Shown: one piece after another, positions 1-64,000 of the stretch
How positions within the stretch are numbered: the first letter of the stretch is position 1
Layout of the letters: every line of letters begins with the position of its first letter
NCBI GenBank assembly: GCA_963769975.1
Contig: CAVYNS010000003.1
Location: 32,551-96,550, forward strand
Direction of reading: 5' to 3'
DNA: 64,000 bases
Origin: an uncultured Chloroflexia bacterium
GTDB lineage: Bacteria > Chloroflexota > Dehalococcoidia > GIF9 > AB-539-J10
Translations under genes and position numbers: made by a program
The notes under the pieces: model-generated
Databases searched by the model: none
What the model was told of the DNA's origin: nothing
Seen by the model: only the letters and a program-made list of their open reading frames with translations

Positions 1-1076
1 TAATCAATTTTGGTATTGGTGACCCTGATTTACCCACTCCATCTCATATCATCGAGCGTATATGCCAGACAGCACGTGACCCTGTAAACCATCGTTATCC
101 GGAAACCGGAGGCTTGCCCGAACTCCGTCAAGCCATTGTCGAGTGGTATGAGAAGCGCTTTGGGGTTACCTTGAATCCGGCTAAAGAGGTTCTGCCGCTC
201 ATTGGCTCCAAGGAAGGGGTTGGGCATATGGCTTTATGCTTTATCGAGCCTGGTGACCTGACTCTGGTTCCTGACCCAGGCTATCCGCCATTTTCTCTGG
301 GCACCATATTAGCTGGTGGCGAACCTTACTTTATGCCTTTGAAAGAGGAAAACGATTTTTTACCCGATTTTAAAGCTATTCCAGACGAGGTCGCCGATAA
401 GGCAAAGCTTATGTGGCTTAACTACCCCAACAATCCCACCGGAGCCGTAGCTGGCCTTGATTTCTTTGAAAGGGCTGTTCATTTCGCGCAGCAGCACGAC
501 TTAGTAATCTGTCATGACGCTCCTTATACCGAAGTTGCCTTTGATGGCTACAAGCCACCGAGCTTCATGCAGACGCCCGGGGCAAAGAAAATAGGTGTGG
601 AATTTCATTCTCTGTCCAAAACTTATCACATGACAGGATGGAGGATAGGCATGGTGGTAGGAAATGCCGACATGGTGGACGCCTTGTTTAAGATTAAATC
701 CAACCTGGATTCTGGAGTTCCCCAGGCAATTCAATATGCTGCTGTGGAAGCTCTGCGTGGCTCTCAGGAACACATCGCCAAGCATAACGCTATTTTTCAA
801 CGGCGCCGAGATAAACTGGTAAAAGTTCTTAATGAGGTAGGCCTAAAGGCGAGGACACCTAAGGCAACCTTTTATATCTGGGCTAAGATTCCCCAGGGAT
901 ATACAACTATAGATTTTACCAAGAAATTGCTGGATGAAGTCGGGATAGCGGTAACTCCGGGAACTGGCTATGGAAAAGAGGGAGAGGGTTACATCAGGTT
1001 TTCCCTGACCATTTCCGATGACCGTCTGGAAGAAGGTGTGAATCGCTTACTGACTTGGCACAGGAGGAGGAGATAA
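1..1076 (+). CDS. Fold-type I PLP-dependent aminotransferase (LL-diaminopimelate/aspartate aminotransferase-like), 5' end cut by the window edge
   Basis: The frame of ORF 114..1076 stays open back to base 3 (INFGIGDPDLPTPSHII...). Motifs NYPNNPTG and SLSKTYHMTGWRIG (PLP-lysine region) are present. Confidence 0.85.
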   Translation, partial: INFGIGDPDLPTPSHIIERICQTARDPVNHRYPETGGLPELRQAIVEWYEKRFGVTLNPAKEVLPLIGSKEGVGHMALCFIEPGDLTLVPDPGYPPFSLGTILAGGEPYFMPLKEENDFLPDFKAIPDEVADKAKLMWLNYPNNPTGAVAGLDFFERAVHFAQQHDLVICHDAPYTEVAFDGYKPPSFMQTPGAKKIGVEFHSLSKTYHMTGWRIGMVVGNADMVDALFKIKSNLDSGVPQAIQYAAVEALRGSQEHIAKHNAIFQRRRDKLVKVLNEVGLKARTPKATFYIWAKIPQGYTTIDFTKKLLDEVGIAVTPGTGYGKEGEGYIRFSLTISDDRLEEGVNRLLTWHRRRR

Positions 1077-2218
1077 AGCAGAAATTCTTTACTACTGAAT
1101 CCAAGGTAGAACAAGCACTCTTGGTGGGCGTAGGAAGCAAGGTCTCTAACCATGATTGGTCAGTTACAGATTCCTTAGAAGAGCTATCCCATCTGACGAA
1201 AACAGCCGGCGCCAATGTAGTGGGTGTGTTAACTCAAAAACTGGACGCACCTTCGCCTACCTATTATATAGGTAAGGGTAAAATTGAGGAGCTAATCAGC
1301 CTCAAAGAGCAAACCCAGTACGATACGGTAATCTTTGATGACGAGCTATCGCCGCGGCAGCAAAGAAATCTCGAAGAGGCATTGGGAGTTAAAGTTATTG
1401 ACCGCACCGCTCTGATTTTACAGATATTTGCCCGCAAAGCTCGAACTCATGAAGGAAAACTGCAGGTTGAGCTGGCTCAGCACCAATATCTTTTGCCTAG
1501 GCTCATCGGGCAGTGGAGCCATTTAGAGCGGCTTGGTGGTGGCATCGGCACCAGGGGTCCCGGAGAGTCACAACTGGAAACTGATCGCCGCCTTATCCAT
1601 AAGCGCATCAATCTCCTTCAACATAAAATAGAAAGTGTCAGGAAGCAGCGAGCACTTTACAGGAGGCGCCGTAAGGAGACTGGCACGCCCATTGTAGCTC
1701 TCGTGGGTTATACTAACGCCGGTAAGAGCACTTTGTTTAATACCTTAAGCAAAGCCAGCGTGGCAGTGGAGAATAAACTATTTTCTACTTTGGATCCTGT
1801 GACTCGGCGACTGGCTCTGCCCAATGGGCAGCGATTCCTCATCACCGATACCGTTGGCTTTATTCATAAACTTCCGCCTTCTATTATTGCCGCCTTCCAC
1901 GCCACTTTAGAGGAACTGGATGAGGCGGATTTACTTCTACATATAGTTGACATAACACACAAGAATGCTGCTAATCAGTGTCTCACGGTAGAAAAAATAC
2001 TCCGCGAGCTGAATCTGGGAAACAAGCCAAGAATCACCGTGTTCAACAAGCTAGACTTAGCTCTAAGCAGCGAGGCGGAGCTAAAAGCATTGACTACTAT
2101 TCCTTACTTCGAGGAAGAAATCGTGTTGCCGAATGAAAGCATTGCTCTCATCTCGGCTGCCAAAGGATGGGGGATGGACGAGCTTCTAAATAAGATAGCT
2201 GGTCATCTCTGGGGATAA
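1055..2218 (+). CDS. hflX: GTPase HflX
   Basis: HflX N-domain motif QVELAQHQYLLPRL..GTRGPGESQLETDRR. P-loop GYTNAGKST, plus DTVGF and NKLD. TTG start overlaps the upstream stop. Confidence 0.9.
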   Translation: MAQEEEIKQKFFTTESKVEQALLVGVGSKVSNHDWSVTDSLEELSHLTKTAGANVVGVLTQKLDAPSPTYYIGKGKIEELISLKEQTQYDTVIFDDELSPRQQRNLEEALGVKVIDRTALILQIFARKARTHEGKLQVELAQHQYLLPRLIGQWSHLERLGGGIGTRGPGESQLETDRRLIHKRINLLQHKIESVRKQRALYRRRRKETGTPIVALVGYTNAGKSTLFNTLSKASVAVENKLFSTLDPVTRRLALPNGQRFLITDTVGFIHKLPPSIIAAFHATLEELDEADLLLHIVDITHKNAANQCLTVEKILRELNLGNKPRITVFNKLDLALSSEAELKALTTIPYFEEEIVLPNESIALISAAKGWGMDELLNKIAGHLWG

Positions 2219-2241
2219 AGTAGACGCGTCAATTATTATAA

Positions 2242-2952
2242 CTAATCTCTTTCGCCAAATATCTTAGTGCCAATCCTGATTATATTAGCGCCTTCCTCCA
2301 GGGCAACCTTGTAAGAATTAGTCATGCCCATAGAAAGATACTTCATCTCGACATTAGGCAACCCCAGTTCCTTAATTTTTTCAAATCTTCCCCTTGTCTC
2401 GGCAAAATAGGGTCTGAAATCTTCAGGGTTGCCAAAACGAGGCCCCATAGTCATAAGCCCCATCACCTTGATGTTTTTAAGACCGGATATTTCTCTTACT
2501 AATCTTTCCACATCTTCCGGGAGCACCCCTGATTTTTGTGATTCTCTGCCACTGTTCACCTCAATCAATATAGGCATGATTTTGCCAATTTGAGCGCACT
2601 TTCTATCGATTTCCGTGGCTATTTCCAGAGAATCAACACTTTCTATCATGTCGAATATTTCCAGTGTTGTTTTTCTGACACTATGCTTTCGTAGGGTTCC
2701 AATAAAATGCCATTTTGCTCTCTTTCCCACCAGTTCATATGCCTCTTTGGCTTCCTTGACATAATTTTCTCCAATGATTTTTATACCTGCATGAACAGCC
2801 TCCAGGACTTCATCTGGCGTCCTTGTTTTTGCCGCTGCCACCACCTCGACTCCATCCGGGAGTGTAGCTAATAATTTGGCAATATTTTGCTTAATTAGCT
2901 CGCTGGCCACGTTATGATTGTAATTCATTGGGCTTGCCAGCTTCAAGGACAA
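2242..2952 (-). CDS. yggS: YggS/PROSC-family PLP-binding (PLP homeostasis) protein
   Basis: Alanine-racemase N-terminal-like barrel: VEVVAAAKTR (PLP Lys), GENYVKEA, HFIGTLRK, LSMGMTNSY, IRIGTKIFG. An alternative ATG start lies at 2928. Confidence 0.85.
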   Translation of the reverse strand: MSLKLASPMNYNHNVASELIKQNIAKLLATLPDGVEVVAAAKTRTPDEVLEAVHAGIKIIGENYVKEAKEAYELVGKRAKWHFIGTLRKHSVRKTTLEIFDMIESVDSLEIATEIDRKCAQIGKIMPILIEVNSGRESQKSGVLPEDVERLVREISGLKNIKVMGLMTMGPRFGNPEDFRPYFAETRGRFEKIKELGLPNVEMKYLSMGMTNSYKVALEEGANIIRIGTKIFGERD

Positions 2953-3215
2953 GGAGTGCTGCAGATATGGAAAATGTTCTTGCCTTTAACCAAAATTGGG
3001 ATGCCTGAGAGAAGTCAGGGGGCAATTGATTATTGAGAGGACAAGAAGCAAAGGGCTCACAATTATACCTCCATCTCGTTGTGGCTATTGAGGACAGGGG
3101 TTGCCACGCCCCGACAAGTCGGGACTCGCAATGACTCAGGAGAGGGCAGGGTAACACAAAGTGAAAGACTCAAAATGACAAATGGGGTTATTAAACAGTC
3201 CCGGGTAAATAGGGG

Positions 3216-3244
3216 TTGACAAAAAGTGAGCTTGTAGGCATAAT
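3216..3244 (+). promoter_or_regulatory. Sigma70-like promoter upstream of the Xer recombinase gene
   Basis: TTGACA (3216-3221), 17-nt spacer, CATAAT (3239-3244). It lies about 55 nt upstream of the GGAGG RBS and the ATG at 3301. Confidence 0.5.
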
Positions 3245-3300
3245 TTGATTGAGTATAATATTTCTTACACTCAGTTGAAATCTGTGAGGAGGTAAAGTCG

Positions 3301-4239
3301 ATGCTGCCACATGTTGATGACTTCTTATTAAATTTACAAGCCAACAAATACTCTTCCGAGACAATTTACAACTATGAACGGGATTTAAATGTTTTCAACA
3401 ATTTCCTGGATGAAAGCAACATTGAGTTTGGTAAGGTTGATAAGCGTGCTATCACCTACTACAAAGCATATTTAGTTTCGCGGGATCGCAAGACATCGAA
3501 ACTGGGAAAACGAGGTGAAAAACAGCTTGATTCCCGCTCTATAAACCGCATGCTGTCGGCGCTGAGAGCTTACCTGCGCTACTTAATTGACATTGATTAT
3601 CCTTGTCCCGTGCCGCCTGAAGCGGTCAAATTAACCAAGGCTGGGAAAAAACATCCCCAGGTGGCTGAGCTTAGGGATTTAATCAGACTGATTGAAGCGC
3701 CGAGTTCGTTAGAGTCAAATGTCAAAACGGCTTTAAGAAACCGCGTCATGCTGGAAGTGCTATTTGCCACTGGCATGCGCATCTCTGAGCTGTGCAATCT
3801 AAATCGTAGTCAAATCGATGATACCGGGCGGATTTTCATTACCGGCAAGGGTAGAAAGCAACGCTTTGTTTACTTAACTCCACGGGCTAAACAGCACCTG
3901 GATGCATATTTAGTGACTCGCCAGGATGATTGCCCTGCCCTTTTTATCCCTTATGCTGGCAGAAATGTCGCTAAATCAAGGAAGAGGATTTCCACTAATT
4001 ACCTTCAGGATAGAATTAAGAGATACCGAGAGAAATTAAGGATAAACGTCCCCACTTCAGCGCATTCCCTGAGACATGGTTTTGCTACTTATCTGGCTGA
4101 GGAAGGTGCTAATCCGGCAGCTCTTCAAATTCTTCTGGGCCATGAATCCCTGGATACCACCACTCGCTATGTTCATGCCTCCGATAAGTATGCTGAAGAG
4201 ACTCACCGCAAATACCATCCCCTGGCTAAGCCAGATTAA
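3301..4239 (+). CDS. Tyrosine site-specific recombinase, XerC/XerD family
   Basis: N-terminal SAM-like core-binding domain. Catalytic motifs ATGMRISEL, HSLRHGFATYL, LLGHESLDTTTRYVH. Confidence 0.9.
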   Translation: MLPHVDDFLLNLQANKYSSETIYNYERDLNVFNNFLDESNIEFGKVDKRAITYYKAYLVSRDRKTSKLGKRGEKQLDSRSINRMLSALRAYLRYLIDIDYPCPVPPEAVKLTKAGKKHPQVAELRDLIRLIEAPSSLESNVKTALRNRVMLEVLFATGMRISELCNLNRSQIDDTGRIFITGKGRKQRFVYLTPRAKQHLDAYLVTRQDDCPALFIPYAGRNVAKSRKRISTNYLQDRIKRYREKLRINVPTSAHSLRHGFATYLAEEGANPAALQILLGHESLDTTTRYVHASDKYAEETHRKYHPLAKPD

Positions 4240-4262
4240 AATAAGGCTCTGTTAACATTATG

Positions 4263-5954
4263 TCAACTAACTTCAGAGGAAAGTCTGGCCTTTTCCAAGA
4301 AATACCCTACCCTATCTCTAACTGATTTATTAAGTAGGCCTTCCTTATAGGCTAGTGCATGGAAAAAAAACTGTATATGTTGCGGCACTTGCCAGAGTTT
4401 CTTCGCGGTGTAGCGGTAGCCATACCTGGCGGAACTGCCCATTTTTTCGCTGGTAATTTCCTCACTCTTGTAGCCAATATCTTTCACCAGGACACTGTCA
4501 AAGCTATTCCTTCTGGCTATATCATCTAATACACCATGGATACAGGTGCCGTGCTGTATAGCAAGCTTTTCTCTATTGGCATATTTCTTGGAGATACCCA
4601 TTTTTATAGCTAGTTGACGATGTGGATGTTTGCCCAGGCGATCTTCTTCAGAGGTCACTTTCAATTCAGGTGCCACGCTCATAGCTACATTTACCACTTC
4701 AGTATCTAAATAAGGGAAGAGCAGTTCAACACCATGCACCATGGCTATCTTATTTTCTCTATCCAGGGTCTCTATATCTGCCCTGGTGAAATCGTCCCAC
4801 ATTTTGCGGCAAAGTTCCTGACGACCATCTTTGCCTAAAACCTTGGGATACCAGTTGTACCCCCCCCATAGTTCATCAGGCCCCTGTCCAGAGAAAATCA
4901 CCCTGGTTCCATCCTGGCTAGCCATGTCTATTGCAGCATAGAGGCCGATGCCAGTTTCTACCTGCACGAAATCGCTATCCTCAATTGCTTCGATAACCTT
5001 GGGAATATACTCCTCAACCCTATCGATGTTTAATGTTTTCGTCTTATGCTTGATACCAAGTTTTCTGGCAAATGCCCGAGCAAAGTTCACATCCGGCGAA
5101 TCAGGTAAACCAGCGGTATATGCAATTAGCTCCATTCCTAAACTGGAAGCAGCATCGTGTATTAGTTTGGCTATCAGACAGCTATCCACGCCACCCGATA
5201 ACAGCACACCTACTTTACGTACATGGTTCATTGCGGCTAATCTTTTGCGCATTGCTGAGTGGAGCGCCTGTTCATATTTGTCCACAGCTTGAGCCATGCT
5301 CTTTATCTCGGTTTCCTTTTTGTGGAAAGGTAAAGCCTTCTTTACGCTAACTTTTTCATGATCAAAAACAGCGAGCATGCCAGCCCTGAGAGGTCTGACT
5401 TCACCTAAGCCTATCTTCCACAGGGGTTTCTTGTTAGAAGCGAAAGCGGAGAAGTCATTATTTTCGGCGAAGTAAAGCGGTTTTGTACCTAAAGAATTTC
5501 GTGATATTACTATTTGGTTGGTATCGCTGACTGCCAGAGCATAATCGCCATCCAGGCTAGTTAGTGCTTTCCTGACCTTTTGTTCCAGGGTGCCGGGAAG
5601 TTCTGCCAGCAAATGGACTAAGGACTCGACAGCTGTTTCATTTACCCTGTGTCGGACTTGAGAAAGCTTAGGTCCCGTGTTTTTGGAATTATACAGATAG
5701 CCATCGTATATTAAGGCTAGCTTGTCTTGATAATATGTATAAACATGTTCTGGAGGCGTTCCTTCAATAGGGAGAGATACTTTTACAAGGATATTGCCAT
5801 TAGTATCATCGAGTATGGTGCTTATGCAGTGGGGATAAGCAACAGTCGAGGGTTCATTGACCAGACAGCCGGTTTCCATCATGATGGCCAGTTTTTTCCT
5901 TAGCTCGCCTTGACTCATATTGACCTTGCTGAAGATACCACCTATCCAAGTCAT
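4263..5954 (-). CDS. Asparagine synthase (AsnB)-like amidotransferase with a non-canonical N-terminus
   Basis: PP-loop LLSGGVDS and an AsnB C-domain (FSGQGPDELWGGY). The N-terminus reads MTWIGGIF instead of MCGI. The ATG at 5954 has a GGAGGT RBS 6 nt upstream. Confidence 0.8.
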   Translation of the reverse strand: MTWIGGIFSKVNMSQGELRKKLAIMMETGCLVNEPSTVAYPHCISTILDDTNGNILVKVSLPIEGTPPEHVYTYYQDKLALIYDGYLYNSKNTGPKLSQVRHRVNETAVESLVHLLAELPGTLEQKVRKALTSLDGDYALAVSDTNQIVISRNSLGTKPLYFAENNDFSAFASNKKPLWKIGLGEVRPLRAGMLAVFDHEKVSVKKALPFHKKETEIKSMAQAVDKYEQALHSAMRKRLAAMNHVRKVGVLLSGGVDSCLIAKLIHDAASSLGMELIAYTAGLPDSPDVNFARAFARKLGIKHKTKTLNIDRVEEYIPKVIEAIEDSDFVQVETGIGLYAAIDMASQDGTRVIFSGQGPDELWGGYNWYPKVLGKDGRQELCRKMWDDFTRADIETLDRENKIAMVHGVELLFPYLDTEVVNVAMSVAPELKVTSEEDRLGKHPHRQLAIKMGISKKYANREKLAIQHGTCIHGVLDDIARRNSFDSVLVKDIGYKSEEITSEKMGSSARYGYRYTAKKLWQVPQHIQFFFHALAYKEGLLNKSVRDRVGYFLEKARLSSEVS

Positions 5955-5968
5955 AAAGTGACCTCCAA

Positions 5969-7081
5969 TTATGACATTATTCTGCCCACGTATCTGGCAA
6001 TGGCAAGGGAGGCAGTGAGCCCCGGGGATTCTATCCCGATTAGATTTATTAAGCCCGGAAAGCCAAGTTTCTCTTCATGGGCAATAACGAAATCCCGGAA
6101 AGCTTCGTCTGGCCCCTGAAGCTTAGGCCTTATGCCAGCGGATTCTGGGGCTAAATCTTCAAGTTCCACAAGGGGAAGGAATCTCTTGGCCGAATTGTAG
6201 AAAGCTTGCTTATGCGTTTCATCAACCGCATAATCTATCGCTTCAACATAGTGGGCGCTGGGGCCAAGTAGTACTCTGCCATCGAGCGCCTGTCTCCAAT
6301 GGATTCCATGTCCAACTTGCTCTGGAGTGGGGTAGATGAGCCTGCTTATAAGATTTCTATATTTAGAGTCCAGACTGAAGTATTCGCCTTTGCAATAATG
6401 AAGCTTGTAACCTGCTTTAGCTATATCTATCCCGACAAGCTGGGCTATTTGGTCAGAGTTTAAGCCGGCGCAGTTCACGACAACATGGGCAACAAAAGCA
6501 GAAATTCCATCCCGGTCCTTTATTTGAACTTTGTATGTTGCCCCTGCCCGTTCTATTCCTATCACCTCAGTGCCGAAGACAAACTCAGCTCCTTTTTCCT
6601 TTGCTTGGTTGTAAAGAAACTTCAGTAAAGTGTGGGAATCCAAGATTCCACTGGAAGGGGATAGTAGCCCGGCTCTAGCCTCAATGTTTGGCTCGAGTTT
6701 CTTCACTTCTGTCCGGGAAAGGAGCATTAAATCATCAACGCCATTTTTTCTTCCCTGCTCGTAAAGTTTCTCAAGCTGGGTAGTCTCATTTTTGCTTGCC
6801 GCCACGATAATCTTGCCAGACTTCTTGTAGGCGATATTATGCTTGTCGCAAAGCTTGTAAAGCAGGCTTTTGCCTTCTACACAAAGCTTAGCCTTAAGAG
6901 AGTCCTCAGGATAGTAGATGCCAGCGTGAATTACTTCACTGTTTCTGCTACTGGTCTCGAGCCCAAAAGTGTGGTTCTTTTCAAAGACAAAAACCTCTTT
7001 TTTCCCTTGCGCGATTTCACGAGCCGTAGCCAAGCCGATCACTCCAGCACCAATGATTGCTATATCGATTTCGGCAAGCAT
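5969..7081 (-). CDS. FAD-dependent oxidoreductase, L-2-hydroxyglutarate oxidase/dehydrogenase (LhgO)-like
   Basis: N-terminal dinucleotide fold IAIIGAGVIGLATAREIA. SSRNSEVIHAGIYY motif and DAO-family length (370 aa). Confidence 0.75.
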   Translation of the reverse strand: MLAEIDIAIIGAGVIGLATAREIAQGKKEVFVFEKNHTFGLETSSRNSEVIHAGIYYPEDSLKAKLCVEGKSLLYKLCDKHNIAYKKSGKIIVAASKNETTQLEKLYEQGRKNGVDDLMLLSRTEVKKLEPNIEARAGLLSPSSGILDSHTLLKFLYNQAKEKGAEFVFGTEVIGIERAGATYKVQIKDRDGISAFVAHVVVNCAGLNSDQIAQLVGIDIAKAGYKLHYCKGEYFSLDSKYRNLISRLIYPTPEQVGHGIHWRQALDGRVLLGPSAHYVEAIDYAVDETHKQAFYNSAKRFLPLVELEDLAPESAGIRPKLQGPDEAFRDFVIAHEEKLGFPGLINLIGIESPGLTASLAIARYVGRIMS

Positions 7082-7349
7082 TTATCCTATCGGCTCCTAA
7101 GAATGCTGGAATAGCTAAATAGATGCCCTATTATCCTGCGAGTCTAATATCTTAGTCAAGAACCCCACCTAATTATCGGTCTACTGTAAGAAGAATAGGG
7201 GTGCGCTTTTGTCGTGGCTGCGCCTCCCAATGTCTTGTAGCCACATGTTGGTCGGAGGCGTCTAACAGTAGTATAGAGATGATTAGTACCAGAGCTTCAC
7301 CCTTGGTTTAGACACTCTTTTCAAAAGGCTTTGACAATTCCTGCCCAGC

Positions 7350-7559
7350 TTACAATCTCCCGGCGAGCCAGAACCGGCTCTTCGTTCTCATAACGTGATC
7401 CCGGCTCCAGGTCATACACATCACACGGCAAAGCCCACATCCATGACACTTGTCTGATTCAACATCGATCCGGTCCTCTGCTGACACGAGTGCACCTGAA
7501 GGACATGTCGGCACACAGAAGGGCTCGGCGCAGTGCTTCACACAAACCGTTTTAAGCAT
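7350..7559 (-). CDS. Small 4Fe-4S ferredoxin-domain protein
   Basis: Cys motifs CAEPFCVPTCP and CHGCGLCRVMC. It lies 12 nt downstream of the GltB-like gene on the same strand. Confidence 0.7.
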   Translation of the reverse strand: MLKTVCVKHCAEPFCVPTCPSGALVSAEDRIDVESDKCHGCGLCRVMCMTWSRDHVMRTKSRFWLAGRL

Positions 7560-7571
7560 CTTCCCTCCTTT

Positions 7572-9137
7572 TTATCCCAGAATCTTGTCTACTTGTTCAG
7601 CATCAGTTTCCATTATGTATAGGATACCAGAAACATCGGTAGCTTCCCGCGTGAGAGACATTATGTCGTTCCTGTCTACATATTTAAGGGCAAATTTGCG
7701 CTCCCCAGCCATAAGTTGCCTTAAGCCAGTAGCTAACCGGTCGTAGTAGGTATAGACGCCTATTGCCGCTGGTGGTATCCTGTCGAAATCCTTCCCGTAT
7801 TTCTCTTTAAGCTGTTCCGCGGCAGTAAAAGTACGCAACAACATCTCCTGATATTTTTCGCCCCGACCGTAAGTCTCTTCCATAAGCCGTCCATGCGTCT
7901 TCCCCACCATGGCTGAGGTAAGGGTAGAGCGCCCCATGCAGACTGCTTTTACATAAGGGGCTCCCAATGCTATAGCCTTGAATACTTGGTCTTCGAGAGC
8001 AATCCCGCCAGCAATGGCGCAACTCGGAACGAATTCCCCTTTCTCATCCAGCCGTTTAAGGAATTTATAGAGAAGGCTTTCCAGATAAACTGTGGGGATG
8101 CCCCACTCATTCATCATCCGCCACGGACTCATTCCAGTGCCACCGCCGGCACCATCCACGGTGAGGAGGTCTATTCTGGCCTCCGAGGCAAATTTCACGG
8201 CCCGAGCTAAATCCACCGGTCTATAGGCTCCGGTCTTAAGGGTGACATACTTGGCACCTACCTTCCTTAGCCTTGCCACTTCTTTCAGAAATAATTCCTC
8301 ATTTACCATTCCCAGACGAGAATGGCGTTCAAACTCCTCTATCCCGCCTAATTTATGGGCTTCTTGGACGTAGGGATTCTCAGGGTCAGGGATAACAATG
8401 TATCCCCTTCGTTTAAGCTGGAGTGCTCTTTCTAAGGTCGGCAGCTTAACCTCGCCCCCGATGTCTTTGGCTCCTTGTCCCCACTTTATCTCAATGCCTT
8501 CGACGCCGAGCTTTTCTAGGGCATACTCAGGAACACCAAGGCGAGTATCTTCGACATTTGCCTGGACCAGTAGCGTTCCGTAACCTTGATACCAGTCTTG
8601 ATATACTTTTACCCTTCTTGCCAGTTCTGGAGACCTCATGATCTTGCCGTTTTTGAACTCGGCATCGGGGTCCATGCCACAAACATTTTCCCCACAGACG
8701 AGGACCGCACCACATATAGCTATGGCGATAGCTGTGCCCTCCCAATTCACCCTGGCTATTTCTGTGGAACCCAGCGCCCCTGTGAAGAAAGGAACTTTCA
8801 TCTTAATCTTCTGTCTCTTGGCACCAATTTCAGTAGATAGGTCAACGGCGGTAAAGACAGCTTTATCCGGGTCGGCTTCGATGCCCACAGCCCCAACGCA
8901 AGTCCCCTGAATGTTGAAATGAGAGAAATCCACAGGGTAATCTTTTTCTGAGCCGGCAATGACCTTGCCAAAGGGCTGAGGATATATAATCTCCCTTCCC
9001 CTGAGCGCCGACCGTCCTACTTCGCAATAGCCAGGGCAACCATCAACGCAAGTAACGCACAGTCCTGAAATAGGTGCCGGTGCTACCCTAGTTGTGGTTA
9101 CCGTGGCTGCACTGGAGTTTGGCTTGCTTAAAGTCAT
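7572..9137 (-). CDS. FMN-binding glutamate synthase family protein (GltB synthase-domain paralogue 1)
   Basis: N-terminal Cys cluster CVTCVDGCPGYCEVG. GltS FMN-domain motifs LTVDGAGGGTGMSP and IAGGIALEDQVFKAIALGA. Confidence 0.85.
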   Translation of the reverse strand: MTLSKPNSSAATVTTTRVAPAPISGLCVTCVDGCPGYCEVGRSALRGREIIYPQPFGKVIAGSEKDYPVDFSHFNIQGTCVGAVGIEADPDKAVFTAVDLSTEIGAKRQKIKMKVPFFTGALGSTEIARVNWEGTAIAIAICGAVLVCGENVCGMDPDAEFKNGKIMRSPELARRVKVYQDWYQGYGTLLVQANVEDTRLGVPEYALEKLGVEGIEIKWGQGAKDIGGEVKLPTLERALQLKRRGYIVIPDPENPYVQEAHKLGGIEEFERHSRLGMVNEELFLKEVARLRKVGAKYVTLKTGAYRPVDLARAVKFASEARIDLLTVDGAGGGTGMSPWRMMNEWGIPTVYLESLLYKFLKRLDEKGEFVPSCAIAGGIALEDQVFKAIALGAPYVKAVCMGRSTLTSAMVGKTHGRLMEETYGRGEKYQEMLLRTFTAAEQLKEKYGKDFDRIPPAAIGVYTYYDRLATGLRQLMAGERKFALKYVDRNDIMSLTREATDVSGILYIMETDAEQVDKILG

Positions 9138-9149
9138 CTGTTACCTCCT

Positions 9150-9920
9150 TCACATTTTTACTGGTATTCCCTTTTCTTTCAGGTACCTTTTTGCCTCAGG
9201 TATAGATATTTCGCCAAAGTGGAAGATAGAGGCAGCCAAAACTGCTGAGGCCTTGCCAATTGTCACCGCTTCATAAAGATGCTCCAGTTTTCCTGCCCCG
9301 CCGGAGGCAGTGACTGGAATTTTGACGGCTTCAGCCACGGCTTTAGTCATCTCCAGGTCATATCCTTTCTTAGTGCCATCGGCATCTTTGCTGGTCAAGA
9401 GAATCTCACCAGCCCCCAGTTTCTCCACCTTCTTTGCCCATTCAACAATATCTATCCCTGTGGATTCGCTACCACTTTTGACTACCACTTCTAATCGAGG
9501 CAGGCTACTTCCAGGTGGATTTTTTCGCCCATCAATGGCAACAACAAGCTTCTGCTTACCAAATTTTCTCGAAGCCTCTTTTATAAGCTCAGGATTTCTT
9601 ACAGCCGCGGTATTGACTGAGACTTTATCTACGCCAAGGGCGAATAAGGCTTTCATATCCTCGGTATCCCTAATCCCGCCACCTACGGCAAAGGGGATGG
9701 TAACCTTTTTCGCTACCTTTTTGACCCATTCCAGCCTTGTTCCTCTGCTCTCCACAGTAGCGAAGATATCAAGGAAGACAAGCTCATCTGCCCCCTCTTG
9801 ACAATACGCCTGCGCCGCTTCCACAGGGTCACGTGCGTCCCGCAGGTTGATGAACCTCACTCCCTTTACCACCCTCCCTTCTTTCACATCCAGACAGGGT
9901 ATAATTCTTATCTCTTGCAT
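9150..9920 (-). CDS. hisF: Imidazole glycerol phosphate synthase cyclase subunit HisF, paralogue 1
   Basis: IIPCLDV (Asp11), VVAIDGRK (Asp130), LTSKDADGTKKGYD, ASGGAG, AASIFHFGE. One nt separates the upstream nrpR stop from this ATG. Confidence 0.85.
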   Translation of the reverse strand: MQEIRIIPCLDVKEGRVVKGVRFINLRDARDPVEAAQAYCQEGADELVFLDIFATVESRGTRLEWVKKVAKKVTIPFAVGGGIRDTEDMKALFALGVDKVSVNTAAVRNPELIKEASRKFGKQKLVVAIDGRKNPPGSSLPRLEVVVKSGSESTGIDIVEWAKKVEKLGAGEILLTSKDADGTKKGYDLEMTKAVAEAVKIPVTASGGAGKLEHLYEAVTIGKASAVLAASIFHFGEISIPEAKRYLKEKGIPVKM

Positions 9921-9921
9921 G

Positions 9922-10440
9922 TTATATCTCCTTGAATTCTATTAAGCGCTGATATTCCATAACGGTGCTCATGGCATGATTGTCCACTTCAATGCCGGAT
10001 TCAACAGCAGCAGCTACGGGATTAAGCCCCCCTGTAAGTATCATCCCGACCTTATTTAGTTCCACGGGAACTGCACACAGAGGCTTGCTTACCTCGCCCA
10101 TCATAAGCAATCCATCCAGATTAGATGCTTTCAATCTGGCAATGACCTTTTCTGCTGTGGTTTGGCATATAGCGGGTATTTCTCGAAAATTGGCTAAAAT
10201 CCTTCCTTGCCCTTCTCTAGCTACCTGCCCGACGCTAGTCATCCTGCTCGTGATGTATATCTCTGAAGGGTCTAAGGATGAGCCCGAATACTGAATAAGC
10301 TCCACGAATCGCAAGGGCTTGTGGTTCTTGATTTGAAGGATGCCACCAAACTTGGAATCCATGGGGACACCAGCTTTAAGCAAGGCACCATTAATTAAGA
10401 CGCTGCAGATAGTAGCGAGACCTATTTTACCTTGGGGCAC
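9922..10440 (-). CDS. nrpR: NrpR-type regulator, C-terminal part of the DUF128 domain (3' fragment of a split gene)
   Basis: DUF128-like sequence (GGILQIKNHKPLRFVELIQYSGSSLDPSEIY...). It starts 2 nt after the stop of the HTH-containing ORF. Adding one G to the G6 tract at 10447-10452 fuses the two frames. Confidence 0.7.
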   Translation of the reverse strand: MPQGKIGLATICSVLINGALLKAGVPMDSKFGGILQIKNHKPLRFVELIQYSGSSLDPSEIYITSRMTSVGQVAREGQGRILANFREIPAICQTTAEKVIARLKASNLDGLLMMGEVSKPLCAVPVELNKVGMILTGGLNPVAAAVESGIEVDNHAMSTVMEYQRLIEFKEI

Positions 10441-10442
10441 AA

Positions 10443-10913
10443 TTATCCCCCCAATTTTTCACCCTGATGGGCTACAGCTACAAGGTCACTAACGCAAATC
10501 CCTGCTTGAAAAACTCCTTTCATGACTTCAATCGCCTTCTTAAATTGCCTATCGGGGAAAAAGGAGATATTAACGGGAACCCTGCCTTGATGCTTATCTA
10601 AATCGAAGTCTGTTTGGTAGGCCAGAAGTTCAATTTTAGAAGCCACAAAACCAACCTTGTCGCTGACTAAAGCACTTTCTAATTCCTCTCGACCTAGTTG
10701 GGTAATTAATCTTCCATCCCTTCCCACACTCTCTGTAAACCCACGTTCATCCATTAGCTTAAGGTGGTATCTGACAGCTCGTTCGCTTAACTCGATGCCA
10801 TCATCCTTGAGATTGTGAGAAATAACCCTGGCGCCAACAGGTTCACTGGATTGACTCAGGGTCCTGAGAATAGCGATTGTCTTTCTTTCTACGTCCTGTG
10901 TTTCGAAGCCCAT
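10443..10913 (-). CDS. nrpR: NrpR-type nitrogen repressor, winged-HTH plus N-terminal part of DUF128 (5' fragment of a split gene)
   Basis: ERKTIAILRTLSQSSEPVGARVISHNLKDDGIELSERAVRYHLKLMDERGFTESVGRDGRLIT matches the NrpR wHTH. The ATG at 10913 has a GGAGG RBS 7 nt upstream. The longer ORF reaching 11048 has no RBS. Confidence 0.75.
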   Translation of the reverse strand: MGFETQDVERKTIAILRTLSQSSEPVGARVISHNLKDDGIELSERAVRYHLKLMDERGFTESVGRDGRLITQLGREELESALVSDKVGFVASKIELLAYQTDFDLDKHQGRVPVNISFFPDRQFKKAIEVMKGVFQAGICVSDLVAVAHQGEKLGG

Positions 10914-10940
10914 GGTAAACCTCCGATATCCTGGGTAATA

Positions 10941-10954
10941 GGAAACCGTTTTCC
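10941..10954 (-). promoter_or_regulatory. Candidate NrpR operator (GGAA-N6-TTCC palindrome)
   Basis: GGAAACCGTTTTCC on the + strand, GGAAAACGGTTTCC on the - strand. It directly abuts the predicted -10 element and lies 28 nt upstream of the nrpR ATG. Confidence 0.55.
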
Positions 10955-10984
10955 ACAATACCAGAGTGAAGTCATGCTTGTCAA
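10955..10984 (-). promoter_or_regulatory. Sigma70-like promoter of the nrpR-hisF-gltB-like-fdx operon
   Basis: On the minus strand: TTGACA (10984-10979), 18-nt spacer, TATTGT (10960-10955). Confidence 0.4.
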
Positions 10985-11125
10985 GCCATGATAAGAGCTT
11001 GCTTAATTCGGTCGTTTGGTGTATCATAAGTCTTAGCCCAAAAGACAATCTCTTGAGTCTGCGTTTGAAGTGCGAGTTTAGCCATCGAGAATCGATTCAG
11101 AGAACCTACAGGAAATCTACATGAT

Positions 11126-11752
11126 ATGAGAGTAGGTGTTCTGGCTCTACAAGGAACCTTCATAGAGCATATTAGCAGTCTGCAACAATTGGGTGTAGAC
11201 GCACCTCCAATTCGCCTGCCCCATGAGCTCGATACACTGGACGGACTTATTATCCCAGGTGGGGAAAGCACTACTATGCTGAGGCTCATGGAGAGTTTTG
11301 GGTTGATTCAGCCTATAAGGGAGATAGCTCAGGATGGTTTACCTATTTGGGGAACCTGTGCCGGGATGATCTTGCTTGCCAGGAGTGTCTCTAATTATGA
11401 AATGGAGACTCTGGGCCTCATGGATGTGAAGATCAGGCGCAACGCCTTTGGCAGCCAAATTGATAGCTTTGAAGCAGATCTGGATGTACCGCTTGTGGGT
11501 GAGGAGCCATTCCATGCTATTTTCATTCGAGCCCCGGTCATCGAAGAGGCCAAGCCAAGTGTAAAAATCCTCTCTCGTCTTCCCGATGGCACCATCGTCG
11601 CCATCAGACAAAATCGGCTGCTGGCTTGTGCTTTCCACCCGGAGTTTACCGACGACTTGAGGTTCCATAACTATTTCTTGAATATGGTTAGCCAAAAACT
11701 GTCCCACAATCCTGAGGATGGGATCCTTCGAGGTAGCCGGCTTGGGTCTTGA
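11126..11752 (+). CDS. pdxT: Pyridoxal 5'-phosphate synthase glutaminase subunit PdxT
   Basis: MRVGVLALQGTFIEH, GLIIPGGESTTM, WGTCAGMILLA (catalytic Cys), FHPE. Confidence 0.9.
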   Translation: MRVGVLALQGTFIEHISSLQQLGVDAPPIRLPHELDTLDGLIIPGGESTTMLRLMESFGLIQPIREIAQDGLPIWGTCAGMILLARSVSNYEMETLGLMDVKIRRNAFGSQIDSFEADLDVPLVGEEPFHAIFIRAPVIEEAKPSVKILSRLPDGTIVAIRQNRLLACAFHPEFTDDLRFHNYFLNMVSQKLSHNPEDGILRGSRLGS

Positions 11753-11792
11753 AGGATGGTAGGCTCCTGGAAATTGTAGAAAGGTAGATCGC

Positions 11793-14654
11793 TTGTTCTG
11801 GATTGAGGTCTCAGTGAAGGCCGGTTTCCCTGATCCTGAGGGAGACAGGCTAGAGAAAGATATCCGTGACATTGGCATCACGGCTATAAAACAGGCTAGA
11901 GCCAGCGATGTATATCTTCTAGAGGGAGAGCTGGATGAGGTGGAGGTGGTAAAAATTGGTCAAGAATTACTGGCTGACCCTGTAGTTGAGGAGTTTTCTT
12001 GGGATGAGGGGCCCTTATCTCGTATTGAAGGTGGGGGTGCTCACATTATTGAGGTCGCTTACAATCCTGGCGTGACGGATCCCGTAGCGGGGAGTGTTAG
12101 CAAGGCAATCCGTGACCTCGGCATAGCTACGGTTACGTCTGTGAAAACCGCCCGCAAATATTCTTTACGAGGCAATATTTCGAAGGAAGCCCTTCAATCT
12201 ATCTGTGATAAGCTATTGGTTAATAGCCTGATCCAGCATGTGGTCACGAAGCGAGAGGTGGTTGCTCTCCCCTCCACAACTTACAAATTCGTCTTAACTA
12301 CTGTGGATTTGCTTAGCTTGGACGATGATGGTCTGATGGAGCTGAGCAAAGACAGGCTCTGGTTGAATCTAAGCGAGATGAGGCGCATCAGGGATTACTT
12401 CTCAAAGCTGGGCCGCAATCCCACCGATGTAGAGCTTGAAACCTTGGCACAAACTTGGTCCGAGCATTGCATCCATAAAACCTTTAGGAGCAGAATCAAG
12501 CTAGGGCAGCTTGTTGTCGACAACTTGCTTAAGAGCACTGTGATGAAGGTCACCGAGGAGTTAAAAAAGCCCTGGTGTCTTTCGGTTTTTCGAGACAATG
12601 CCGGCGTAATAGATTTCGATGGTTGCTACGCCATCTGTTTTAAGGTGGAAACTCATAATCACCCTTCGGCACTGGAGCCCTATGGAGGAGCAGCGACAGG
12701 GATAGGTGGTGTCATTCGCGACATCCTGGGGACGGGACTGGGGGCCAAGCCCATTCTGAACACCGATGTGTTCTGCTTTGCCCCTCCTGATTTTCCCTAT
12801 GATAAGCTCCCCCGCGGTGTATTGCATCCCCGCCGTATTTTCAAGGGTGTCCGCGCCGGCGTGGCTGACTACGGAAACCGACTCGGCATACCCACGCTAA
12901 ATGGTGCTATCCTCTTTGACGAGCGATACATAGGAAATCCCTTGGTTTTCTGTGGGACAGTGGGTCTGTTACCCGTGAGTATGAGCCAGAGGGGTCAGCA
13001 GCAGGCTGGAGACTTGGTGGTTTTGGTGGGAGGCAAGACTGGACGTGATGGCATCCATGGCGTTACATTTGCCTCGGGAGAACTTACCAAGGAGTCGGAA
13101 GCTATCTCGAGCAGTTCCGTTCAAATTGGCGACCCCATTACGGAGAAGAAGCTAATTGATGTCCTCCTCAAAGCACGGGACAGAGGACTATACCGGCGTA
13201 TTACCGATTGTGGAGGAGGTGGGCTTTCGTCAGCGGTGGGGGAGATGGCTGAGGAAACAGGCGTGCGGGTTTATCTGGAGCGAGTCCCTCTGAAGTATTT
13301 GGGGCTTTCTTATACAGAGATATGGATATCTGAATCTCAAGAACGGATGGTACTGGCTGTGCCACCAAACACAGTCGACCAATTGATTTCTCTTTTCCAG
13401 AGTGAGGATGTAGAAGCTACTGTCATTGGAGAGTTCACCAATACTCGACGACTTGAACTTTTCTATGAGGGCAATCTGGTTGGCAATCTCGATATGAAGT
13501 TCCTGCATAAAGGACTGCCTCAACTGGAGAAAGAGGCTGTCTGGGAATTGCCACAGCATGCTGAGCCGGATTTTCCACAGCCAACTGACCTGCGTGAAGA
13601 CCTGTTGCGTATTCTGTCCTCGTGGAATGTGTGCAGTAAGGAATGGGTGATACGCCAGTACGACCACGAGGTGCAGGGCGGTAGCGTTCTCAAACCCCTC
13701 ACAGGGGTAGACAACGACGGTCCCAGCGACGCCGCCATCATCAGACCGGTACTCGATTCAGATATGGGCATCATCGTTGCCAATGGCATCAATCCTAAGT
13801 ATGGGGACATCGACCCCTACTGGATGGCCGCCTCCGCTATAGATGAGGCATTGCGGCAGGTTGTGGCTGTTGGAGGCTGCCTTCGGAAGGTGGCGCTGCT
13901 GGATAATTTCTGTTGGGGCAATCCCGACAGGCTAGATAGACTGGGTGGCTTGGTGCGAGCGGCGCAAGCCTGTTACGATGTTGCTCTCGGCTACGAGACT
14001 CCCTTCATCTCTGGAAAGGATAGTCTTTATAATGAGTTTGAGACTGAAAAAGAGAGCGTCTGCATTCCACCCACGCTGCTCATCTCCGCTGTGGCGGTGA
14101 TGGATAATGTAGAGAGGGCAGTTACAATGGATTGCAAGAGGGAGAGCGACTTGGTCTACATCATTGGCACCACGCGGAATGAGCTTGGCGGGTCACAATA
14201 CTATGGCATTCATGGTTATATAGGAAACAGGGTGCCTCGGGTTGACCCTGAGAGAGGGAAGAGGCTCATGGACACCCTCAGCACCGCCACGGAGAAGGGC
14301 TTGGTCAAGGCTTGCCATGACCTGAGCGAAGGGGGCATTGGAGTAGCTGCCGCCGAGATGGCCCTCGCCGGAGATTTTGGGATGGTAATCCATTTAAGAG
14401 AGGTGCCGCTGGGTGAAGCCATGGACCGGGACGATTACGTGCTCTTCTCCGAATCGAATACCAGGTTCTTGATAGAGGTAGCCCCGGAGGATAGACGCCA
14501 GTTTGAAGATATGATGGCTGGGGTCGATTTCGCAGCCATTGGTCAGGTTACAAGAAAAGAAAAGCTCGAGGTTTATGGTCTTAATGAAGAAATGGTGCTT
14601 TCAGCTCCCGTTGCTGAACTCAAAGAGGCCTGGCAGAGACCTCTTCGCTGGTAG
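11793..14654 (+). CDS. purL: Phosphoribosylformylglycinamidine synthase PurL with two N-terminal PurS-like modules (PurS-PurS-PurL fusion)
   Basis: 953 aa. Two PurS-like segments sit at residues ~1-70 and ~85-155 (KAGFPDPEG..; NPGVTDPVAGSV..LLVNSLIQH). PurL core motifs follow (ETHNHPSALEPYGGAATGIGGVIRD, GRDGIHG). TTG start. Confidence 0.9.
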   Translation: MFWIEVSVKAGFPDPEGDRLEKDIRDIGITAIKQARASDVYLLEGELDEVEVVKIGQELLADPVVEEFSWDEGPLSRIEGGGAHIIEVAYNPGVTDPVAGSVSKAIRDLGIATVTSVKTARKYSLRGNISKEALQSICDKLLVNSLIQHVVTKREVVALPSTTYKFVLTTVDLLSLDDDGLMELSKDRLWLNLSEMRRIRDYFSKLGRNPTDVELETLAQTWSEHCIHKTFRSRIKLGQLVVDNLLKSTVMKVTEELKKPWCLSVFRDNAGVIDFDGCYAICFKVETHNHPSALEPYGGAATGIGGVIRDILGTGLGAKPILNTDVFCFAPPDFPYDKLPRGVLHPRRIFKGVRAGVADYGNRLGIPTLNGAILFDERYIGNPLVFCGTVGLLPVSMSQRGQQQAGDLVVLVGGKTGRDGIHGVTFASGELTKESEAISSSSVQIGDPITEKKLIDVLLKARDRGLYRRITDCGGGGLSSAVGEMAEETGVRVYLERVPLKYLGLSYTEIWISESQERMVLAVPPNTVDQLISLFQSEDVEATVIGEFTNTRRLELFYEGNLVGNLDMKFLHKGLPQLEKEAVWELPQHAEPDFPQPTDLREDLLRILSSWNVCSKEWVIRQYDHEVQGGSVLKPLTGVDNDGPSDAAIIRPVLDSDMGIIVANGINPKYGDIDPYWMAASAIDEALRQVVAVGGCLRKVALLDNFCWGNPDRLDRLGGLVRAAQACYDVALGYETPFISGKDSLYNEFETEKESVCIPPTLLISAVAVMDNVERAVTMDCKRESDLVYIIGTTRNELGGSQYYGIHGYIGNRVPRVDPERGKRLMDTLSTATEKGLVKACHDLSEGGIGVAAAEMALAGDFGMVIHLREVPLGEAMDRDDYVLFSESNTRFLIEVAPEDRRQFEDMMAGVDFAAIGQVTRKEKLEVYGLNEEMVLSAPVAELKEAWQRPLRW

Positions 14655-14662
14655 GACTTGAC

Positions 14663-15436
14663 ATGGTGACTAAGGTGAAGGCACTGATACTGCGAGCCCC
14701 GGGGACAAACTGCGACGTGGAATCTGCCTTTGCCTTCGAACGAGCCGGAGCGCGGGTGGACCTGATCCACGTTAATGAGCTTATCGGTCGACAGAAGCTT
14801 CTCTCCGATTACCAGATAATGGTTATCCCCGGCGGTTTTACTTATGGGGACGATATCTCGGCTGGGAGAATCATGGCCAACGAATTAAGGCTCAAGCTAG
14901 GGGACAAGATTCACAAGTTTGTTGACGATGGCAGGCTCATTCTGGGGATATGTAATGGTTTTCAGGTCTTGGTGAAAGCTGGCATGTTACCTGAGTCTAG
15001 GGGTGAAAACTCGCAATCGCTAACATTGGCTGGCAACGATTCCGGCAAATTTGAGTGTCGCTGGATCTACCTCCGCGCCAATAAAACTAGCCCCTGCATT
15101 TTTACACGGGGAATAGACCTTATGTATCTCCCTGTGGCCCACGGAGAGGGCAAGGTGGTAATTGAACCAGTGGCGCTAGAAGAACTAAATGTAGCACTTT
15201 ACTACGCTGACGAGACAGGAGACATTCGAGCCGGCTATCCTCACAATCCCAATGGTTCGGTGAACAACATAGCTGGTATCTGCGATGCTACTGGTCGTAT
15301 TTTTGCCCTGATGCCGCACCCGGAGCGATTCATCCGTTGGACGCAACATCCCAGGTGGACCACAGAGCCCCGGCAAGATTATGGAGATGGCTTCCGCATT
15401 TTTCTGAACGCTGTGGAGTGGGCCAAGAGCATTTGA
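14663..15436 (+). CDS. purQ: Phosphoribosylformylglycinamidine synthase glutaminase subunit PurQ
   Basis: Class I GATase motifs GGFTYGDD, GICNGFQVL (catalytic Cys), MPHPER. Confidence 0.9.
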   Translation: MVTKVKALILRAPGTNCDVESAFAFERAGARVDLIHVNELIGRQKLLSDYQIMVIPGGFTYGDDISAGRIMANELRLKLGDKIHKFVDDGRLILGICNGFQVLVKAGMLPESRGENSQSLTLAGNDSGKFECRWIYLRANKTSPCIFTRGIDLMYLPVAHGEGKVVIEPVALEELNVALYYADETGDIRAGYPHNPNGSVNNIAGICDATGRIFALMPHPERFIRWTQHPRWTTEPRQDYGDGFRIFLNAVEWAKSI

Positions 15437-15532
15437 ATAAAGGGGCGGTCTATCCTGTATTAGCCTCTGTAGACTACGGAAAATGCTTATTAATGTTTGC
15501 TATACTATTTATTATTGCCATAAGGAGGCAAA

Positions 15533-17269
15533 TTGCATAACATCAGGTTTGGGATAGCCCAGATTAATTCCACTGTTGGTGACCTCAGTGGTAATACCAG
15601 GAAAATAGTGGAATTCATTGACCGGGCAAAGTCGCTGAGAGTTGATCTGCTCACCTTTCCTGAATTGGCTATAACTGGCTACCCTCCAGAAGATTTGCTG
15701 CTTAAACCGCAATTCATTAAGCAAAATAAGGAAAGCCTTGACAAAATAATAGAGCACAGCTCAGGCATAGCAATAGTAATAGGCTTCGTCGACAGCGATG
15801 CCGATATATACAACGCTGCTGCGGTGCTCTACAACAAAAATCTGGTGGGCGTCTACCACAAATTCTATTTGCCGAACTATGGTGTATTCGATGAAAATAG
15901 GTATTTTCAGGCAGGGAAAGAATGTCCTGTTTTCACCATTTATGGCATCGGCATCGGCATAACCATCTGTGAAGACATTTGGTACGAAACCGGGCCGGCA
16001 ACAGTGCAAGCTTCTGCTGGGGCTAGATTGTTAGTTAATATAAGCGCTTCTCCATATCATGCTGGCAAGGGACTCTCTAGGGAGAGGATGCTTGCTACCA
16101 GAGCTGCCGACAACGTAGCTATTGTTGCTTACAATAATCTGGTCGGGGGGCAAGATGAGCTTGTATTCGACGGCAATAGCGTAATTTTCAACGAGAAAGG
16201 GGAGCCTGTTGCACGGGGCAGACAGTTTGAGGAAGATCTCGTAGTGGCCGATCTGGATATGGAATCGGTATTTCGTTCACAGTTGCACGACCCTCGCCGG
16301 AGGAAAGAGACACCATGGGTCAAAAAGGAATTGGAACGGATTACCAAGTTTGAAGTATCAAATGAAGGCCCCGAAGTGGCTAAGTCGCCTTTGCCACCAA
16401 GGCAGGTTGAAAGATTAAGCGAGATTGCTGAGATATACCAGGCACTTGTTCTTGGCGTCAGAGATTATGTGCGCAAGAATGGCTTTGAGAAGGTAGTCAT
16501 CGGTTTATCTGGTGGGGTTGATTCAAGTCTAGTGGCAACCATAGCAGCAGATGCCCTTGGTGCTGAGAATGTTATAGGCGTTTCCATGCCTTCTCGCTAT
16601 TCATCACTAGGCAGCAAATCAGACGCTGAAGCTTTAGCAAGAAATCTAGGCATAGAATTCAGGGTGATATCTATTGAGAGAGCATTTAGCTCTTATTTGG
16701 AAACACTGGCTGAACCTTTCAAGGATGCCCAACCTGATAGCACTGAGGAGAACGTTCAAGCGAGGATCAGGGGCAATCTCCTTTTTGCTTTGTCCAACAA
16801 GTTCGGCTGGCTGGTGCTTGCTTGCAGCAACAAAAGTGAGACAGCCATGGGCTATACTACGCTGTACGGTGATATGTCCGGAGGACTTATTCCCCTTAAA
16901 GACGTGCCTAAAACGATGGTTTATAAGTTGGCGCAGTATAGAAATCGCCAGGCTGGGAAAGGGGTGATACCACCTGCTATCTTGACCAAACCACCATCGG
17001 CTGAACTAAAACCCGACCAAAAAGATACCGATACCCTACCTCCATATGATATGCTGGATCCTATCCTCAAGGCCTATGTGGAGGATGACTTGGCGATTGA
17101 TCAAATTATAGCCATGGGTTTTGACCGCGAGACTGTCTTGAGAGTAGCCAAATTGGTGGACAGGAGTGAATATAAGCGCCGCCAAGCCGCTCCCGGTATC
17201 AAGATAACTCCCAGAGACTTCGGCCGGGATAGGAGATTGCCCATCACTAATCGATTCAGGGAAGAGTAG
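15533..17269 (+). CDS. nadE: Glutamine-dependent NAD+ synthetase (CN-hydrolase plus NAD synthetase domains)
   Basis: Nitrilase-like N-domain (FPELAITGYPPEDL, ICED) and PP-loop GLSGGVDSS. TTG start with an AAGGAGG RBS. Confidence 0.9.
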   Translation: MHNIRFGIAQINSTVGDLSGNTRKIVEFIDRAKSLRVDLLTFPELAITGYPPEDLLLKPQFIKQNKESLDKIIEHSSGIAIVIGFVDSDADIYNAAAVLYNKNLVGVYHKFYLPNYGVFDENRYFQAGKECPVFTIYGIGIGITICEDIWYETGPATVQASAGARLLVNISASPYHAGKGLSRERMLATRAADNVAIVAYNNLVGGQDELVFDGNSVIFNEKGEPVARGRQFEEDLVVADLDMESVFRSQLHDPRRRKETPWVKKELERITKFEVSNEGPEVAKSPLPPRQVERLSEIAEIYQALVLGVRDYVRKNGFEKVVIGLSGGVDSSLVATIAADALGAENVIGVSMPSRYSSLGSKSDAEALARNLGIEFRVISIERAFSSYLETLAEPFKDAQPDSTEENVQARIRGNLLFALSNKFGWLVLACSNKSETAMGYTTLYGDMSGGLIPLKDVPKTMVYKLAQYRNRQAGKGVIPPAILTKPPSAELKPDQKDTDTLPPYDMLDPILKAYVEDDLAIDQIIAMGFDRETVLRVAKLVDRSEYKRRQAAPGIKITPRDFGRDRRLPITNRFREE

Positions 17270-17319
17270 CGTGAGGAAATTGGCGCTAAAGTGAGATAAT
17301 TTGTCTAATACAAATAGAT

Positions 17320-17991
17320 TCACAACTCCTTGAATTTGTATCCTATGTTTCGTACAGTCTCAATGAAGGTATGAGTTGAGTCCTCAATCTTGCTTCTCAG
17401 TCTCCTGATATGCACGTCTACTGTTCTGTCACCGCCGTAGTAGTCCCAGCCCCAAACTTTGTCCAGGAGAACATCTCGGGTAAAAACCTTTCCTTTATTG
17501 TTTGCGAGAAATTTGAGTAACTGATACTCCTTGAAGGTCAGTATTATCGGCTTACCATCAAGCGATACTTCGCACTTATCTGAATCTATAACTAAGTCGC
17601 CACATCTAATTATATCTTCGCTATCTATACTCTCTTTTTCCCTCAGAATTCGCTTTATCCTGGCTATAACCTCGGTTGCCTCACAGGGTTTGACTACGAA
17701 ATCATCTATAGCGTTGCTGGAACCGAGGCCATTGAGTTTCTCTCTGGAGAGGAGAGCGATAATGGGTATCTGTCTTTCTTGCCTTGTCCTTTGAGCCAGT
17801 TCCCATACTCCTGAACCAATTGTCGCTTCATCCGTATCTAGCAACAGCAGCGCCGGGGATTGCCCAGCAATTTGTTTGATTGTTTCATTATTCTGAGGAA
17901 CAATTAGGCAATCAAGACCTCCCTGGGCGAGATCCACCCTCAGTTTCCTTATTGGCTCGCTGTCATTGGCTATAATGAACACTCTAGACAA
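17320..17991 (-). CDS. OmpR/PhoB-family response regulator with no adjacent kinase
   Basis: Receiver domain (LLLLDTD, FVVKP) plus a winged-helix output domain (LTFKEYQLLKFL, VDVHIRRLRSKI, TVRNIGYKF). The acidic pocket reads ANDSE rather than DD(E/D). Confidence 0.8.
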   Translation of the reverse strand: MSRVFIIANDSEPIRKLRVDLAQGGLDCLIVPQNNETIKQIAGQSPALLLLDTDEATIGSGVWELAQRTRQERQIPIIALLSREKLNGLGSSNAIDDFVVKPCEATEVIARIKRILREKESIDSEDIIRCGDLVIDSDKCEVSLDGKPIILTFKEYQLLKFLANNKGKVFTRDVLLDKVWGWDYYGGDRTVDVHIRRLRSKIEDSTHTFIETVRNIGYKFKEL

Positions 17992-18033
17992 AGCTGTACC
18001 CCTTTAGATCGTAACTGTCCACCTACTTTCCAT

Positions 18034-18096
18034 GTCGCCCTGAGCGAAGCAAAGGGGCTCAGAGATTCTTTGGTCGCTACGCTCCCTCAGAATGAC
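18034..18096. repeat. Short palindromic intergenic repeat (GTC[AG]..CTGAG family), two inverted units
   Basis: GTCGCCCTGAGCGAAGCAAAGGGGCTCAGAG faces the reverse complement of GTCATTCTGAGGGAGCGTAGCGACCAAAGAATCTC. Confidence 0.6.
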
Positions 18097-18113
18097 ATTA
18101 TATATTATGAGGT

Positions 18114-18860
18114 CTAATAAGCGTAGAGTCGGCCATAAGGGCGGAGGTAAAGGGGAAAAAGTTTAGTATATTTATATCTTAATAGCTCTTCGGCATCATA
18201 GTCAAAATGAGAAGCGAACTCACCTACGAGCTTCTTTAGAGTCAAGTAATCGTTTTCATTCAGTTCAGCGACACCTACCTCTTTGCCTAGCTGAAATTCC
18301 TGAATTTCCCCCCTCATATAGATAACGCCACCGTGCATGCCAGTGCCGATGAAATTCGCCTTATGGCGCTCTCCTTCTTTGAGGTTTAGCCCCAGGAGGA
18401 TTAGAACCCCACCTGCCATGTATTCGCCCAAAAAATCCTGCGCTGTGCCACCAATCACCACCGCTGGCTTTTTGTCTTGGTATTCTTTTATATGGATACC
18501 CGCCCGATAACCGACATCCTCTCTGACGAAGATCTTGCCTCCCCTGGCTGATAGTCCAAGGATATCGCCGGCATGGCCATGAATGATGATTTCTCCATTA
18601 TTCATAGTATTACCGCAGCCATCTTGAGCATTACCGTGGACAGTAATCCTGGGACCATCCATGAAAGCCCCTAAATCATTACCCGGGGTGCCGAATATTT
18701 CGATCTCCACTGGCTTGTCCAAATCTGTGCCGATGTATCTCTGTCCGTAGACATTTCGTAACTCGATCTTTTGAGTTCCGTTTGATACCACTTGCCTCAA
18801 TTTAGCATTGAGTTCTCGGTAAAAAATACCTTGGGCATCTATTGTTACAACTTCTTTCAT
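18114..18860 (-). CDS. Glutamate synthase alpha-subunit C-terminal (GXGXG) domain protein, archaeal-type GltB domain 3
   Basis: Repeated beta-helix GXGXG-type motifs: GTPGNDLGAFMDG, HGNAQDGCGNTMNNG, HGHAGDILG, ARGGKIFV. Confidence 0.85.
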   Translation of the reverse strand: MKEVVTIDAQGIFYRELNAKLRQVVSNGTQKIELRNVYGQRYIGTDLDKPVEIEIFGTPGNDLGAFMDGPRITVHGNAQDGCGNTMNNGEIIIHGHAGDILGLSARGGKIFVREDVGYRAGIHIKEYQDKKPAVVIGGTAQDFLGEYMAGGVLILLGLNLKEGERHKANFIGTGMHGGVIYMRGEIQEFQLGKEVGVAELNENDYLTLKKLVGEFASHFDYDAEELLRYKYTKLFPLYLRPYGRLYAY

Positions 18861-18861
18861 C

Positions 18862-20361
18862 TTAGCTTCCTGCCATTCGTACTCCGAGAATTTCTAATTC
18901 GGTATCGGTAAGCCCCACGCCTCTCAGGTGGAGGCGATTGCCACGGAGACTCTCTAAGGCATTGATACCCATGCCACCCAGTATGTCCTTAAGCTCAAGG
19001 CTCCAGCCACGAAGGAGATTAGACAGCCGTCTAGCTCCGATATCGGGGTTAACTCTCTTGGTTAGCCAGGGGTCTGGGGTACAAATGCCCCAGGCGCATT
19101 TCCCTGTATGGCATTGTTGGCATATGGTGCATCCCAGGGCAACGAGAGCGGCAGTTCCGATGTAGATGGCATCGGCGCCCAGGGCGATTGCTTTGGCTAC
19201 ATCACCACTATTTCTGATTCCGCCTGCGATGACAACAGAGGCCTGATTTCGGATGCCCTCTTGTCTGAGGCGGTCATCCACGGAAGCGAGAGCTAGTTCA
19301 ATGGGAATGCCAACGTTATCACGGATGATCTTGGGCGCAGCTCCCGTAGCGCCTCGCAAGCCATCGAGGACTATAATGTCTGCTCCTGCGCGTACCATGC
19401 CACTGGCGATAGCTGCTGAATTGTGAACAGCAGCAATCTTTACTGCTACTGGCTTGGTATAATTTGTGGCTTCCTTTAGGGCATAGACAAGCTGTGCCAG
19501 GTCCTCAATGGAGTAAATGTCGTGCTGCGGCGCTGGGGATAAAGCATCAGTTCCTCTGGGTATCATGCGGGTCATAGCTACCTCAGCGCTCACTTTTTCT
19601 CCGGGGAGATGTCCTCCAATGCCGGGCTTAGCCCCTTGCCCAATCTTAATTTCAACTATTCTGGCCACATTGAGGTATTCAGGATGAACGCCAAATCGTC
19701 CTGAAGCCACCTGGACTATAGTGTTATCTCCATATTTATAAAGCTTGGGATGAAGTCCACCTTCACCTGTATTCCACAAAGTTCCCATCTCAGCCGCGGC
19801 TCGGGCTAGGGATTCCTGCACATTCAGGCTTACTGCACCATAGGACATGGCGGAAAACATTACAGGAACCTCGAGCTTGACCTGGGGAGCCAGCTCTGTC
19901 TTGAGACCCACCGAGCTGAACTCTACCCTATCAGGTTTCTGCCCCAGATAGGTGGTCAATTCCATGGGTTCACGCAGAGGGTCAATAGAAGGATTGGTCA
20001 CCTGGCTGGCGTTGAGAACCAGATGGTCCCAATAAATGCGGTAGCTTTTATCATTCCCCATTCCGGTAAGAAGCATGCCGCCGGTCTCAGACTGCTTGAT
20101 AATGTCTTCGATAACCTCGGGACGCCAATTGTAGTTCTCTCTGTAATCCAGCGGATTTCTTCTAATGGTCAAAGCATTAGTGGGGCAAAAGACTACGCAA
20201 CGGTGGCAGCCAACGCAATTCTCTTCGCGGCTTCTTATTTCGTCGTCCTCAATATCATAAGAGTTAACGTCAAAGGTGCATTGATTGACACACACCTCGC
20301 ATCTAATACACCGAGAATCGTCTCTCTCCACTACGAATTTTGGTGGCAAATATGTCTTCAT
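18862..20361 (-). CDS. gltB: Glutamate synthase FMN/synthase domain with an N-terminal 2x[4Fe-4S] ferredoxin module (archaeal-type GltB domain 2)
   Basis: CIRCEVCVNQC and CVGCHRCVVFCP. Also GQGAKPGIGGHLPG, LDGLRGATGAAP, AGGIRNSGDVAKAIALGADA. Confidence 0.9.
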   Translation of the reverse strand: MKTYLPPKFVVERDDSRCIRCEVCVNQCTFDVNSYDIEDDEIRSREENCVGCHRCVVFCPTNALTIRRNPLDYRENYNWRPEVIEDIIKQSETGGMLLTGMGNDKSYRIYWDHLVLNASQVTNPSIDPLREPMELTTYLGQKPDRVEFSSVGLKTELAPQVKLEVPVMFSAMSYGAVSLNVQESLARAAAEMGTLWNTGEGGLHPKLYKYGDNTIVQVASGRFGVHPEYLNVARIVEIKIGQGAKPGIGGHLPGEKVSAEVAMTRMIPRGTDALSPAPQHDIYSIEDLAQLVYALKEATNYTKPVAVKIAAVHNSAAIASGMVRAGADIIVLDGLRGATGAAPKIIRDNVGIPIELALASVDDRLRQEGIRNQASVVIAGGIRNSGDVAKAIALGADAIYIGTAALVALGCTICQQCHTGKCAWGICTPDPWLTKRVNPDIGARRLSNLLRGWSLELKDILGGMGINALESLRGNRLHLRGVGLTDTELEILGVRMAGS

Positions 20362-20362
20362 C

Positions 20363-21133
20363 TTATCCGTTTCTTATAGGTATTCCTCTTTCAGCTAAGT
20401 AGTCTTTCGCCTGGCGAATGGAATGAATCTGGTAGTGAAAGATACTAGCTGCGAGAACAGCATCGGCTTTGCCTATGACTAAAGCCTTGTAGAGATGCTC
20501 CAAATTGCCGGCACCACCGCTGGCGATGACTGGCACAGTTACTCCCTCACTAATAGAGCGCGTCAATTCCAGGTCATATCCAGCCCGCTGCCCATCAGCA
20601 TCCCAGCTGGTGAGAAGCAACTCACCAGCACCCAGAGCTACAACCTGCATAGCCCACTCGATGGCGTCGATATCAGTAGGCTTTCGTCCCCCGTGGGTGC
20701 AGACCTCCCATTTAGCGTCGCCACTAGTTTTTAATCGCTTAGCATCAATAGCCACGACAATACATTGGCTGCCAAATTTCTCTGCCCCTTCAGTGATGAG
20801 CTTGGGATTCTGCACAGCGGCGGTATTGATGGATACTTTGTCAGCCCCTGCTTTTAGCATGCGTCGCATATCTTCAATGCTGCGCAAACCTCCACCAACT
20901 GTGAGGGGAATAAAAACCTGCTCGGAGACCCGCTCGACAATGTCAATCATGGTGTCACGTCCCTCCGGAGTAGCCCCGATGTCTAAAAAGACCAGCTCGT
21001 CAGCACCTTCCTTGTAGTAGAAAGCAGCTAGCTCCACAGGGTCGCCAGCATCTAGAAGACGAGTAAAGCTAGTGCCCTTAACTACTCGCCCTTGAGTAAC
21101 ATCAAGGCAAGGGATAATCCTTTTAGTCAACAT
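20363..21133 (-). CDS. hisF: Imidazole glycerol phosphate synthase cyclase subunit HisF, paralogue 2
   Basis: [42 protein letters not shown]. About 55% identical by eye to the copy at 9150-9920. Confidence 0.9.
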
Positions 21134-21174
21134 CTGCTTACACCTTCTACTTGCTAGGCTTCACACAACCTTTA

Positions 21175-22377
21175 TCAGAGATTGCCACGTCGCTTGTGCT
21201 CCTCGCAATGACGGGCAGGCTCAAGTGGCTTCTCCAAACTGCCGACAATAGGCTCACCACCCATGGGAATCCAGGCTCTGTCAAGGTCCGGGCAAACAAG
21301 ACGCATGGCTGATTCTTCTGAAGAAAGGTAAAGCACCGACCCTTTCACTCCTACGGTGAGGGGACGTAACTTTATCCTATCAGTAAGGCCAATCATCTCC
21401 CCTTGATGAGCAATGATCACAGTGAAAGGCCCGTTGAGCAAAAGGCTGCCATACACTTGGCGCAAAGTTCGGAAGATTCTTTGCTCCTCTGGGGAACAGC
21501 GCTCTATCTGACTCCATAGAGGAGGTGCTAATACCTTGGCGGCTATCTCTACCGGAAGGCCATGCCTGCGCATTAAAAGGTCAACGGCATAGGCTACTAC
21601 CTCGGTGTCGGTCTGCATAGTACAGTTGTAGCCAAACTGCTCCAAATACCGTCGATTTATGCCGTAGGAAGAGATTTCACCATTATGAACCACTGTCCAG
21701 TCCAAGATATTAAAGGGATGTGCTCCGCCCCACCAGCCAGGAGTGTTGGTGGGAAATCTGCCATGGGCTGTCCAGAGGTAACCTTCATACTGCTCCAGGC
21801 AAAAATATTCTGCTATCTCTTCGGGATAACCCACTCCCTTGAACACTCCCATATTCTTGCCGCTGGAAAAGACGAAGGCATCTTCTATCTGAGTATTGAT
21901 TTCCATGACCCTATCTACGACATACTCGTCTTCTGACTGGCTGTTAGTTCTCTCGTTTTGCACTTCAAGGAAATAACGCCACACCAGGGGAGGGTTCACT
22001 ATAGCCGGAATTGGCTTGGTGGGCACCTCTTCGGCATGAGGCACATGAAACTTTTGCTCGAGGAAATCTTCTACTCTGGCTTGCCCCTCGCGACTCAAAT
22101 ACATTATGTGGAAAGCATAACAGTTGGCATATTTGGGGAATAACCCATAAATAGCAAATCCACCACCCAGACCGTTACCCCGAACATGCATGTTGGCGAT
22201 AGCTTCTATTACCTCCTTACCTGAGAACCGCCTCCCCGCAGTATCCATCATTCCAAAGAGGGAACAGGCATCCATTACCTTATCATCGTGATAAAAGTTG
22301 TTTATCCTGCTTAACTCTTTCAATGGCTTAACCTCCTCAATGAGATAGTTATTCGCCAATAAAGGTTTCCTCTTCAC
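21175..22377 (-). CDS. Class II (Ntn) glutamine amidotransferase, archaeal-type GltB domain 1
   Basis: The candidate nucleophile is the Cys in MDACSLFGMMD. GNGLGGGF and HGRFPTNTPG motifs are present. A likelier TTG start at 22323 lies 8 nt after GAGGAGG, leaving a propeptide before the Cys. Confidence 0.85.
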   Translation of the reverse strand: MKRKPLLANNYLIEEVKPLKELSRINNFYHDDKVMDACSLFGMMDTAGRRFSGKEVIEAIANMHVRGNGLGGGFAIYGLFPKYANCYAFHIMYLSREGQARVEDFLEQKFHVPHAEEVPTKPIPAIVNPPLVWRYFLEVQNERTNSQSEDEYVVDRVMEINTQIEDAFVFSSGKNMGVFKGVGYPEEIAEYFCLEQYEGYLWTAHGRFPTNTPGWWGGAHPFNILDWTVVHNGEISSYGINRRYLEQFGYNCTMQTDTEVVAYAVDLLMRRHGLPVEIAAKVLAPPLWSQIERCSPEEQRIFRTLRQVYGSLLLNGPFTVIIAHQGEMIGLTDRIKLRPLTVGVKGSVLYLSSEESAMRLVCPDLDRAWIPMGGEPIVGSLEKPLEPARHCEEHKRRGNL

Positions 22378-23671
22378 TTTGAATAGATGGAGCGCTTTGA
22401 GGAAGCAACCCTGGCGGTGTTTCCAACAGTTCTTGCCACAATGCCCGGGGGAAAAACGCCAGGCTGAAATTATCCGCCAAAAGCGATTGTTTAAAGCTTT
22501 CTACATTGACTCTATCCCTCATTAGACCGAAAATTATGCCCGACTTTTCAATATTTTCCACGAATACCATTCCTACTATGAGATTATCTTTCAAAATGAC
22601 CTTTTGGTATTTATTGCTCTCTTGCCTGCTGATAACCTCGTAGCCGTCGTCATTGGGTGCTGTAGGCATTCCCGCTGAGGTGATGGCAATTCCAAAATAG
22701 TTGAGCGAATTCATAGTTGTGCCGCCGGGGTATTTGGTGGGGATGCCAGCCATGTTATAACCGGCAATCCTGCCTCCGGTATAAGCATTTGGCCAGATGG
22801 GGGTGAGTCTGTTCTCCTCATACACAAAATCATATGCCTCAGCCACATCCCCACAGGCATAAACACCTGGGTGGGTTGTAGCCATATGATAATCCACTAC
22901 TACGCCTCGGCTCACTTTTAACTTGGCATCTAGTGCGAGCTCTGGGCGTGGTGATACTCCAATAGCCACCAACACTAAGTCGCAAGGCATCGTCTCCCCA
23001 CTATCTAAAGTGACTCCTTGAACTGTCTCTCTTCCATTGATTTCAACCACAGTATGACCTGTAATGATTTCCACGCCAGCTCGTGTAAGAACCTCTTCAG
23101 CCATTAGAGATGCTTGTTCGTCGAGGATGGTATTTAATATTCTCTCTTTCATTTCCACTACTATTACATCAACTCCTCGCTTCACTAGAGCTTCGGTTAC
23201 GCTAATTCCGATAAGCCCCCCGCCAATAACTACTGCCTTTCTGGCGTTATCCAAGAATCTGTCAACTGCTTTAGCATCATCAAGGTTGATGAAGGTAAAA
23301 ACACCTCTTTTGTCACTCCCTTTCATCTTAGGGAAGATGGGTTTCCCTCCTACGGCGAGTAGGAGCTTTTCCCAGGCAATCTGCTCGTTGTCTTCTAACC
23401 AGGCAGTCCGGTCATTTAGCTTTAAGTGCGTCACTTTCTTGCCAGGGAGAAAGAGAATATTGTTCTGTTCATAGAAGTCGAGGGGACGGAATAATATTCC
23501 TTCCAGGGTTCGTTCTTCTGCCAGATATTTTGAGATAAGAGGGCGTGAGTAGACAGGATAAGGCTCTTCGGAAACGATAGTTAGAGCACCTTCCTTATCT
23601 AGCTGGCGTATGGCTTCAGCAGCTCCAATGCCGCCAGCCGAATTTCCTATGATTAAGTATCTAGTTTGCAT
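22349..23671 (-). CDS. FAD/NAD(P)-dependent pyridine nucleotide-disulfide-family oxidoreductase (candidate electron-input subunit)
   Basis: Two Rossmann motifs (IIGNSAGGIGAAEA; VVIGGGLIGISVTEAL) and ACGDVAE. Confidence 0.8.
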   Translation of the reverse strand: MQTRYLIIGNSAGGIGAAEAIRQLDKEGALTIVSEEPYPVYSRPLISKYLAEERTLEGILFRPLDFYEQNNILFLPGKKVTHLKLNDRTAWLEDNEQIAWEKLLLAVGGKPIFPKMKGSDKRGVFTFINLDDAKAVDRFLDNARKAVVIGGGLIGISVTEALVKRGVDVIVVEMKERILNTILDEQASLMAEEVLTRAGVEIITGHTVVEINGRETVQGVTLDSGETMPCDLVLVAIGVSPRPELALDAKLKVSRGVVVDYHMATTHPGVYACGDVAEAYDFVYEENRLTPIWPNAYTGGRIAGYNMAGIPTKYPGGTTMNSLNYFGIAITSAGMPTAPNDDGYEVISRQESNKYQKVILKDNLIVGMVFVENIEKSGIIFGLMRDRVNVESFKQSLLADNFSLAFFPRALWQELLETPPGLLPQSAPSIQSEEETFIGE

Positions 23672-23677
23672 TTATTT

Positions 23678-24301
23678 CTACCTCGTGCCTAGCGCTATCT
23701 TCAAAAAGTTAGCGTACATCTTTAATCCATGCTCACCACTTTTCTCAGGGTGGAACTGAGTTGCGACCAGGTTATCCTTGATTACCACGCTGCACATAGA
23801 TACACCATAGCTTGTCGTGCCCGCCACGACCGACATGTCTTCAGGCTCAGCATAGAAGCTGTGGACAAAGTAAAAGTTCGCTTCATCCGGTATGCCCTCA
23901 AAAACAGGATGGCTAACCCTTTGTTTCACCTGATTCCAACCTATATGAGGGATTTTAAGTCCTCGGGGCAGTCTTTTTACCTTCCCGGGAATTACTCCCA
24001 AACACTCGTGCCAGCCTCCTTCCTCAGTTCGTGAAAACAGTATCTGTAGCCCCACGCAAATGGCGAAGAGTGGTCGTCCTTGTTGTATCAGTTGACGAAT
24101 AGCATCGGTCATACCTAATTTCTCCAAGCTATTCATGGTATCGGCAGCAGCACCAACACCAGGGAGAATAACCGCAGCAGCATCAAGCACTTCGCAGGGG
24201 TCGCTTGTTACCTTTGGGTGGTAGCCCAGTTTCGTAAGGGCGTTAGCGACACTGCGCAGATTTCCCGCACCGTAGTCGATTATGGCGATTACTTTATCCA
24301 T
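23678..24301 (-). CDS. hisH: Imidazole glycerol phosphate synthase glutaminase subunit HisH
   Basis: IAIIDYGAGNLRSV, LPGVGA, FAICVGLQIL (catalytic Cys), IGWN, QFHPEKS. The ATG at 24301 lies 1 nt after the ferredoxin stop. Confidence 0.9.
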   Translation of the reverse strand: MDKVIAIIDYGAGNLRSVANALTKLGYHPKVTSDPCEVLDAAAVILPGVGAAADTMNSLEKLGMTDAIRQLIQQGRPLFAICVGLQILFSRTEEGGWHECLGVIPGKVKRLPRGLKIPHIGWNQVKQRVSHPVFEGIPDEANFYFVHSFYAEPEDMSVVAGTTSYGVSMCSVVIKDNLVATQFHPEKSGEHGLKMYANFLKIALGTR

Positions 24302-24302
24302 G

Positions 24303-24752
24303 TCATTCCTTTTCCTCATCTGCGCCCAGTACAAGCGCTTCATTAGGACAGTCAATTACACAGGCAGGTATCTCCCGACTGGGACAAAGGTCGCACTTAA
24401 TCACAGTTTTGCTATTCAGGTCGCGACTGAGCGCCCCGTAAGGGCAGGCTACTATGCATGTCCAGCAGCCAATACACTTTTCCATATCAACGGTAACCTT
24501 GTCACTTTTAGGCTCTTTATGCATCGCACCTGTAAGACAAGAATAAACACACCAGGGCTCGGCGCAGTGGCGACATTGAATCGGAAAAGAAATCTCTATA
24601 TTCCTCTCCACACGCACACGAGGCAAAGGACGCGGAGTCTCTCTTTTAAATGCTTTGATTGGGTCCTTAGATTGAGAGTGCTCCACTCGGCAATAAACTT
24701 CGCACAGTCCACAACCAATGCAGACCTCTTCCTTAACATATACTCTTCTCAT
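24303..24752 (-). CDS. 4Fe-4S dicluster (polyferredoxin-like) protein, first gene of the GOGAT operon
   Basis: Four Cys clusters: CIGCGLCEVYC, CRHCAEPWCVYSC, CIGCWTCIVACP, CDLCPSREIPACVIDCP. Confidence 0.8.
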   Translation of the reverse strand: MRRVYVKEEVCIGCGLCEVYCRVEHSQSKDPIKAFKRETPRPLPRVRVERNIEISFPIQCRHCAEPWCVYSCLTGAMHKEPKSDKVTVDMEKCIGCWTCIVACPYGALSRDLNSKTVIKCDLCPSREIPACVIDCPNEALVLGADEEKE

Positions 24753-24805
24753 GCTCCAAATCCTCTTAATTATCTAATATACGTCGGTAACCGTTTACCT
24801 ACATT

Positions 24806-24834
24806 ATCCTAGCAACATAGAATTATTTTGTCAA
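24806..24834 (-). promoter_or_regulatory. Sigma70-like promoter for the fdx-hisH-...-gltB operon
   Basis: On the minus strand: TTGACA (24834-24829), 17-nt spacer, TAGGAT (24811-24806). It lies about 50 nt upstream of the ATG at 24752. Confidence 0.4.
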
Positions 24835-25099
24835 CATGTAACAAACATTTAACCTGCTTGTAATATTTTGGAAACATGGGAATTTTATGCTTTGGTTAAG
24901 AAATAAGCATGGACATAAACCAAATTATAGAGCTGTGGAGAGGCTTATCACCCCGTTTGGCTAAAGCTGTCCCTGATCAAGAACTTGCCGAGGATGAACA
25001 TACTGATGGAAAAAAGAACGATGAAGATAGCGAGGACAAAACAGTTGACCCTATCGGAAGCCATCATGAAGAAGACGATGTTTAGAAAAGGGATTTCAA

Positions 25100-26338
25100 A
25101 TGCCTATTAATACCGGTAACACTGCCTGGTTGCTAATATCCACGGCACTCGTGTGGCTTATGACGCCGGGCCTGGCCCTGTTCTATGGTGGTATGGTGAG
25201 AAGGAAAAACCTTCTTGCCACTATGATGATGAGCTTCGCCATCATTGCTATGGTATCTGTCCTCTGGGTCCTTTACGGCTATAGTTTAAGTTTCGGGCCG
25301 GACAAAGGTGGTATCATCGGGGGACTCGACTGGCTCGGCCTTAAAAGTGTAGGACAAGCCCCCTCATCCGTATATGCCACCACTGTTCCTCATCTAGCTT
25401 TCATGGCATTCCAAGCTATGTTTGCTATAATCACCGTAGCTTTAATCACTGGGGCAGTAGTTGAGCGAATGAAATTTAGCGCCCTGCTCATCTTTTCTGC
25501 CTTATGGTTGACTCTGGTCTACTGCCCTGTAGCACACTGGGTGTGGGGTTCTGGTGGCTGGTTGGCTAAACTGGGGGCTCTTGACTTTGCCGGTGGCACC
25601 GTAGTTCATATATCGGCTGGTGTTTCGGCATTGGCTCTAGCTCTGGTGATGGGACCGCGTAAGGGATTCAAGGAGAAGGAGCCTATGGAACCGAACAACA
25701 TACCCATGGTGGTGCTTGGCGCTGGACTACTCTGGTTTGGCTGGTTCGGTTTTAATGCCGGCAGTGCTCTTACCTCCGGCGGATTGGCGTCCAATGCCTT
25801 CGTGGCTACCAATACTGCCGGTGCTTCTGCAGCCTTAACCTGGATGATTCTCGGCTGGATCAATCGTAAGCCGTCAGTGCTTGGCGCTGCCACCGGTGCT
25901 GTGGTGGGACTGGTGGCCATCACGCCGGCTGCTGGATTTGTCCCACCCCTAGCGGGAATACCTATTGGTGTCGTTGCCGGGGTGCTGTGTTACTATGTTA
26001 TGCTCTTCAGAGCGAGGAAGATGGGGGTTGATGAATCACTGGATGTTTGGGCGTGCCATGGCATCGGTGGCACATGGGGTGCATTAGCCACGGGTATCTT
26101 TGCTAGCATCGCTGTTAATCCGGCTGGTGCCAATGGGCTGATTTTTGGCAATGCTATGCAGCTCGCCAAGCAACTCCTGGCAGTAGCAGTCGTCTGGGGT
26201 TTTGCCTTCGGAGTCACCTGGGTTGTGGGGAAGATAGTTGATGTTACTATAGGACTGAGAGTCAGCGCCACAGAGGAAACGGTGGGGCTAGACATTTCAC
26301 AACATGGTGAACGAGCTTACGGAGGTATGCTGCGGTGA
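25100..26338 (+). CDS. amt: Ammonium transporter (Amt family)
   Basis: About 11 TM segments. Motifs [31 protein letters not shown]-like ([11 protein letters not shown]). Confidence 0.95.
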
Positions 26339-26673
26339 AGTTGATAGAGGCGATTATCCGACAGGAGAAGTTGGACACCGTGAAGATGGCACTCGAGGCT
26401 AGCGGTTACTTCGGTATGACGGTGAGTGAAGTGAGTGGCAGAGGGCGACAGGGAGGTCTCACGTTGCAGTGGCGGGTAGGCGAATATAAAGTAGACTTGC
26501 TGCCAAAGATTAAGGTCGAAGTAGTCGTCTTGGATGAAGACATTGCCAGAATACTGAATGTCATTACTACAGCAGCAAGAACTGGAGAGATGGGTGATGG
26601 CAAGCTCTTTGTCCTGCCGGTCGAGAATGCGGTGCGCGTCAGGACCGGCGAAGAGGGCGACAATGCTATTTAA
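26335..26673 (+). CDS. glnB: P-II nitrogen regulatory protein (GlnB/GlnK), translationally coupled to amt
   Basis: 112 aa. T-loop GRGRQGG..GEY(51)KVD and C-terminal RTGEEG. The GTG start overlaps the amt TGA (GTGA). Confidence 0.95.
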
Positions 26674-26755
26674 TCCAATGACGGAGGCTGCCAAGTGTAA
26701 ATTATAAGGAAATAGGAAAAGCTTGATATAATATACAAAACAAGGAGGAAAAAGC

Positions 26756-28102
26756 ATGACGGACAAAAAAACAAGAGAGGAAGCAAAGCAATATGTTCTA
26801 AAAATGGCAAAGGAACATGACGTTAAATTTGTCTGGCTATGGTTCACCGATATTTTGGGTTTCCTTAAAAGCCTTTCCATCGGCATAAACGAGCTGGAGA
26901 CCAGTTTACAGGAAGGAATGGGTTTTGATGGCTCCTCAATTCAAGGCTTCGCCCGTATTGATGAAAGCGACATGGTTGCCATGCCTGACCCTGACACTTT
27001 TCAATTACTCCCCTGGATGCCCGGTGAGCACTCGGCAGTGGCCCGCATGTTTTGTGATATCGTAAAGCCCGGAGGTGAGCCCTTTGAAGGCGACCCCAGG
27101 TTTGTGTTGAGAAAGAATTTGGAACGAGCTGCAAATCTTGGTTATACTTACTATGTTGGCCCCGAACTGGAATACTTCTATTTTAAGGACTCAAAAGGCT
27201 GCGAGCGTTTGGACGAAGGGGGGTACTTTGACATGACCCCGCCGGATGCAGCCCATGACTTGAAGCGGGAAACAGTGCTCGCGCTAGAAGCCATGGGCAT
27301 TGGTGTTGATAAGTCCCATCATGAGGTTGCTACTAGTCAGCACGAAATAGACATGCGCTACACCGATGCCCTGACTATGGCTGATAATGTGATGACCTAC
27401 CGTATTGTGGTCAAGGAGATAGCGCTGAGGCATGGAGTCTATGCCACTTTTATGCCCAAGCCGGTCCTCGGCATCAATGGCAGCGGGATGCACGTGCACC
27501 AGTCGCTATTCAAGGGCAACCGCAATGCGTTTTTTGATAAGAATGGTAAGGATCACCTCTCCAAAATAGCTTTAAGCTTCCTTGCTGGACTTCTGAAGTA
27601 TGCCCCCGAATTTACCGCAGTTACCAGCCAGTGGGTCAATTCCTATAAGCGGCTGGTGCCAGGCTGGGAGGCGCCGGTCTATCTCTCTTGGGCGACACGC
27701 AACCGCTCCGACCTGATTAGAGTGCCGGAATACAAGCCAGGCAAAGAAGATGCGACCAGATTCGAGCTTCGTTCTCCTGACCCCGCATGTAACCCCTACC
27801 TTTGCTTCAGCGTGATGCTGGCCGCTGGACTAGCAGGAGTTGAGGAGAGATTGGAGGCACCGGAACCCGTGGAAGCGAACGTTTATCACATGTCCGAGGA
27901 GGAAAGGAAAAGACGAGGAATAGGTAGTCTACCGGCTAGTCTCTTGGAAGCAGTTCAGCTCACTGAGAAGAGCGAGATGGTGAGGAAAGCCCTTGGCGAC
28001 CATGTTTTCAATGCTTTTATCGAGAATAAGAAGATCGAATGGGACCGCTATCGCATCCATGTTACCGACTATGAGCTGGCCAGATACTTGCCAATCTTAT
28101 AG
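26756..28102 (+). CDS. glnA: Glutamine synthetase, type I
   Basis: FDGSSI, GPELEYF, HHEVATSQHEID, NGSGMHVHQSLF, NRSDLIRVP. AAGGAGG RBS. Confidence 0.95.
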   Translation: MTDKKTREEAKQYVLKMAKEHDVKFVWLWFTDILGFLKSLSIGINELETSLQEGMGFDGSSIQGFARIDESDMVAMPDPDTFQLLPWMPGEHSAVARMFCDIVKPGGEPFEGDPRFVLRKNLERAANLGYTYYVGPELEYFYFKDSKGCERLDEGGYFDMTPPDAAHDLKRETVLALEAMGIGVDKSHHEVATSQHEIDMRYTDALTMADNVMTYRIVVKEIALRHGVYATFMPKPVLGINGSGMHVHQSLFKGNRNAFFDKNGKDHLSKIALSFLAGLLKYAPEFTAVTSQWVNSYKRLVPGWEAPVYLSWATRNRSDLIRVPEYKPGKEDATRFELRSPDPACNPYLCFSVMLAAGLAGVEERLEAPEPVEANVYHMSEEERKRRGIGSLPASLLEAVQLTEKSEMVRKALGDHVFNAFIENKKIEWDRYRIHVTDYELARYLPIL

Positions 28103-28161
28103 TCTGATGCCATGTCGGTTGCGTTGATCAACTTGCTCAAAGTGCCCTAAAAGGGGGCTAA

Positions 28162-28522
28162 GTGACATCCATTGGCGTTGATATTGTAGAGATAGAGCGT
28201 GTTGAGTCAGCCATCAAACGAGGGGGGAGAGCGTTTTTTAAGAAAGGTTTACACCGAAATGGAGCTCAGGACTTGCTAGGATAGACCCTCGTCCTTAGCA
28301 TCCAAATTTGCCGTCAAAGAGGCTGTGATGAAAGTCTTGGGAACAGGTGGGATAGGTATTGCTTGGCGGGAAATTGAGATTCTCACTGGTGACGATGGCA
28401 GACCATCGGTCAAACTTTACGGGCAAGCTTTGAATAAAGCTGCGGAATTAAACTTAAAAGAGGTCTCTGTTAGCCTTTCTGACAGTAAGCAGTATGCCAT
28501 TGCTGTAGCTATAGGTATGTAG
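28162..28522 (+). pseudogene. acpS: Holo-ACP synthase (AcpS) gene disrupted by a frameshift and an in-frame TAG
   Basis: GTG start after an AAGGGGG RBS gives VTSIGVDIVEIERVESAIKRGG. The reading frame must shift at the G6 tract (28222-28227) to continue as GERFLRKVYTEMELRTC. A TAG follows at 28277-28279, then DRPSSLASKFAVKEAVMKVLGTG...VSLSDSKQYAIAVAI. Confidence 0.7.
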
Positions 28523-28528
28523 AGTCCT

Positions 28529-29125
28529 TTATTTTAACTCTCTTTTTAACTTCTCCATTACTCTGGCAAACTCTTGGCTGTATCTTTTTTCCTGGTTGGA
28601 GAGGAAATCTTGCCATTGAGGAAGCTGTTTTATCACCTCATCAACAGTGAGTTGAACGACCATGGTGTTTTGTCCTTGCTGAACTTGTTTTACCCTTAGT
28701 CGGGGATCTCTTTCCACTTCAGCTCTTATGCCATTGTAGGCTTGCTCTATTTCGGCGCTATACCTCTTTTGTAGGTCCTCCATCCGCTTTAAATTTAGCT
28801 CAATTATGGAAGTGTTCTTTTCTTTCTTGATAGTCTCTATGGCTAAAATTCCATCCCTTTTCCTTTGCAGCTCGGCTGGAGTACTCCCAAAACTAAGCGA
28901 ATCTACCAGTCTCACCTGGGCTTCTCTCAGGAGGGATGGTTTGCCTTCTTCTTTTAACCTCTTCCACAAGCTTTCGGGGTCAAGCTGACCTTGGTAAAAC
29001 TCCGAGAGTAGAGAGTTCACCTTCTCGGAATCTACCATCTTCTCCTTTTCTTCTCGGGTCAACTCGCCAATCTTGGCTAATCTTTCTCTAGCGATTAGTG
29101 AAAGGTCTTTCTCCCAATTTCCCAT
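28529..29125 (-). CDS. Hypothetical coiled-coil protein
   Basis: 198-aa ORF rich in charged heptad-like sequence. No recognisable family. It is divergent from the PAC2 gene pair. Confidence 0.5.
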   Translation of the reverse strand: MGNWEKDLSLIARERLAKIGELTREEKEKMVDSEKVNSLLSEFYQGQLDPESLWKRLKEEGKPSLLREAQVRLVDSLSFGSTPAELQRKRDGILAIETIKKEKNTSIIELNLKRMEDLQKRYSAEIEQAYNGIRAEVERDPRLRVKQVQQGQNTMVVQLTVDEVIKQLPQWQDFLSNQEKRYSQEFARVMEKLKRELK

Positions 29126-29216
29126 TGACTATCTCCTCATAAATAAGCGACGGCTATTTTACACCACGGCAGACGAGAAGATAGTATATAATATGAAATC
29201 AGATTTGGGGAGTGCG

Positions 29217-30128
29217 ATGGGGATCAAACTTTATCAGGAGCCGCAGCTTGAGAACCCGATTTTGGTAGCTAGTTGGCCGGGAATAGGAAATATCGGGATA
29301 ATCGCTGTTGATACTTTAAGAGGGATATTAGAGGCAGAGGAGTTTGGAGAAATTGAGCCGTGGGAATTCTTTTATCCCAAACGGGTCTTGATCAAGAAAG
29401 GTGTTTTGGAATACCTGGAATTTCCCAGCAGCAAATTTTATTTCAAGAGGACGGAGGGAAAGGATATAATATTTTTTATTGGAGAAGAACAGCCTACCGA
29501 AGGGGGGAGGATGTATGCTGAGGGAAGAAAGGCCTTTCACATGGCTAACTTAGTTTTGGATGTAGCCGAGAAATTTAAATGTCGCAGAGTTTATACTTCA
29601 GGAGCGGCTGTGGCTTTGACTCATCATACTACAAAACCCAGAGTCTGGGCTGTGCCCAATAGCGAAAGTTTAATCCCCGAAGTAAGAGGATATGATAACA
29701 CTGTACTCATGTCTGACATCGAAGGGAGGGGAGGACATGGGAATATTACCGGCTTGAATGGACTCTTACTGGGAGTTGCCAGAAAAAGAGGTTTTGAGGC
29801 TATTTGTCTGATGGGTGAGATACCAGTATATCTTCAGGGATTGCCTCTGTCTTACCCTAAGGCTTCGAAGTCCGTGCTGGAAGTCCTCAGCCATAGTCTA
29901 AAAATAGAGGTTAACTTGGACAAATTGGATGAATTAGACCAAGAGGTAGAACGGAGAATCGAAGAATTTTACCAACAAATCCCCTCGGAAATAAGGGGGC
30001 AACTGGATAGATTAAAGCATGTGACTTATGCCCAACCGTCTGAGCCTGGGCCGATTACCGAGGAAGAAGAGAAAAGAATTATGGAGGATGTTGAAAAGTT
30101 CTTCAAGAAGCGAGGTGGAGGAGGTTGA
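29217..30128 (+). CDS. PAC2 (proteasome assembly chaperone 2-like) family protein
   Basis: LENPILVASWPGIGNIGIIAVDTL is typical of PAC2 N-termini. The ATG at 29217 has a GGGGAG RBS; the upstream ATG at 29193 and the 29073 start lack one. The C-terminus is an acidic coiled-coil tail. Confidence 0.7.
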   Translation: MGIKLYQEPQLENPILVASWPGIGNIGIIAVDTLRGILEAEEFGEIEPWEFFYPKRVLIKKGVLEYLEFPSSKFYFKRTEGKDIIFFIGEEQPTEGGRMYAEGRKAFHMANLVLDVAEKFKCRRVYTSGAAVALTHHTTKPRVWAVPNSESLIPEVRGYDNTVLMSDIEGRGGHGNITGLNGLLLGVARKRGFEAICLMGEIPVYLQGLPLSYPKASKSVLEVLSHSLKIEVNLDKLDELDQEVERRIEEFYQQIPSEIRGQLDRLKHVTYAQPSEPGPITEEEEKRIMEDVEKFFKKRGGGG

Positions 30129-30958
30129 GCCAGGAATATCCTATCAAAATATATAAGGAACCAGACTTTCGTCGCTCTTCTTTAGTGTTGGGTTGGAGCG
30201 AAGATATGGGAAATTTGGGACGAAAAGTTACTGACTACTTAAATTGGAAGCTGAGAGGAGAGGAGTTTGCCGAGATTGAACCAGAGGATTTCTTTTCCCT
30301 GGGCGGAGTTGCCATAGAAGGTAATTTAGCCTGGTTTCCTGAAAGCAAGTTCTATGCCTGTCAGGAATATGAATTGGTGATTTTCCAGAGTAACTCTCCT
30401 GGGGCGGAATGGTATAAATTTCTAAACTCAGTTTTGGATGTGGCTGAGCATCATTGCCGAGTAAAAGAGCTCTATGTACTTGGCGCTATGGTCAGTTTTG
30501 GTGCTCATACTACCCCCCGGCAGTTGCTTGCTGTGGTTAACTCGGCAGAAATGAAAGAAGTCTTGAGCCAATATGACTTGGCCAGGGATATGGATTATCA
30601 AACTCAAGCTGGTGAAAGGCCAACCTTGAATTCTTTTCTGTTATGGCTAGCCAAGGAGAGAAATATTCCCGGCGTGAGCTTGTGGGTACCAATACCTTTT
30701 TATTTGGCAGCAATGGAAGATGCCCAAGCTCAAAAGAAGGTCCTGAGCTTTTTGAATGAGAGATTAGACCTGAAAATTGATTTTAGTGATTTGGACCAGC
30801 AGATTCAGGAACAGAACGAAAAATTGGCCCTAGCGAGGTCTCGCTTTCCTCAAATCAATGATTATATTAACAGACTGGAAAGCAACCTTATGCTATCTGA
30901 GGAAGAGAATGGGGAACTAATTAAGAAAATTGAGGACTTTCTAAGGGAAGGAGACTGA
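30125..30958 (+). CDS. PAC2 family protein, second paralogue
   Basis: SSLVLGWSEDMGNLGRKVTDYL..FAEIEPEDFF parallels the upstream paralogue. There is a 4-nt start/stop overlap and a coiled-coil C-terminal tail. Confidence 0.65.
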   Translation: MSQEYPIKIYKEPDFRRSSLVLGWSEDMGNLGRKVTDYLNWKLRGEEFAEIEPEDFFSLGGVAIEGNLAWFPESKFYACQEYELVIFQSNSPGAEWYKFLNSVLDVAEHHCRVKELYVLGAMVSFGAHTTPRQLLAVVNSAEMKEVLSQYDLARDMDYQTQAGERPTLNSFLLWLAKERNIPGVSLWVPIPFYLAAMEDAQAQKKVLSFLNERLDLKIDFSDLDQQIQEQNEKLALARSRFPQINDYINRLESNLMLSEEENGELIKKIEDFLREGD

Positions 30959-30989
30959 TCCTCACTTAGGCGAAGGTAGTTTTATTAAG

Positions 30990-32510
30990 ATGCTAGCCAA
31001 GGTAAAAAGTGCTGCTGTGGTGGGTCTGGAGGGAGCTATAGTGGAAGTAGAGGTGGATTTATCACCGGGCTTACCTTCTTTCACCATTGTGGGACTGCCC
31101 GACAAGGCGGTCCAGGAAGCCAGAGAAAGAGTAAGGTCAGCCATAAGAAACTCTTACTACAAATTCCCTAACAGGCGTATTACTGTCAACCTGGCTCCAG
31201 CGGATTTGAAAAAGGAAGGCCCTGCTTACGACTTACCCATAGCCATAGGCATACTGATGAGCTCAGGACAGATCAATGCCGACCTCACCCAAAGTATCTT
31301 TTTAGGGGAACTCTCTTTGGATGGCAAGCTGCGCCATACCCATGGGGTACTGCCCATGGTAGCTTTAGCCCGGGATAAAGGTTTAGCTACTGTATTTGTG
31401 CCTTGTGATGATGCTAAAGAGGCTTCCCTTATAGATAATATACATATATTCCCTGCGGAATCGTTAACCCAGCTGGTTGTTCACCTTCAAGGAGAGACAG
31501 TCATTCCGGAGTACCATAGCGAGCTGAATTGGGAGCAAGAATTTCGCCCCAGTTACGCCTTCGATCTCACTTATATTAAGGGTCAGGAGCATGCCAAGAG
31601 AGCTCTGGAGATAGCGGCGGCAGGAAGACACAATATCCTCATGTGTGGTCCACCGGGAAGCGGTAAGACTATGCTGGCTCGTGCTTTGCCCTCGATACTT
31701 CCCCTGTTGACCATGGAGGAAGCTATCGAGGTAACTAAGATTTACAGCGTTAGTGGATTACTGCCGCAAGACACTCCCATCATTGTGGAGCGTCCGTTTC
31801 GCTCCCCTCACTACACTATTTCCCATGCTGGCTTGGTGGGAGGGGGGCAATGGCCAAGGCCCGGTGAGATAAGTCTGGGGCACCATGGAGTGCTTTTTCT
31901 GGATGAATTCCCTGAGTTTGGGCACATCACGCTGGAATCGCTGCGCCAACCCATAGAAGACAGGACAATTACCGTCAGCCGCGCCCACGGCAGTGTTACC
32001 TTCCCGGCTAGCTTTATGTTGGTTGCCGCCATGAACCCCTGCCCCTGTGGGTATTATGGCGACCCGTTTAAAGAATGTAAATGCTCGTCAGGAGAAATCT
32101 CCCGCTATCATAAAAGGATAAGCGGGCCATTGCTGGACCGTATTGATATCTTTGTTGATGTTCCCCATATTGATTACGAAAAGCTCACTGAAGATAAGCC
32201 TGGGGAAAGCTCAGATAAGGTCAGGGCCAGGGTCAAGGCAGCACATGAGATACAGCTTGAACGTTTTCGAGGAACGAAACTGAATTGCAATGCTGATATG
32301 ACACCTAAGGAGGTGAAGGAATTCTGCACGGTGGAACCAGCAGCCCAGAGCCTGCTTCGCACCGCCATGAAGCAGCTTCATCTCACCGGCCGTGCCTTTC
32401 ATCGCATCCTCAAGCTTTCCCGCACCATCGCTGACCTGGAGCATAGCGACATCATCAAAACACATCACATGGCTGAAGCTCTCCAGTACCGGCATAAGGA
32501 AATCATTTAA
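30990..32510 (+). CDS. comM: YifB/ComM-family Mg-chelatase-like AAA+ ATPase
   Basis: Lon-protease-like N-domain, Walker A GPPGSGKT, Walker B VLFLDEF, and a C-terminal Cys cluster CPCGYYGDPFKECKC. Confidence 0.9.
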   Translation: MLAKVKSAAVVGLEGAIVEVEVDLSPGLPSFTIVGLPDKAVQEARERVRSAIRNSYYKFPNRRITVNLAPADLKKEGPAYDLPIAIGILMSSGQINADLTQSIFLGELSLDGKLRHTHGVLPMVALARDKGLATVFVPCDDAKEASLIDNIHIFPAESLTQLVVHLQGETVIPEYHSELNWEQEFRPSYAFDLTYIKGQEHAKRALEIAAAGRHNILMCGPPGSGKTMLARALPSILPLLTMEEAIEVTKIYSVSGLLPQDTPIIVERPFRSPHYTISHAGLVGGGQWPRPGEISLGHHGVLFLDEFPEFGHITLESLRQPIEDRTITVSRAHGSVTFPASFMLVAAMNPCPCGYYGDPFKECKCSSGEISRYHKRISGPLLDRIDIFVDVPHIDYEKLTEDKPGESSDKVRARVKAAHEIQLERFRGTKLNCNADMTPKEVKEFCTVEPAAQSLLRTAMKQLHLTGRAFHRILKLSRTIADLEHSDIIKTHHMAEALQYRHKEII

Positions 32511-32583
32511 ACCTAAAACCTGTCGGTATACACGTTAAGCCAGAAGTAGAATGCGTCAGCTTAAAATAGGAGGTTCACTGTAA

Positions 32584-33057
32584 ATGGGTGAAGAAATTGA
32601 ACTAATCGGATACTGCGGGCTGTATTGTGGTGACTGCATTCGCTATCGTAGCAGAGCCTCGGATTTGGCAAGAGAATTACTCTGCGAGCTTCACAACACG
32701 GAATTCGGTAAATACGCCGCTATCAAGAGCAGTTCTGTAAACCAACTCGATGCTGTTAAGGAGTTTGAACATTATGGTGAATGTTGTGAGGTTCTGGAAT
32801 CAATAGTTGCTCTACAATGTAGCAGTCCTTGTCGAATAGGCGGAGGGTGTGCTACGTTCTCTTGTGGTGTTCTAGCATGCTGTCGAGAGAAAGGATTTGA
32901 CGGCTGCTGGCAATGCGATGAATTTGAAAAGTGTCGAAGGTTTGAGAGCCTGAGAGCGATTCACGGCGATTCGCCCCGACAGAACTTAAGGACGATTAGA
33001 AAGTTCGGGTTGGATAAATGGGTGGAACACAGGCATAAGTGCTACGTATGGCAATAA
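32584..33057 (+). CDS. DUF3795-like cysteine-rich protein
   Basis: YCGLYCGDCIRY at the N-terminus with further CxxC-type clusters. AGGAGG RBS. Confidence 0.6.
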   Translation: MGEEIELIGYCGLYCGDCIRYRSRASDLARELLCELHNTEFGKYAAIKSSSVNQLDAVKEFEHYGECCEVLESIVALQCSSPCRIGGGCATFSCGVLACCREKGFDGCWQCDEFEKCRRFESLRAIHGDSPRQNLRTIRKFGLDKWVEHRHKCYVWQ

Positions 33058-33265
33058 TGTCTTCTCTCAACCATTAATACTTGCAGTCAACACCAAACCT
33101 GAGGTATGAAGGAATTCTTTCCTTCATGAGGATACTTTCAGCAAGCTCTTGACTGGCTGTTGCCGGCTAATACCAATTAGTCTAGTTTTATGAGATATTC
33201 TCGCCCGAAAAGAAGACCTGTCTTTTTGAGAGTTCCTTCGCCGCTCTCCAATAGTCAGAAGAAGT

Positions 33266-33529
33266 TTAAGGTGCGATATGCCAGAGAATCCCGCCAATAA
33301 TCAGCAGTACGATGCCAACGATAAGGGAAACCCTGCCCCCTATTTGCCAGGCGAGTAACCAGAAACGCTCATGTTCACGGGTTATAATCTCCTTAATATC
33401 TCTTTGGGTTAACAAAATATTATTGTAATATTTGTTCTTTTCCCTTCTGTTCCAGAGAATAAAGATAATGCCCAGGAGGACGAAAAATCCTCCCAGCCCT
33501 AAGATAACTTGGTAGCTGACCTGAGACAT
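33266..33529 (-). CDS. Small membrane protein (two predicted TM helices)
   Basis: 87 aa. Hydrophobic segments VILGLGGFFVLLGIIFILW and LIVGIVLLIIGGILW. Confidence 0.45.
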   Translation of the reverse strand: MSQVSYQVILGLGGFFVLLGIIFILWNRREKNKYYNNILLTQRDIKEIITREHERFWLLAWQIGGRVSLIVGIVLLIIGGILWHIAP

Positions 33530-33573
33530 GTTACCTCACCTCCCCTCAAGAATTCGAAAATTCTTAGATGACT

Positions 33574-34089
33574 CTACTTAATCTCTACAGTCGCTCCAGC
33601 AGCTTCTAATTTCTTTTTTATTGTTTCGGCCTCTTCCTTGGGGACGTTTTCTTTTACAACCTGTGGAGCAGCTTCTACCAAATCCTTAGCTTGTTTTAAT
33701 CCCAGCGTGGTTACCTCACGCACTGCCTTGATGACTTCGATTTTCTTCTCACCAAAGCTCTTTAAGGTGACGGTGAATTCTGTCTTTTCCTCTGCTGCAG
33801 GTGCTTCGGCCGCTTTACCAGTAGCGGCTGCCGCCGGCGCTGCCGCTGCTACTGCTACCGGAGCAGCGCTAACACCGAATTCAGTCTCCAGTGTCTTGAC
33901 TAAATCAGCCAGATCCAGCACTGTCATATTCTTAATGGCAGCAACAATTTCTTCCTTGGTCAAAACCTTAGCCTCCTTCTTTGCCACTGGCGCCTCCTTT
34001 ACCTCTTCTTCCTTAACTTCTTTCTTTGCCCTTGAGGCTTTCTTTATCTCTCCTTCTTTAGCTTCTTTCTCTACTTCTTCTGGTGACAT
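33574..34089 (-). CDS. rplL: 50S ribosomal protein L7/L12 with a ~42-aa K/E-rich N-terminal extension (alternative TTG start at 33963)
   Basis: The core [30 protein letters not shown]...[10 protein letters not shown]...[10 protein letters not shown] is canonical. The ATG at 34089 has an AAGGAGG RBS. An in-frame TTG at 33963 also follows AAGGAGG and would give 129 aa. Confidence 0.9.
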
Positions 34090-34103
34090 GATTTCCTCCT
34101 TTG

Positions 34104-34625
34104 TTATTTGTTAATGGTTTGAGCCCTGTTTTGTAATACGGTCAGAAGTCCCCGCAGTGGAAAGCTCAGAATGTTATGTAAAGTTCCCACGGGGGCTTGT
34201 AATTGCCCAAGCAACCTGGAGATGAGAACTTCTCTAGGTGGCAAATTAGCCAGGCTTGTCAGTTCCTCTGGAAGCAGAATTCGGTCCCCTAACAGTCCTC
34301 CTCTAATTTGTAAAGACAATGCCGAAGATTTGACATATTGGTTAAAAGTCTTGACTGTAGCAACTATATCTTCGTAGCCGAAGGCCAGAGCCATAGGCCC
34401 CTCGATTATATCCTTCAGCTGTGGTTTACCTGCTTGGTCAGCGGCACGATCGACAAGCGTGTTTTTGACCACATGATACCCAATACCTGCTTTTGCCAAA
34501 GCATTGCGCAAGTCAGCCATTTGTTTAGCAAGCAAGCCTTGATAATTAGTGGCGATGATAATGGTGCTTCGCGACAAATCATCGGCTAAATTGCTTACTA
34601 TTTGCACCTTCTGTTCTTTTAACAT
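34104..34625 (-). CDS. rplJ: 50S ribosomal protein L10
   Basis: 173 aa ([31 protein letters not shown]..). It lies immediately upstream of rplL. Confidence 0.9.
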
Positions 34626-34790
34626 ATTCGCCTTCTCTTAATCCCTCTCGTCATAAGGTAGGAAGCCCATAATAATAAAAAATCCCTGTGCCAGTGAACA
34701 CAGGGTTACCTTCGGCCTCGGCAGGCAAATTATTTAAACCTTCCAGGTACCTGCTGTCACTGGCGCGGGTTCATTATAACACAAGAAATC
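34626..34790 (-). promoter_or_regulatory. rplJ promoter and L10-leader-like attenuator
   Basis: On the minus strand: TTTACT, 16-nt spacer, TGtTATAAT (-10 at 34768-34763). A terminator-like hairpin CCCTGTG/CACAGGG (34684-34705) is followed by ATTTTTTATTATT. An upstream GCCAGTGA (34754-34747) is complementary to TCACTGGC inside the hairpin, giving an antiterminator option. Confidence 0.5.
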
Positions 34791-34806
34791 AATTAGTAAA
34801 ACAAGG

Positions 34807-34880
34807 ATAGGGTCGGGGACAAGCCCCGACCCTATACACCTTTTATCATTCTGAGCCATTTCTTCTTTGTCATTGAAATT
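34807..34880. repeat. Palindromic intergenic repeat cluster
   Basis: A perfect 12-bp stem ATAGGGTCGGGG/CCCCGACCCTAT with loop ACAAG (34807-34835), followed by ATCATTCTGAGCC and TGTCATTG units. Confidence 0.6.
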
Positions 34881-34937
34881 TGATTACCCCTGTGTCAAGG
34901 GAAAGTGCTAAAATTATATTAGCTAGGAGGACTAAAA

Positions 34938-35264
34938 ATGGGTGATATTTTAGACAAAGTCACGGCGCTTATCAGATGTAAAGAATGTCCATGGTATAAA
35001 AACTGCCTGACTCCGGTTCAGGTTAGCATTGAGGATATCGCGCAGTTCAAGGTAGCGATGCAGGGGACAAATCTGCCTGAACAAGCCAAAAGCGAACTAG
35101 ATCAGATTATGGAAAGCATGGCTGCTATGAGTCAGGAGATGATTCTTCAAAGCTGTCCAGTATTTACTCAACGTCTCAAGGAGAACCCCAACCTTGCCCA
35201 GCAAATCAGGAAGATGATGCAGAACTGGGGAAAAGAAGGGGAGGTTGATGAGCAGCACCCATGA
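34938..35264 (+). CDS. Hypothetical small protein
   Basis: 108 aa with an AGGAGG RBS. Contains [10 protein letters not shown]. No recognisable family. Confidence 0.5.
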
Positions 35265-35354
35265 AAAGTTTGTTTTGCTCTTTTCCACTTAAGCTTATCT
35301 CAATATAAAGTGCCCGAGGGCTGTTGGGACCTCTTGTGTAAGAGATAAATAGCC

Positions 35355-36074
35355 ATGCCAGAGCAATTAGGCAAAATAGAGAGGCTTGAAGCTGAGCGCT
35401 TCAAACAAGGAAAGAAACTTTACCTCGTACCAATTGTGTATTCTGGCGAGGAAGCTCCTGATGAGTACAAGGAAAAATGTAGTCGTTATTGGCAACAGGT
35501 AACAGAACAGCTAGCCAATTTAGCATCGAAAATTGGAAAGGTAAACCGGGTCTACCACGAATCCGTCTTTCAATGTGGTGAGGATGGCATGAAGGCTATG
35601 GAGAGGTTGAATCCAGACAGTTATCAAATTGCTAAGACTCAGTGTGATAATGGTGCTATCCTTGAGGCAATTGAAGAGGGAGAATTATTTGAGGAGGTCA
35701 TGGATTGGCAGAGATGTCTGATGCTGGGCTTCATAAGCAATAAGGTGGCCAGTAAAGTCTCTGAATTCTATGTTGAGGCGGTAAGGAAAAGGAATGAACT
35801 TATGGCTAAAAGGATAAGCGAGACGATTAAAGACGATGAGGCTGGGCTTCTGTTCATTAGAGAGGAACACTCGGTGCAGTTTCCTAGTGATGTGGAGGTG
35901 TTCAGTATCTTCCCACCAGCTCTGGATGAGATACACCGCTGGCTCCGTGACCAAGCCATGCTGGGGGTAGAGAGGGTCGCAGAAGAGGGCAAAGGAGAGA
36001 CCGAGGTAGAAGCTGAAGAGGTAGTGAAAAAGACTAAGAAAAGGACGAAAAAAGAGCCTAAAGGGCAGTCTTAG
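35355..36074 (+). CDS. Hypothetical protein with an acidic/lysine-rich C-terminal tail
   Basis: 239-aa ORF with coding-like composition. No recognisable family. Confidence 0.5.
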   Translation: MPEQLGKIERLEAERFKQGKKLYLVPIVYSGEEAPDEYKEKCSRYWQQVTEQLANLASKIGKVNRVYHESVFQCGEDGMKAMERLNPDSYQIAKTQCDNGAILEAIEEGELFEEVMDWQRCLMLGFISNKVASKVSEFYVEAVRKRNELMAKRISETIKDDEAGLLFIREEHSVQFPSDVEVFSIFPPALDEIHRWLRDQAMLGVERVAEEGKGETEVEAEEVVKKTKKRTKKEPKGQS

Positions 36075-36088
36075 TTTGGGGGTGTTTC

Positions 36089-36922
36089 ATGAAGATAAGA
36101 AAACCTGCTGTTGCTGGTATGTTTTATGCTGGAACAGCCAGGGAATTAGAGGAACAAATTGAGTGGTGCTACAAACATGAGCTTGGACCGGGAGCTATAC
36201 CGCGGGTTAATAGCAAAGGGCGGAGGGAGATTGTGGCTATCGTTGTTCCCCACGCTGGCTATTATTATTCGGGGCCGGTAGCAGCTCATGCCTATAAGGA
36301 ACTTGCTGAAGATGGGATATTCGATACTGCAGTGATACTTGGTCCTAACCACACAGGTTATGGGTATCCTGTTTCTCTATGGACAGGATCTAGCTGGAGC
36401 ACACCCTTGGGCGAGGTGGAAATAAACAAAAAACTTGCTCAAAGGCTTTTGGGGGGAGTAATCAAAGCAGATGAGACAGCTCATATACATGAGCACAGTA
36501 TTGAAGTGCAATTACCCTGGCTGCAACACCTCTATAAGAAAGTGAAAATCGTGCCTATAACTATGATGGCTCAAGACATAGAAACAGCTCGGACGGTGGG
36601 CAAGGCTATTGCCCAGGCAGGCGATAACTTAATAATTATCGCCAGCAGTGATTTCACGCATTATGAACCTCACTCTGTAGCTATGGAAATTGACAGCTCT
36701 GTGATAGAGGCCATAGTTGATCTTGATGAGGAAGAGTTATACAAGCGATGTGAGAGACTTGATTGTACTATGTGTGGGTATGGTCCGGTGGCTTCGGCTA
36801 TTGTCGCAGCCAAAGAAACGAAAGCCCAAAAGGCAAGTTTGCTGAAGTACGCCACCAGCGGAGACACAAGTGGCGATTTCTCCCGGGTGGTTGGCTACGG
36901 TTCCATTGTGATAAAACGGTAA
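36089..36922 (+). CDS. MEMO1-family protein (AmmeMemoRadiSam system protein B-like)
   Basis: KPAVAGMFYAG, VVPHAGYYYSGPVAAHAY, HEHSIEVQLPWLQ, SSDFTHY. Confidence 0.85.
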   Translation: MKIRKPAVAGMFYAGTARELEEQIEWCYKHELGPGAIPRVNSKGRREIVAIVVPHAGYYYSGPVAAHAYKELAEDGIFDTAVILGPNHTGYGYPVSLWTGSSWSTPLGEVEINKKLAQRLLGGVIKADETAHIHEHSIEVQLPWLQHLYKKVKIVPITMMAQDIETARTVGKAIAQAGDNLIIIASSDFTHYEPHSVAMEIDSSVIEAIVDLDEEELYKRCERLDCTMCGYGPVASAIVAAKETKAQKASLLKYATSGDTSGDFSRVVGYGSIVIKR

Positions 36923-36926
36923 GCAA

Positions 36927-37391
36927 TCAGCGAGAGCTGACTATTTCTCCTTGGGCCCCTCCATCGATCGTGAGAATACCAAAAGAATCTGTAGCCTTGC
37001 CGGGATTGAAAAAGAGAATATCATTGATGACCTTGTTTTGGGATTGGTGAGAATGGCCATAGACGATAATATCAATCCGGTCTGACTCAAACAGCTTTCT
37101 TATTCTTTCTTTTATTCCCCAAGGACCGCCTGAGCCATGAGTTATGCCAATTCGCTTATTTTCTATTTCAACTATTTCCTTGACTGGGAGTGCGGTCTTT
37201 AGCTCCCTTGAATCCATATTACCATGAACTGCCTTCACCTCTCTTAGCTGTTTCAACTCTTCAAGCACTTGCATATCGGTGAAATCCCCAGCGTGGATTA
37301 TCAAGTCTACTGTGGAGAGGGCATCAATTATCTTTTTAGGGAGGTGTTCAAGCCTGTTTACATGAGTATCGGCAAGCACAGCTATCCGCAT
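36927..37391 (-). CDS. YfcE/MJ0936-family metallophosphoesterase
   Basis: MRIAVLADTHV, IHAGDF, HGNMD, ITHGSG, VYGHSH. Confidence 0.85.
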   Translation of the reverse strand: MRIAVLADTHVNRLEHLPKKIIDALSTVDLIIHAGDFTDMQVLEELKQLREVKAVHGNMDSRELKTALPVKEIVEIENKRIGITHGSGGPWGIKERIRKLFESDRIDIIVYGHSHQSQNKVINDILFFNPGKATDSFGILTIDGGAQGEIVSSR

Positions 37392-37429
37392 AGCAAGCCT
37401 CTTTAAGGTGAAAGACTATAAAATGCTTC

Positions 37430-37657
37430 TTACTGATGGTTTTGGGATGTAACTTGTTTAACCAACTGGATGGTTTTGTCCATACCAGATAGGGAGAAAG
37501 ATAACCCCAATTGCTTAAGCTCTTTGCAGCCTAATCCTTGGAACAATTTTCTTCCGGCTACTCTGGTCATTTCATCATAAATAGCTGGCCACTCTGGGCT
37601 CCGCCTCTGGGCACAAAAGAGAATAAAATCCCGAAGCTGGGGGGATATGTCATCCAT
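37430..37657 (-). CDS. Hypothetical small protein
   Basis: 75-aa ORF with no obvious RBS and no recognisable family. Confidence 0.3.
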   Translation of the reverse strand: MDDISPQLRDFILFCAQRRSPEWPAIYDEMTRVAGRKLFQGLGCKELKQLGLSFSLSGMDKTIQLVKQVTSQNHQ

Positions 37658-37812
37658 ATATTATTATTTTATGCCTGGGATGCTGGTTTAACAAACTTGT
37701 TTATGGCCGCTGAGATGTTATCCTCTCCCTTGTTTTTCCCTTGGATAACCCCTTGGTCAAGGCTTGAGTCTCATCCCTGCCCTTTGCCGCATATAAGTCC
37801 GGAAAAAATTTT

Positions 37813-38210
37813 GGGCGAGTAAACCTGTAAGCCGAGTTCTGTCCTCCATATGGAGTGGTGACCATCCATCTAGCCCTGATGTTACCATCAAGGTCAAGCG
37901 ACCAACCCGAGGGCCTCGGCCGGGCACCTTAAACTGACCCCGGAGTCTTGAGACTTTGGGGTAGTTGAGCCCTCTTATTCGGTCTTGCTCCAGGTGGGGT
38001 TTGTCCAGCCAACTAGTCTCCTGGTTGCTGGTGAGCTCTTACCTCACCATTTCACCCTTACCCGCACTGGCTAAGCCAGCCGCTGGTGGTGTGTTTCTGT
38101 GGCACTTTCCGTAGGGTCTCCCCTCCTGGGTGTTGCCCAGCACCCTGCCCGGTGGAGCTCGGACTTTCCTCCCCGATTGTATTGGGGCAGTCACCCGGTT
38201 TACTCGTCCA
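37813..38210 (-). ncRNA. rnpB: RNase P RNA, bacterial type A
   Basis: The reverse complement contains GGGGAGGAAAGTCCGAGCTCCACCGGGCAGGGTGC, GGTAAGGGTGAAATGGTGAGGTAAGAGCTCACC, and ACAGAACTCGGCTTACAGG. The P1 stem pairs GGACGAGTAAACC with GGTTTACTCGCCC. Confidence 0.9.
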
Positions 38211-38215
38211 AATCT

Positions 38216-38244
38216 ATTTTATAGTTAACTGGAGCAGAGGTCAA
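38216..38244 (-). promoter_or_regulatory. Sigma70-like promoter of rnpB
   Basis: On the minus strand: TTGACC (38244-38239), 17-nt spacer, TAAAAT (38221-38216). It ends 5 nt before the predicted RNA 5' end. Confidence 0.55.
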
Positions 38245-38457
38245 ATTCTTGGGCTGGCCAGGGCAAAATTGCCTGCTGGCAACAATCGTCTCAAATAATT
38301 TGTAACGCCAACTTTTGAGCTTTGAGTTGAAGCTAATGGGCAAAGATGAGTTGTGGCACAGCAACAAGACGCATCCCTGGTGTATAATATAAGAGAATGA
38401 TGACAAAGGTTCAGCAATGCTGGCGTAGGCTGGGCCGAAAGTATAACTGGAGGTGAA

Positions 38458-38763
38458 TTGATGCAACCACTAAACATGACCTGGGTTGCCGCAGGTAAGC
38501 GATATTGCACAGTTATAGCTACGCTAATAGCCCATGACGCATACTGGAACGGCCATAGCTGGGAGCAAGACGGCCGTAATACATTCTTATTCAGAACGCC
38601 AAATGGTAATTTCTTTGCCCAATATCAAACACTGTTGCCGGTTGAAACGGGGAAAATCGCCCCCTTAGAGATAGATGAAGCCGTATCTCTATACCACTCA
38701 CTATACAAAAAGGAAGTTCCCTTCGCAGTTGCTTTCCCAAGTGCCGAAATAGAGGACGCCTAA
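38458..38763 (+). CDS. Hypothetical protein
   Basis: 101-aa ORF with a GGAGGTG RBS. No recognisable family. Confidence 0.45.
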   Translation: MMQPLNMTWVAAGKRYCTVIATLIAHDAYWNGHSWEQDGRNTFLFRTPNGNFFAQYQTLLPVETGKIAPLEIDEAVSLYHSLYKKEVPFAVAFPSAEIEDA

Positions 38764-38945
38764 TACTCCTTAACCTTGCCCTGACCCGTGCCTGTTAACG
38801 TCCTTGTGCCAAACTAGCCCCTAAAAGAGCACAGACCTAAAAAGTTCAGTCAGGCTTTGAATCTACTCGAAATTGATACCCACCACTGCGGGGGATAGAA
38901 TCCTGGCTATTATAGACTTCCAGTTACCTAAACTATGATTTGAGT

Positions 38946-39254
38946 CTAGTATTTAGTATATGTCCAGGCTGATGTGGGCATTACCTCATAGATTGTTACC
39001 CTCGGCTCTGATATCAAGAGTGCCTCTGCTTCTTGTAGTATCTGTTGTCTGAGCTTTGAACTCTCCCATGCCTCCCAATCCTCAAGTCCTTTCCAATTGT
39101 ATAACAGGGCGGAAATAGAACTACCTTTCACACTCCTGATATGCTCAGCACTAATGAAACCTAGAAATGTCATGGCATATGACCTGAGTTTTAGGAATAG
39201 AGGTTGTATATCTGCACCCTTCTTCAGTTCATAACCTTCAATAACCTTTATCAT
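38946..39254 (-). CDS. Putative ABM/dimeric alpha-beta-barrel-like small protein
   Basis: 102 aa. The pattern (MIKVIEGYELKKG... WESSKLRQ...) fits ferredoxin-like ABM domains only loosely. Confidence 0.4.
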   Translation of the reverse strand: MIKVIEGYELKKGADIQPLFLKLRSYAMTFLGFISAEHIRSVKGSSISALLYNWKGLEDWEAWESSKLRQQILQEAEALLISEPRVTIYEVMPTSAWTYTKY

Positions 39255-39411
39255 TTATCTCCTTCTCCAAGCCAAAGTCTACCATACCAGGCTTCACTGT
39301 TCCAGTAACACTATTATAGCCCACGCCGGTATGTCAAAGTCTAGCAGAGATGCTGGCAAAAGGTCAGCAAGATTGCTTGAAGGGGTCGCTTTGAAGTAGA
39401 ATTTGGACTCA

Positions 39412-39503
39412 GGAGGGGTGACCGAGTGGCTTATGGTGACGGTCTTGAAAACCGTTTTCGCTTTTTTTAGCGAACGTGGGTTCGAATCCCACCCCCTCCG
39501 CCA
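39412..39503 (+). tRNA. tRNA-Ser (anticodon UGA) with encoded CCA
   Basis: Acceptor stem GGAGGGG/CCCCTCC. Anticodon stem ACGGT/ACCGT with loop CTTGAAA. Long variable arm TTCGC..GCGAA. T-arm GTGGG-TTCGAAT-CCCAC. Discriminator G followed by CCA. Confidence 0.9.
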
Positions 39504-39542
39504 TTTGAGAAATAGCGTGCCTATAAGGAACAAGGAGGCAAT

Positions 39543-40715
39543 TTGAAAATTCACGAGTATCAGGCCAAGGCACTTCTGGTTCAATATGGTATTCCCATTC
39601 CCAGAGGCAAGGTGGCTTCCACCCCGACCGAAGCTAGAGAGATAGCTGCTGAGATTGGCGGCAAGGTGGTAATCAAAGCCCAGGTCTATGCTGGGGGAAG
39701 AGGCAAGGCGGGTGGCATAAAGATAGTTAATAACCCGGCAGAGGCAAAGAAGGCAGCCAGTCAATTGATTGGAACCAGATTTGTGACTCATCAAACCGGA
39801 CCGGAAGGAGTGCTGGTGAGTAAGGTTCTGGTGGAAGAAGCTAGAGATGTGGCACGAGAGCTTTATCTCAGCATCCTCGTTGATGGAACCAGCCGCTTGC
39901 CAGTGATGATGGCCAGCGAGGCCGGGGGCATGGAAATTGAGGAAGTGGCTCAATCCACTCCGGAGAAAATATTCAGGAGTTATATTGACCCTGCCATTGG
40001 CTTTCAACCGTTCCAGGGTCGCAAGCTGGCTTATGGGATGAATTTGGACGGAGGCCAGATAGGCGAGGCTACACGGTTCATGACAAGCCTTTATAAGCTA
40101 TTTATAGACAAGGATTGCTCCTTGGCCGAGATAAATCCTTTGGTTGTTACCACTGACGGAAAGCTGCTGGCTCTCGACGCTAAACTTAATTTTGACGACA
40201 ATGCCCTGTACCGGCACAAAGATATTCAAGAACTCCACGATAAGGAGCAGGAGGAGCCTCTGGAAATCCAGGCTCATGAGTGGGGAATTAACAATTATGT
40301 CAAGATGGATGGCAATATCGGCTGCATGGTCAATGGCGCCGGGTTAGCCATGGCAGTCAACGACCTTATTCAATATTGTGGTGGTAGAGCAGCAAATTTC
40401 CTGGACATCGGCACACTTAATAACACTGAGAGGGTAGTAAACTCGTTCAAGATGTTTGTTGCCGACCCCAGAATTAAGGCTGTTCTGGTGAATATATTCG
40501 GAGGTATGGCCAGAGTGGATGTTATCGCCAGGGGGATAGTTGAAGCTTATCAGCAGATGGATATTTCCTTCCCCGTAGTCATTAGACTGGCAGGAACAAA
40601 CTTGGAAGAGGGTCAACGCATCCTGGCTGAGTCAGGGATAAGGTTCATCCAGGCTAAAGATTTCTATGATTGCGCTCGTAAGGTAGTCGAGGCAGCCAAA
40701 GGAGTAATGAAATGA
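39543..40715 (+). CDS. sucC: Succinyl-CoA synthetase (ADP-forming) beta subunit
   Basis: [15 protein letters not shown]-grasp motifs, [21 protein letters not shown] start after AAGGAGG. Confidence 0.95.
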
Positions 40716-41587
40716 GTATCCTCGTTGATGAAAGCACCAGGCTTTTGGTTCAGGGTATTACGGGCAGCGAAGGTAGCTTTCATACCCAGCGCTGTATAGA
40801 ATACGGCACCAAGGTAGTGGCCGGAGTTACCCCTGGCAAAGGGGGCAGTAAGCACCTGGGAGTGCCCGTGTTCAATACTATAGAGAAAGCTATGGCTGAA
40901 ACCGGAGCTAATGCCAGTCTCATGTTTGTGCCTCCGGCCTTTGCTGCAGATGGCATTCTGGAGGCGATTGATGCTGGCACGCCCTTGATTGTGTGTATAA
41001 CTGAGGGCATACCAGTAGTAGACATGGTGAAAGTGCATCGCTACCTTAAAGGTAAACCAACTCGAATCATTGGACCTAATTGCCCGGGAGTCATGTCCCC
41101 GGGTAAATGCAAAGCTGGGATTATGGTGGGGGAAATCCATCTTCCCGGCAATGTGGGGGTGATCTCTCGCAGCGGCACCCTGACTTATGACGTCGTATCT
41201 CAGCTCACCAGCCTGGGAATCGGGCAATCCACCTGCGTTGGCATCGGTGGGGATGCCCTGCCCGGCAGCACCTTTGTAGACATCTTGAAATTATTTCAGG
41301 CAGACCAGAATACCAGGGCTGTAGTTCTTATTGGTGAGATAGGCGGCACTATGGAACAAGAAGCTGCGGAATTTATCAGTCACAAAATGACTAAACCTGT
41401 GGTCGCTTTTGTCGCTGGTAGTACTGCTCCGCCGGGGAAAAGAATGGGACATGCTGGGGCTATCATTACCGGCAGTGCTGGCAAAGCTTCTGAGAAAATA
41501 AAGGCTCTGTCACAGGCGGGGGCTACCATAGCTCCCACTCCCGCAGAAGTTGGCCTCACCACCAAGGAAGTGTTAGAAAATCTGTAG
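40712..41587 (+). CDS. sucD: Succinyl-CoA synthetase alpha subunit
   Basis: [34 protein letters not shown] (phosphohistidine). 4-nt overlap with sucC. Confidence 0.95.
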
Positions 41588-41601
41588 ATATTGCTCATAA
41601 G

Positions 41602-43173
41602 GTGATTAAGAATCGCTATCCGTTAATTGAAGAAGTCTTTACTCCCTTGACTGCTCCTGAGCTGTTTGAGCTAATCAAGGACAGACCTTATAGCTTTTTT
41701 TTAGACAGCGGCATGGATCTTCAAAGGCTGGGGAGATATTCTTTTCTGGGCAGTGAGCCTTTTCTGGTGACGAGCAGTCGAGGCTCTGAAATCACCTTGA
41801 TTCGGGGACAGGAGCACAAAGTGCAGCATGGTAACCCTTTTGATACTATAGGCAAGCTGCTGGAGATATATAAGTTAGACCATTGTCCAGCACCCGTATC
41901 CTTCCTGGGTGGAGCGGTTGGCTATTTTAGCTATGATCTGTGCCACTTCATCGAACGCCTGCCATCCACAGCTATAGACGACCTTAAACTCCCTGAGAGT
42001 TATTTTGCCTTCTATGATACTATCGTGGCCTTCGATCACTTGGAAGGGAAAGCCTACCTTGTTGCCACAGGCTTCCCTGAGATGGAGGAAGGGCAGCGGT
42101 TAAGGCGAGCCAGGATGAGACTGGAGGAGATGAAGGATTGGCTTTGTCCTAGCCATTCAGTCATTGCGGTGAACCGAAGTCTTGAGCAAAGTGAAGGAGA
42201 AGCGAAGCAATCCCGCGATAGAGGTTGCGGAGCTTGTTCCGAGCGTGAGCGAGGAATCTCGTCGAGTTTGCTTCAGCTTCGCCTCGCAACCGCTACTGCT
42301 CCTCGCAATGACAGGCAAGACAAAGAAATTTTGCTTAAGTCCAATTTTACTCCCGAGGAATATATGAAAGCTGTGAATAGAGTGCGGGAGTATATCGCCG
42401 CTGGCGATGTCTTTCAAGTCAATCTTTCTCAAAGGTTTGAGGCTGATTTAAAAATTCCGCCCTATGAGCTTTATAAGCGACTGAGGATAATTAATCCTGC
42501 TCCCTTTGCCAGCTATCTCAATTTCTCGGGCGTAGCCATTGTCAGCGCCTCTCCCGAAAGATTCCTCAACGTCCAAAGCGACCTAGTAGAGACGCGACCG
42601 ATAAAGGGCACGAGACCACGAGGCAGAGACCCTGTTAAAGATGAGCGCTTGGCTCATGAGTTGATCCACAGCGCTAAAGACCGTGCAGAAAACATGATGA
42701 TTGTTGATTTGGAGAGGAATGATTTAGGACGAGTTTGCCGCTATGGCACAGTAAAGGTTACCGAATTAGCTATCCTGGAGACTTTTCCCACCGTATTTCA
42801 TCTCACCTCTACCATCGTGGGCAGGCTACGCCGAGGCAAGAGCAACATTGACCTGCTGAAGGCTACTTTCCCGGGCGGCTCCATTACCGGCGCTCCTAAG
42901 GTGCGGGCTATGGAGATTATTGATGAACTGGAGCCGACCAGGAGGAGTGTCTATACCGGCTCTATAGGCTATTTGGGCTTCAACGAGGACATGGATATCA
43001 GCATCGTTATCCGCACTTTCTTAATCAAGGAAGGCAAAGCTTATTTTCAGGTGGGTGGTGGAATTATTTACGACTCTGACCCGGAAGCGGAATATGTGGA
43101 AACCTTGGACAAAGCCAGGGCTCTGATTCAAGCTTTACAGTTAGCGCCGGAAGTGGTTGTAACCACAAAATAA
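41602..43173 (+). CDS. pabB: Chorismate-binding enzyme, aminodeoxychorismate synthase component I (PabB/TrpE family), carrying an in-frame repeat insertion
   Basis: PYSFFLDSG, GDVFQVNLSQRF, SASPERF, PIKGTRPRG, DRAENMMIVDL, FPGGSITGAPK, GGGIIYDS. Confidence 0.85.
   Translation: MIKNRYPLIEEVFTPLTAPELFELIKDRPYSFFLDSGMDLQRLGRYSFLGSEPFLVTSSRGSEITLIRGQEHKVQHGNPFDTIGKLLEIYKLDHCPAPVSFLGGAVGYFSYDLCHFIERLPSTAIDDLKLPESYFAFYDTIVAFDHLEGKAYLVATGFPEMEEGQRLRRARMRLEEMKDWLCPSHSVIAVNRSLEQSEGEAKQSRDRGCGACSERERGISSSLLQLRLATATAPRNDRQDKEILLKSNFTPEEYMKAVNRVREYIAAGDVFQVNLSQRFEADLKIPPYELYKRLRIINPAPFASYLNFSGVAIVSASPERFLNVQSDLVETRPIKGTRPRGRDPVKDERLAHELIHSAKDRAENMMIVDLERNDLGRVCRYGTVKVTELAILETFPTVFHLTSTIVGRLRRGKSNIDLLKATFPGGSITGAPKVRAMEIIDELEPTRRSVYTGSIGYLGFNEDMDISIVIRTFLIKEGKAYFQVGGGIIYDSDPEAEYVETLDKARALIQALQLAPEVVVTTK
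42160..42312. mobile_element. 153-bp palindromic (MITE/RPE-like) element inserted in frame in pabB
   Basis: 9-bp perfect terminal inverted repeats GTCATTGCG (42160-42168) and CGCAATGAC (42304-42312). Both arms carry the GCGAAGCAATC core seen in intergenic copies. Length is 51 codons and the element starts at codon position 1. Confidence 0.7.
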
Positions 43174-43202
43174 AAGGTGCCGGGAAGTCACAAGTCGGAG
43201 CA

Positions 43203-43231
43203 TTGAAAAACTGGCGACTATGCCGTATCAT
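43203..43231 (+). promoter_or_regulatory. Sigma70-like promoter upstream of the carboxyltransferase/acyl-CoA dehydrogenase genes
   Basis: TTGAAA (43203-43208), 17-nt spacer, TATCAT (43226-43231). Confidence 0.5.
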
Positions 43232-43298
43232 AGCAGGATTGAACCAGTGAGCGATTATTTTTCGTATAGGAATCCCTTTTTGAGGGGAGGTGAGATTT

Positions 43299-44879
43299 AT
43301 GGCTAACGAGTCGGGTAAAGGTCTTGATAAGATAAAGGAACTGAAAAGAAAGCAAGAACACATCTTGCAGATGGGAGGGCCCAAGGCGGTTGAAGAGCGC
43401 CATAAGAAGGGGCAGATGTCAGCCCGGGAGAGAATAAATTATTTCTTCGACCCTGGCACATTCACAGAAATAGGCTTGTTTGTCAAGCATAGGACGACTG
43501 CTTTTGGCATGGACAAGAAGGAGGTGCCTGCTGAAGGGGTAATTACTGGCTTCGGTAAAGTGAATGGCCGGCATGTCGTTGTGGCTGCTGAGGATTATAC
43601 CGCAATGGCGGGAACCTTTGGCGAATATCACGGTAAGAAATTTGTTCGTGCTGTAGAATTCGCCAAAGATAATGGATGGCCATTTGTGGGTATGAATGAC
43701 TCCGGAGGCGCTCGACTGCAAGAAGGGATGGACACCTTGGAAAGTTACGGATGGCTGTTCAGGTCTCAAATACTTGCGTCGGGGATAATACCCCAGATAG
43801 CTCTACTCATGGGCCCTTGTTTAGGAGGCCAAGCGTATCATCCTGTAATGCAGGATTTTCTCATTCAAACAAAACGCACGGGATTTATGGGCATTGCTGG
43901 CCCGGCTTTTGTTAAAACTCAAACTGGGGAGGAAATCAGCCTCGAGGAACTTTCCGGCTACAAAGCTCATGCCATCAAATCGGGGCAAACACACATCGTG
44001 GCTGAAGATGATGCAGATTGTCTGGATAAGTGTAAGGAACTTCTGTCCCTTTTGCCTTCCAGCAACAGAGAGAAACCACCTCGCATCGCAACGGACGATG
44101 ACCCAGAGAGGAAAGAAGATTTGCTGAGCCTGCTGCCAGAACATCCATACGAACCTTTCGATATGTATGAAGTTATCAGAAAAATAGTTGACCAGGGTTA
44201 TTTCTTTGAGACCTTGGGACTCCACGCCCGGAATATAATCACGGGTTTTGCCCGCTTCAACGGACGTCCTGTGGGAATAGTAGCTACCCAACCGAAGTGG
44301 ATGGCAGGTTGTATAGATATTGATGCTGCTGACAAAGGAGCTAGGTTTGTCAGGTTTTGCGACCTATTCAACATTCCCTTGGTCACTCTGCATGATTCCC
44401 CGGGGTATCTGATAGGTTCTCAGCAAGACTGGGGCGGAATCCTGCGCCATGGTGCCAAGCTGCTTTTTGCCTGGGCTGATGCCACCGTGCCCCTGATTGC
44501 AATCATAATTAGAAAGTCCTATGCCGGCGCTCATTACGGTATGCTGGACAAAGCTATTGGAGCTGATTTCGTCTTTGCCTGGCCTACGGCCCAAGTTACC
44601 ATTGTCGGTGCTGAAACTGCTGCCAGCGTTATCTTTGCCAGAGAAATAAAGGAAGCGGATAAGCCTGATGAGGTGCAAGCACAAAGGATAAAGGAATTCT
44701 CGGAAATGTACGAAAACCCTTACCGCGCTGCAGAGAGGGGCTATGTTGATGATGTGATAGACCCTTCAGATACCAGAAAAGTCATAAACAGCGCACTGGA
44801 TATCTTGGGAGATAAGAACAAGGATAACAAGGCATTCCTCGCCAAACCGTGGAGAAAGTATTCCAACATCAATCTCTGA
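43299..44879 (+). CDS. Acyl-CoA carboxylase carboxyltransferase (beta) subunit / biotin-dependent decarboxylase alpha-like
   Basis: Carboxyl-transferase family (ARERINYFFDPGTF, DSGGARLQEG, PGYLIGSQQDWGGILRHGAKL). The ATG at 43299 follows a GGAGGTGA RBS. No biotin carboxylase or BCCP gene lies nearby. Confidence 0.85.
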   Translation: MANESGKGLDKIKELKRKQEHILQMGGPKAVEERHKKGQMSARERINYFFDPGTFTEIGLFVKHRTTAFGMDKKEVPAEGVITGFGKVNGRHVVVAAEDYTAMAGTFGEYHGKKFVRAVEFAKDNGWPFVGMNDSGGARLQEGMDTLESYGWLFRSQILASGIIPQIALLMGPCLGGQAYHPVMQDFLIQTKRTGFMGIAGPAFVKTQTGEEISLEELSGYKAHAIKSGQTHIVAEDDADCLDKCKELLSLLPSSNREKPPRIATDDDPERKEDLLSLLPEHPYEPFDMYEVIRKIVDQGYFFETLGLHARNIITGFARFNGRPVGIVATQPKWMAGCIDIDAADKGARFVRFCDLFNIPLVTLHDSPGYLIGSQQDWGGILRHGAKLLFAWADATVPLIAIIIRKSYAGAHYGMLDKAIGADFVFAWPTAQVTIVGAETAASVIFAREIKEADKPDEVQAQRIKEFSEMYENPYRAAERGYVDDVIDPSDTRKVINSALDILGDKNKDNKAFLAKPWRKYSNINL

Positions 44880-44894
44880 GAAAGGAGTAAGAAG

Positions 44895-46052
44895 GTGGAT
44901 TTCAGCTTCACTGAAGAACAAAATAAATTTAGACAGGAGTTGCGGAACTTTTTAGAGGAGGAGATAAGTAAAGGGTATTGGGAACCTACCTGTGATGCCT
45001 GGGTACAAGGCTTCGACCCCGGATTTACCAAACGGGTGGCGGAGAGGGGCTGGATAGGACTAACCTGGCCTAAGGAGTATGGCGGACAGGGGCGCAACCA
45101 TATAGATAGGCTTATCCTTACTGAAGAAATGCTACGCTATGGGGCGCCGGCAGCTTGTCACTGGTTTGGCGACCGTCAGGTTGGAGGTGCTATCCTCTCC
45201 TTTGGCTCAGAAGAGTTAAAGAGAGAATTTCTGCCCAGGATTACCAAGGGAGAGGCTTATTTTGGTCTAGGAATGAGCGAACCGGGAACTGGTTCCGACT
45301 TGGCCTCGCTACAAACCAGGGCAGTAGAAGATGGTGATTATTATGTAATTAACGGGCAAAAAACCTGGACTAGCTGTGCCTCCTTTTCTGAATATTTCGA
45401 TGTGTATGTTCGCACAGATCCCGAGGCGCCAAGGCATAGGGGCATTAGTGAATTTATCGTAGATGCAAAGTCGCCCGGCGTCAGCCGCATTCCCATGATT
45501 GATATTACCGACACCGAAGCTTGGAATGATGTCTTCTTTGACAATGTCCGCGTGCACAAGAGGTATTTAGTGGGGGAGAAAAACCGTGGCTTTTATCAAG
45601 TCCTCCACCAGCTTGATTATGAAAGGAGTGGCATGGAACGCCTCATGGGCAATTATCCCCTATTCGAGGCCATCATACAATTTGCCAAAGACAATAAATT
45701 GTCTCGTGAGTCTGTAATTCGTAATAAACTGGCGCAACTACAGATTGAGTTTGAGGTGGGGCGCTTGCTTATTTATAGAGTGGCTTTGGTCATGGAGGAA
45801 GGGCGGGCCCCTAATTGGGAATCCGCCATGTCCAAGGCCTATACCACGGAATTTGAGAAGCGCCTGGCTGGCGTGGCTATGGAGGTCTTGGGGCCCTATG
45901 GGCAGCTAAAGTTGGGCTCTAAGTTTGTCCCTCTGCGAGGCATGGCCTTGCATTCATACTTAGGCTCTAAAGGTTATAGTCTTCAAGCTGGCACAACGGA
46001 AATCTTAAAAAATATCCTGGCTACACGGAGATTGGGATTACCAAGCTCATAA
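44895..46052 (+). CDS. Acyl-CoA dehydrogenase
   Basis: ACAD fold motifs GLGMSEPGTGSDLASL, NGQKTWTS, and a C-terminal QAGTTEILKNILA. Confidence 0.9.
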   Translation: MDFSFTEEQNKFRQELRNFLEEEISKGYWEPTCDAWVQGFDPGFTKRVAERGWIGLTWPKEYGGQGRNHIDRLILTEEMLRYGAPAACHWFGDRQVGGAILSFGSEELKREFLPRITKGEAYFGLGMSEPGTGSDLASLQTRAVEDGDYYVINGQKTWTSCASFSEYFDVYVRTDPEAPRHRGISEFIVDAKSPGVSRIPMIDITDTEAWNDVFFDNVRVHKRYLVGEKNRGFYQVLHQLDYERSGMERLMGNYPLFEAIIQFAKDNKLSRESVIRNKLAQLQIEFEVGRLLIYRVALVMEEGRAPNWESAMSKAYTTEFEKRLAGVAMEVLGPYGQLKLGSKFVPLRGMALHSYLGSKGYSLQAGTTEILKNILATRRLGLPSS

Positions 46053-46055
46053 ACT

Positions 46056-46108
46056 GTCGCCTGAGCAAAGAATGGCTTAAAGATTCTTCGCCGGCAGCTC
46101 AGAAGGGT
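46056..46108. repeat. Short palindromic intergenic repeat (same family)
   Basis: GTCGCCTGAGCAAAGAATGGC faces the reverse complement of ACCCTTCTGAGCTGCCGGCGAAGAATC. Confidence 0.5.
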
Positions 46109-46138
46109 AATCGGAATGTTTGATACAGGAGGATAGCT

Positions 46139-47263
46139 ATGAAGTTAACTCTTACCGAAGAACAAGAAATGCTAAGAAAAACAGCCCGCGACTTCTTGAC
46201 TGATAAGTGCTCAAAAAAATTCATTAAACAGATAGAAGAGAGCGAGACTGGTTATTCCAAAGAACTCTGGCAAGAGATGGCTGAGCTGGGCTGGATGGGC
46301 TTGGCCTTCCCTGGTAAATATGGCGGCGGCGACATGAGTTTTCTTGACCTGGCAGTGCTACTAGAGGAGATAGGACGAGCTTGCTTACCCGGCCCGTTTT
46401 TTTCCACAGTGGTTCTTGGAGGCTTGTCCATCTTAGATGTTGGGAGTGAAGAGCAAAAACAAGAATATCTGCCCAAGCTAATCCGTGGCGAGAAAATCCT
46501 TACCTTAGCCCTCACTGAACCCGGTTATCGCAATTACGATGCCTCTTCAGTCGCAGTTGAGGCTACTCGCGATGATGGCAACTATATCATCAACGGCACA
46601 AAACTGTTTGTCCCTGATGCTCATATTGCTGACTACCTGCTATGTGTTGCCAGAACCAAACCTAAGAGCGGAATCACCATATTCTTGACCGACGCCAAGA
46701 ATCCTAGAATAGAGTACACTGTTCTAAAGACTACCGCTGGTGATAAGCTATGTGAGGTGGTTTTTGACCAAATGCCGGTACCTAAAGCTAACATTTTGGG
46801 ACGGCTGAACCAGGGACGGAGTGCAGTGCAAAAGATAATCCAGCGGGCAGCGGTGGGGAAATGTTGTGAGATGGTCGGCAATATTCAGCGAGTGTTGGAG
46901 ATGACCGTGGACTACGCCAAGGAAAGGAAACAATTCGACCGTCCTATTGGCAGCTTTCAGGTTATACAGCACTATTGCGCCGATATGGCAACCGATGTTG
47001 ATAGCGCCAGGTTTAGCACTTACCAGGCAGCCTGGATGTTAAGTGAAGAACTTCCCTGCACCAAAGAAGTGGCCATAGCTAAGGCCTGGATAGGCGAGGC
47101 CTCCCAACGTGTCTTTGCTCTGGCGCACCAAATTCACGGGGCTATTGGCGTTACCATAGAACATGACCTGCATTATTACACCAGACGTGCCAAAGCCGCC
47201 GAGCTTGCCTTTGGCGATGCCGATTTCTATCGTGAAGTAGTAGCCAGAGAGATGGGATTGTGA
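46139..47263 (+). CDS. Acyl-CoA dehydrogenase (second paralogue)
   Basis: ACAD fold (LALTEPGYRNYD, INGTKLFV, RKQFDRPIGSFQVIQH). Confidence 0.85.
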   Translation: MKLTLTEEQEMLRKTARDFLTDKCSKKFIKQIEESETGYSKELWQEMAELGWMGLAFPGKYGGGDMSFLDLAVLLEEIGRACLPGPFFSTVVLGGLSILDVGSEEQKQEYLPKLIRGEKILTLALTEPGYRNYDASSVAVEATRDDGNYIINGTKLFVPDAHIADYLLCVARTKPKSGITIFLTDAKNPRIEYTVLKTTAGDKLCEVVFDQMPVPKANILGRLNQGRSAVQKIIQRAAVGKCCEMVGNIQRVLEMTVDYAKERKQFDRPIGSFQVIQHYCADMATDVDSARFSTYQAAWMLSEELPCTKEVAIAKAWIGEASQRVFALAHQIHGAIGVTIEHDLHYYTRRAKAAELAFGDADFYREVVAREMGL

Positions 47264-47302
47264 CCGTTAAGTCCACACTAAATTGGAGCAGAGCCTGAGC
47301 GA

Positions 47303-47331
47303 TTGACGTGCTTGTCAAGGCTGAGTATACT
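47303..47331 (+). promoter_or_regulatory. Sigma70-like promoter upstream of hbd
   Basis: TTGACG (47303-47308), 17-nt spacer, TATACT (47326-47331). Confidence 0.5.
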
Positions 47332-47401
47332 TGTGCCAGTCTGGCAGCACGATGGAAAATCTTGAAGAATCGCACAATGCAACACGAAAGGGGTGACTAC
47401 T

Positions 47402-48262
47402 ATGCGAATTAAGAAAGTAGGTGTAGTTGGCGGTGGATTTATGGGCTCGGGCATTGTCCAGGTCTGTGCTCAGTCTGGCTACGAGGTGGTGCTTGTAGGA
47501 AGGAGAGAAGAGAGTCTCAACAAGGGCATAGCCACAATAGAATATTACCTGAGTCGGGATGTAGAGAAGGGTAGAATATCTCAACATGATAAAGACTTGA
47601 CTCTGTCTCGCATCAAGAAGAGCCTCAATCAAGAGGACCTGAATGACCATGATTTAGTTATAGAAGCTATCCCGGAGGATATGGAACGCAAGAAAAAGGT
47701 TTTTGTCGAGCTGGACAAAATCTGTTCCGGGCGTACCATCTTTTGCACCAACACATCCTGTCTATCCGTTACAGAACTTGCTCGAGCAACCAGACGTCCG
47801 GACAGGGTAATTGGAACACACTTTCTATCCCCGGTGCCGCCTAGCAAGCTACTCGAGATTGTTAGAGCAGACACGACCAGTGAGGAGACCCTAGCGACAG
47901 TAAAGAAGTTTGGCCGCTCACTTGGAAAGGAAATCCTTGTTGCCAAAGATACTCCTGGGTTCATTTTCAACTATTTACTGATAGCATTGACGAGAGCCGC
48001 TGAGTGCTTGCTAGAGAATGGGGTAGCCAGCGCAGAAGATATTGACAAGAGTATGACTCTTGGTCTGGGTCATCCTATAGGTCCATTGGCCTTGGCCGAC
48101 TTTAACGGTCTGGACGTTGGCTATATGGTAAGCTGTGCGATGTATGAGAGGGGCAAGGACCCCTGCCTGGCTCCCTCTACTATCCTGAAAGAGCTGGTTG
48201 ATTCTGGTCGTTTGGGACGTAAGACGGGTGAAGGGTTCTACAAGTATAAAAAAGAAAAGTAG
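47402..48262 (+). CDS. hbd: 3-hydroxyacyl-CoA (3-hydroxybutyryl-CoA) dehydrogenase
   Basis: VGVVGGGFMGSGI Rossmann motif, NTS, GTHFLSP, DTPGFIFN, GLGHPIGPLALADF. The ATG at 47402 has a GAAAGGGG RBS. Confidence 0.9.
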   Translation: MRIKKVGVVGGGFMGSGIVQVCAQSGYEVVLVGRREESLNKGIATIEYYLSRDVEKGRISQHDKDLTLSRIKKSLNQEDLNDHDLVIEAIPEDMERKKKVFVELDKICSGRTIFCTNTSCLSVTELARATRRPDRVIGTHFLSPVPPSKLLEIVRADTTSEETLATVKKFGRSLGKEILVAKDTPGFIFNYLLIALTRAAECLLENGVASAEDIDKSMTLGLGHPIGPLALADFNGLDVGYMVSCAMYERGKDPCLAPSTILKELVDSGRLGRKTGEGFYKYKKEK

Positions 48263-48277
48263 TGCACTTAAAGAAGA

Positions 48278-48907
48278 TTAGCTAAGGTCGTTAAGCTTAG
48301 TCTCCAGATTTTTTTGCCTTAGGGATACTGTTAAATCACCTCGAGTTCTTTCTATAATGCCTCGTACGGCATCTGTAGTTCGCCTCAAGCCGTGAGCGAG
48401 CAATTCCGGGAAGTCCATGGTCATCAATATTCCGTAGATTTCATCCATTATGGTCAGTAATTCCTCGCAACGGGAAAAGTCATCCCGCCTGAGACTGTCT
48501 AATATATACCTCCGCAATTCCCCTACGGATTCGCCCAAGCCATCAAGGTAAGCAGCATTGCTTACGCCCAGTGCTCTCGGCTTCGGCAAGTCTTCTCCGG
48601 CAATCAAAGCTAAAGTTATATATCCTTCAGCGAACTCCTTTTGAGCATCGTGAATGAAACCCGAATGCAGTAGCTTTCCATGCCTGGCCAGGTCGTGATT
48701 TAGCTCTTGAAGTAATTCATGGGCTGAATCAAGGAGTTGTTTTGCCTTACCATGCTCCTGGCGATGTACGGCACGTATGGCATCAGCACTGTAACGAATG
48801 ACTTGACGACAACTACGCAAGGCTTTTTCTCTCGCCTCATCCTCAGCCGCAAAGCAAGGACGAAGCTTCGCAGCAATATTTTCCAAATCTTCTACTGGTT
48901 TTGACAT
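48278..48907 (-). CDS. Translin-family protein
   Basis: All-helical, 209 aa, with AQKEFAEGY and YLDGLGESVGELRRY resembling translin-family signatures. Confidence 0.55.
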   Translation of the reverse strand: MSKPVEDLENIAAKLRPCFAAEDEAREKALRSCRQVIRYSADAIRAVHRQEHGKAKQLLDSAHELLQELNHDLARHGKLLHSGFIHDAQKEFAEGYITLALIAGEDLPKPRALGVSNAAYLDGLGESVGELRRYILDSLRRDDFSRCEELLTIMDEIYGILMTMDFPELLAHGLRRTTDAVRGIIERTRGDLTVSLRQKNLETKLNDLS

Positions 48908-49977
48908 TTCTCTTTCACCAAATCCATTTTTGCAACCAATTTCTGTACAGCTCCCCTGACATCTTTCTCGCCCAGGACAGCGCTGATCACGGCTATGGCA
49001 TCAGCGCCAGCAGCCACTACTTCGCCGACATTATTCTGGTTTATGCCGCCAATGGCTACTACAGGTGTGGACACAGTTCGCTTGAGTTCTTTGAGTATAT
49101 CCACTCCCACTACAGTAGCTTCCCTTTTTGTTGTCGTGGGAAATATAGAGCCCACGGCGATATAATCCACTCCTTCTTTTTGAGCTTTTGTGGCTTGAAC
49201 CAGTGTGGTGACAGAACAGCCAACTATTTTGTCTATGGGCAATTGCCTGCGGACTACAGGCAGAGGTAAATCCTCCTGCCCGATGTGAAGTCCATCGGCA
49301 TCAACAGCCATAGCTAAGTCGAGATAATCATTTATTATAAATAGAATACCCTCTTGACTACAGAGTTTCTGGAGTTTTTGCGCTACAAGTAGCAATTCCC
49401 CCTTTTTGCTCTGCTTGTCGCGAAGCTGGATTACCCTGGCACCTCCCTCAATAATTTGGTGAGCAATGTCCAGCTCATCCCTGCCTGCCAGAAATTGCCT
49501 ATCCAGGATAACGTAAAGCCCGCGCAGCTTTTCTATTTTGTCCCGGCGTGATATTCGGGAAATCAAATCTCGCTCTAAGGTATAAAGGACAAACCTTGAC
49601 TGTTCAAAGCTGGCTGAATTTAGCAGTGGACTCACCTCTGGCAATTTAGCTAGCTCCTCTACCACGCGAAGAGACTCCTCTACCCTTTTAGCATTGGCGG
49701 TAACTAAATCCAGCAAACTCCGCAACGAAGTCGCTTCCATAGTTAGTTCCTTGTCCTTTGAGTGGAGATGACCAACATCACGTTCGGAATCTCTGTTAGA
49801 CAAGAGGCCTACGTTCAATGATTTAGTCTCCTGGGCCAGGCCATGGCGTAGAGACTTTAACCGCTGGCTCAACTCAGCATCGTTGAGAAGAAAGCGCGCG
49901 ACATCTTCCAGAACCCGCAAGCCTTCACTGGAGCGGTTTAGATTGGCATCAATCATACGCAGAGATTGGTGAGGCAC
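48892..49977 (-). CDS. thiE: Thiamine-phosphate synthase ThiE with a ~150-aa N-terminal extension domain
   Basis: The C-terminal 200 aa hold ThiE motifs (LYVILD, IQLRDK, IINDYLDLA, GLHIGQEDL, VGCSV, DYIAVGSIFPTTTK, VAIGGI). The N-domain reads MIDANLNRSSEGLRVLEDVARF. Confidence 0.85.
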   Translation of the reverse strand: MPHQSLRMIDANLNRSSEGLRVLEDVARFLLNDAELSQRLKSLRHGLAQETKSLNVGLLSNRDSERDVGHLHSKDKELTMEATSLRSLLDLVTANAKRVEESLRVVEELAKLPEVSPLLNSASFEQSRFVLYTLERDLISRISRRDKIEKLRGLYVILDRQFLAGRDELDIAHQIIEGGARVIQLRDKQSKKGELLLVAQKLQKLCSQEGILFIINDYLDLAMAVDADGLHIGQEDLPLPVVRRQLPIDKIVGCSVTTLVQATKAQKEGVDYIAVGSIFPTTTKREATVVGVDILKELKRTVSTPVVAIGGINQNNVGEVVAAGADAIAVISAVLGEKDVRGAVQKLVAKMDLVKEKCQNQ

Positions 49978-50335
49978 TTCCTAGGTCCTTCAGCGGCTCA
50001 GGCAACACGCCTTCCCTGGCTGCTTGTATCTTCTTCTGAATCTGGGATGGTAACTGCTGGCCCATGTTTTGGAACTTCTTTTCCACCCAGCGACCGATAT
50101 TCCGGGGGTCTTTGTAATAATAATCATCACCGGGGTGCATTGTAGGCTCGCCGCTCTCCTCCCATACCGTTTTCAACGACTTATGGTAGGTATGGTAGGC
50201 AAAGCCGGAAATGACACGAGATAAATTGGTATTGCCGCAGGATGAGCATTTTGGAGCAAAAGGAGCCGAAATATCCCTTACCAGAAAAGACAGTCTTCTG
50301 TGGCAGTTCTGACAGATAAATTCATAAATGGGCAT
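49949..50335 (-). CDS. FmdB-family zinc-ribbon protein
   Basis: MPIYEFICQNC...CSSCGN, a CxxC-N-CxxC ribbon. Confidence 0.7.
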   Translation of the reverse strand: MPIYEFICQNCHRRLSFLVRDISAPFAPKCSSCGNTNLSRVISGFAYHTYHKSLKTVWEESGEPTMHPGDDYYYKDPRNIGRWVEKKFQNMGQQLPSQIQKKIQAAREGVLPEPLKDLGSASPISAYD

Positions 50336-50350
50336 GGGACACCTTCTCGT

Positions 50351-50734
50351 TCAACCGCTCTCAGGCTTGCCTTCCCCTTGGCCAGAAAATTCCTTCCTTT
50401 TTTCTTCTATCTGGGTAACGGGCCATTCGCCCCTCTCCATTCTCTCGGTTATTTCCTGATATTCCAGAGGGGATTTCTCACCGCTGCTCATTCTCTTGTT
50501 CCATTCGGCTATTGCCCTCGGGTCATCGCGCATCATCCCCTGGGTCAGTTCACGGTCGGAAAGGATATCTTCATAGACATCCTTGTATGTCTTCTGTACG
50601 GAAAAAGTGGAGAATATCCGCTTGAGCTTGTTGTTGCCGCAGCGAGGACAAGGTGGTGGGGGCACAGAGGAGCTCTGCCGATATGAGCTAACAACTCGGC
50701 GACAGGAATCGCACCAATACTCATATATAGGCAT
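50351..50734 (-). CDS. FmdB-family zinc-ribbon protein (tandem paralogue)
   Basis: MPIYEYWCDSC...CPRCGN. Confidence 0.7.
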   Translation of the reverse strand: MPIYEYWCDSCRRVVSSYRQSSSVPPPPCPRCGNNKLKRIFSTFSVQKTYKDVYEDILSDRELTQGMMRDDPRAIAEWNKRMSSGEKSPLEYQEITERMERGEWPVTQIEEKRKEFSGQGEGKPESG

Positions 50735-50812
50735 TTTCCTCTAGCGAAGAAATTTTAGCACAACTCCTTCCTTCGACCAAACCGTGCCAGAAAATATAAC
50801 TCCTCTTCTTTT

Positions 50813-50846
50813 GTCTTTGTGAGGAGCGTAGCGACGAAGCAATCTC
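50813..50846. repeat. Single unit of the GTCATT..GAG repeat family
   Basis: GTCTTTGTGAGGAGCGTAGCGACGAAGCAATCTC, compared with GTCATTGCGAGGAGCAGTAGCG (reverse arm of the pabB element). Confidence 0.5.
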
Positions 50847-50856
50847 GGAGGAATTA

Positions 50857-52050
50857 TTAAGGATAGCCTAGCTCTTTGCCCAGAACTGCTACGGCGGCTA
50901 CCTGGGGGGGGCCGCCGAAGGTCTGTGATATGCCCAGCTTAGCATCTTTCAGTTGACGCTCAGGCGATTGAGCCTTGCCCTGGAGTTGTTTGTAAACTTC
51001 GTAAGTCATCCTGAGGCCACTAGCACCTACAGGGTGTCCAAAGCATTTCAACCCGCCATCGGTATTTGCAGGCAAGCCACCACCGAGCTCAAAGAAGCCA
51101 GAATCGATATCCTCCTTGGATTTACCCTCCGGGCTGAAGCCAAGGAGTTCGTAAAGAAGCAACTCTGTGCTGGTAAAGCAATCGTGAACTTCAGCAATGT
51201 CGATTTGTTCTCGGGGATTCTTTACCCCAGCCTGCTGGTAAGCTTGGCGAGACGAATTTATGACCTCCTCGAAATGGAGCCAATCGAAAGCTGGGCGGTT
51301 CTGTGGAAGCAGAGCGGAATGAGCCGCACCTAAGCCCTTTATATAGATAGGGTCATCTCTGTATTTTCTGGCTTGACTGGCGGGAACCAGGAGGGCTGCG
51401 GCACTGCCGTCACTGTTCCCACAGCAATCAAAAAGACCCAGGGGCCAGGCGATAATAGGAGCATTCAGCACCTGTTCCAGGGTTACGCGGTTCTGGAAAT
51501 GAGCCTTAGGGCAAAGGCTGCCGTTGTAATGGTTCTTAACCGCAATTTTGCCAATGATGCGTTTCCCTTCTTCGGGGCTCAGTCCGTAAGTGTAGAAATA
51601 TCGAGTGGCGATCATGCCAAACGAACCTGGCGCCGTACGGCGTGCTTCCAGCACTGGGCTCATGCCTCGTCCAGTTCCCAGGCCGGGGAAGCCGGTATCC
51701 TTGAGCTTCTCCACACCCAGTGCCAAAACTAAATCATACATACCACAAGCGACACCAAAGCAGGCATTCCTTAGAGCCTCATGCCCGGTGGTGCACCAAT
51801 TCTCCACCCGGCTCATGGGTATGCCGTGCAGTTTCAATGATCCCGCCAGATGAGTACAGCCAATGCCAACCACCGGTTGGGTGACAGTCCCATACCAGCA
51901 AGCCTGAATATCTTTGGGGTTGATCTCGGCATCTTCATAAGCTTCATAGGCAGCTTCTATAGCCAGGTCATCAAGCCCGGCGTCCCATCTTTCGCCAAAC
52001 TTAGTGCAGCCCATACCAATAATGGCAACTTTATCCTTAATACTCTCCAT
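50857..52050 (-). CDS. Thiolase-family acetyl-CoA C-acyltransferase (archaeal/SCP-x-like type)
   Basis: VAIIGMGCTKFGE, the active-site Cys region WCTTGHEAL, EVHDCF, and GHPVGASG near the C-terminus. Confidence 0.85.
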   Translation of the reverse strand: MESIKDKVAIIGMGCTKFGERWDAGLDDLAIEAAYEAYEDAEINPKDIQACWYGTVTQPVVGIGCTHLAGSLKLHGIPMSRVENWCTTGHEALRNACFGVACGMYDLVLALGVEKLKDTGFPGLGTGRGMSPVLEARRTAPGSFGMIATRYFYTYGLSPEEGKRIIGKIAVKNHYNGSLCPKAHFQNRVTLEQVLNAPIIAWPLGLFDCCGNSDGSAAALLVPASQARKYRDDPIYIKGLGAAHSALLPQNRPAFDWLHFEEVINSSRQAYQQAGVKNPREQIDIAEVHDCFTSTELLLYELLGFSPEGKSKEDIDSGFFELGGGLPANTDGGLKCFGHPVGASGLRMTYEVYKQLQGKAQSPERQLKDAKLGISQTFGGPPQVAAVAVLGKELGYP

Positions 52051-52076
52051 TTAGCTACCCTCCCTTGGTTATTAGC

Positions 52077-52934
52077 TCACGACTCCCTCTTTTCCTCACC
52101 TTCGTAAACTTCGGGAAATATTTCCTTTCTCCTAAATTTTTGCCAGTCTGGCTTCTGTTTCTGCCAAAATGCGTTCTTCCAATGTTCAGCTTCATCCGAA
52201 GCGTAATATTTCCAAAGGTATTGAGCGGAAACTGCCTCTATGCCCCGCATATAGGTAGTGGCGGCGTTGAAACACGTTTTGATGCCGGCTATAGCTCCAG
52301 GACTTTTCTCCAATATCTCGTCGCATAATTTGTCCACCTCTTCCTCCAACTTGTCTGCTGGTACTACTTTGTTCACCAGTCCCATCTCCAGGGCTTCTTG
52401 GGCAGTATATCGACGACAGAGATACCAAATTTCCTTGGCTTTCTTTTCTCCCACTACCATCATCAAATCAATAATGCCGACACCGGGGTCAAAACTTCCC
52501 ACCAAGGGGCCGACCTGGCCAAAGACGGCATTTTCTGAAGCTATAGAGAGGTCGCAAATCTGTTGATAGACCTGCCCCCCTCCGATGGCATAACCGTTCA
52601 CTGCGGCAATAACTGGCTTAGGCATCTCCCGTATTAGGGTTTTGACCATTAAATCCTTTTCCAACATTCCCTTCCGATAGCCGGCTTTTGCCTCCTTGGC
52701 ATCACCGCCGGTACAAAATGCCTTATCGCCGGCGCCAGTAAACACCACCACGCCTACAGTAGCATCACTTGCCACATCCTCAAAAACTTTTATCAATTCG
52801 TCTTGGGTGGAGGTAGTAAAAGCGTTATATGCTTCGGGTCTGTTTATGGTTACCCTAGCTACTCCGGGCCTCTTTTCGTAGATGATATCTTTGAAATCAA
52901 ATCCTAGCACCTTTTCCCATTTTCTCTCTTCCAT
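52077..52934 (-). CDS. Enoyl-CoA hydratase/isomerase (crotonase) family protein, MenB/BadI-like
   Basis: ARVTINRPEAYNAF, VVVFTGAGDKAFCTGGD, AAVNGYAIGGG. Confidence 0.8.
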   Translation of the reverse strand: MEERKWEKVLGFDFKDIIYEKRPGVARVTINRPEAYNAFTTSTQDELIKVFEDVASDATVGVVVFTGAGDKAFCTGGDAKEAKAGYRKGMLEKDLMVKTLIREMPKPVIAAVNGYAIGGGQVYQQICDLSIASENAVFGQVGPLVGSFDPGVGIIDLMMVVGEKKAKEIWYLCRRYTAQEALEMGLVNKVVPADKLEEEVDKLCDEILEKSPGAIAGIKTCFNAATTYMRGIEAVSAQYLWKYYASDEAEHWKNAFWQKQKPDWQKFRRKEIFPEVYEGEEKRES

Positions 52935-52958
52935 GGCTCATCCTTTCATCTTGATATC

Positions 52959-54386
52959 TCACCTTAGGGGTCGGCATTTCCAAAAATAGTTGTACATGCC
53001 CGCACCTTCGTATAGCTTCCTGAAAGTCATCTCTACTGGCATATCCACCTTTACCTCGCGGGGGTCACAATCCGTCATGGGAAAATAAGCTCTGGTATTT
53101 TGGTAGTCAAACTCTATTCCTATCTGGGGTACTGTGGGGTCGTCACTTCTGCCAGCCAGGTTATCCAGGGTAAAAGTAAACACCTTGGCTTTTCTGTCCG
53201 AGAGCCTGACTTCCTCAAAATTATCCTTGCTTCGGCAGTTATAGCAAACCCTTTCTATAGGAAAAGTGACGGTACCGCAATTCTTGCACTGGCTACCATG
53301 CATGCGAATGGCCCAGTTGCGCTCCCTCCAGCTGGTGGTCGCTGCCGGAAAGAGCCTGAACGGTTCACCAGGTTGCGGCTCTAACAGTCCCCTATAGCTG
53401 AGGTATCTTGCATAACTGGAGAGGGCTCCCTTGGAGTTCAAGTATCCCTTCACTCCTCTCCTGTTACCCTTGACCTTTTCAATTTCTTGCGTTACGCTGA
53501 GCAGGAAGGCGTCGCAACCACTACCGTAGCTAGCCACCAGGATCCTGTCACCAGCCTTAGCTTCCTCCAGGGCAGCTACGAGCATAAGCAAAGCGTGTGC
53601 ACAACCCGTAATACCGACATTGTTGATAAGCAGGTCTTGAAGTTGGGTCTTAACATCAAACCCCAAGCGTCGCGCCAGCCCTTGCTGTGCCCTTGAAGTA
53701 GGAGCATAAAGCACAGCTTTGGTGATATCCTTGACAGAGAGTGCTTTCTTCCGCAGTAAGCCTGAAATTGCTCTCTCCATATTCTCTGTATAGCCATGCT
53801 CGATAATGAAACGGTCTTCCCAGGATTGAACATAGATATCTTTATCTAGTCTCCACACGTCATATAGCTCGTTGGATAAGGAATGACTGCCTTCCATCAT
53901 GACAGCGGGTTTGGCAGTATCGCCAATCAACAAAGCTGCGGCAGCATCACCAAAGGTCTGTTCATAGTTTGACCGGGGATAACCTAGACGGCAATCAGAG
54001 GCAGTCACTAAGACTTGGCTGGCCGAGCCACTGCCTACAGCATCCAATGCTGCTCTGAATGCCGCCGTCGCTGCCCTCAAGCTGTTGCCGAAGTCGGCGG
54101 TGATAATTTCCGGTCTTAAGTCGGCAGCCATGGCTACCAAGGTAGAGCATTCCTTTTCCTTATAAGGCGAGGTGGTGGAGGCAAAATATAAGCCATCTAC
54201 CTTCTCCCGTTTTAAGCCAGCTAAACAATCAATCGCAGCCTCACTTGCCATGGTGATAGTGTCTTCGTCGTTGTTGGCTACGCTTCTTTCACCCCCAGTT
54301 GAGGCACTTTCCCAAGCCTTGGCGATAGCATCCCGAGAGAGCCGCCATAACGGTATATAAGCACCGTATGAAATAATGCCAGCCAT
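52959..54386 (-). CDS. HMG-CoA synthase-like condensing enzyme fused to a C-terminal DUF35 (zinc ribbon plus OB-fold) domain
   Basis: The N-terminal ~345 aa resemble archaeal HMGCS (ISYGAYIPLWRL, FASTTSPY, SDCRLG, GCAHALL). The C-terminus has CKNCGTVTFPIERVCYNCRS followed by an OB-like segment. Confidence 0.75.
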   Translation of the reverse strand: MAGIISYGAYIPLWRLSRDAIAKAWESASTGGERSVANNDEDTITMASEAAIDCLAGLKREKVDGLYFASTTSPYKEKECSTLVAMAADLRPEIITADFGNSLRAATAAFRAALDAVGSGSASQVLVTASDCRLGYPRSNYEQTFGDAAAALLIGDTAKPAVMMEGSHSLSNELYDVWRLDKDIYVQSWEDRFIIEHGYTENMERAISGLLRKKALSVKDITKAVLYAPTSRAQQGLARRLGFDVKTQLQDLLINNVGITGCAHALLMLVAALEEAKAGDRILVASYGSGCDAFLLSVTQEIEKVKGNRRGVKGYLNSKGALSSYARYLSYRGLLEPQPGEPFRLFPAATTSWRERNWAIRMHGSQCKNCGTVTFPIERVCYNCRSKDNFEEVRLSDRKAKVFTFTLDNLAGRSDDPTVPQIGIEFDYQNTRAYFPMTDCDPREVKVDMPVEMTFRKLYEGAGMYNYFWKCRPLR

Positions 54387-54499
54387 GAACTGAGACCTCC
54401 TTTATTTGTATTCGTCGAATCCGTGTCCCGTCTTCCTGCCAAAATCCCTACTCCAACTTTCGACAGTCATCTTTTTGGCATCTCCGGACCGGCATATAG

Positions 54500-54527
54500 A
54501 TTATGCCCCTTATCTTGAAGTTGTCAA
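54500..54527 (-). promoter_or_regulatory. Sigma70-like promoter of the HMGCS-crotonase-thiolase operon
   Basis: On the minus strand: TTGACA (54527-54522), 16-nt spacer, CATAAT (54505-54500). It lies about 115 nt upstream of the ATG at 54386. Confidence 0.5.
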
Positions 54528-54619
54528 TGGGGAAAGGATTTCTTCATCTACAGTAAATTTGACCAGCAACTGTTGGGAGTGGCTGGAAGCGTTTTAGCGA
54601 GAACACGATTCTGTGCGGG

Positions 54620-55315
54620 CTACTCCAGGTATAGTATCCTGCTGCAGTTATTGCATTGGATTAAATCGCCAGCTTTGACTTTCTGCCATTGACTTGTAGG
54701 TACGGAGATGTGGCATCCCAGGCATCTTCCTCTCTCCATCTTGACTACAGCTTGTCCCCGTGTCAGCCTGATGCGCTCATAAATGTTGAATGCTTCAGAA
54801 TCAATGTGCTGTGCTAGCTCATCACGGTCCTCTCTGAGTTCAGCAAGCACGGTTTCAAGTTCGCTTTTCCTGGGCCTAAAAGTTTCTTGCCTTTGTTCCC
54901 AGTCTCGCTTCAAGCGCTCAACTTCTTCGGCAGTAGTTTTTACTTTAGCTTCTATCTCTTCTACCTGGCTCATTAATCCTAAGAGGTCATCTTCTTTCGT
55001 CCTAATCTGGCTCTTCAGGCCTTTAACTTCTTTCTCAAGATTAACCAGTTCCTTGGGATCCTTGGTTTTGCCACTGTAAAGTTTGTTATCAATCTGCCTG
55101 ATTTTCTCTTGGAGGTCTTCCAGTTCCCATTCAGAACTCTTTTGTTTTTTCCTTGTGTCTTCGAGTTGGTCTTTTTGTGAGGCAAGTTTGGATTCGGCGG
55201 CGACCAAAGCCTTATTGTCGCTTAACTGATTTTCAACCTCGTTTAGCTCTTGTTGCCTCTCCTGAAGCTCTAGGTCAAGCTGTTGCAACTTATAAAGTTG
55301 GCCCGCCAAACTCAT
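54620..55315 (-). CDS. Coiled-coil protein with a C-terminal C4 zinc ribbon (COG1579/DUF164-like)
   Basis: Long heptad-rich region followed by CLGCHISVP...CNNCSRILY. Confidence 0.75.
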   Translation of the reverse strand: MSLAGQLYKLQQLDLELQERQQELNEVENQLSDNKALVAAESKLASQKDQLEDTRKKQKSSEWELEDLQEKIRQIDNKLYSGKTKDPKELVNLEKEVKGLKSQIRTKEDDLLGLMSQVEEIEAKVKTTAEEVERLKRDWEQRQETFRPRKSELETVLAELREDRDELAQHIDSEAFNIYERIRLTRGQAVVKMERGRCLGCHISVPTSQWQKVKAGDLIQCNNCSRILYLE

Positions 55316-55387
55316 AGTGGAACTTATTGTAGAAGTGAAGTGGGGATATTGTCAAAAGTGTGGGTAATTCCTTGGGTAACCGGGAAA

Positions 55388-56047
55388 CTAAAGTCTCACA
55401 GCGCGGGGCTTCACACGGCATTTTTCGGCAATGATAATGGAGTCTATCTGGGATACAACTTCATCGAGCTTATTTTGGCGGCTTGTTAGCACATAATCGA
55501 AAAGCGGTAGGCTTTTCATTTCCTTTTCAGCCTTTTCCAACCTCAGGGCTAAATCTTCTGAAGACTCGCTGTGTCGCCTCCTCAACCTTTTTTCTAGTTC
55601 TTCCAACGAAGAAGGCGTGAGGAAAATAAATACTGCTTGGGGCAAGATTTTCTTGATAGTAGCGGCACCCTGAACATCTACTTTGACTATTGTATCTAGC
55701 CCTTTGGCCAAAGCCGAAGTTATGTCGTCTTTGGGTACACCATAGTAGTTGCCATAGACATTGGCCCACTCTAGGAACTGGTGTTTGTCTATCATTTGTT
55801 GGAATTCTTTCCGGGAGAGGAAGTTATAGTTCACTCCATTCCTCTCTGTGGCACGTTTAAGACGTGTGGTAGCGGTAACGACATAGTGAAAGAGGCGCCC
55901 TGACCTTCTCATCCTGGCCAGCACAGCGTCCTTGCCTACTCCTGAAGGTCCGGAAAGGACGATAAGTAGGGATTGAGAGCTTCTGGCGCCTCTTCGCTTC
56001 GTTCGAAGCTTCGGCTCAAGGCTGCGAGTAGACACTTCCCAGCTCAA
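55388..56047 (-). CDS. gmk: Guanylate kinase
   Basis: LSGPSGVGKD P-loop, TTR, YGTP-like YYGVPK. The start is uncertain (TTG 56047 or GTG 56035). Confidence 0.9.
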   Translation of the reverse strand: MSWEVSTRSLEPKLRTKRRGARSSQSLLIVLSGPSGVGKDAVLARMRRSGRLFHYVVTATTRLKRATERNGVNYNFLSRKEFQQMIDKHQFLEWANVYGNYYGVPKDDITSALAKGLDTIVKVDVQGAATIKKILPQAVFIFLTPSSLEELEKRLRRRHSESSEDLALRLEKAEKEMKSLPLFDYVLTSRQNKLDEVVSQIDSIIIAEKCRVKPRAVRL

Positions 56048-56309
56048 CTTTTTCCTCGGATAGCATGGATGCAGTGGCTAATCTATGAGCGATAGTCTCT
56101 GCTGTCACAGCAGCCAGCATCATGTGACCGGTATCAAAAAGAACGGCGGTCTTGGCTTTCCTGCCGTGAGTGGCGTCAATTAGAAGCCCCTTTTCTCTCA
56201 CTTCCCGAAGGAGTCGCTTAGTTGGTTGTTGATTTATGGAAAGGAAAGCAATCGCCCTATTTACAGCGATAACATTACCAAAACCGACATGAACTAATTC
56301 TGTGCACAT
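56016..56309 (-). CDS. remA: RemA/DUF370-family protein
   Basis: VHVGFGNVIAVNRAIAF..PTKRLLREVREKGLLIDATHGRKAKTAVLFDTGHMMLAAVTAETIAHRL. It occupies the conserved position upstream of gmk. Confidence 0.85.
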   Translation of the reverse strand: MCTELVHVGFGNVIAVNRAIAFLSINQQPTKRLLREVREKGLLIDATHGRKAKTAVLFDTGHMMLAAVTAETIAHRLATASMLSEEKVELGSVYSQP

Positions 56310-56332
56310 ATTGCCCTCCTAACTATAATGCT

Positions 56333-57688
56333 TTAATGTCGTTTAGTATTTAGTGCTTGCTGCAAAGTTTGCCAGAAGGCCGGATATGATACCTGCGCCA
56401 CCTGGGCATGCTTGATGGTTGTTTCTCCTCTGGCTACCAGACCGGCTACTGCCAGGCTCATCGCCAATCGGTGGTCAAGATGGCTATCAACCTCTGTGCC
56501 GGACAAAGGTCTACCACCATAGATGACCATACCATCCGACAGAGGCTCAATTTTAGCACCCAGGCGAGAAAGCTCGCTTGCCACAGTAGCAATCCTGTCT
56601 GATTCCTTCACCCTCAGTTCCCCAGCATCCTTGATTACAGTTTTTCCCTTAGCAACACAGCCAGCTACGGCTAACACGGGAATCTCGTCAATGAGACGAG
56701 GAATAATATCGCCACCAACCTCTATCCCCGTTAATTCACTAGATTCTACCACAATATCGGCTAAAGGTTCACCAGCCTCCAGTCGCTCATTTTCTATTTT
56801 TAAATTGGCTCCCATAGCTAGAAGAATATCGATAATTCCTGTTCGTGTGGGATTGATTCCACAATCCCTTATGACTATCTTGGCGTCAGGGTGAATAGCT
56901 GCGGCGACTAGAAAGTAGGCTGCTGAGCTGATGTCACCCGGGACGCACAGATTGATGGGAGTTAAGGGGCTGCCCAAAGGCAGCAAGGAAATCGAATTCC
57001 CCTGACTTTCCAAGCTGGCTCCCATCTGTTTAAGCATCCTTTCCGTATGGTCCCGGGAAAGGATTTTTTGGTGCAAGACGGTGTTGCCGCGGGCAAAAAG
57101 ACCGGCTAGTAGAATGGCTGACTTAATCTGAGCACTGGGAACAGGCAAGGTAAAATCTATGCCCCGTAACTTTTTCCCCTTAATGACCAGAGGAGCAAAG
57201 GAATCTCGTTCCCTTCCCCAGACCTCAGCGCCCATCAACCTCAGTGGCTCAATCAACCTGCCCATGGGGCGATTACGAAGAGAGGCATCTCCGGTAATAA
57301 TAGATAAGAAAGGCTGGCTGGCCAGAAGACCACCGAGAAGGCGCATTGTAGTGGCGCTATTTTCGGCATCCAGCACATTGCTGGCTTCCTTAAGACCATC
57401 TTCACCAGATCCTGAGACTAATAGAGTAAGTGAGTCCCGCGACCCTTTTCTGCCAATTTTTACCCCCAGGGCTTTGAGACACCTAACTGTGGATAGGCAA
57501 TCTCCCCCGGGAGCAAAATTGTCAATCTCGGCTTCGCCTTTGGCTAGGCTACTCAGGATAACAGCCCGGTGGGAAATAGACTTATCACCAGGTAGAATTA
57601 CCTCCCCTTCCAACCGGGGATAAGGTTTGATGGTTCTTGTTTTCGCACTTGGCGAAGACGGCCTTAAGCCGATAAATTGTTTAGCCAT
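56333..57688 (-). CDS. aroA: 3-phosphoshikimate 1-carboxyvinyltransferase (EPSP synthase)
   Basis: LPGDKSISHRA, NSATTMRLL, LRNRPMGRL, LRVKESDR, DHRLAMS. Confidence 0.95.
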   Translation of the reverse strand: MAKQFIGLRPSSPSAKTRTIKPYPRLEGEVILPGDKSISHRAVILSSLAKGEAEIDNFAPGGDCLSTVRCLKALGVKIGRKGSRDSLTLLVSGSGEDGLKEASNVLDAENSATTMRLLGGLLASQPFLSIITGDASLRNRPMGRLIEPLRLMGAEVWGRERDSFAPLVIKGKKLRGIDFTLPVPSAQIKSAILLAGLFARGNTVLHQKILSRDHTERMLKQMGASLESQGNSISLLPLGSPLTPINLCVPGDISSAAYFLVAAAIHPDAKIVIRDCGINPTRTGIIDILLAMGANLKIENERLEAGEPLADIVVESSELTGIEVGGDIIPRLIDEIPVLAVAGCVAKGKTVIKDAGELRVKESDRIATVASELSRLGAKIEPLSDGMVIYGGRPLSGTEVDSHLDHRLAMSLAVAGLVARGETTIKHAQVAQVSYPAFWQTLQQALNTKRH

Positions 57689-58524
57689 TCTTGTCTCGCT
57701 TTGTTAGCCTCGGTTAAGGCTTGTTCCAGGCGTTTATCCCCATTAGCCACCAGTTGGCGATACCCCTCCAATTCCTGGATGAATTTATCTATCCAATCAA
57801 CTATGGCTTCTTGGTTGCTAAGACAGATATGAGAGTTTACCTCAGGGCTTCCTGAAGCCAGGCGAGTAAGGTCATAGTAGCCGGAGGCCGCCAGCTTGGA
57901 CATTTTAGGCCAGGAAGGATTCTTGGTGGTTAGTGATACCAGAGCTGTTGAGAGCAACATGGGTAGATGACTAATGCCCGCCACTAGGTTGTCATGCTCT
58001 TGAGCGTCAATGAAAAAAGGCCTGGCTCCCAGCTTCTTGACCATGCCTATCACCGTATCTATTGATTTTGGTGAAGCTTTCTCCGATGGGGTGAGACAAT
58101 AAGAGCACCCCCGAAATAGTTCGGCTTTAGCAGCCTGGATGCCGTAAGTTTCCTTCCCAGCCATGGGGTGTCCACCGATGAAATCTACCGTTGGCGGCAG
58201 TATTTCCTCGGCCCATTTCATAACCTGGACTTTGGTGCTAGCGGTATCGGTGACAATGCAACCAGAGGGAAGGTGGGGGGCTATCTTGGAGAAGATTTCC
58301 TTTACCGTGAGAACCGGTGTGGCGATAATGACCAAATCAGCTTGCTTTACTGCATCCGCTAAGTTGGTTTCGCCCCGCTCAATGGCGCCTAAACTTAAGG
58401 CACTGGCTACAGTTTCCCGACGACGGCTATAGCCGACTATTTCCCACCTAGATTTTTTCCCCTGTCTTAAAGCTAACCCGATTGAGCCGCCGATTAATCC
58501 TAAACCGACGATGGTAACCCGCAC
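57664..58524 (-). CDS. tyrA: Prephenate dehydrogenase
   Basis: VTIVGLGLIGGSIGLAL, DTASTK, FIGGHPMAG. Confidence 0.9.
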   Translation of the reverse strand: MRVTIVGLGLIGGSIGLALRQGKKSRWEIVGYSRRRETVASALSLGAIERGETNLADAVKQADLVIIATPVLTVKEIFSKIAPHLPSGCIVTDTASTKVQVMKWAEEILPPTVDFIGGHPMAGKETYGIQAAKAELFRGCSYCLTPSEKASPKSIDTVIGMVKKLGARPFFIDAQEHDNLVAGISHLPMLLSTALVSLTTKNPSWPKMSKLAASGYYDLTRLASGSPEVNSHICLSNQEAIVDWIDKFIQELEGYRQLVANGDKRLEQALTEANKARQEWLNNLSA

Positions 58525-58554
58525 AGTATCATTATAGCAGCGTAAGTCTAGGCT

Positions 58555-58700
58555 GTCATTGCCAACCCTTCTCCTCTTGTCATTCTGAGCCTTTTCATTT
58601 TGTCATTGCGAGCGAAGCGTGGCAATCTCATCAGAGCCTTCGTAGAGAGTCTCTTATGTGCTCCCGCAAATTGAGAGGGGACAAGCCTCTCCCCTACGAA
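58555..58700. repeat. Cluster of GTCATT..GAG repeat units plus a GGACAAGCC-loop hairpin
   Basis: Three direct GTCATT units ~23 bp apart (58555, 58578, 58602). The third reads GTCATTGCGAGCGAAGCGTGGCAATCTC. Hairpin GAGAGG-GGACAAG-CCTCTC lies at 58673-58691. Confidence 0.6.
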
Positions 58701-58853
58701 AGTAGGGTTACTAATGGGTGATTGACGGGAATACAAATGGGTCTTAAACTACGTTCAATTAATTTTAGACTATATTCAGCTAATTTTAGGAAATGTTGAA
58801 TATACCTGTAGAAATAAATGGCCGAATTTATTACAAGATTCCTCGGAGACCTA

Positions 58854-58883
58854 TTGACAAAAGCGCTCCCGGCTGTGTATTAT
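58854..58883 (+). promoter_or_regulatory. Candidate promoter of the large surface-protein gene
   Basis: TTGACA (58854-58859), 18-nt spacer, TATTAT (58878-58883). This implies a ~220-nt 5' UTR. Confidence 0.35.
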
Positions 58884-59105
58884 ACATTACTAAAGTACTA
58901 TCATACGGCTATTATGACTTATTCTTAGCCACATTTAAACACTGAGAAACTAGCATAGCAACCGATCTCAAGAAGGTGAGGGCTGCATTTTGAAGGAGGC
59001 GATGGCTTATAGGAGTGAAATTTGGGCGATGGATAAACTGTGATAATCCAAGTCGAGGAAGCGATAGGACAATAGACAGAAATAATAAAGGGAGGAGAAA
59101 ATGAA

Positions 59106-62100
59106 ATGAAAAGACGAATATTTGGTATCCTGTGTTTGCTGGTGCTGCTGGTGATAGCAGCGCAAACGGCCATACCAGTCCTGGCTGCCCCACCGCATAT
59201 GTACGAAAACTATAACGTCAATGATGACTCAAGTAATAATGTATATGGCGTCAACTGGTATGCCCAAACCTTCACCCCTTCCGTAGCCCATACCATTACC
59301 AGCGTTAAGCTCAAGCTCTACAGGGTCGGCACCACGCCAGGGAATGTCACCGTGAGTATCAGAGCTACTAGCGGCGGACATCCCATTCTCCCCGATTTGT
59401 GCTCGGGCACTATTAACGGCAATTCCCTGACAACCAACACCAGCGGTAACTGGTATGAGATAACCTTTACCAGCGGTTATAACCTTTCCGCCAGCACCAT
59501 GTACGCCATAGTGGTAAGGGCGACAGGCGGTACTTTTTCAAACTACATTGGCTGGCGACGGAGTACTTCAGCGGGTTATGCTGGTGGATGTCGGGAGGAC
59601 AGTGGTACCAGCGGTGCAGACGGAACCTGGACTTCACACACCACCAGGGACATGATGTTTGAGGAGTGGGGCGACCGGGCGCCGGTGCTTAGTGCTATCG
59701 GCAACAAGTCAGTTAACGAGAGCCAGCTCCTGACCTTCAACATCTCGGCTACTGACCCCGATGGCGACTCCTTGACTTATTCAGCCTCCAATCTGCCCTC
59801 AGGAGCCAGCTTTAATGCCACGACCCAAACCTTCTCCTGGACACCGAGCTACACTCAGGCCGGGAACTACACCGGTGTCCATTTTGAGGTTACTGACGGG
59901 AATCTGACTGCCTCTGAGAACATCACCATCACGGTAATCAATGTCAACCGACCGCCAGTGGCTAATAACCAAACTGGTCTGTCGGTTGGTGCCTGTAAGA
60001 CCTTGACTGTAACTCTCAACGGGACCGACCCTGATGGCGATCCCTTGACCTATAAGATTTCCACATTGCCAGCCCACGGCGATTTATACGATGGCACAGG
60101 GACTGGCGGAACCCACATCACATCAGTTAACTATACTGTCACGGATGTAAATCATAAAGTGACCTATCAGCCCAACGGCAGCTACAGCGGTGCTGATAGC
60201 TTTGGCTTTAAGGTCAATGACGGCGCGCTTGACAGCGCTGAAGCTACCATCTCTATTGCAGTCACCAAGCCCACAGCCTCCGCCTCCTCTAACTCACCGG
60301 TCTGTGAGGGAAGCACTATTACCTTAACTGGAGGCCCTGGTGGGATGACGAGCTACAACTGGACCGGGCCGAATGGCTTTAGCAACAGCTTGCAGAGCCC
60401 GACCGTCACCACCAATGCCACCTTCGCAATGGCCGGGAATTATACTTTGACAGTGACTGACAGCAATGGCTGCACTGCCAGCAACACCACCAGTGTGGTG
60501 GTCAACGCCAGGCCCGCAGCCACAGCCTCCTCTAACTCCCCGGTCTGTGAGGGAAGCACTATTACCTTAACTGGAGGTCCTGGTGGAATGACTAGCTACA
60601 ACTGGACCGGGCCGAATGGCTTTAGCAGCAACTCGCAGAGCCCGACCGTCACCACCAATGCCACCTTGGCAATGGCCGGTACCTATACTTTGACAATAAC
60701 CAACAGTAATGGCTGCACTGCCAGCAACACCACCAGTGTGGTGGTCAACGCCAGGCCCGCAGCCACAGCCTCCTCTAACTCCCCGGTCTGTGAGGGAAGC
60801 ACTATTACCTTAACTGGAGGTCCTGGTGGAATGACTAGCTACAACTGGACCGGGCCGAATGGCTTTAGCAGCAACTCGCAGAGCCCGACCGTCACCACCA
60901 ATGCCACCTTGGCAATGGCCGGTACCTATACTTTGACAATAACCAACAGTAATGGCTGCACTGCCAGCAACACCACCAGTGTGGTGGTCAACGCCAGGCC
61001 CACCTGCAGCATAAGCGCTGACCCCGGCATCACGGTCTGTGCCGGCAACAATGTCACCCTGACCGAGGATGGTGGCAATGCTACAAGCTGGCTGTGGACT
61101 ACCGCTGAGACCACAAAATCCATAACGGTAAGCGACAGCGGCACCTATGGCGTCACCATAACCGACGCCAATGGCTGCCAGAGCTACTGTGAGATAGAGA
61201 TAACGGTAAATGCGTTACCTGATTGCCACATAAGTGCCGACCCGGGCATCACGGTCTGTGCCGGCAACAATGTCACCCTGACCGAGGATGGTGGCAATGC
61301 TACAAGCTGGCTGTGGACTACCGCTGAGACCACAAAATCCATAACGGTAAGCACCAGCGGCACCTACGGAGTCACCGTAACCGACAGCAATGGCTGTCAG
61401 AGCTACTGCGAGATAAAGATAACGGTAAATCCGTTACCTGCTTGCAGCATAAGCGCTGACCCGGGCACCACGGTCTGTGCGGGCACGGATGTCACCCTGA
61501 ACGAGACTGGCGGCGATGCCGAAAGCTGGCTGTGGACTACCGCTGAGACCACAAAATCCATAACGGTAAGCACTACCGGCACCTATGGCGTCACCATAAC
61601 CGACGCCAATGGCTGTACTAGCTACTGTGAGATAGAGATAACGGTAAATGCGTTACCTGATTGCCACATAAGTGCCGACCCGGGCATCACGGTCTGTGCC
61701 GGCAACAATGTCACCCTGACCGAGGATGGTGGCAATGCTACAAGCTGGCTGTGGACTACCGCTGAGACCACAAAATCCATAACGGTAAGCGACAGCGGCA
61801 CCTATGGCGTCACCATAACCGACGCCAATGGCTGTACTAGCTACTGTGAGATAGAGATAACGGTAAATGCGTTACCTGCCTGCCACATAAGTGCCGACCC
61901 GGGCATCAAGGTCTGTGCCGGCAACAATGTCACCCTGAACGAGACTGGCGGCGATGCCGAAAGCTGGCTGTGGACTACCGCTGAGACCACACAATCCATA
62001 ACGGTAAGCACCAGCGGCACCTACGGAGTCACCGTAACCGACAGCAATGGCTGTCAGAGCTACTGTGAGATAAAGATAACGGTAAATCCGTTACCTGCTT

Positions 62101-63827
62101 GCAGCATAAGCGCTGACCCGGGCACCACGGTCTGTGCGGGCACGGATGTCACCCTGAACGAGACTGGCGGCGATGCCGAAAGCTGGCTGTGGACTACCGC
62201 TGAGACCACACAATCCATAACGGTAAGCACCAGCGGCACCTACGGAGTCACCGTAACCGACAGCAATGGCTGTCAGAGCTACTGTGAGATAAAGATAACG
62301 GTAAATCCGTTACCTGCCTGCAGCATAAGCGCTGACCCGGGCACCACGGTCTGTGCGGGCACGGATGTCACCCTGAACGAGACTGGCGGCGATGCCGAAA
62401 GCTGGCTGTGGACTACCGCTGAGACCACACAATCCATAACGGTAAGCACCAGCGGCACCTACGGAGTCACCGTAACCGACAGCAATGGCTGTCAGAGCTA
62501 CTGTGAGATAAAGATAACGGTAAATCCGTTACCTGCCTGCAGCATAAGCGCTGACCCGGGCACCACGGTCTGTGCGGGCACGGATGTCACCCTGAACGAG
62601 ACTGGCGGCGATGCCGAAAGCTGGCTGTGGACTACCGCTGAGACCACACAATCCATAACGGTAAGCACCAGCGGCACCTACGGAGTCACCGTAACCGACA
62701 GCAATGGCTGTCAGAGCTACTGTGAGATAAAGATAACGGTAAATCCGTTACCTGCTTGCAGCATAAGCGCTGACCCGGGCACCACGGTCTGTGCGGGCAC
62801 GGATGTCACCCTGAACGAGACTGGCGGCGATGCCGAAAGCTGGCTGTGGACTACCGCTGAGACTACACAATCCATAACGGTAAGCACCAGCGGCACCTAC
62901 GGAGTCACCGTAACCGACAGCAATGGCTGTCAGAGCTACTGTGAGATAAAGATAACGGTAAATCCGTTACCTGCCTGCAGCATAAGCGCTGACCCGGGCA
63001 CCACGGTCTGTGCGGGCACGGATGTCACCCTGAACGAGACTGGCGGCGATGCCGAAAGCTGGCTGTGGACTACCGCTGAGACTACACAATCCATAACGGT
63101 AAGCACCAGCGGCACCTACGGAGTCACCGTAACCGACAGCAATGGCTGTCAGAGCTACTGTGAGATAAAGATAACGGTAAATCCGTTACCTGCCTGCAGC
63201 ATAAGCGCTGACCCGGGCACCACGGTCTGTGCGGGCACGGATGTCACCCTGAACGAGACTGGCGGCGATGCCGAAAGCTGGCTGTGGACTACCGCTGAGA
63301 CTACACAATCCATAACGGTAAGCACCAGCGGCACCTACGGAGTCACCGTAACCGACAGCAATGGCTGTCAGAGCTACTGCGAAATAAAGATAACTGTTTT
63401 GCCTCTACCCGAGGCTGCCTTCCATGCCAGCGACACCAACCCCTATGCTACCGTGGAAATTAACTTCTACGATGACTCCACCGGCACCTACGATTCTTGG
63501 TTCTGGGACTTTGGCGACGGCAGTAACAGCACTGCTCAGAACCCATCCCACGCCTACTCCAGTGCTGGCAACTACACCGTCAGCCTAACTATCAGCGACA
63601 GCTGCGGCAACGACACCGAGACAAAGATTGACTACATAAACGTATGGCCGCATGACATCCTTGACTACTACCGCGGATTGCACGCACCTTACGACAAGGT
63701 TGATACACTGGATCTTCTTACCGCCGCCGATGACTGGAGTGCATATGTGGCGCCACCTGGCTTCGACCAGCCAATCACCACTCTCCAATTACTGCAGCTC
63801 GCTGACGAGTGGATGGCTGGCGGTTGA
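59106..63827 (+). CDS. Large secreted repetitive surface/adhesin-like protein (signal peptide, beta-sandwich N-domain, cadherin/Ig-like domains, 3 + 11 tandem Cys-containing modules, PKD domain, C-terminal duplicated helix motif)
   Basis: Signal peptide MKRRIFGILCLLVLLVIAAQTAIPVLAAP with a GGGAGGAG RBS. A He_PIG/cadherin-like segment reads ATDPDGDSLTYSASNLPSGASFN. A PKD segment reads WDFGDGSNSTAQNPSHAYSSAGNYTVSL. Confidence 0.9.
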   Translation: MKRRIFGILCLLVLLVIAAQTAIPVLAAPPHMYENYNVNDDSSNNVYGVNWYAQTFTPSVAHTITSVKLKLYRVGTTPGNVTVSIRATSGGHPILPDLCSGTINGNSLTTNTSGNWYEITFTSGYNLSASTMYAIVVRATGGTFSNYIGWRRSTSAGYAGGCREDSGTSGADGTWTSHTTRDMMFEEWGDRAPVLSAIGNKSVNESQLLTFNISATDPDGDSLTYSASNLPSGASFNATTQTFSWTPSYTQAGNYTGVHFEVTDGNLTASENITITVINVNRPPVANNQTGLSVGACKTLTVTLNGTDPDGDPLTYKISTLPAHGDLYDGTGTGGTHITSVNYTVTDVNHKVTYQPNGSYSGADSFGFKVNDGALDSAEATISIAVTKPTASASSNSPVCEGSTITLTGGPGGMTSYNWTGPNGFSNSLQSPTVTTNATFAMAGNYTLTVTDSNGCTASNTTSVVVNARPAATASSNSPVCEGSTITLTGGPGGMTSYNWTGPNGFSSNSQSPTVTTNATLAMAGTYTLTITNSNGCTASNTTSVVVNARPAATASSNSPVCEGSTITLTGGPGGMTSYNWTGPNGFSSNSQSPTVTTNATLAMAGTYTLTITNSNGCTASNTTSVVVNARPTCSISADPGITVCAGNNVTLTEDGGNATSWLWTTAETTKSITVSDSGTYGVTITDANGCQSYCEIEITVNALPDCHISADPGITVCAGNNVTLTEDGGNATSWLWTTAETTKSITVSTSGTYGVTVTDSNGCQSYCEIKITVNPLPACSISADPGTTVCAGTDVTLNETGGDAESWLWTTAETTKSITVSTTGTYGVTITDANGCTSYCEIEITVNALPDCHISADPGITVCAGNNVTLTEDGGNATSWLWTTAETTKSITVSDSGTYGVTITDANGCTSYCEIEITVNALPACHISADPGIKVCAGNNVTLNETGGDAESWLWTTAETTQSITVSTSGTYGVTVTDSNGCQSYCEIKITVNPLPACSISADPGTTVCAGTDVTLNETGGDAESWLWTTAETTQSITVSTSGTYGVTVTDSNGCQSYCEIKITVNPLPACSISADPGTTVCAGTDVTLNETGGDAESWLWTTAETTQSITVSTSGTYGVTVTDSNGCQSYCEIKITVNPLPACSISADPGTTVCAGTDVTLNETGGDAESWLWTTAETTQSITVSTSGTYGVTVTDSNGCQSYCEIKITVNPLPACSISADPGTTVCAGTDVTLNETGGDAESWLWTTAETTQSITVSTSGTYGVTVTDSNGCQSYCEIKITVNPLPACSISADPGTTVCAGTDVTLNETGGDAESWLWTTAETTQSITVSTSGTYGVTVTDSNGCQSYCEIKITVNPLPACSISADPGTTVCAGTDVTLNETGGDAESWLWTTAETTQSITVSTSGTYGVTVTDSNGCQSYCEIKITVLPLPEAAFHASDTNPYATVEINFYDDSTGTYDSWFWDFGDGSNSTAQNPSHAYSSAGNYTVSLTISDSCGNDTETKIDYINVWPHDILDYYRGLHAPYDKVDTLDLLTAADDWSAYVAPPGFDQPITTLQLLQLADEWMAGG
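60282..61004 (+). repeat. Three tandem 243-bp coding repeats (81-aa Ig-like modules)
   Basis: Unit starts at 60282, 60525 and 60768. Units 2 and 3 appear nucleotide-identical. The module reads SSNSPVCEGSTITLTGGPGGMTSYNWTGPNGF...NGCTASNTTSVVVNARP. Confidence 0.9.
61005..63413 (+). repeat. Eleven tandem 219-bp coding repeats (73-aa four-Cys modules)
   Basis: Unit starts every 219 bp: 61005, 61224, 61443, 61662, 61881, 62100, 62319, 62538, 62757, 62976, 63195. The last six differ only at a few silent sites. Confidence 0.95.
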
Positions 63828-63863
63828 TGCTGGTTAACGAGATTTTGAAAAGGAGGAGATGAA

Positions 63864-64000
63864 ATGAGAGATATAAAGATAAGAACGGCAGTTGCTTCGG
63901 CCATGGTAGCGGTGATGCTTCTTCTTTCGCTCTTCGGTGTTGCCCTCGCGGCAGGCCCAACGGCTGTTGCGTCTCGGACGATATCCCCCAAGGTAGTGCA
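63864..64000 (+). CDS. Secreted/membrane protein, 3' end beyond the window
   Basis: AAAGGAGGAG RBS then ATG. MRDIKIRTAVASAMVAVMLLLSLFGVALAAGP is signal-peptide-like. Confidence 0.55.
   Translation, partial: MRDIKIRTAVASAMVAVMLLLSLFGVALAAGPTAVASRTISPKVV

Follow-up and report, generated by a model that had tools for sequence, protein, structure and literature searches.

Two hisF genes beside GltB-type genes in predicted nitrogen-controlled operons of an uncultured Dehalococcoidia bacterium

Within a 64-kb stretch of DNA from an uncultured Dehalococcoidia bacterium (the window), two hisF genes and the only hisH of the window are housed in two predicted nitrogen-controlled operons, and each hisF lies directly 5′ of a GltB-type gene. 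We attribute this adjacency, with a probability of roughly 0.62, to regulon-level clustering of glutamine consumers under one repressor: shared regulation in a compact island of glutamine-related genes would bring hisF and gltB together, rather than a HisF–glutamate synthase (GltS) enzyme.

Gene order of the nitrogen island and its conservation

Domains were assigned to the window ORFs by profile searches against Pfam and NCBIfam (Table 1), and the coordinates, gene order, gaps and minus-strand orientation of the initial annotation match these ORFs and domain hits. From position 7350 to 28102, all genes encode proteins of nitrogen assimilation or its regulation, glutamine amidotransferases or GltS redox partners. 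The coordinates leave gaps of 12 nt between hisF1 and the GltS-like gene, 1 nt between hisF2 and gltB, 41 nt between the class II amidotransferase (GATase) gene and hisF2, 6 nt between hisH and the Pyr_redox gene, and 1 nt both between the polyferredoxin gene and hisH and between gltB and the GXGXG gene. The GATase start is ambiguous, as the GTG at 22377 overlaps the Pyr_redox gene and the first ATG is at 22275; for hisH, an ORF start is listed at 24355, but agreement with the HisH model favours the ATG at 24301. As noted initially for the neighbourhood, a scan of window ORFs of 150 aa or longer detected no hisA, hisB or hisI.

Table 1. Features of the nitrogen island (window coordinates; a dot marks a feature with no assigned strand).
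Feature	Position	Strand	Evidence or remark
asnB, glutamine-dependent asparagine synthase, edge of nitrogen island	4263..5954	-	PF00733 + GATase_7
FAD oxidoreductase, L-2-hydroxyglutarate-oxidase-like	5969..7081	-	PF01266; NF008726 258.5 bits, below cutoff of 299
69-aa 4Fe-4S ferredoxin, last gene of nrpR operon	7350..7559	-	
521-aa GltS-like FMN-barrel protein, N-terminal CxxCx3Cx3C, distinct family	7572..9137	-	partial PF01645
hisF1, imidazole glycerol phosphate synthase cyclase subunit paralogue	9150..9920	-	TIGR00735 347.6 bits
nrpR, split through 1-nt deletion near 10441	9922..10913	-	PF08461 + PF01995
operator 1 (candidate), GGAAACCGTTTTCC	10941..10954	.	directly past -10 of nrpR-hisF1 promoter; common to divergent pdxT
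promoter-like site TTGACA-18-TATTGT, TG-extended, nrpR-hisF1 operon	10955..10984	-	
divergent operon pdxT - purS/L fusion - purQ - nadE	11126..17269	+	all glutamine-dependent
OmpR/GlnR-like regulator, 3′ of GltS operon	17320..17991	-	PF00486 + weak GlnR_1st
GltS GXGXG (beta-helix) subunit	18114..18860	-	PF01493
gltB, GltS FMN subunit, N-terminal 2x[4Fe-4S] ferredoxin domain	18862..20361	-	PF01645 453.7 bits, full length
hisF2, more canonical HisF copy	20363..21133	-	TIGR00735 388.5 bits
GltS class II glutamine amidotransferase (GATase) subunit	21175..22377	-	PF00310; start uncertain
FAD/NAD(P)H oxidoreductase, PadH/NirB-N-like	22349..23671	-	Pyr_redox_2 + Rubredoxin_C
hisH, glutaminase subunit	23678..24301	-	TIGR01855 222.8 bits; Cys + His-x-Glu motifs
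polyferredoxin, first gene of operon	24303..24752	-	Fer4_11; AegA/HydN-like
operator 2 (candidate), GGTAACCGTTTACC	24786..24799	.	7 nt past -10 of GltS/hisHF2 promoter; common to divergent amt
promoter-like site TTGACA-17-TAGGAT, TG-extended	24806..24834	-	kept in relatives
divergent operon amt - glnK - glnA	25100..28102	+	

About 90 contigs from related Dehalococcoidia share this layout, which is restricted to them; a search of other genomes, suggested initially, thus finds the hisF–gltB adjacency conserved in this lineage and not unique to this genome. The order polyferredoxin–hisH–Pyr_redox–GATase–hisF2–gltB–GXGXG is seen in essentially every one of the 80 metagenome loci whose length allows a judgement, hisF2 stands invariably between the GATase gene and gltB (about 70 related loci), and an OmpR/GlnR-like regulator follows the GXGXG gene on its 3′ side in nearly all related loci. 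The order nrpR–hisF1–GltS-like gene is also found in several Dehalococcoidia metagenome-assembled genomes, where nrpR is the most constant neighbour of hisF1 within its clade; the interval separating hisF1 and the GltS-like gene measures between 12 nt and 3.1 kb, and in L084 it contains inserted NuoE/F/G-like genes. No second hisH was found beside hisF1 in the related loci surveyed. A homologue of the FAD oxidoreductase at 5969..7081 also lies 3′ of the GltS-like gene in L001, L002, L067 and L084.

An integrase gene at 3301–4239, a flank that differs between relatives and a variable operon content, with pdxT inserted or GltS genes missing, could indicate that the juxtapositions result from neutral shuffling in a rearrangement-prone region and carry no regulatory or functional meaning. 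This explanation is highly improbable, given an operon order kept over about 80 loci with HisF2 identity down to 80%, the same conserved candidate operator at the head of both operons, and a nitrogen theme in every gene over the 21 kb that begin with the ferredoxin gene and end with glnA.

Promoters and candidate NrpR operators

At the head of both hisF operons stands a TTGACA-type promoter, and the palindrome GG(A/T)AACCGTTT(T/A)CC comes immediately after it. The sequence GGWAACCGTTTWCC occurs exactly twice in the 64 kb, both times directly past the -10 element of one of the minus strand's two best TTGACA promoters, and the looser pattern GGNAA-N4-TTNCC matches those two sites alone. The NrpR operator consensus is GGAAN6TTCC, located in methanogens upstream of pdxT, glnA and amt (PMC2723118, PMC4335013). 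The palindrome fits this operator, being an exact GGAA-N6-TTCC at 10941–10954 and, with the same core, a GGTA-N6-TACC variant at 24786–24799; taken by itself, the strict form shows hardly any enrichment in the window (4 sites vs 1.7 expected). Among relatives, the strict palindrome lies 42–58 nt upstream of the polyferredoxin gene in 15 of 43 orthologous loci, and, by eye with one mismatch allowed, it can be recognised in about 35 of the 45 promoters inspected. It is also found upstream of nrpR in L001, L003, L009 and L082 and upstream of hisF1 in L084, and is missing from the promoters examined in L144, L145 and a group including L098 and L108.

The NrpR gene combines a winged-helix domain (PF08461) with an NRD domain (PF01995) and is intact in L001 (330 aa) and L003. 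The window copy is frameshifted relative to the L001 gene; should this frameshift be genuine, a further NrpR copy would be required to act at the operator. Since both promoter regions face divergent operons (pdxT-purSLQ-nadE and amt-glnK-glnA), two sites may govern nitrogen genes spanning approximately 21 kb. The locus resembles the NrpR regulon of methanogens such as Methanococcus maripaludis in its winged-helix and NRD regulator gene and in the operator-fitting palindromes at nitrogen promoters, including those neighbouring pdxT, amt and glnA. It differs from that regulon in its bacterial host, in the predicted addition of hisH/hisF, split GltS and the GltS-like gene, in the GGTA/TACC ends of one operator, in also encoding an OmpR/GlnR-like regulator, and in that binding is here predicted.

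This common promoter–operator design, matching the NrpR operator, agrees with the first option raised in the initial annotation, the co-regulation of ammonia and glutamine systems. Four observations stand against co-regulation: the frameshifted nrpR of the window, the GGTA/TACC ends of operator 2, the near-background number of strict GGAA-N6-TTCC sites, and the relatives that lack the palindrome. Co-regulation also leaves unexplained why each hisF immediately precedes a GltB-type gene, an outcome that random positioning within the regulon would produce with a chance roughly estimated at <1%.

HisF1, HisF2 and HisH as enzymes

HisF1 and HisF2 share 58% identity (146/251 aligned), close to the initial estimate of about 55% by eye, and the catalytic motifs RIIPCLDV and VVAID are present in both, as first reported. 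The distance between them is about that of either to Thermus HisF. Both pass the TIGR00735 hisF equivalog cutoff of 294.55 bits (Table 1), and against the reconstructed LUCA-HisF (4evz) HisF1 scores 309 bits and HisF2 369 bits; against Thermus HisF they score about 294 bits. In the alignment, R5, C9, D11, K19, E46, D98, K99, N103, T104 and D130 are kept in both window copies; these include the catalytic D11/D130 pair, the ammonia-gate residues R5, E46 and K99, whose fourth member, E167, is read from the GAGE(I/L)LLTS motif, and the HisH-docking Asp98. All catalytic and HisH-interface residues checked are thus intact. No match to PF04898 was obtained for either HisF in the Pfam search, and HisH carries the catalytic Cys and His-x-Glu motifs. 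On this basis, both hisF products look like functional cyclase subunits of imidazole glycerol phosphate (IGP) synthase, and the hisH product like its glutaminase subunit.

The proteins match the HisH/HisF synthases of Thermotoga maritima (1GPW) and Thermus thermophilus (1KA9) at equivalog level and carry their catalytic Asp pair, together with the ammonia-gate residues and HisH triad motifs. Unlike those systems, the window genes lie outside a his operon, comprise two hisF for one hisH, have two GltS genes between hisH and hisF2, and belong to a lineage whose HisF1 clade partly varies at D98 and R5. The glycan-amidation paralogues WbuZ and AglZ/HisF2-family also have the HisF fold and occur outside his operons, but the window copies exceed the hisF cutoff and have no glycan context. 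They stay below the cutoffs of both families, WbuZ (HisF1 259.9 and HisF2 273.6 bits, cutoff 299.7) and AglZ (230.3 and 223.4 bits, cutoff 310).

The HisF phylogeny proposed initially places HisF1 and HisF2 in separate clades, which coexist on the same contigs (the window, L125, L143, L144 and L148). In Thermotoga, D98 pairs with a lysine of HisH. Of 13 HisF1-clade sequences, 7 have N or S in place of D98 and 3 have K in place of R5, whereas both residues are invariant in 80/80 HisF2 sequences. Together with the lack of an adjacent hisH and the lower HisF1 scores against the hisF model and LUCA-HisF, this pattern could reflect a specialised cyclase isozyme beside nrpR that uses free ammonia or another glutaminase, with HisF2 and HisH as the housekeeping pair. 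Such a role, which is compatible with co-regulation, is possible but unlikely: the window HisF1 retains D98 and R5, an Asn at position 98 may still permit HisH docking, and no new chemistry is indicated as the cyclase residues are all intact.

GltS-type genes and the meaning of the adjacency

The subunits of a split GltS are encoded together (PF01645 453.7, PF01493 110.4 and class II GATase 46.7 bits), and the gene content points to a polyferredoxin and a Pyr_redox_2 flavoprotein as electron-input partner. The input had been described initially as non-canonical; this pair does replace GltD, yet its novelty is partial, as it also accompanies split GltS in the Firmicutes locus L063. Split ("archaeal-type") glutamate synthases include the putative F420-dependent FGltS (PMC3448663). 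The operon shares with these enzymes the separate GATase, FMN and GXGXG genes, the N-terminal ferredoxin domain of the FMN subunit and electron-input partners that are modular across loci; it departs from them in the hisH and hisF2 genes interleaved among the GltS genes and in an input formed by polyferredoxin and Pyr_redox_2 instead of GltD or FrhB.

The 521-aa protein belongs to a different family from the operon GltB, with 28% identity over 369 aligned columns. Its PF01645 score of 62.5 bits exceeds the gathering score but covers profile positions 187–302 only (116/369), so that it lacks a full-length match, and no match was found in NCBIfam or in a PDB sequence search. The post-barrel Fe-S stretch of GltB, CxxCxxCxxxxC, aligns to a Cys-free stretch of the protein, and the family conserves an N-terminal CxxCx3Cx3C in place of that cluster. 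An AF2 model (pLDDT 81) resembles FMN barrels in general, matching lactate/glycolate oxidases, GltS (1llw, 1ea0) and IMPDH about equally (E ~1e-7). The family is present in many anaerobic phyla; outside Dehalococcoidia its gene neighbours glnA, nrpR, glnK, nadE, amt and split GltS, and of about 55 such loci whose upstream flank reached 1 kb or more, none had hisF in that sequenced flank. Conservation of the downstream 69-aa ferredoxin gene extends to L001-L005 and, less strongly, to other phyla. These features suggest a distinct and uncharacterised FMN/Fe-S reductase in nitrogen metabolism, probably acting on 2-oxoglutarate with electrons from the 69-aa ferredoxin. The initial description of a duplicated hisF–gltB gene pair is therefore rejected, as the GltB-like genes are of distinct families; the broad occurrence of the 521-aa family without hisF implies separate origins for the two juxtapositions.

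A further suggestion of the initial annotation was that a HisF-like barrel serves as partner of the GltS modules, in which case HisF, conducting ammonia through its core, would bridge the glutaminase and the FMN subunit as a part of GltS. In fused bacterial GltB, the domain order is amidotransferase–central–FMN–beta-helix. The order GATase–HisF2–FMN–GXGXG is colinear with it, and HisF would occupy the place of the central domain that split GltS lacks; the invariable position of hisF2 and the placement of both hisF genes 1 and 12 nt from a GltB-type gene point the same way. This arrangement is nevertheless very unlikely. In other phyla split GltS is encoded as GATase–FMN–GXGXG without hisF (L063, L080, L066), the FMN gene directly following the GATase gene in L063 and L080, and hisF was likewise absent from the sequenced flanks of the 521-aa genes elsewhere (about 55 loci). 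The spacing between hisF1 and the GltS-like gene is not constant, nrpR being the steadier neighbour, and hisH-pdxT-hisF2 loci without GltS genes exist (L145, L163 and L165, followed in L145 by glnR-like and glnA genes). Both HisF proteins appear fully competent, with the complete cyclase catalytic set, scores above the equivalog cutoff and no PF04898 match, and no HisF–GltS domain fusion was seen. The one fusion found for the GltS-like domain is with FrhB.

Regulon-level clustering of glutamine consumers, the preferred explanation, would place hisF1, hisF2 and hisH in two nitrogen-regulon operons instead of a histidine operon. At low 2-oxoglutarate, when nitrogen is sufficient, NrpR would bind and shut both sigma-70-type promoters, and would probably also block the divergent pdxT-purLQ-nadE and amt-glnK-glnA promoters. 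When nitrogen becomes limiting, the ammonium-assimilation genes and the glutamine-consuming amidotransferases would be de-repressed together, a set that would include glutamine synthetase, split GltS, IGP synthase, PdxT, FGAM synthase and NAD synthetase.

Layout of the nitrogen island

A class A RNase P RNA in the window indicates a bacterial genome, and the 521-aa GltS-like protein encoded directly 3' of hisF1 is 98% identical to a protein of MAG GCA_049586675.1, with its best matches all in Dehalococcoidia; the source is an uncultured Dehalococcoidia/Dehalococcoidales organism. The ORFs, strands and gaps of the initial annotation were all confirmed by an ORF check. Domain searches define a nitrogen island at 4263-28102 by its gene content, comprising asnB, an LhgO-like oxidase, the nrpR operon with hisF1, a GlnR-like regulator and the GltS/hisHF2 operon, together with the divergent operons pdxT-purS/L-purQ-nadE and amt-glnK-glnA. 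Compared with the intact 330-aa nrpR of the related locus L001, the nrpR gene has lost 1 nt in a G-run (window 10430-10450, minus strand) and is broken into two ORFs; the deletion may be genuine, making nrpR a pseudogene, or an artefact of assembly.

Genes, promoters and palindromes of the two hisF operons
Feature	Coordinates	Strand	Identified by
Polyferredoxin	24303-24752	minus	Pfam/NCBIfam
hisH	23678-24301	minus	Pfam/NCBIfam
Pyr_redox_2 flavoprotein	22349-23671	minus	Pfam/NCBIfam
Class II GATase	21175-22377	minus	Pfam/NCBIfam
hisF2	20363-21133	minus	Pfam/NCBIfam
Ferredoxin-fused GltS FMN subunit	18862-20361	minus	Pfam/NCBIfam
GXGXG subunit	18114-18860	minus	Pfam/NCBIfam
nrpR	9922-10913	minus	Pfam/NCBIfam
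hisF1	9150-9920	minus	Pfam/NCBIfam
521-aa GltS-like protein	7572-9137	minus	Pfam/NCBIfam
69-aa ferredoxin	7350-7559	minus	Pfam/NCBIfam
Promoter TTGACA-17-TAGGAT	24834-24806	minus	Promoter match
Promoter TTGACA-18-TATTGT	10984-10955	minus	Promoter match
Palindrome GGTAACCGTTTACC	24786-24799		Pattern scan
Palindrome GGAAACCGTTTTCC	10941-10954		Pattern scan

A tyrosine-recombinase gene borders the island, next to asnB (window 3301-5954 for the two together), and the position held by asnB in the window is occupied in L001 (13240-15702) and L002 by two integrase genes and a 193-aa ORF, which marks it as a variable spot. Elsewhere in the window, a lone TrpE/PabB-like chorismate-binding component I gene (41602-43173) lies between sucCD and a carboxyltransferase, with no adjoining glutaminase subunit. 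Two PAC2-family genes stand side by side and are followed by a ChlI/ComM-like AAA protein, all within 29073-32510; archaea and eukaryotes are the better-known hosts of PAC2 proteins. A 1573-aa protein of PKD, Ig-like and cadherin-like repeats is encoded at 59106-63827, in a region where GC is raised (55%) and AT skew is strong.

A candidate NrpR-type operator on both hisF operons

The two best promoter matches on the minus strand each head one hisF operon, and the palindrome of each comes 0-7 nt after it. The pattern GGWAACCGTTTWCC matches only these two palindromes in the 64 kb, as does the looser GGNAA-N4-TTNCC. A strict GGAA-N6-TTCC scan of the window returns 4 sites against 1.7 expected, which is weak alone; the significance of the operator comes from the longer core that the two sites share, from their placement after the -10 element and from conservation in relatives. 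The strict palindrome occurs 42-58 nt upstream of the polyferredoxin gene in 15 of 43 orthologous loci, and with one mismatch allowed in about 35 of 45 promoters inspected by eye. It also precedes nrpR or hisF1 in L001, L003, L009, L082 and L084, and is absent from some relatives.

The window palindromes fit the NrpR operator of methanogens, GGAAN6TTCC, which there precedes glnA, amt, nif and pdxT (PMC2723118, PMC4335013). Our literature search on bacterial NrpR regulons returned nothing relevant except a 2007 note of NrpR homologues in Dehalococcoides (PMC1852104). Plain co-regulation, one of the two readings first proposed for the recurrent hisF-gltB pairing, is well supported and can be made specific, both hisF operons bearing the same candidate NrpR-type operator. 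On this reading IGP synthase has been captured by a putative bacterial NrpR-type regulon. Immediately 5' of the -35 element of the GltS/hisHF2 promoter, half-sites of the GTTAC type recur (window 24800-24860; L087-L164 promoters), which suggests a second, activator-type control of this operon.

The hisF adjacencies and the two HisF types

That both hisF genes lie immediately 5' of a GltB-type gene here is unexplained by co-regulation alone. The second reading originally offered was that a HisF-like barrel acts as a physical or regulatory partner of these GltS modules. In a bolder form that we consider here, HisF2 would moonlight as an ammonia-conducting adaptor, standing in for the central domain that split GltS lacks between its GATase and FMN subunits, since the genes GATase-hisF2-FMN follow, as we take it, the same order as the domains of fused GltB. 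HisF1 would likewise serve the 521-aa reductase, which lacks a GATase, and would link ammonia, free or derived from HisH, to the reductive amination of 2-oxoglutarate. We regard this moonlighting role as very improbable, and a literature search for a HisF-GltS linkage returned nothing relevant.

Conservation of the adjacency is confined to the lineage. Scanning metagenomes with HisF2 yielded 80 loci at 80-98% identity, and every locus long enough has the order polyferredoxin-hisH-Pyr_redox-GATase-hisF2-gltB-GXGXG-glnR-like; in nearly every relative the OmpR/GlnR-like regulator gene (window 17320-17991) lies 3' of the GltS operon. L117, L142, L148 and L154 have an inserted pdxT-like gene, while L145 (6605-10955), L163 and L165 carry hisH-pdxT-hisF2 with the GltS genes absent, followed in L145 by glnR-like and glnA. 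Switching between the GltS-containing and hisH-pdxT-hisF2 layouts would require several separate insertions or deletions. In the window and in L001-L004, L006, L009, L012, L067, L069, L077, L084 and L144, hisF1 and the GltS-like gene are close together, 12 nt to 3.1 kb apart; the steadiest neighbour of hisF1 is nrpR. No hisF was found flanking the 521-aa gene in about 55 loci of other phyla with adequate flank, nor within the split GltS of L063, L080 and L066. The electron input described initially as non-canonical, a polyferredoxin plus a Pyr_redox flavoprotein, is present as claimed, but the same pair occurs in L063 (Firmicutes), so this module is not peculiar to the genome.

HisF1 and HisF2 are 58% identical in pairwise alignment, both exceed the NCBIfam hisF equivalog cutoff, and solved HisF structures match both strongly. 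HisF2 is the more canonical copy, scoring 388 bits against 348 for HisF1 with TIGR00735 and 369 against 309 with the reconstructed LUCA-HisF (4evz). Residues R5, C9, D11, K19, E46, D98, K99, N103, T104 and D130 are kept in both, HisH retains its nucleophile and His-x-Glu motifs, and all three proteins look like working IGP synthase subunits. Assignment to the WbuZ or AglZ/HisF2-type glycan-amidation paralogues was rejected, both copies scoring under the cutoffs of those families.

In a neighbour-joining tree of 13 HisF1-type, 80 HisF2-type and three outgroup sequences, each type is monophyletic. Identity between the types is 51-61%, about the same as that of each to Thermus HisF, hence either an old split or the acquisition of one copy, and not a recent duplication. 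D98, which we take to be the HisH-docking residue, is N or S in 7 of the 13 HisF1-clade sequences and R5 is K in three, both being invariant in the 80 HisF2 sequences; this variation, noted for the HisF1 orthologues in L003, L004, L009, L067, L069, L077 and L144, hints at looser coupling of the HisF1 clade to HisH. Distribution, spacing variability, residue conservation and fusions all provide no support for a HisF-GltS complex.

The 521-aa GltS-like family

The idea of a duplicated hisF-gltB pair did not hold: the 521-aa protein is only 28% identical to the operon's GltB, and its family occurs without hisF in many phyla, so segmental duplication was rejected. The protein covers a third of the PF01645 profile, has no NCBIfam match and no match in a PDB sequence search, lacks the post-barrel Cys cluster and carries a conserved N-terminal CxxCx3Cx3C motif. 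AlphaFold predicts an FMN-type barrel (pLDDT 81) that in Foldseek comes about equally close to hydroxy-acid oxidases, GltS and IMPDH, GltS being inseparable from other FMN barrels.

The family, represented among others by loci L006-L085, comprises 150 representative clusters below E 1e-30 and at least 597 genome loci in Desulfobacterota, Nitrospirota, Firmicutes, Aminicenantes and others; the genome scan used alignment A2, the 14-sequence alignment A1 being too divergent. Across phyla it usually lies beside glnA, nrpR or glnK, its other neighbours being nadE, amt and split GltS, and an L-2-hydroxyglutarate-oxidase-like gene is often found 3'. Redox partners are interchangeable: the 69-aa ferredoxin in the window and close relatives, NuoE/F/G-like proteins in L084-type Dehalococcoidia, or a fusion to FrhB in the family member P0232. 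In L084 (2926-5942), NuoE-, NuoF- and NuoG-N-terminal-like genes separate hisF1 from the GltS-like gene, implying NADH-linked electron input there. The P0232 fusion recalls a putative F420-dependent GltS (PMC3448663).

We infer that the 521-aa protein is an FMN/Fe-S reductase of nitrogen metabolism, and 2-oxoglutarate is probably its substrate, since it retains the QGAK, GGE and R244 motifs. A literature search on the family returned nothing relevant; widespread, uncharacterised and nitrogen-linked in many anaerobic phyla, it offers enzymologists a concrete target. In annotating genomes, hisF next to gltB should not be read as a functional complex. If the regulon is real, it would be a bacterial case of the archaeal NrpR system, reaching past nif, glnA and amt, in which two bidirectional operator-bearing promoters govern one compact island. 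This island would unite ammonium uptake, GS/GltS and many glutamine-consuming amidotransferases, including a histidine-pathway enzyme, and would illustrate the rationing of glutamine by an obligate anaerobe whose genome is small.

Follow-up and report, generated by a model that had tools for sequence, protein, structure and literature searches.

A bacterial NrpR-family regulator with conserved predicted operators at glutamate-forming operons of Dehalococcoidia

Does a nitrogen regulator shared with methanogens sit at bacterial promoters in an uncultured Chloroflexia genome, and if so, at which ones? To our knowledge, NrpR has been studied experimentally in methanogens only. For bacterial NrpR we found nothing in the literature beyond a 2007 COG table, and a curated regulon prediction, e.g. 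in RegPrecise, may exist. The window analyzed here, a stretch of 64,000 nucleotides, contains an nrpR gene in a nitrogen locus, and our best reading (to which we assign a probability of roughly 0.75) is that its product is a repressor under its own control, probably with 2-oxoglutarate as effector, which would occlude the sigma-70 promoters of glutamate-forming operons. The features on which this reading is built are collected in Table 1.

Table 1. Features of the window that bear on the predicted NrpR regulon.
Feature	Position	Strand	Evidence or remark
Sigma-70-type nrpR promoter	10955..10984	-	TTGACA 10984-10979, 18-nt spacer, TG-extended TATTGT 10960-10955
O1, GGAAAACGGTTTCC, predicted NrpR autoregulatory site	10941..10954	.	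PWM score 24.0, best in the window
RBS of nrpR, GGAGG	10920..10924	-	Spaced 6 nt from the ATG (10913); read from sequence
nrpR (one gene, interrupted here)	9922..10913	-	330-aa NrpRI-type regulator: wHTH and a single NRD
G6 homopolymer, frameshift site in nrpR	10447..10452	-	G7 in near-identical contigs
hisF paralogue 1, next after nrpR (gap 1 nt)	9150..9920	-	TIGR00735, 347.6 bits vs cutoff 294.55
FMN-binding glutamate synthase family protein, 521 aa (gltS-like)	7572..9137	-	Pfam Glu_synthase 5.1e-17; NCBI/JGI names
Ferredoxin, small 4Fe-4S type, 69 aa; closes the nrpR operon	7350..7559	-	Weak Fer4-type Pfam matches, below curated cutoffs
Sigma-70-type promoter, split-GOGAT operon	24806..24834	-	TTGACA, 17-nt spacer, TG-extended TAGGAT; promoter scan
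O2, GGTAAACGGTTACC, second predicted NrpR site	24786..24799	.	PWM score 20.2
Predicted NrpR target operon (split GOGAT)	18114..24752	-	Pfam, NCBIfam
fdx149, first gene of split-GOGAT operon	24752-24303	-	Pfam/NCBIfam operon annotation
hisH	about 24290-23678	-	NCBIfam 222.8 vs cutoff 105.4
NAD(P)H oxidoreductase	23671-22349	-	
GATase class II	22377-21175	-	
hisF paralogue 2	21133-20363	-	NCBIfam 388.5 vs cutoff 294.55
Fer4 and GltB FMN domain	20361-18862	-	
GXGXG domain, last of split-GOGAT operon	18860-18114	-	

A first-pass annotation made from the sequence had described two ORFs with a winged HTH followed by a DUF128/NrpR domain. The domain assignment of these minus-strand ORFs was borne out by profile searches. 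The first ORF (10913..10446, 156 aa) matches HTH_12 over residues 13-78 (2.7e-21; 75.7 bits against a cutoff of 21.4) and also covers positions 1-67 of the NRD1_2 profile, while the second (10440..9922, 172 aa) takes up that profile at positions 72-236 (3e-61). Because a single NRD1_2 profile is shared out across both ORFs, they are halves of one domain and not two genes; the coordinates and sequences given earlier were correct, but the ORFs do not represent separate genes, as the annotation's own mention of a "repaired protein" had hinted. Adding one G yields a protein that is 100% identical to protein P0001 and has one NRD by Pfam, not two, with an ATG start that agrees with 330-aa homologues. 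Residues 97-330 of this repaired protein match the structure 3NEK in a sequence search (E = 3.9e-27), which settles the NRD fold family at the level of sequence similarity. By these profile matches the protein is a member of the NrpR family (PF08461 wHTH plus PF01995 NRD). Compared with the two-NRD NrpRs of methanogens, its wHTH is 50-56% identical and retains a nearly invariant ERAVRYHLK.LDE.GFT...G..GR.IT pattern; the sensor domain shares just 24-31% identity with methanogen NRDs, which leaves room for a different effector.

The interruption lies in a run of G residues. Over 12,993 aligned nt the only difference between the window and contig L001 is G6 in place of G7, and G7 is also carried by contigs L002 (99.5% identical, 33 SNPs) and L003; all three contigs encode P0001 intact. 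The window's nrpR therefore has a -1 frameshift in place of an intact ORF, whereas of 73 orthologous loci matched over the full length, 72 have a single intact nrpR ORF and one, L076, is apparently frameshifted. The normal allele of the population is intact, and the 1-nt deletion in the G7 run reflects either a mistake made in sequencing or assembly or a null allele of very recent origin. We lean against the latter, a fresh pseudogene created by slippage in the G7 tract, while giving it appreciable weight; if it were real, both operator-bearing operons would be constitutively derepressed in this strain. G runs are slippage-prone, nothing but G6/G7 differs over the 13 kb, and longer homopolymers there (A8, C8) are the same in the window and L001, which argues against a generally homopolymer-error-prone assembly. 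On the other hand, G7 is found in three independent contigs from different samples, including the strain with 33 SNPs, and the operator, the promoter and the downstream coding sequence show no decay, agreeing exactly with L001. A single miscalled homopolymer in 13 kb would, moreover, be nothing unusual for consensus errors, and the G tract is not conserved in orthologues. Given this lack of conservation (the longest G runs are 2-4 in 44 of 51 orthologues scored), a dedicated phase-variation device was rejected. We give almost no credence to the idea that the two ORFs form a true split system of DNA-binding and sensor subunits, even though NrpR is encoded by two genes in Methanosarcina, one of them an NRD-only NrpRII partner of NrpRI (bioRxiv 10.1101/2020.06.15.153874). 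Here the interruption is within the NRD (between positions 67 and 72 of the 238-position profile) and not where one domain meets another. The second ORF lacks a separate RBS and starts with a GTG 2 nt past the stop of the first, and the gene is unsplit in the 72 intact orthologues and the three near-identical contigs. Our advice for annotation is to call one nrpR gene and flag the frameshift, instead of calling two ORFs.

The nrpR promoter matches the sigma-70 pattern at 10 of 12 positions with a TG before the -10 element, and its -35 element has at least 5/6 matches in 60 of 67 orthologous promoters. O1 directly adjoins the -10 box, and both elements lie where the first-pass annotation had placed them. 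The palindrome is a perfect copy of the GGAAN6TTCC consensus published for Methanococcus maripaludis (PMC2723118), as had been proposed, and O2 is a GGTA/TACC variant of it. When nrpR promoters from 73 orthologous Dehalococcoidia loci were scored together with that of the window, an O1-type element was found 0-7 nt past the -10 box in 67 of the 74, with no recognizable site in the remaining 7. Information content at the site is 1.42 bits per position, compared with 0.2-0.4 in the drifting flanks. The palindrome is therefore conserved upstream of orthologous operons, and its conserved position on nrpR's own promoter implies the autoregulation that had been suggested from the window.

Motif counts within the window carry much less weight. 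The genome scan that had been suggested was applied to the window, where strict GGAA-N6-TTCC occurs 4 times against 1.67 expected, a marginal excess (5 of 100 shuffles reach 4), and the three copies other than O1 are all inside ORFs; the relaxed GGNA-N6-TNCC form is not enriched (20 vs 18 expected). The strict motif alone is thus weak evidence. Because the strict motif was marginal and the loose one unenriched, single-genome counting was dropped in favor of a PWM built from orthologous promoters. The 14-bp consensus of the clade is GGnAAAC(G/A)GTTnCC, which leaves positions 3 and 12 unconstrained and of which GGAA/TTCC is only one of the permitted forms. Symmetric covariation of these two positions was rejected: they are complementary in only 13 of 34 distinct sites and are therefore simply degenerate. 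The tight clade consensus GGNAAANNGTTNCC occurs twice in the window against 0.14 expected, each copy immediately following a sigma-70-like promoter. Conservation across genomes is the decisive evidence for the predicted operators.

By the PWM, O2 is the only strong site in the 64 kb besides O1 (shuffles gave 0.48 sites scoring at least 15). It starts 6 nt downstream of the -10 element of the fdx149 promoter, is kept in 69 of 79 orthologous fdx149 promoters (10 have no recognizable site), and is also present in loci L018 and L019. Its information content is 1.85 bits compared with 0.75 in the flanks, and the geometry of TTGACA, -10 element and operator is maintained in loci L080-L159. The earlier statement that there is no second perfect operator in the amt/GOGAT or glnA upstream regions is thus right insofar as O2 is not GGAA/TTCC, but a second site does exist. 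The genes behind it, fdx-hisH-oxidoreductase-GATase2-hisF-gltB(FMN)-GXGXG, make up a split archaeal-type GOGAT operon, which is the predicted target. This operon adjoins amtB-glnB-glnA, and its gene order was found again in metagenome loci.

The operon headed by nrpR has the composition nrpR-hisF-gltB-like-fdx described in the first-pass annotation, with intergenic gaps of 1, 12 and 12 nt that agree with the reported 1-12 nt. The ferredoxin gene has a 12-nt gap on its upstream side and one of 268 nt after it, along with a TTGACT-18-GATAAT promoter (7159-7130). The order nrpR-hisF-gltS-like recurs in most of the 73 Dehalococcoidia genomes: hisF comes right after nrpR in about 50, and the gltS-like gene is syntenic with nrpR in most. 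For the gltS-like protein there was no PDB sequence match and no NCBIfam model, and the ferredoxin-type NCBIfam matches of the 69-aa protein are also below cutoff. The locus has a second hisF in an operon with an FMN glutamate-synthase-like protein and a ferredoxin.

Sites of this type are specific in their placement. A survey of 23 gene classes found them solely before nrpR, fdx149 and genes on the intergenic regions shared with these; the scored sites of pdxT (10/16) and nadE (5/19) were attributed to intergenic regions shared with nrpR. In related loci a site is upstream of amtB in 1 of 26 cases and of glnA in 4 of 46, and in the window the amtB-glnB and glnA upstream regions have no PWM site of at least 11 bits. 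NrpR sites at amtB, glnA, the DAO/asnB-like unit and purSL/purQ were rejected because none lies in their own upstream regions. The picture is coherent in other lineages: loci L048 and L052 have a perfect operator before a glutamate dehydrogenase gene beside nrpR, a Syntrophobacterales MAG has GGCAAATGATTGCC on an nrpR-gdh operon, and in Methanosphaera the sole strict site in 9.7 kb is upstream of glnA, next to nrpR. No nif genes were found in the window. The predicted targets are GOGAT-type, gltS-like and GDH genes, not a nif/glnA/amtB-glnK regulon, and these bacteria appear to center their control of nitrogen on enzymes leading from 2-oxoglutarate to glutamate, not on glnA/amtB. A second full-length NrpR paralogue was detected in two related Dehalococcoidia loci (L046 and L067).

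These observations suggest the following mechanism. A dimer or higher oligomer of NrpR would bind the 14-bp palindrome GGnAAAC(G/A)GTTnCC, which spans the transcription start, 0-7 nt past the -10 element, at two sigma-70-type promoters, and would thereby block RNA polymerase at the nrpR-hisF-FMN glutamate-synthase-like-ferredoxin operon and the split-GOGAT operon. That NrpR is the protein acting at O1 and O2, and that it acts as a repressor, is what we infer from the placement of the operators across the transcription start and their co-occurrence with nrpR. By analogy with archaeal NrpR, for which 2-oxoglutarate-dependent release is described (PMC4902934; PMC9765008), 2-oxoglutarate accumulating under nitrogen limitation may release the protein. 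Release would turn on the enzymes that make glutamate from 2-oxoglutarate and would also induce NrpR, giving negative feedback.

The palindromes could instead be bound by a different regulator, such as the OmpR-family protein encoded at 17320-17991 or an unlinked factor, with NrpR acting elsewhere or not on DNA here, but we regard this as quite improbable. OmpR-type regulators usually act on direct repeats, unlike the 14-bp palindrome seen here. Moreover, the site tracks nrpR in the 67 of 74 promoters scored and in a deltaproteobacterial MAG, and the DNA-binding domain is the best-conserved part of NrpR across the divide between bacteria and archaea. The site fits the published NrpR half-sites, although positions 3 and 12 vary and the conserved central AAAC.GTT is not in the published archaeal consensus (PMC2723118), which would favor another protein. 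A near-perfect inverted repeat 27-60 nt from the start codon might also be read as a hairpin of the 5' leader RNA with an effect on stability, attenuation or translation, and not as a DNA operator. We consider this highly improbable and rejected it: an element 0-7 nt past the -10 box has its left arm at or before the transcription start and mostly absent from the RNA, the minimum free energy fold of the leader leaves the arms unpaired and does not exceed shuffled sequences in stability (z = 0.31), a search of Rfam at the leader gave no family match, and the variable positions do not covary.

How widespread is the arrangement? The NrpR family comprises 791 50%-identity clusters among 1.84 billion representatives, in keeping with the earlier remark that bacterial homologues are rare. 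However, more than 6,800 90%-clusters match the window's NrpR; the best 120 of these are 83-100% identical, and the named ones among them are Dehalococcoidia or Chloroflexi MAGs. The 76 genome loci retrieved with the same query are all Dehalococcoidia/Chloroflexota-type MAGs except for L039, an "uncultured delta proteobacterium", and a Syntrophobacterales homologue is present. As judged from these searches, the family is small overall, yet ubiquitous in Dehalococcoidia. The same type of DNA-binding domain and nearly the same operator occur with textbook bacterial -35/-10 promoters in more than 70 Dehalococcoidia species, which would be a neat natural example of a single repressor family working with archaeal and bacterial transcription machineries. 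It also provides a concrete predicted regulon (two operators with their two operons, to which some lineages add GDH) for a globally abundant, mostly uncultured sediment lineage. A bolder proposal, which we think unlikely, is that the NrpR shared with methanogens was rewired in Dehalococcoidia and some Syntrophobacterales into an autoregulated sigma-70 occluder of 2-oxoglutarate-consuming, glutamate-forming enzymes. These would include a conserved, as yet undescribed module with hisH and hisF inside a split-GOGAT operon and a second hisF joined in an operon with the FMN glutamate-synthase-like protein and the ferredoxin. In its strongest form, the HisF modules would be a new kind of ammonia-channelling glutamate-forming complex instead of ordinary histidine biosynthesis genes.

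How does the predicted repressor compare with known systems? Lie, Wood & Leigh (2005) reportedly placed the archaeal operator immediately past the core promoter element, a position resembling that seen here. The M. maripaludis repressor of nif, glnA and glnK-amtB (MMP0607) has the same Pfam N-terminal wHTH and NRD fold family, and palindromic GGAA/TTCC-type half-sites 6 bp apart are common to both systems (PMC2723118), with binding being predicted here. The M. maripaludis protein differs in having two NRDs, in working at TATA/BRE promoters as opposed to sigma-70 -35/-10 promoters, and in an operator consensus that lacks the constrained central AAAC.GTT of Dehalococcoidia. Autoregulation is predicted here, whereas archaeal nrpR expression is reportedly unresponsive to nitrogen (PMC9765008). 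The predicted targets are GOGAT/hisHF and gltS-like genes, with GDH in some lineages, and not amtB/glnA as in methanogens. Closer in architecture are the NrpRI proteins of Methanosarcina mazei and M. acetivorans, which likewise combine a wHTH and one NRD within some 330 aa; JGI applies the label "global nitrogen regulator NrpRI" to some close homologues of the window's NrpR. The NRD-only partner of Methanosarcina has no counterpart in the 64-kb window, where tblastn found no second NRD. MJ0159 of Methanocaldococcus jannaschii, the NrpR-like protein of 3NEK, aligns through its NRD; the deposited chain of 238 residues is NRD only, without an HTH, and its identity to the window's NrpR is low.

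Several unrelated bacterial regulators, namely NtcA, actinobacterial GlnR, Bacillus TnrA/GlnR and AmtR, control ammonium-assimilation genes by nitrogen status, and NtcA also senses 2-oxoglutarate. They share this physiological logic with NrpR but belong to other families (CRP, OmpR, MerR and TetR) and use other operators. Their regulons center on glnA and amtB, the very genes that are without an NrpR-type site here. The NrpR family and the GGAA-N6-TTCC type of operator were already known, and this bacterial NrpR with its conserved predicted operators is, in our view, a solid but not revolutionary addition.

The two ORFs at 10913-9922, which the first-pass annotation had read as a winged helix-turn-helix (wHTH) followed by an NrpR domain, are biologically one gene, whether the frameshift between them is an error or a mutation. 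Profile searches supported both assignments: ORF 1 matched the Pfam models HTH_12 (2.7e-21) and NRD1_2 (positions 1-67), and ORF 2 matched NRD1_2 positions 72-236 (3e-61), so the break falls inside one domain. With one G added to the run at 10447-10452, the reading frame yields a 330-aa protein with 100% identity to P0001, a database protein whose unbroken gene is found on three metagenome contigs, each from a different sample. One of these, L001, shows no mismatch to the window across 12,993 aligned nt and just one gap, namely seven Gs (G7) in the contig versus six (G6) in the window. A second, L002, carries 33 SNPs (99.5% identity) and likewise has G7, so the ancestral state is G7. The gene is a single ORF in 72 of the 73 orthologous loci with a full-length match from other Dehalococcoidia species. 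At the exception, L076, the orthologue (6001-7009) is apparently frameshifted, with stops in translation, making it a second broken copy, in a draft MAG assembly. The G run is present in the closest relatives only and is thus not a conserved switch. At A8 and C8 homopolymers in the same 13 kb the window and L001 assemblies agree. We lean modestly toward a consensus error rather than a very recent slippage mutation as the source of G6. The intact orthologues, together with a break that falls inside a domain, exclude a true NrpRI/NrpRII-like split pair. The earlier coordinates, palindrome, -10 box and 1-12-nt gaps of nrpR-hisF-gltS-like-fdx (gltS-like being a 521-aa FMN-binding glutamate synthase family protein) were all correct.

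The palindrome at the nrpR promoter (O1) is, as judged from promoter comparison, a phylogenetic footprint. For each of the 73 full-length-match orthologues, 120 nt of upstream sequence was taken; with the window this gave 74 nrpR promoters, and an iterated PWM located a related 14-mer in 67 of them, so that the palindrome proved to be conserved upstream of orthologous operons. Perfect GGAA-N6-TTCC was present in 25/73 orthologues. The consensus is GGnAAAC(G/A)GTTnCC, with G1, G2, A4, G9, T10, T11, C13 and C14 nearly invariant and positions 3/12 free (A/T, C/G, T/A, C/T and C/A were all seen). Among promoters with a site, the operator starts 0-7 nt past a -10-like hexamer, and 60/67 have a -35 matching TTGACA at 5/6 positions or better. 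Information content across 66 distinct promoters was 1.42 bits per position versus 0.2-0.4 in the flanks. Within the window, strict GGAA-N6-TTCC is barely above chance (4 versus 1.67 expected) and the loose form (GGNA-N6-TNCC) is not above chance; the tight clade consensus occurs twice versus 0.14 expected.

The first-pass annotation found no second perfect operator upstream of amt/GOGAT or glnA, and missed one of the latter occurrences. This site, O2, is not of the perfect GGAA-N6-TTCC form; with a PWM score of 20.2 it is the sole other strong site in 64 kb, and shuffled sequence gives 0.48 sites at a score of at least 15. It lies 33 nt upstream of an operon divergent from amtB-glnB-glnA. This operon encodes a split glutamate synthase of archaeal style, with hisH and hisF set between its genes. 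Ferredoxin (fdx149) orthologues at 79-96% identity were collected from 80 metagenome loci, 79 of them with enough upstream sequence, and GG(T/C)AAAC(G/A)GTT(A/G)CC follows the -10 box in 69/79 (O2 information content 1.85 bits versus about 0.75 in the flanks). Genomes L018 and L019 likewise have the operator at fdx149, with both operons within 6 kb. The operator is absent from the ten fdx149 promoters at L111, L119, L121, L129, L139, L140, L142, L153, L154 and L157, most of which share a different upstream sequence with a ACCAACCGTTTGGC-like element ~91 nt before the start codon. Across L004-L159, a CC is conserved ~6-7 nt past the nrpR operator (GGTTTCCtattaCC; window about 10929-10935) and (G/T)ACGT right after the fdx149 operator (window about 24780-24785); these bases may mark an extra half-site or a signal in the initially transcribed region.

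Features of the nrpR and split-GOGAT operons and their surroundings (window positions)
Feature	Position	Strand	Remarks
nrpR -35, TTGACA	10984-10979	minus	then 18-nt spacer
nrpR -10, TATTGT	10960-10955	minus	TG-extended
O1 (predicted), GGAAAACGGTTTCC	10954-10941	minus (as read)	directly after -10
nrpR RBS, GGAGG	10924-10920	minus	
nrpR ORF 1	10913 (ATG) to 10445-10443 (stop)	minus	
nrpR ORF 2	10440-9922	minus	frame other than ORF 1
hisF of nrpR operon	9150-9920		
O2 promoter, TTGACA-17-TG-TAGGAT	24834-24806		O2 6 nt downstream
O2 (predicted), GGTAAACGGTTACC	24786-24799		
O2 operon gene 1, 4Fe-4S ferredoxin (fdx149)		minus	
Gene 2, HisH	about 24290-23678	minus	TIGR01855, 222.8 bits vs 105.4 cutoff
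Gene 3, pyridine-nucleotide oxidoreductase		minus	
Gene 4, class-II amidotransferase domain		minus	
Gene 5, second HisF	20363-21133	minus	388.5 bits vs 294.55 cutoff
Gene 6, Fer4 + GltB-FMN protein		minus	
Gene 7, GXGXG protein		minus	
OmpR-family regulator	17320-17991	minus	122 nt downstream of GOGAT operon
Acidic 58-aa ORF	24909-25085	plus	
Glutamine/ammonia cluster	4263-28102		asnB-like, pdxT, purS-purL, purQ, glutamine-dependent nadE, hisH, two hisF, split GOGAT, amtB, glnB, glnA
Tyrosine recombinase	3301-4239	plus	Phage_integrase + SAM-like N domain; adjoins asnB-like gene
Tandem PAC2-family proteins (two)	29073-30958	plus	PF09754, 1.3e-34 and 4.3e-26; downstream of glnA
Ribosomal protein L10 leader	34668-34781	minus	Rfam, 49.1 bits
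RNase P class A RNA, bacterial	37812-38206	minus	Rfam, 287 bits
tRNA	39412-39500	plus	Rfam

Both operons lie among densely clustered genes for handling glutamine and ammonia, and the order nadE-purQ-purSL-pdxT / nrpR-hisF-gltS-like is largely retained in related genomes. The hisF paralogues are 58% identical, both above the NCBIfam hisF cutoff, each within a predicted NrpR-controlled operon beside a glutamate-synthase-type FMN protein; hisH is in the GOGAT operon, not in a his operon. The very acidic ORF fills the gap between O2 and amtB. Trans_reg_C is the sole Pfam domain of the OmpR-family protein at E <= 1e-5, and its whole length aligns to the NCBIfam models PhoB or MtrA, far below cutoff; its receiver-like half keeps the LLLLD aspartate, with N-D replacing the acidic pair. 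The GltB-GXGXG-OmpR-like adjacency also occurs in L007, and the protein is possibly an orphan nitrogen regulator of amtB and glnA. The recombinase is probably a resident Xer-type enzyme rather than a mobile-element marker, since its adjacency to the asnB-like gene is conserved in L004, L005 and L020.

To delimit the regulon, the 220 nt preceding each recognisable gene were surveyed at all 153 loci. Sites preceded nrpR in 64/75 cases (at least 12 bits) and fdx149 in 69/79, those at pdxT and nadE occurring only where the nrpR intergenic region is shared. AmtB had a site in only 1/26 loci and GlnA in only 4/46, with essentially none upstream of hisF, gltS-like, GATase, PII, purSL or purQ. L048 and L052 have a perfect operator ahead of a glutamate dehydrogenase gene that adjoins nrpR, and an nrpR-gdh operon in a Syntrophobacterales MAG has GGCAAATGATTGCC just before the start codon. 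The predicted bacterial targets share one property, the consumption of 2-oxoglutarate to make glutamate. In Methanosphaera, in line with the archaeal model, strict GGAA-N6-TTCC occurs just once in 9.7 kb, upstream of glnA and next to nrpR.

The palindromes are unlikely to act as RNA hairpins instead: their left arm falls on or ahead of the transcription start, shuffled leaders fold as well as the real one (z = 0.31), and no covariation links positions 3 and 12. Binding by a protein other than NrpR is disfavoured as well, since the site accompanies nrpR in two bacterial phyla and fits the archaeal half-sites.

Its domains and alignments place the window protein firmly in the NrpR family, with the NrpRI architecture (wHTH plus one NRD). 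It agrees with the family in both sequence and operator; a regulon of nif, glnA and amtB was not found for it. The NRD matches the NrpR-like solved structure 3NEK (3.9e-27). Against two-NRD NrpRs labelled Methanosphaera and Methanobrevibacter, identity is 50-56% in the wHTH and only 24-31% in the NRD, with a near-invariant stretch, ERAVRYHLK.LDE.GFT...G..GR.IT; this strong conservation of the DNA-reading domain is in keeping with the conserved operator. More than 6,800 90%-clusters match the repaired protein, and the best 120 of them share 83-100% identity with it. A scan of species-representative genomes gave 76 loci; the annotation is of Dehalococcoidia/Chloroflexota type in all but L039, whose title is "uncultured delta proteobacterium". 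A homologue (57% identity) is also present in at least one Syntrophobacterales MAG. The suggestion that bacterial homologues are rare is right for sequence diversity (791 matches at E <= 1e-3 and 179 at E <= 1e-30 among 1.84 billion 50%-identity representatives) and wrong for Dehalococcoidia, where the family is ubiquitous. Some Dehalococcoidia have a second full-length paralogue near the first, as in L046 (4490-5497, minus; HTH_12 + NRD1_2, 37% identity to the window protein) and L067, with copies either side of an OmpR-like gene. Public annotation pipelines already call these bacterial proteins NrpR; the literature searched contained no analysis of bacterial NrpR or its sites, and earlier in-silico predictions may have been made.

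The NrpR of methanogens binds operators of the form GGAAN6TTCC, located at nif, glnA and glnK-amtB (PMC2723118), and is released once 2-oxoglutarate rises under nitrogen limitation (PMC4902934; PMC9765008). O1 and O2 span the position where transcription from sigma-70 promoters is expected to begin. On the simplest reading, NrpR would bind both and repress sterically, and 2-oxoglutarate would relieve repression. The GOGAT-type, gltS-like and GDH enzymes would thereby be induced by their substrate, and nrpR would be under negative autoregulation. The interest of the system lies in an operator conserved across domains, its bacterial promoter context, the predicted autoregulation and the shifted predicted regulon: GOGAT-type, gltS-like and GDH enzymes here, as opposed to nif, glnA and glnK-amtB in methanogens. 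The predicted autoregulation would likewise depart from archaeal systems, where nrpR expression reportedly does not respond to nitrogen (PMC9765008).

Follow-up and report, generated by a model that had tools for sequence, protein, structure and literature searches.

The pabB gene and its in-frame insert

The window (the whole 64,000-nt stretch of DNA that was analysed) carries an ORF that was identified as pabB through its Pfam, NCBIfam and PDB homologues. Pfam places an Anth_synt_I_N domain at residues 17-153 and a Chorismate_bind domain at residues 251-504, and the NCBIfam model for pabB (TIGR00553) scores 362 bits against a cut-off of 328. The 120 closest orthologues are 81-93% identical and some are annotated as PabB of Dehalococcoidia. 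An element at 42160-42312 adds about 50 residues to the interdomain linker of the protein. The gene and the parts of the element are as follows.

41602..43173 (+), pabB (aminodeoxychorismate synthase component I), the host gene, a 523-aa ORF
42160..42312 (+), 153-bp composite palindromic element, 51 codons in frame and stop-free, encoding VIAVNRSLEQSEGEAKQSRDRGCGACSERERGISSSLLQLRLATATAPRND
42160..42168 (+), left outer head GTCATTGCG; the family head is (C)GTCATTGCGAG and the preceding base here is A
42169..42198 (+), module n1, GTGAACCGAAGTCTTGAGCAAAGTGAAGGA, net +27 bp relative to the simple doublet
42199..42213 (+), inner part of the left arm, GAAGCGAAGCAATCC, the conserved family block GAAGCAATCC; profile match 42200-42213
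42214..42222 (+), CGCGATAGA, the spacer (loop) in the middle of the outer doublet
42223..42228 (+), inner part of the right arm, GGTTGC (family counterpart GGATTGC)
42229..42290 (+), module n2, 62 nt in place of TTCGT in the simple form (net +57 bp)
42291..42312 (+), right outer arm, CGCTACTGCTC followed by CTCGCAATGAC; minus-strand head TGTCATTGCGAG; profile match 42312-42292

The earlier note on this DNA described an in-frame element bounded by 9-bp inverted termini and behaving like a Rickettsia palindromic element (RPE) in the linker of PabB, and this core reading was supported. The distance from the start of the ORF (42160 minus 41602) is a multiple of three, the 153 nt make 51 codons with zero stops, the peptide agrees with the translation of the window ORF, and the termini are exact (GTCATTGCG at 42160-42168 and CGCAATGAC at 42304-42312). 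The alignment with B. subtilis PabB (7QU9, 7PI1) covers query residues 40-155 and 234-517, and about 50 residues of the query are left without a counterpart. An AlphaFold2 prediction of the window PabB from 40 close orthologues gave no usable model (mean pLDDT 32.7, pTM 0.24).

The element is not the single simple unit first described but a composite, in which an outer 69-bp doublet holds two modules of 27 and 57 bp. Module n2 is itself an inverted doublet, with GTTCCGAGCGTGAGCGAGGAATC at 42236-42258, a spacer and GTTTGCTTCAGCTTCGCCTCGCAAC at 42266-42290. A stretch of a Desulfobacteraceae MAG that lies outside pabB (L117, 5004-5224) is collinear with the window element module by module over about 150 nt, with n1 directly after GTCATTGCG at position 5012. 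Because the same modules occupy the same slots in the same order outside pabB, the composite pre-exists as a form of the family.

A dispersed repeat family and comparable known repeats

Two features on which the earlier note relied were discarded as evidence, each being within chance. The window contains 29 exact pairs of 9-bp inverted termini 20-200 nt apart, compared to 29-57 in shuffled sequence. The GCGAAGCAATC core, said to occur in both arms and in intergenic repeats, is exact only at 42202 in the left arm, with a one-mismatch copy at 50834; the right arm lacks its reverse complement, and at least two matches were found in 36 of 100 shuffles. The fold z-score of the element was only -2.4. 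The 11-mer CTCGCAATGAC, on the other hand, occurs four times exactly and five times at no more than one mismatch in the 64-kb window (0.82 expected), and none of 100 shuffles reached five. A profile made only from copies in other phyla matched both pabB arms and four further sites in the window, the first four of those listed here.

58602..58628 (+), intergenic single unit of the family, GTCATTGCGAGCGAAGCGTGGCAATCT; profile E 1.8e-6
21179..21212 (-), single unit of the family, GTCATTGCGAGGAGCACAAGCGACGTGGCAATC; profile E 1e-5
50813..50845 (+), degenerate intergenic unit, GTCTTTGTGAGGAGCGTAGCGACGAAGCAATCT; profile match 50821-50845, E 0.038
3101..3135 (-), intergenic unit, GTCATTGCGAGTCCCGACTTGTCGGGGCGTGGCAAC, whose variable insert is longer; profile E 0.095
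18034..18097 (no strand assigned), intergenic palindromic mosaic of a sister type, a GTCATTCTGAG...AGAATC unit plus a CTGAGC/GCTCAG hairpin

The window copies are mostly single units. Degenerate heads at 58555 and 58579 precede the unit at 58602-58628, the unit at 21179..21212 encodes the C-terminal tail (HCEEHKRRGNL plus stop) of a GATase_2-family ORF at 21175..22377 (-), and the mosaic lies immediately 3' of a gene. The expectation that related copies exceed chance was thus borne out, both in the window and in many genomes: the pabB segment is no chance palindrome and belongs to a dispersed family, (C)GTCATTGCGAG...GAAGCAATCC / GGATTGCTTC...CTCGCAATGAC(G).

The unit of this family reads (C)GTC-ATTGC-GAG, a short variable part, then GAA-GCAAT-CC(A). 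Two inverted units with a short spacer between them form a doublet of about 60-80 bp (59-82 bp as measured, with a paired outer stem of 11-12 bp and an inner stem of about 13 bp), and in longer forms the variable slot of each arm takes up additional modules. A scan of GTDB genomes, which demanded both termini and hence could return dimers only, found at least 120 doublets with exact termini in about 10 phyla, where some 1-2 were expected by chance; viral contigs contained 92 more. The hosts include Alpha-, Beta-, Gamma- and Deltaproteobacteria, Bacteroidota, Chloroflexota, Planctomycetota, Cyanobacteria, Nitrospirota and CPR phyla, as well as Rickettsiales and Legionellales. The internal blocks GAAGCAATCC / GGATTGCTTC were 95-98% conserved although they lay outside the search pattern. 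In 123 doublets the base ahead of GTCATTGCGAG was mostly C (81) or T (30), mirrored by G or A past the right end. Among the matched arms of 121 doublets, the tail after GCAAT began with C (115), continued with C (76) or T (25) and ended with A (70) or C (24), and the tail bases of the two arms were complementary. In the pabB copy the head with its preceding base is TGTC in the right arm and AGTC, which is not an allowed variant of the CGTC superfamily discussed below, in the left; the tails are CCC and CTC.

Each unit has a 5-bp stem around 12 nt (27-nt units, 113/239) or 18 nt (33-nt units, 42/239). In 109 of 147 matches, and in the window copies, the loop motif sits between perfect ATTGC and GCAAT arms. 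A conserved loop, GAGCGNAGCGAA, with co-varying 5-bp stems was considered and rejected: beside the 109 perfect ATTGC/GCAAT pairs there were 14 near-perfect ones, mostly one-base variants, but the covariation is unsupported since the stem pattern reflects how the loci were ascertained. Single units folded no better than shuffled sequence (DNA fold z about 0 for five unit variants with standard DNA parameters), so the unit is not a classic REP hairpin. The motif GCGNAGC might form the extraordinarily stable GNA-triloop DNA mini-hairpin, a lead to which the standard energy model lent no support.

Two other doublets lie in frame within genes of other phyla, one in the GATase domain of guaA (L032) and one in a GluQRS-like synthetase (L110). 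The open frame through a Bradyrhizobium doublet (L081) was set aside as it resembles a spurious high-GC frame and not a gene. One viral contig (L265) carries a BIME-like tandem mosaic.

The earlier note also called the element selfish and mobile. It may be both, but the loci examined showed neither a transposase nor a target-site duplication nor an event of transposition. A linked transposase was not found on the multi-copy viral contigs L272 and L265, and no direct repeats adjoin the 123 doublets, whose flanking bases instead extend the palindrome (C...G). All-against-all comparison of ORFs in 120 loci of up to 8 kb around copies returned generic families only as recurrent neighbours (ABC transporters, LysR, SDR and response regulators). 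At the element, Rfam gave no family at gathering and E-value thresholds and no intron or ribozyme; the insert peptide and the family translations in three frames had no NCBIfam or Pfam match at E up to 10. Literature searches with the DNA and peptide strings returned unrelated primer matches or nothing.

Among described repeats, the CGTC-tagged REP superfamily (Di Nocera, De Gregorio and Rocco 2013, BMC Genomics 14:522; PMC3733652) comes closest; the family differs from it in stem and loop geometry. That superfamily takes in RPE-6 (CGTC-1) and RPE-4 (CGTC-4) of Rickettsia conorii and dRS3 of Neisseria. Both groups have a CGTC or TGTC head (the superfamily allows TGTC and CCTC variants), a stem that opens with two A-T pairs (ATT...AAT) and a short unpaired 3-nt tail with the consensus CCA, which the family tail approaches. 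Both occur as single units and as inverted dimers with variable spacers that can fold into one larger stem-loop, inverted dimers being the usual organisation of CGTC REPs. The majority of copies lie just 3' of genes, and no linked transposase gene is known for either group, which for the present family refers to 120 loci of up to 8 kb. In contrast, described CGTC stems are 8-9 bp with loops of 4-5 nt, compared to a 5-bp stem and a conserved stretch of 12-18 nt here, though atypical loops are described for Bradyrhizobium CGTC-1. The classic CGTC-1 unit, CGTC-ATTCCCGC-GAAA-GCGGGAAT-CCA as given in that text, had a DNA fold z of -5.5 whereas the units here were near 0. CGTC REPs were reported in five phyla, Chloroflexi not among them, while the present family was found in about 10, including Chloroflexota and CPR. 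The peptides VIASEAKQS..., ...APRND and HCEE...RRGNL are absent from the list of intragenic REPs in PMC3733652, and composite forms with extra modules are not described in the part of it consulted.

The same source documents CGTC and GTAG REPs that lie in frame within genes, Rickettsia RPE-4 and RPE-6 among them; the CGTC copies encode 8-10 aa as single units, 20-30 aa as dimers and 43-82 aa as clusters. The earlier remark that such insertions are rarely reported outside Rickettsia was therefore overstated, in-frame intragenic REPs having been catalogued for many bacteria (PMC3733652; PMC10969869). The RPE-1 type (Ogata et al. 2000 and 2002, via these two sources) consists of palindromic repeats of about 100-150 bp that lie in frame and stop-free in unrelated housekeeping genes and are translated into extra segments, believed to fall in tolerant regions. 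The 153-bp window copy is of similar size and, as with RPEs, in-frame stop-free copies (pabB, guaA and the GluQRS-like gene) exist alongside intergenic copies in the window. No similarity of the family to RPEs was detected, a comparison made with translated peptides against NCBIfam and Pfam models. Unlike RPE-1, the host belongs to a free-living Chloroflexota lineage, the family is pan-bacterial and the site is multi-allelic.

REPINs are REP doublets mobilised by RAYT transposases (Bertels and Rainey 2011; PMC3337134). They resemble the family in having two inverted short repeats around a spacer that form a long hairpin, in their dispersed, mainly intergenic copies and in single units that look like doublet remnants. 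Their heads are GTAG and accompany a REP-flanked RAYT gene, however, whereas the head here is CGTC, for which no association with a Y1 transposase is known (PMC3733652) or was found in the 8-kb flanks here. RAYT-REPIN systems are also lineage-specific and vertically inherited, while this family recurs across phyla.

A MITE is an IS-derived element with terminal inverted repeats and a target-site duplication. Inverted termini are present in the family, but direct repeats are missing beside the 123 doublets and a parent IS was not found.

Allelic variation at the PabB linker

Syntenic orthologues at 62-72% identity, which have sucD directly upstream as in the window, possess linkers of 78-82 aa without repeat similarity, compared to 122 aa from anchor to anchor in the window. 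These repeat-free sequences serve as outgroups for the pabB site. Among closer relatives, nearly all carry repeat-derived sequence at the linker, in at least seven in-frame length variants; pabB was intact in 120/120 of the closest homologues, with linker variants that differ by multiples of three. By the earlier note's own criterion its finding would fail if orthologues had a homologous segment without repeat similarity; homologous segments do occur in orthologues, but they are repeat-derived. The insert is old and polymorphic across the clade and is no recent private insertion.

All four forms were seen at the site: neither module, n1 only, n2 only and both. Module n1 is found in the 504- and 523-aa alleles and is missing from the 495-aa alleles, while n2 was present in 8 of 121 aligned sequences (the window and 7/120 of the closest homologues). 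Only 55 of 121 sequences had the same linker class as their nearest neighbour outside the linker, and none of the eight n2 carriers had an n2-carrying nearest neighbour. Variants switch between pabB genes that are 95-98% identical elsewhere, an example for n2 being P0001 and P0008 (97.8% identical outside the linker). Alleles with and without n2 also occur together in single samples, such as JGI 3300049911 (L006 and L011). Presence and absence of a module are substitutions and not clean indels, with AGCG (4 nt) opposite 31 nt for n1 and TTCGT (5 nt) opposite 62 nt for n2.

The simple allele is a canonical doublet whose blocks are identical to more than 120 copies elsewhere. Removal of its 23-aa doublet leaves a linker 9-10 aa shorter than in the outgroups, and for this reason its arrival was not a clean insertion. 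Alleles of 479, 480 and 492 aa show that the modules and the entire A-type element are dispensable in close relatives. Other alleles have a different palindrome (type B) at the linker, and the linker of one 69%-identical orthologue (L168) is 154 aa long and full of repeats of several types. The linker was variable across all PabB and TrpE proteins compared.

Origin and maintenance of the insert

Taken together, these results indicate that the segment is very probably a copy of a REP/RPE-like palindromic repeat that has become coding sequence of pabB. In the ancestor of a Dehalococcoidia clade, a doublet would have taken the place of part of the linker, a poorly conserved stretch that joins the N-terminal domain to the chorismate-binding core. 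The copy would have survived because its length was a multiple of three, its frame was free of stops and the linker was tolerant, and its translation presumably yields a hydrophilic loop 23 to 51 residues long. Later remodelling may have proceeded by cassette exchange, between a simple arm and an n1 arm and between a simple arm and an n2 arm. The route was likely homologous recombination, between strains or with other genomic copies, since the alternative forms are substitutions rather than clean indels; recombination would then be the mechanism of switching. The protein appears to tolerate the insert rather than to have a function for it. An assembly artefact is unlikely, as more than 100 independent assemblies have the in-frame segment.

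The event in pabB is real but of a kind already on record; the lineage is new for it, and the site is unusually changeable. Bacterial proteins are known to gain loop segments from in-frame palindromic repeats, a route extended here to Chloroflexota. At least seven in-frame alleles of repeat modules at one linker form an unusually rich natural series, which can be used to study how proteins tolerate inserts, how palindromic repeats are exchanged and why the synonymous sites of the insert are conserved.

Tolerated junk alone fails to explain the conserved third positions of the element. Divergence at codon positions 1, 2 and 3 was 0.208, 0.148 and 0.175 in the element compared to 0.114, 0.060 and 0.299 in the rest of pabB. 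The third-position value was lower than in any other 23-codon window of the gene, and the ratio of position 3 to positions 1 plus 2 (0.49) was under that of all 382 other windows. The insert is without codon periodicity and therefore evolves as nucleotide sequence and not as protein. It is conceivable, though we regard it as unlikely, that the nucleic acid itself is functional, whether as a hairpin in DNA or mRNA or as a site to which a protein binds (candidate motif CGTCATTGCGAG), with the peptide as a by-product. Such a form could act in mRNA stability, in translational pausing between the PabB domains or in binding a nucleoid or replication protein. Consistent with this, GAAGCGAAGCAATC and CTCCTCGCAATGAC are the least variable parts of the element, the family termini are invariant across about 10 phyla and one change in the outer stem is compensatory (GTG left, CAC right, in L140 and L141). 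Most stem substitutions in pabB are uncompensated, however (e.g. L139, L160 and L200), close relatives dispense with the modules or the whole A-type element, and the lack of an Rfam match and the modest fold score also weigh against this reading. Homogenisation, or recent exchange with other copies or alleles, explains the low third-position divergence equally well.

A ~70-bp element with near-identical termini in about 10 phyla raises the question of what spreads or maintains CGTC-type repeats; we know of no enzyme that mobilises it. The spread can be addressed by phylogenetic profiling. A wider and rather doubtful proposal is that the (C)GTCATTGCGAG...GAAGCAATCC family is an uncharacterised pan-bacterial DNA element system, which may be spread or kept by a conserved protein or host process acting on single-stranded or cruciform DNA, and whose intragenic copies, as in pabB, may persist through selection on the nucleotides or through constant templated exchange. 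The near-invariant termini and inner blocks in about 10 phyla and in viral contigs, the modular long forms common to Desulfobacteraceae and Dehalococcoidia and the lack of a linked transposase are cited in its support. If it were true, intragenic copies would be programmed hypervariable cassettes inside proteins rather than decaying junk.

The conversion of a ready-made repeat into coding sequence can also be set against assembly of the composite in place, by nested transposition of the 69-bp doublet, then n1, then n2, the element serving as a landing pad for its own family. All four module combinations do occur at the one site, n2 is itself a small inverted doublet, and the 154-aa multi-repeat linker of L168 and the type B alleles imply that the site attracts repeats. 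Nevertheless, this history is improbable given that the Desulfobacteraceae genome has the same module order and slots outside pabB and that forms with and without a module differ by substitution. The n2 carriers are moreover scattered among near-identical sequences that lack n2, and eight independent identical insertions are implausible.

It is very hard to sustain that PabB is made without the element, through its excision from the mRNA or through ribosomal bypassing: the only point in favour is the non-coding type of substitution pattern, whereas a removed segment would need neither the reading frame nor the freedom from stops that every length variant (at least seven, across more than 100 assemblies) has kept, and Rfam matched no intron or ribozyme. 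An ordinary fast-evolving, low-complexity linker with coincidental palindromy and repeat similarity, to which the chance-level termini and GCGAAGCAATC core and the general variability of PabB/TrpE linkers might have pointed, is scarcely credible and was ruled out by the recurrence of the exact 11-mer, the match of the other-phyla profile to both arms, the collinearity with L117 and the canonical doublet of the simple allele.

The palindromic segment in pabB

The earlier note had described an in-frame, stop-free palindrome of 51 codons within pabB, and recomputation of its frame and length bore this out. The segment opens with GTCATTGCG and closes with CGCAATGAC (both exact), starts at codon position 1, and its translation is the insert peptide given in that note.

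41602..43173, + strand: pabB host ORF, 523 aa; encloses the element at 42160-42312

The 523-aa protein carries the Pfam domains Anth_synt_I_N (residues 17-153) and Chorismate_bind (residues 251-504) and scored 362 bits against the NCBIfam pabB model, above the cut-off of 328. Two arguments that had been offered for the repeat fell away. The 11-nt 'core' GCGAAGCAATC, proposed as a shared repeat, had one exact match and one with a single mismatch, which is within chance, and exact pairs of 9-bp inverted termini 20-200 nt apart numbered 29 in the window compared to 29-57 in shuffled sequences. The fold z-score of the element was modest (-2.4).

The B. subtilis PabB structures 7QU9 and 7PI1 aligned with query residues 40-155 and 234-517, and the unaligned remainder was about 50 residues longer in the query. 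Metagenomic orthologues ranged gradually in identity, and those at 54-72% had linkers of 77-82 residues, without repeat similarity, between two conserved anchors that are separated by 122 residues in the window PabB; the exceptions were longer (loci L168, 154 aa; L171, 87 aa; L201, 87 aa). This is not a clean insertion: without its 23-residue doublet (two inverted units around a short spacer), the simplest allele would have a linker 9-10 residues shorter than those of the outgroups.

As in the window, sucD lies directly upstream of pabB in most of the checked orthologues at 62-72% identity. In the window pabB follows sucD directly; in a close relative (L001, a 692-kb contig), a 957-aa MmeI-like restriction-modification gene (7131-10004; domains N6_Mtase, MmeI_Mtase and Eco57I) separates the two.

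A dispersed repeat family

Despite its chance-level termini and 'core', the pabB segment is a member of a repeat family. The 11-mer CTCGCAATGAC had four exact matches in the 64 kb, at 3125, 21202, 42302 and 58602; tolerating one mismatch raised the count to five, compared to 0.82 expected, a level reached in 0 of 100 shuffles. The pattern GTCATTGCGAG-N30-60-CTCGCAATGAC, scanned against one genome per GTDB species (596 Gb, with an estimated chance expectation of ~1-2 hits), matched at least 120 loci. Hosts among the matches listed included Bradyrhizobium, sphingomonads, Rhodospirillales, Comamonadaceae, gammaproteobacteria, Desulfobacterales, Candidatus Tisiphia, Legionellales, Bacteroidota, Anaerolineae, Dehalococcoidia, Pirellulales, Microcoleus, Nitrospirota, Berkelbacteria, Saccharibacteria and Woesebacteria. 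The same pattern was found in 92 IMG/VR viral contigs.

All matches listed shared one architecture, the inner blocks of which were not imposed by the search pattern: a left arm of (C)GTCATTGCGAG, a short variable part and GAAGCAATCC(AG), then a spacer, and a right arm of (CT)GGATTGCTTC, a different variable part and CTCGCAATGAC(G). A profile built only from foreign copies (the GTDB matches) recovered 58602-58628 (E 1.8e-6), 21179-21212 (E 1e-5), both pabB arms, 50821-50845 and 3101-3135 in the window, and additional copies in contigs of related organisms. Window copies were mainly intergenic, often a few bases from the 3' end of a gene. The unit at 21179-21212 (-) provides the final codons and stop of an ORF, a second repeat-derived coding segment within the window.

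21175-22377, - strand: GATase_2-family ORF, 400 aa; C-terminal end ...ARHCEEHKRRGNL*

Family doublets were also in frame in other genes, within the guaA GATase domain of a gammaproteobacterial MAG (L032, 4466-4543) and in an alphaproteobacterial MAG (L110, 672-747), where the doublet interrupts the catalytic domain of a GluQRS-like synthetase (a tRNA-synt_1c gene). On average 3.0 of the six frames of a doublet were open (2.2 in shuffles), so that about half of in-phase insertions are expected to be stop-free.

The composite form was not assembled solely within pabB, since a Desulfobacteraceae MAG (L117, CAYTDY010000146.1) carries at 5004-5224 an element collinear with the 153 bp of the window. 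Its order is head, a module like n1 (the extra module at 42169..42198 in the window), GCGAAGCAATC, spacer and GAGATTGC, followed by the left arm of n2 (the second module, 42229..42290), spacer, right arm of n2 and ...TCCTCGCAATGAC. The spacers are longer than those of the window, and the flanks CGTAAAAAG... and ...CTTTTTACG prolong the palindrome (4990-5234). By annotation the element falls at the 5' end of an ORF; it is probably upstream of that ORF. On a predicted viral contig (L265, IMG/VR 3300047994_000331, 3000-3450), three tandem 156-bp mosaics, each a CATCCTTCGAGG...CTTCAGGATG palindrome joined to a CGTCATTGCGAG doublet, form a BIME-like cluster.

Alleles and substitutions at the linker site

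Repeat-derived sequence occupied the linker position in nearly all of the 120 closest homologues (81-93% identical, some named Dehalococcoidia). With the window, 121 sequences were aligned, four of which fell outside every linker class used.

Linker alleles of PabB
493-496 aa: simple 69-bp doublet SVIASEAKQSRDRDCFVATAPRND
504 aa: doublet + n1, net +27 bp
512-514 aa: doublet + n2, net +57 bp
523 aa (window): doublet + n1 + n2
479-480 aa: short form, VIAVSRSPEQ only
491-493 aa: ancestral linker kept, with a different palindrome CCCTCTCCCTYGAAGGGAGAG
More distant orthologues: anchor-to-anchor linkers of 99 and 154 residues

This second palindrome family, CCCTCTCCCTYGAAGGGAGAG(GG), is in frame within the pabB linker of the 491-493-aa alleles and recurred at L002 5592, L008 10584-10606, L154 4155-4177, L168 2788-2810, L178 4500-4522 and L180 3177-3199; of these copies, at least that of L178 lies just 3' of pabB and resembles a terminator. 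The 154-aa linker of L168 (metagenome contig Ga0209121_10029350, 484-2145; pabB orthologue, 69% identical) is packed with several repeat types (CHSEGAEAL..., LSGEGQREG...), showing that this site was invaded independently.

The nearest neighbour in the rest of the protein had the same linker class for 55 of 121 sequences, compared to 32.5 at random, and none of the eight n2 sequences had an n2-carrying nearest neighbour. Of the homologues P0001 and P0008, which share 97.8% identity outside the linker, only one has n2. In forms that lack a module, its slot is occupied by other sequence (AGCG in place of 31 nt, TTCGT in place of 62 nt). Such substitution points to cassette exchange by recombination; alternative cassettes would have been swapped in this way rather than gained by simple insertion or slippage.

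Pairwise divergence was compared by codon position in 20 doublet-sharing sequences over 23 common element codons. At positions 1, 2 and 3 it was 0.208, 0.148 and 0.175 in the element and 0.114, 0.060 and 0.299 in the rest of pabB. The ratio pos3/(pos1+pos2) was 0.49, lower than in each of the 382 remaining 23-codon windows (minimum 0.86), and third-position divergence was lower than in any other gene window. Amino-acid-changing positions are thus relaxed and 'synonymous' positions unusually conserved, a pattern that fits nucleotide-level constraint and fits homogenisation or recent exchange equally. In the stems, one double change (L140, L141) was compensatory, one or two changes were compatible with wobble pairing and several were disruptive; as most are uncompensated, the evidence for selection on pairing is weak.

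Relation to known repeats and other features

Among described repeats, the CGTC-tagged REP superfamily comes closest. It includes Rickettsia RPE-4 and RPE-6 and has a CGTC/TGTC head, A-T pairs opening the stem and a CCA tail; it occurs as single units and inverted dimers, with no linked transposase and with in-frame intragenic copies (PMC3733652). The pabB family has the same head, A-T start and tail. It departs from the superfamily's stem-and-loop definition, with a stem of 5 bp enclosing 12-18 nt and a unit fold z-score of ~0, compared to -5.5 for a classic CGTC-1 unit. Its peptides are not in the intragenic REP list of PMC3733652, in which CGTC repeats are not reported for Chloroflexi. RPE, Pfam, NCBIfam and Rfam models did not match the element or its peptides, no target-site duplication was seen flanking doublets and, in 120 loci of up to 8 kb, only generic gene families recurred beside repeat copies. 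On the sequence evidence, the element behaves like an RPE or intragenic REP and is classed here as a variant form of such repeats, outside the named families. The earlier reading of an RPE-like palindromic insertion is real as a finding and essentially right as an interpretation.

In-frame palindromic repeats are already documented as a phenomenon, so the surprise is moderate. New are the lineage (Chloroflexota, Dehalococcoidia), a pan-phylum family with modular long forms, a multi-allelic, fast-switching site in the pabB linker and a non-coding substitution pattern in a segment predicted to be translated.

Elsewhere in the window, a 1573-aa ORF (59106..63827, +) contains, within 60265-63494, 11 tandem repeats of 219 bp (70-93% identity to a reference copy) and three repeats of 243 bp. 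These presumably correspond to domains of 73 and 81 aa, repeated within a large protein. Three ordinary housekeeping RNAs were present, and synteny with related contigs was conserved.

37812-38206, - strand: RNase P RNA class A
39412-39503, + strand: tRNA-Ser(TGA)
34668-34781, - strand: L10 leader
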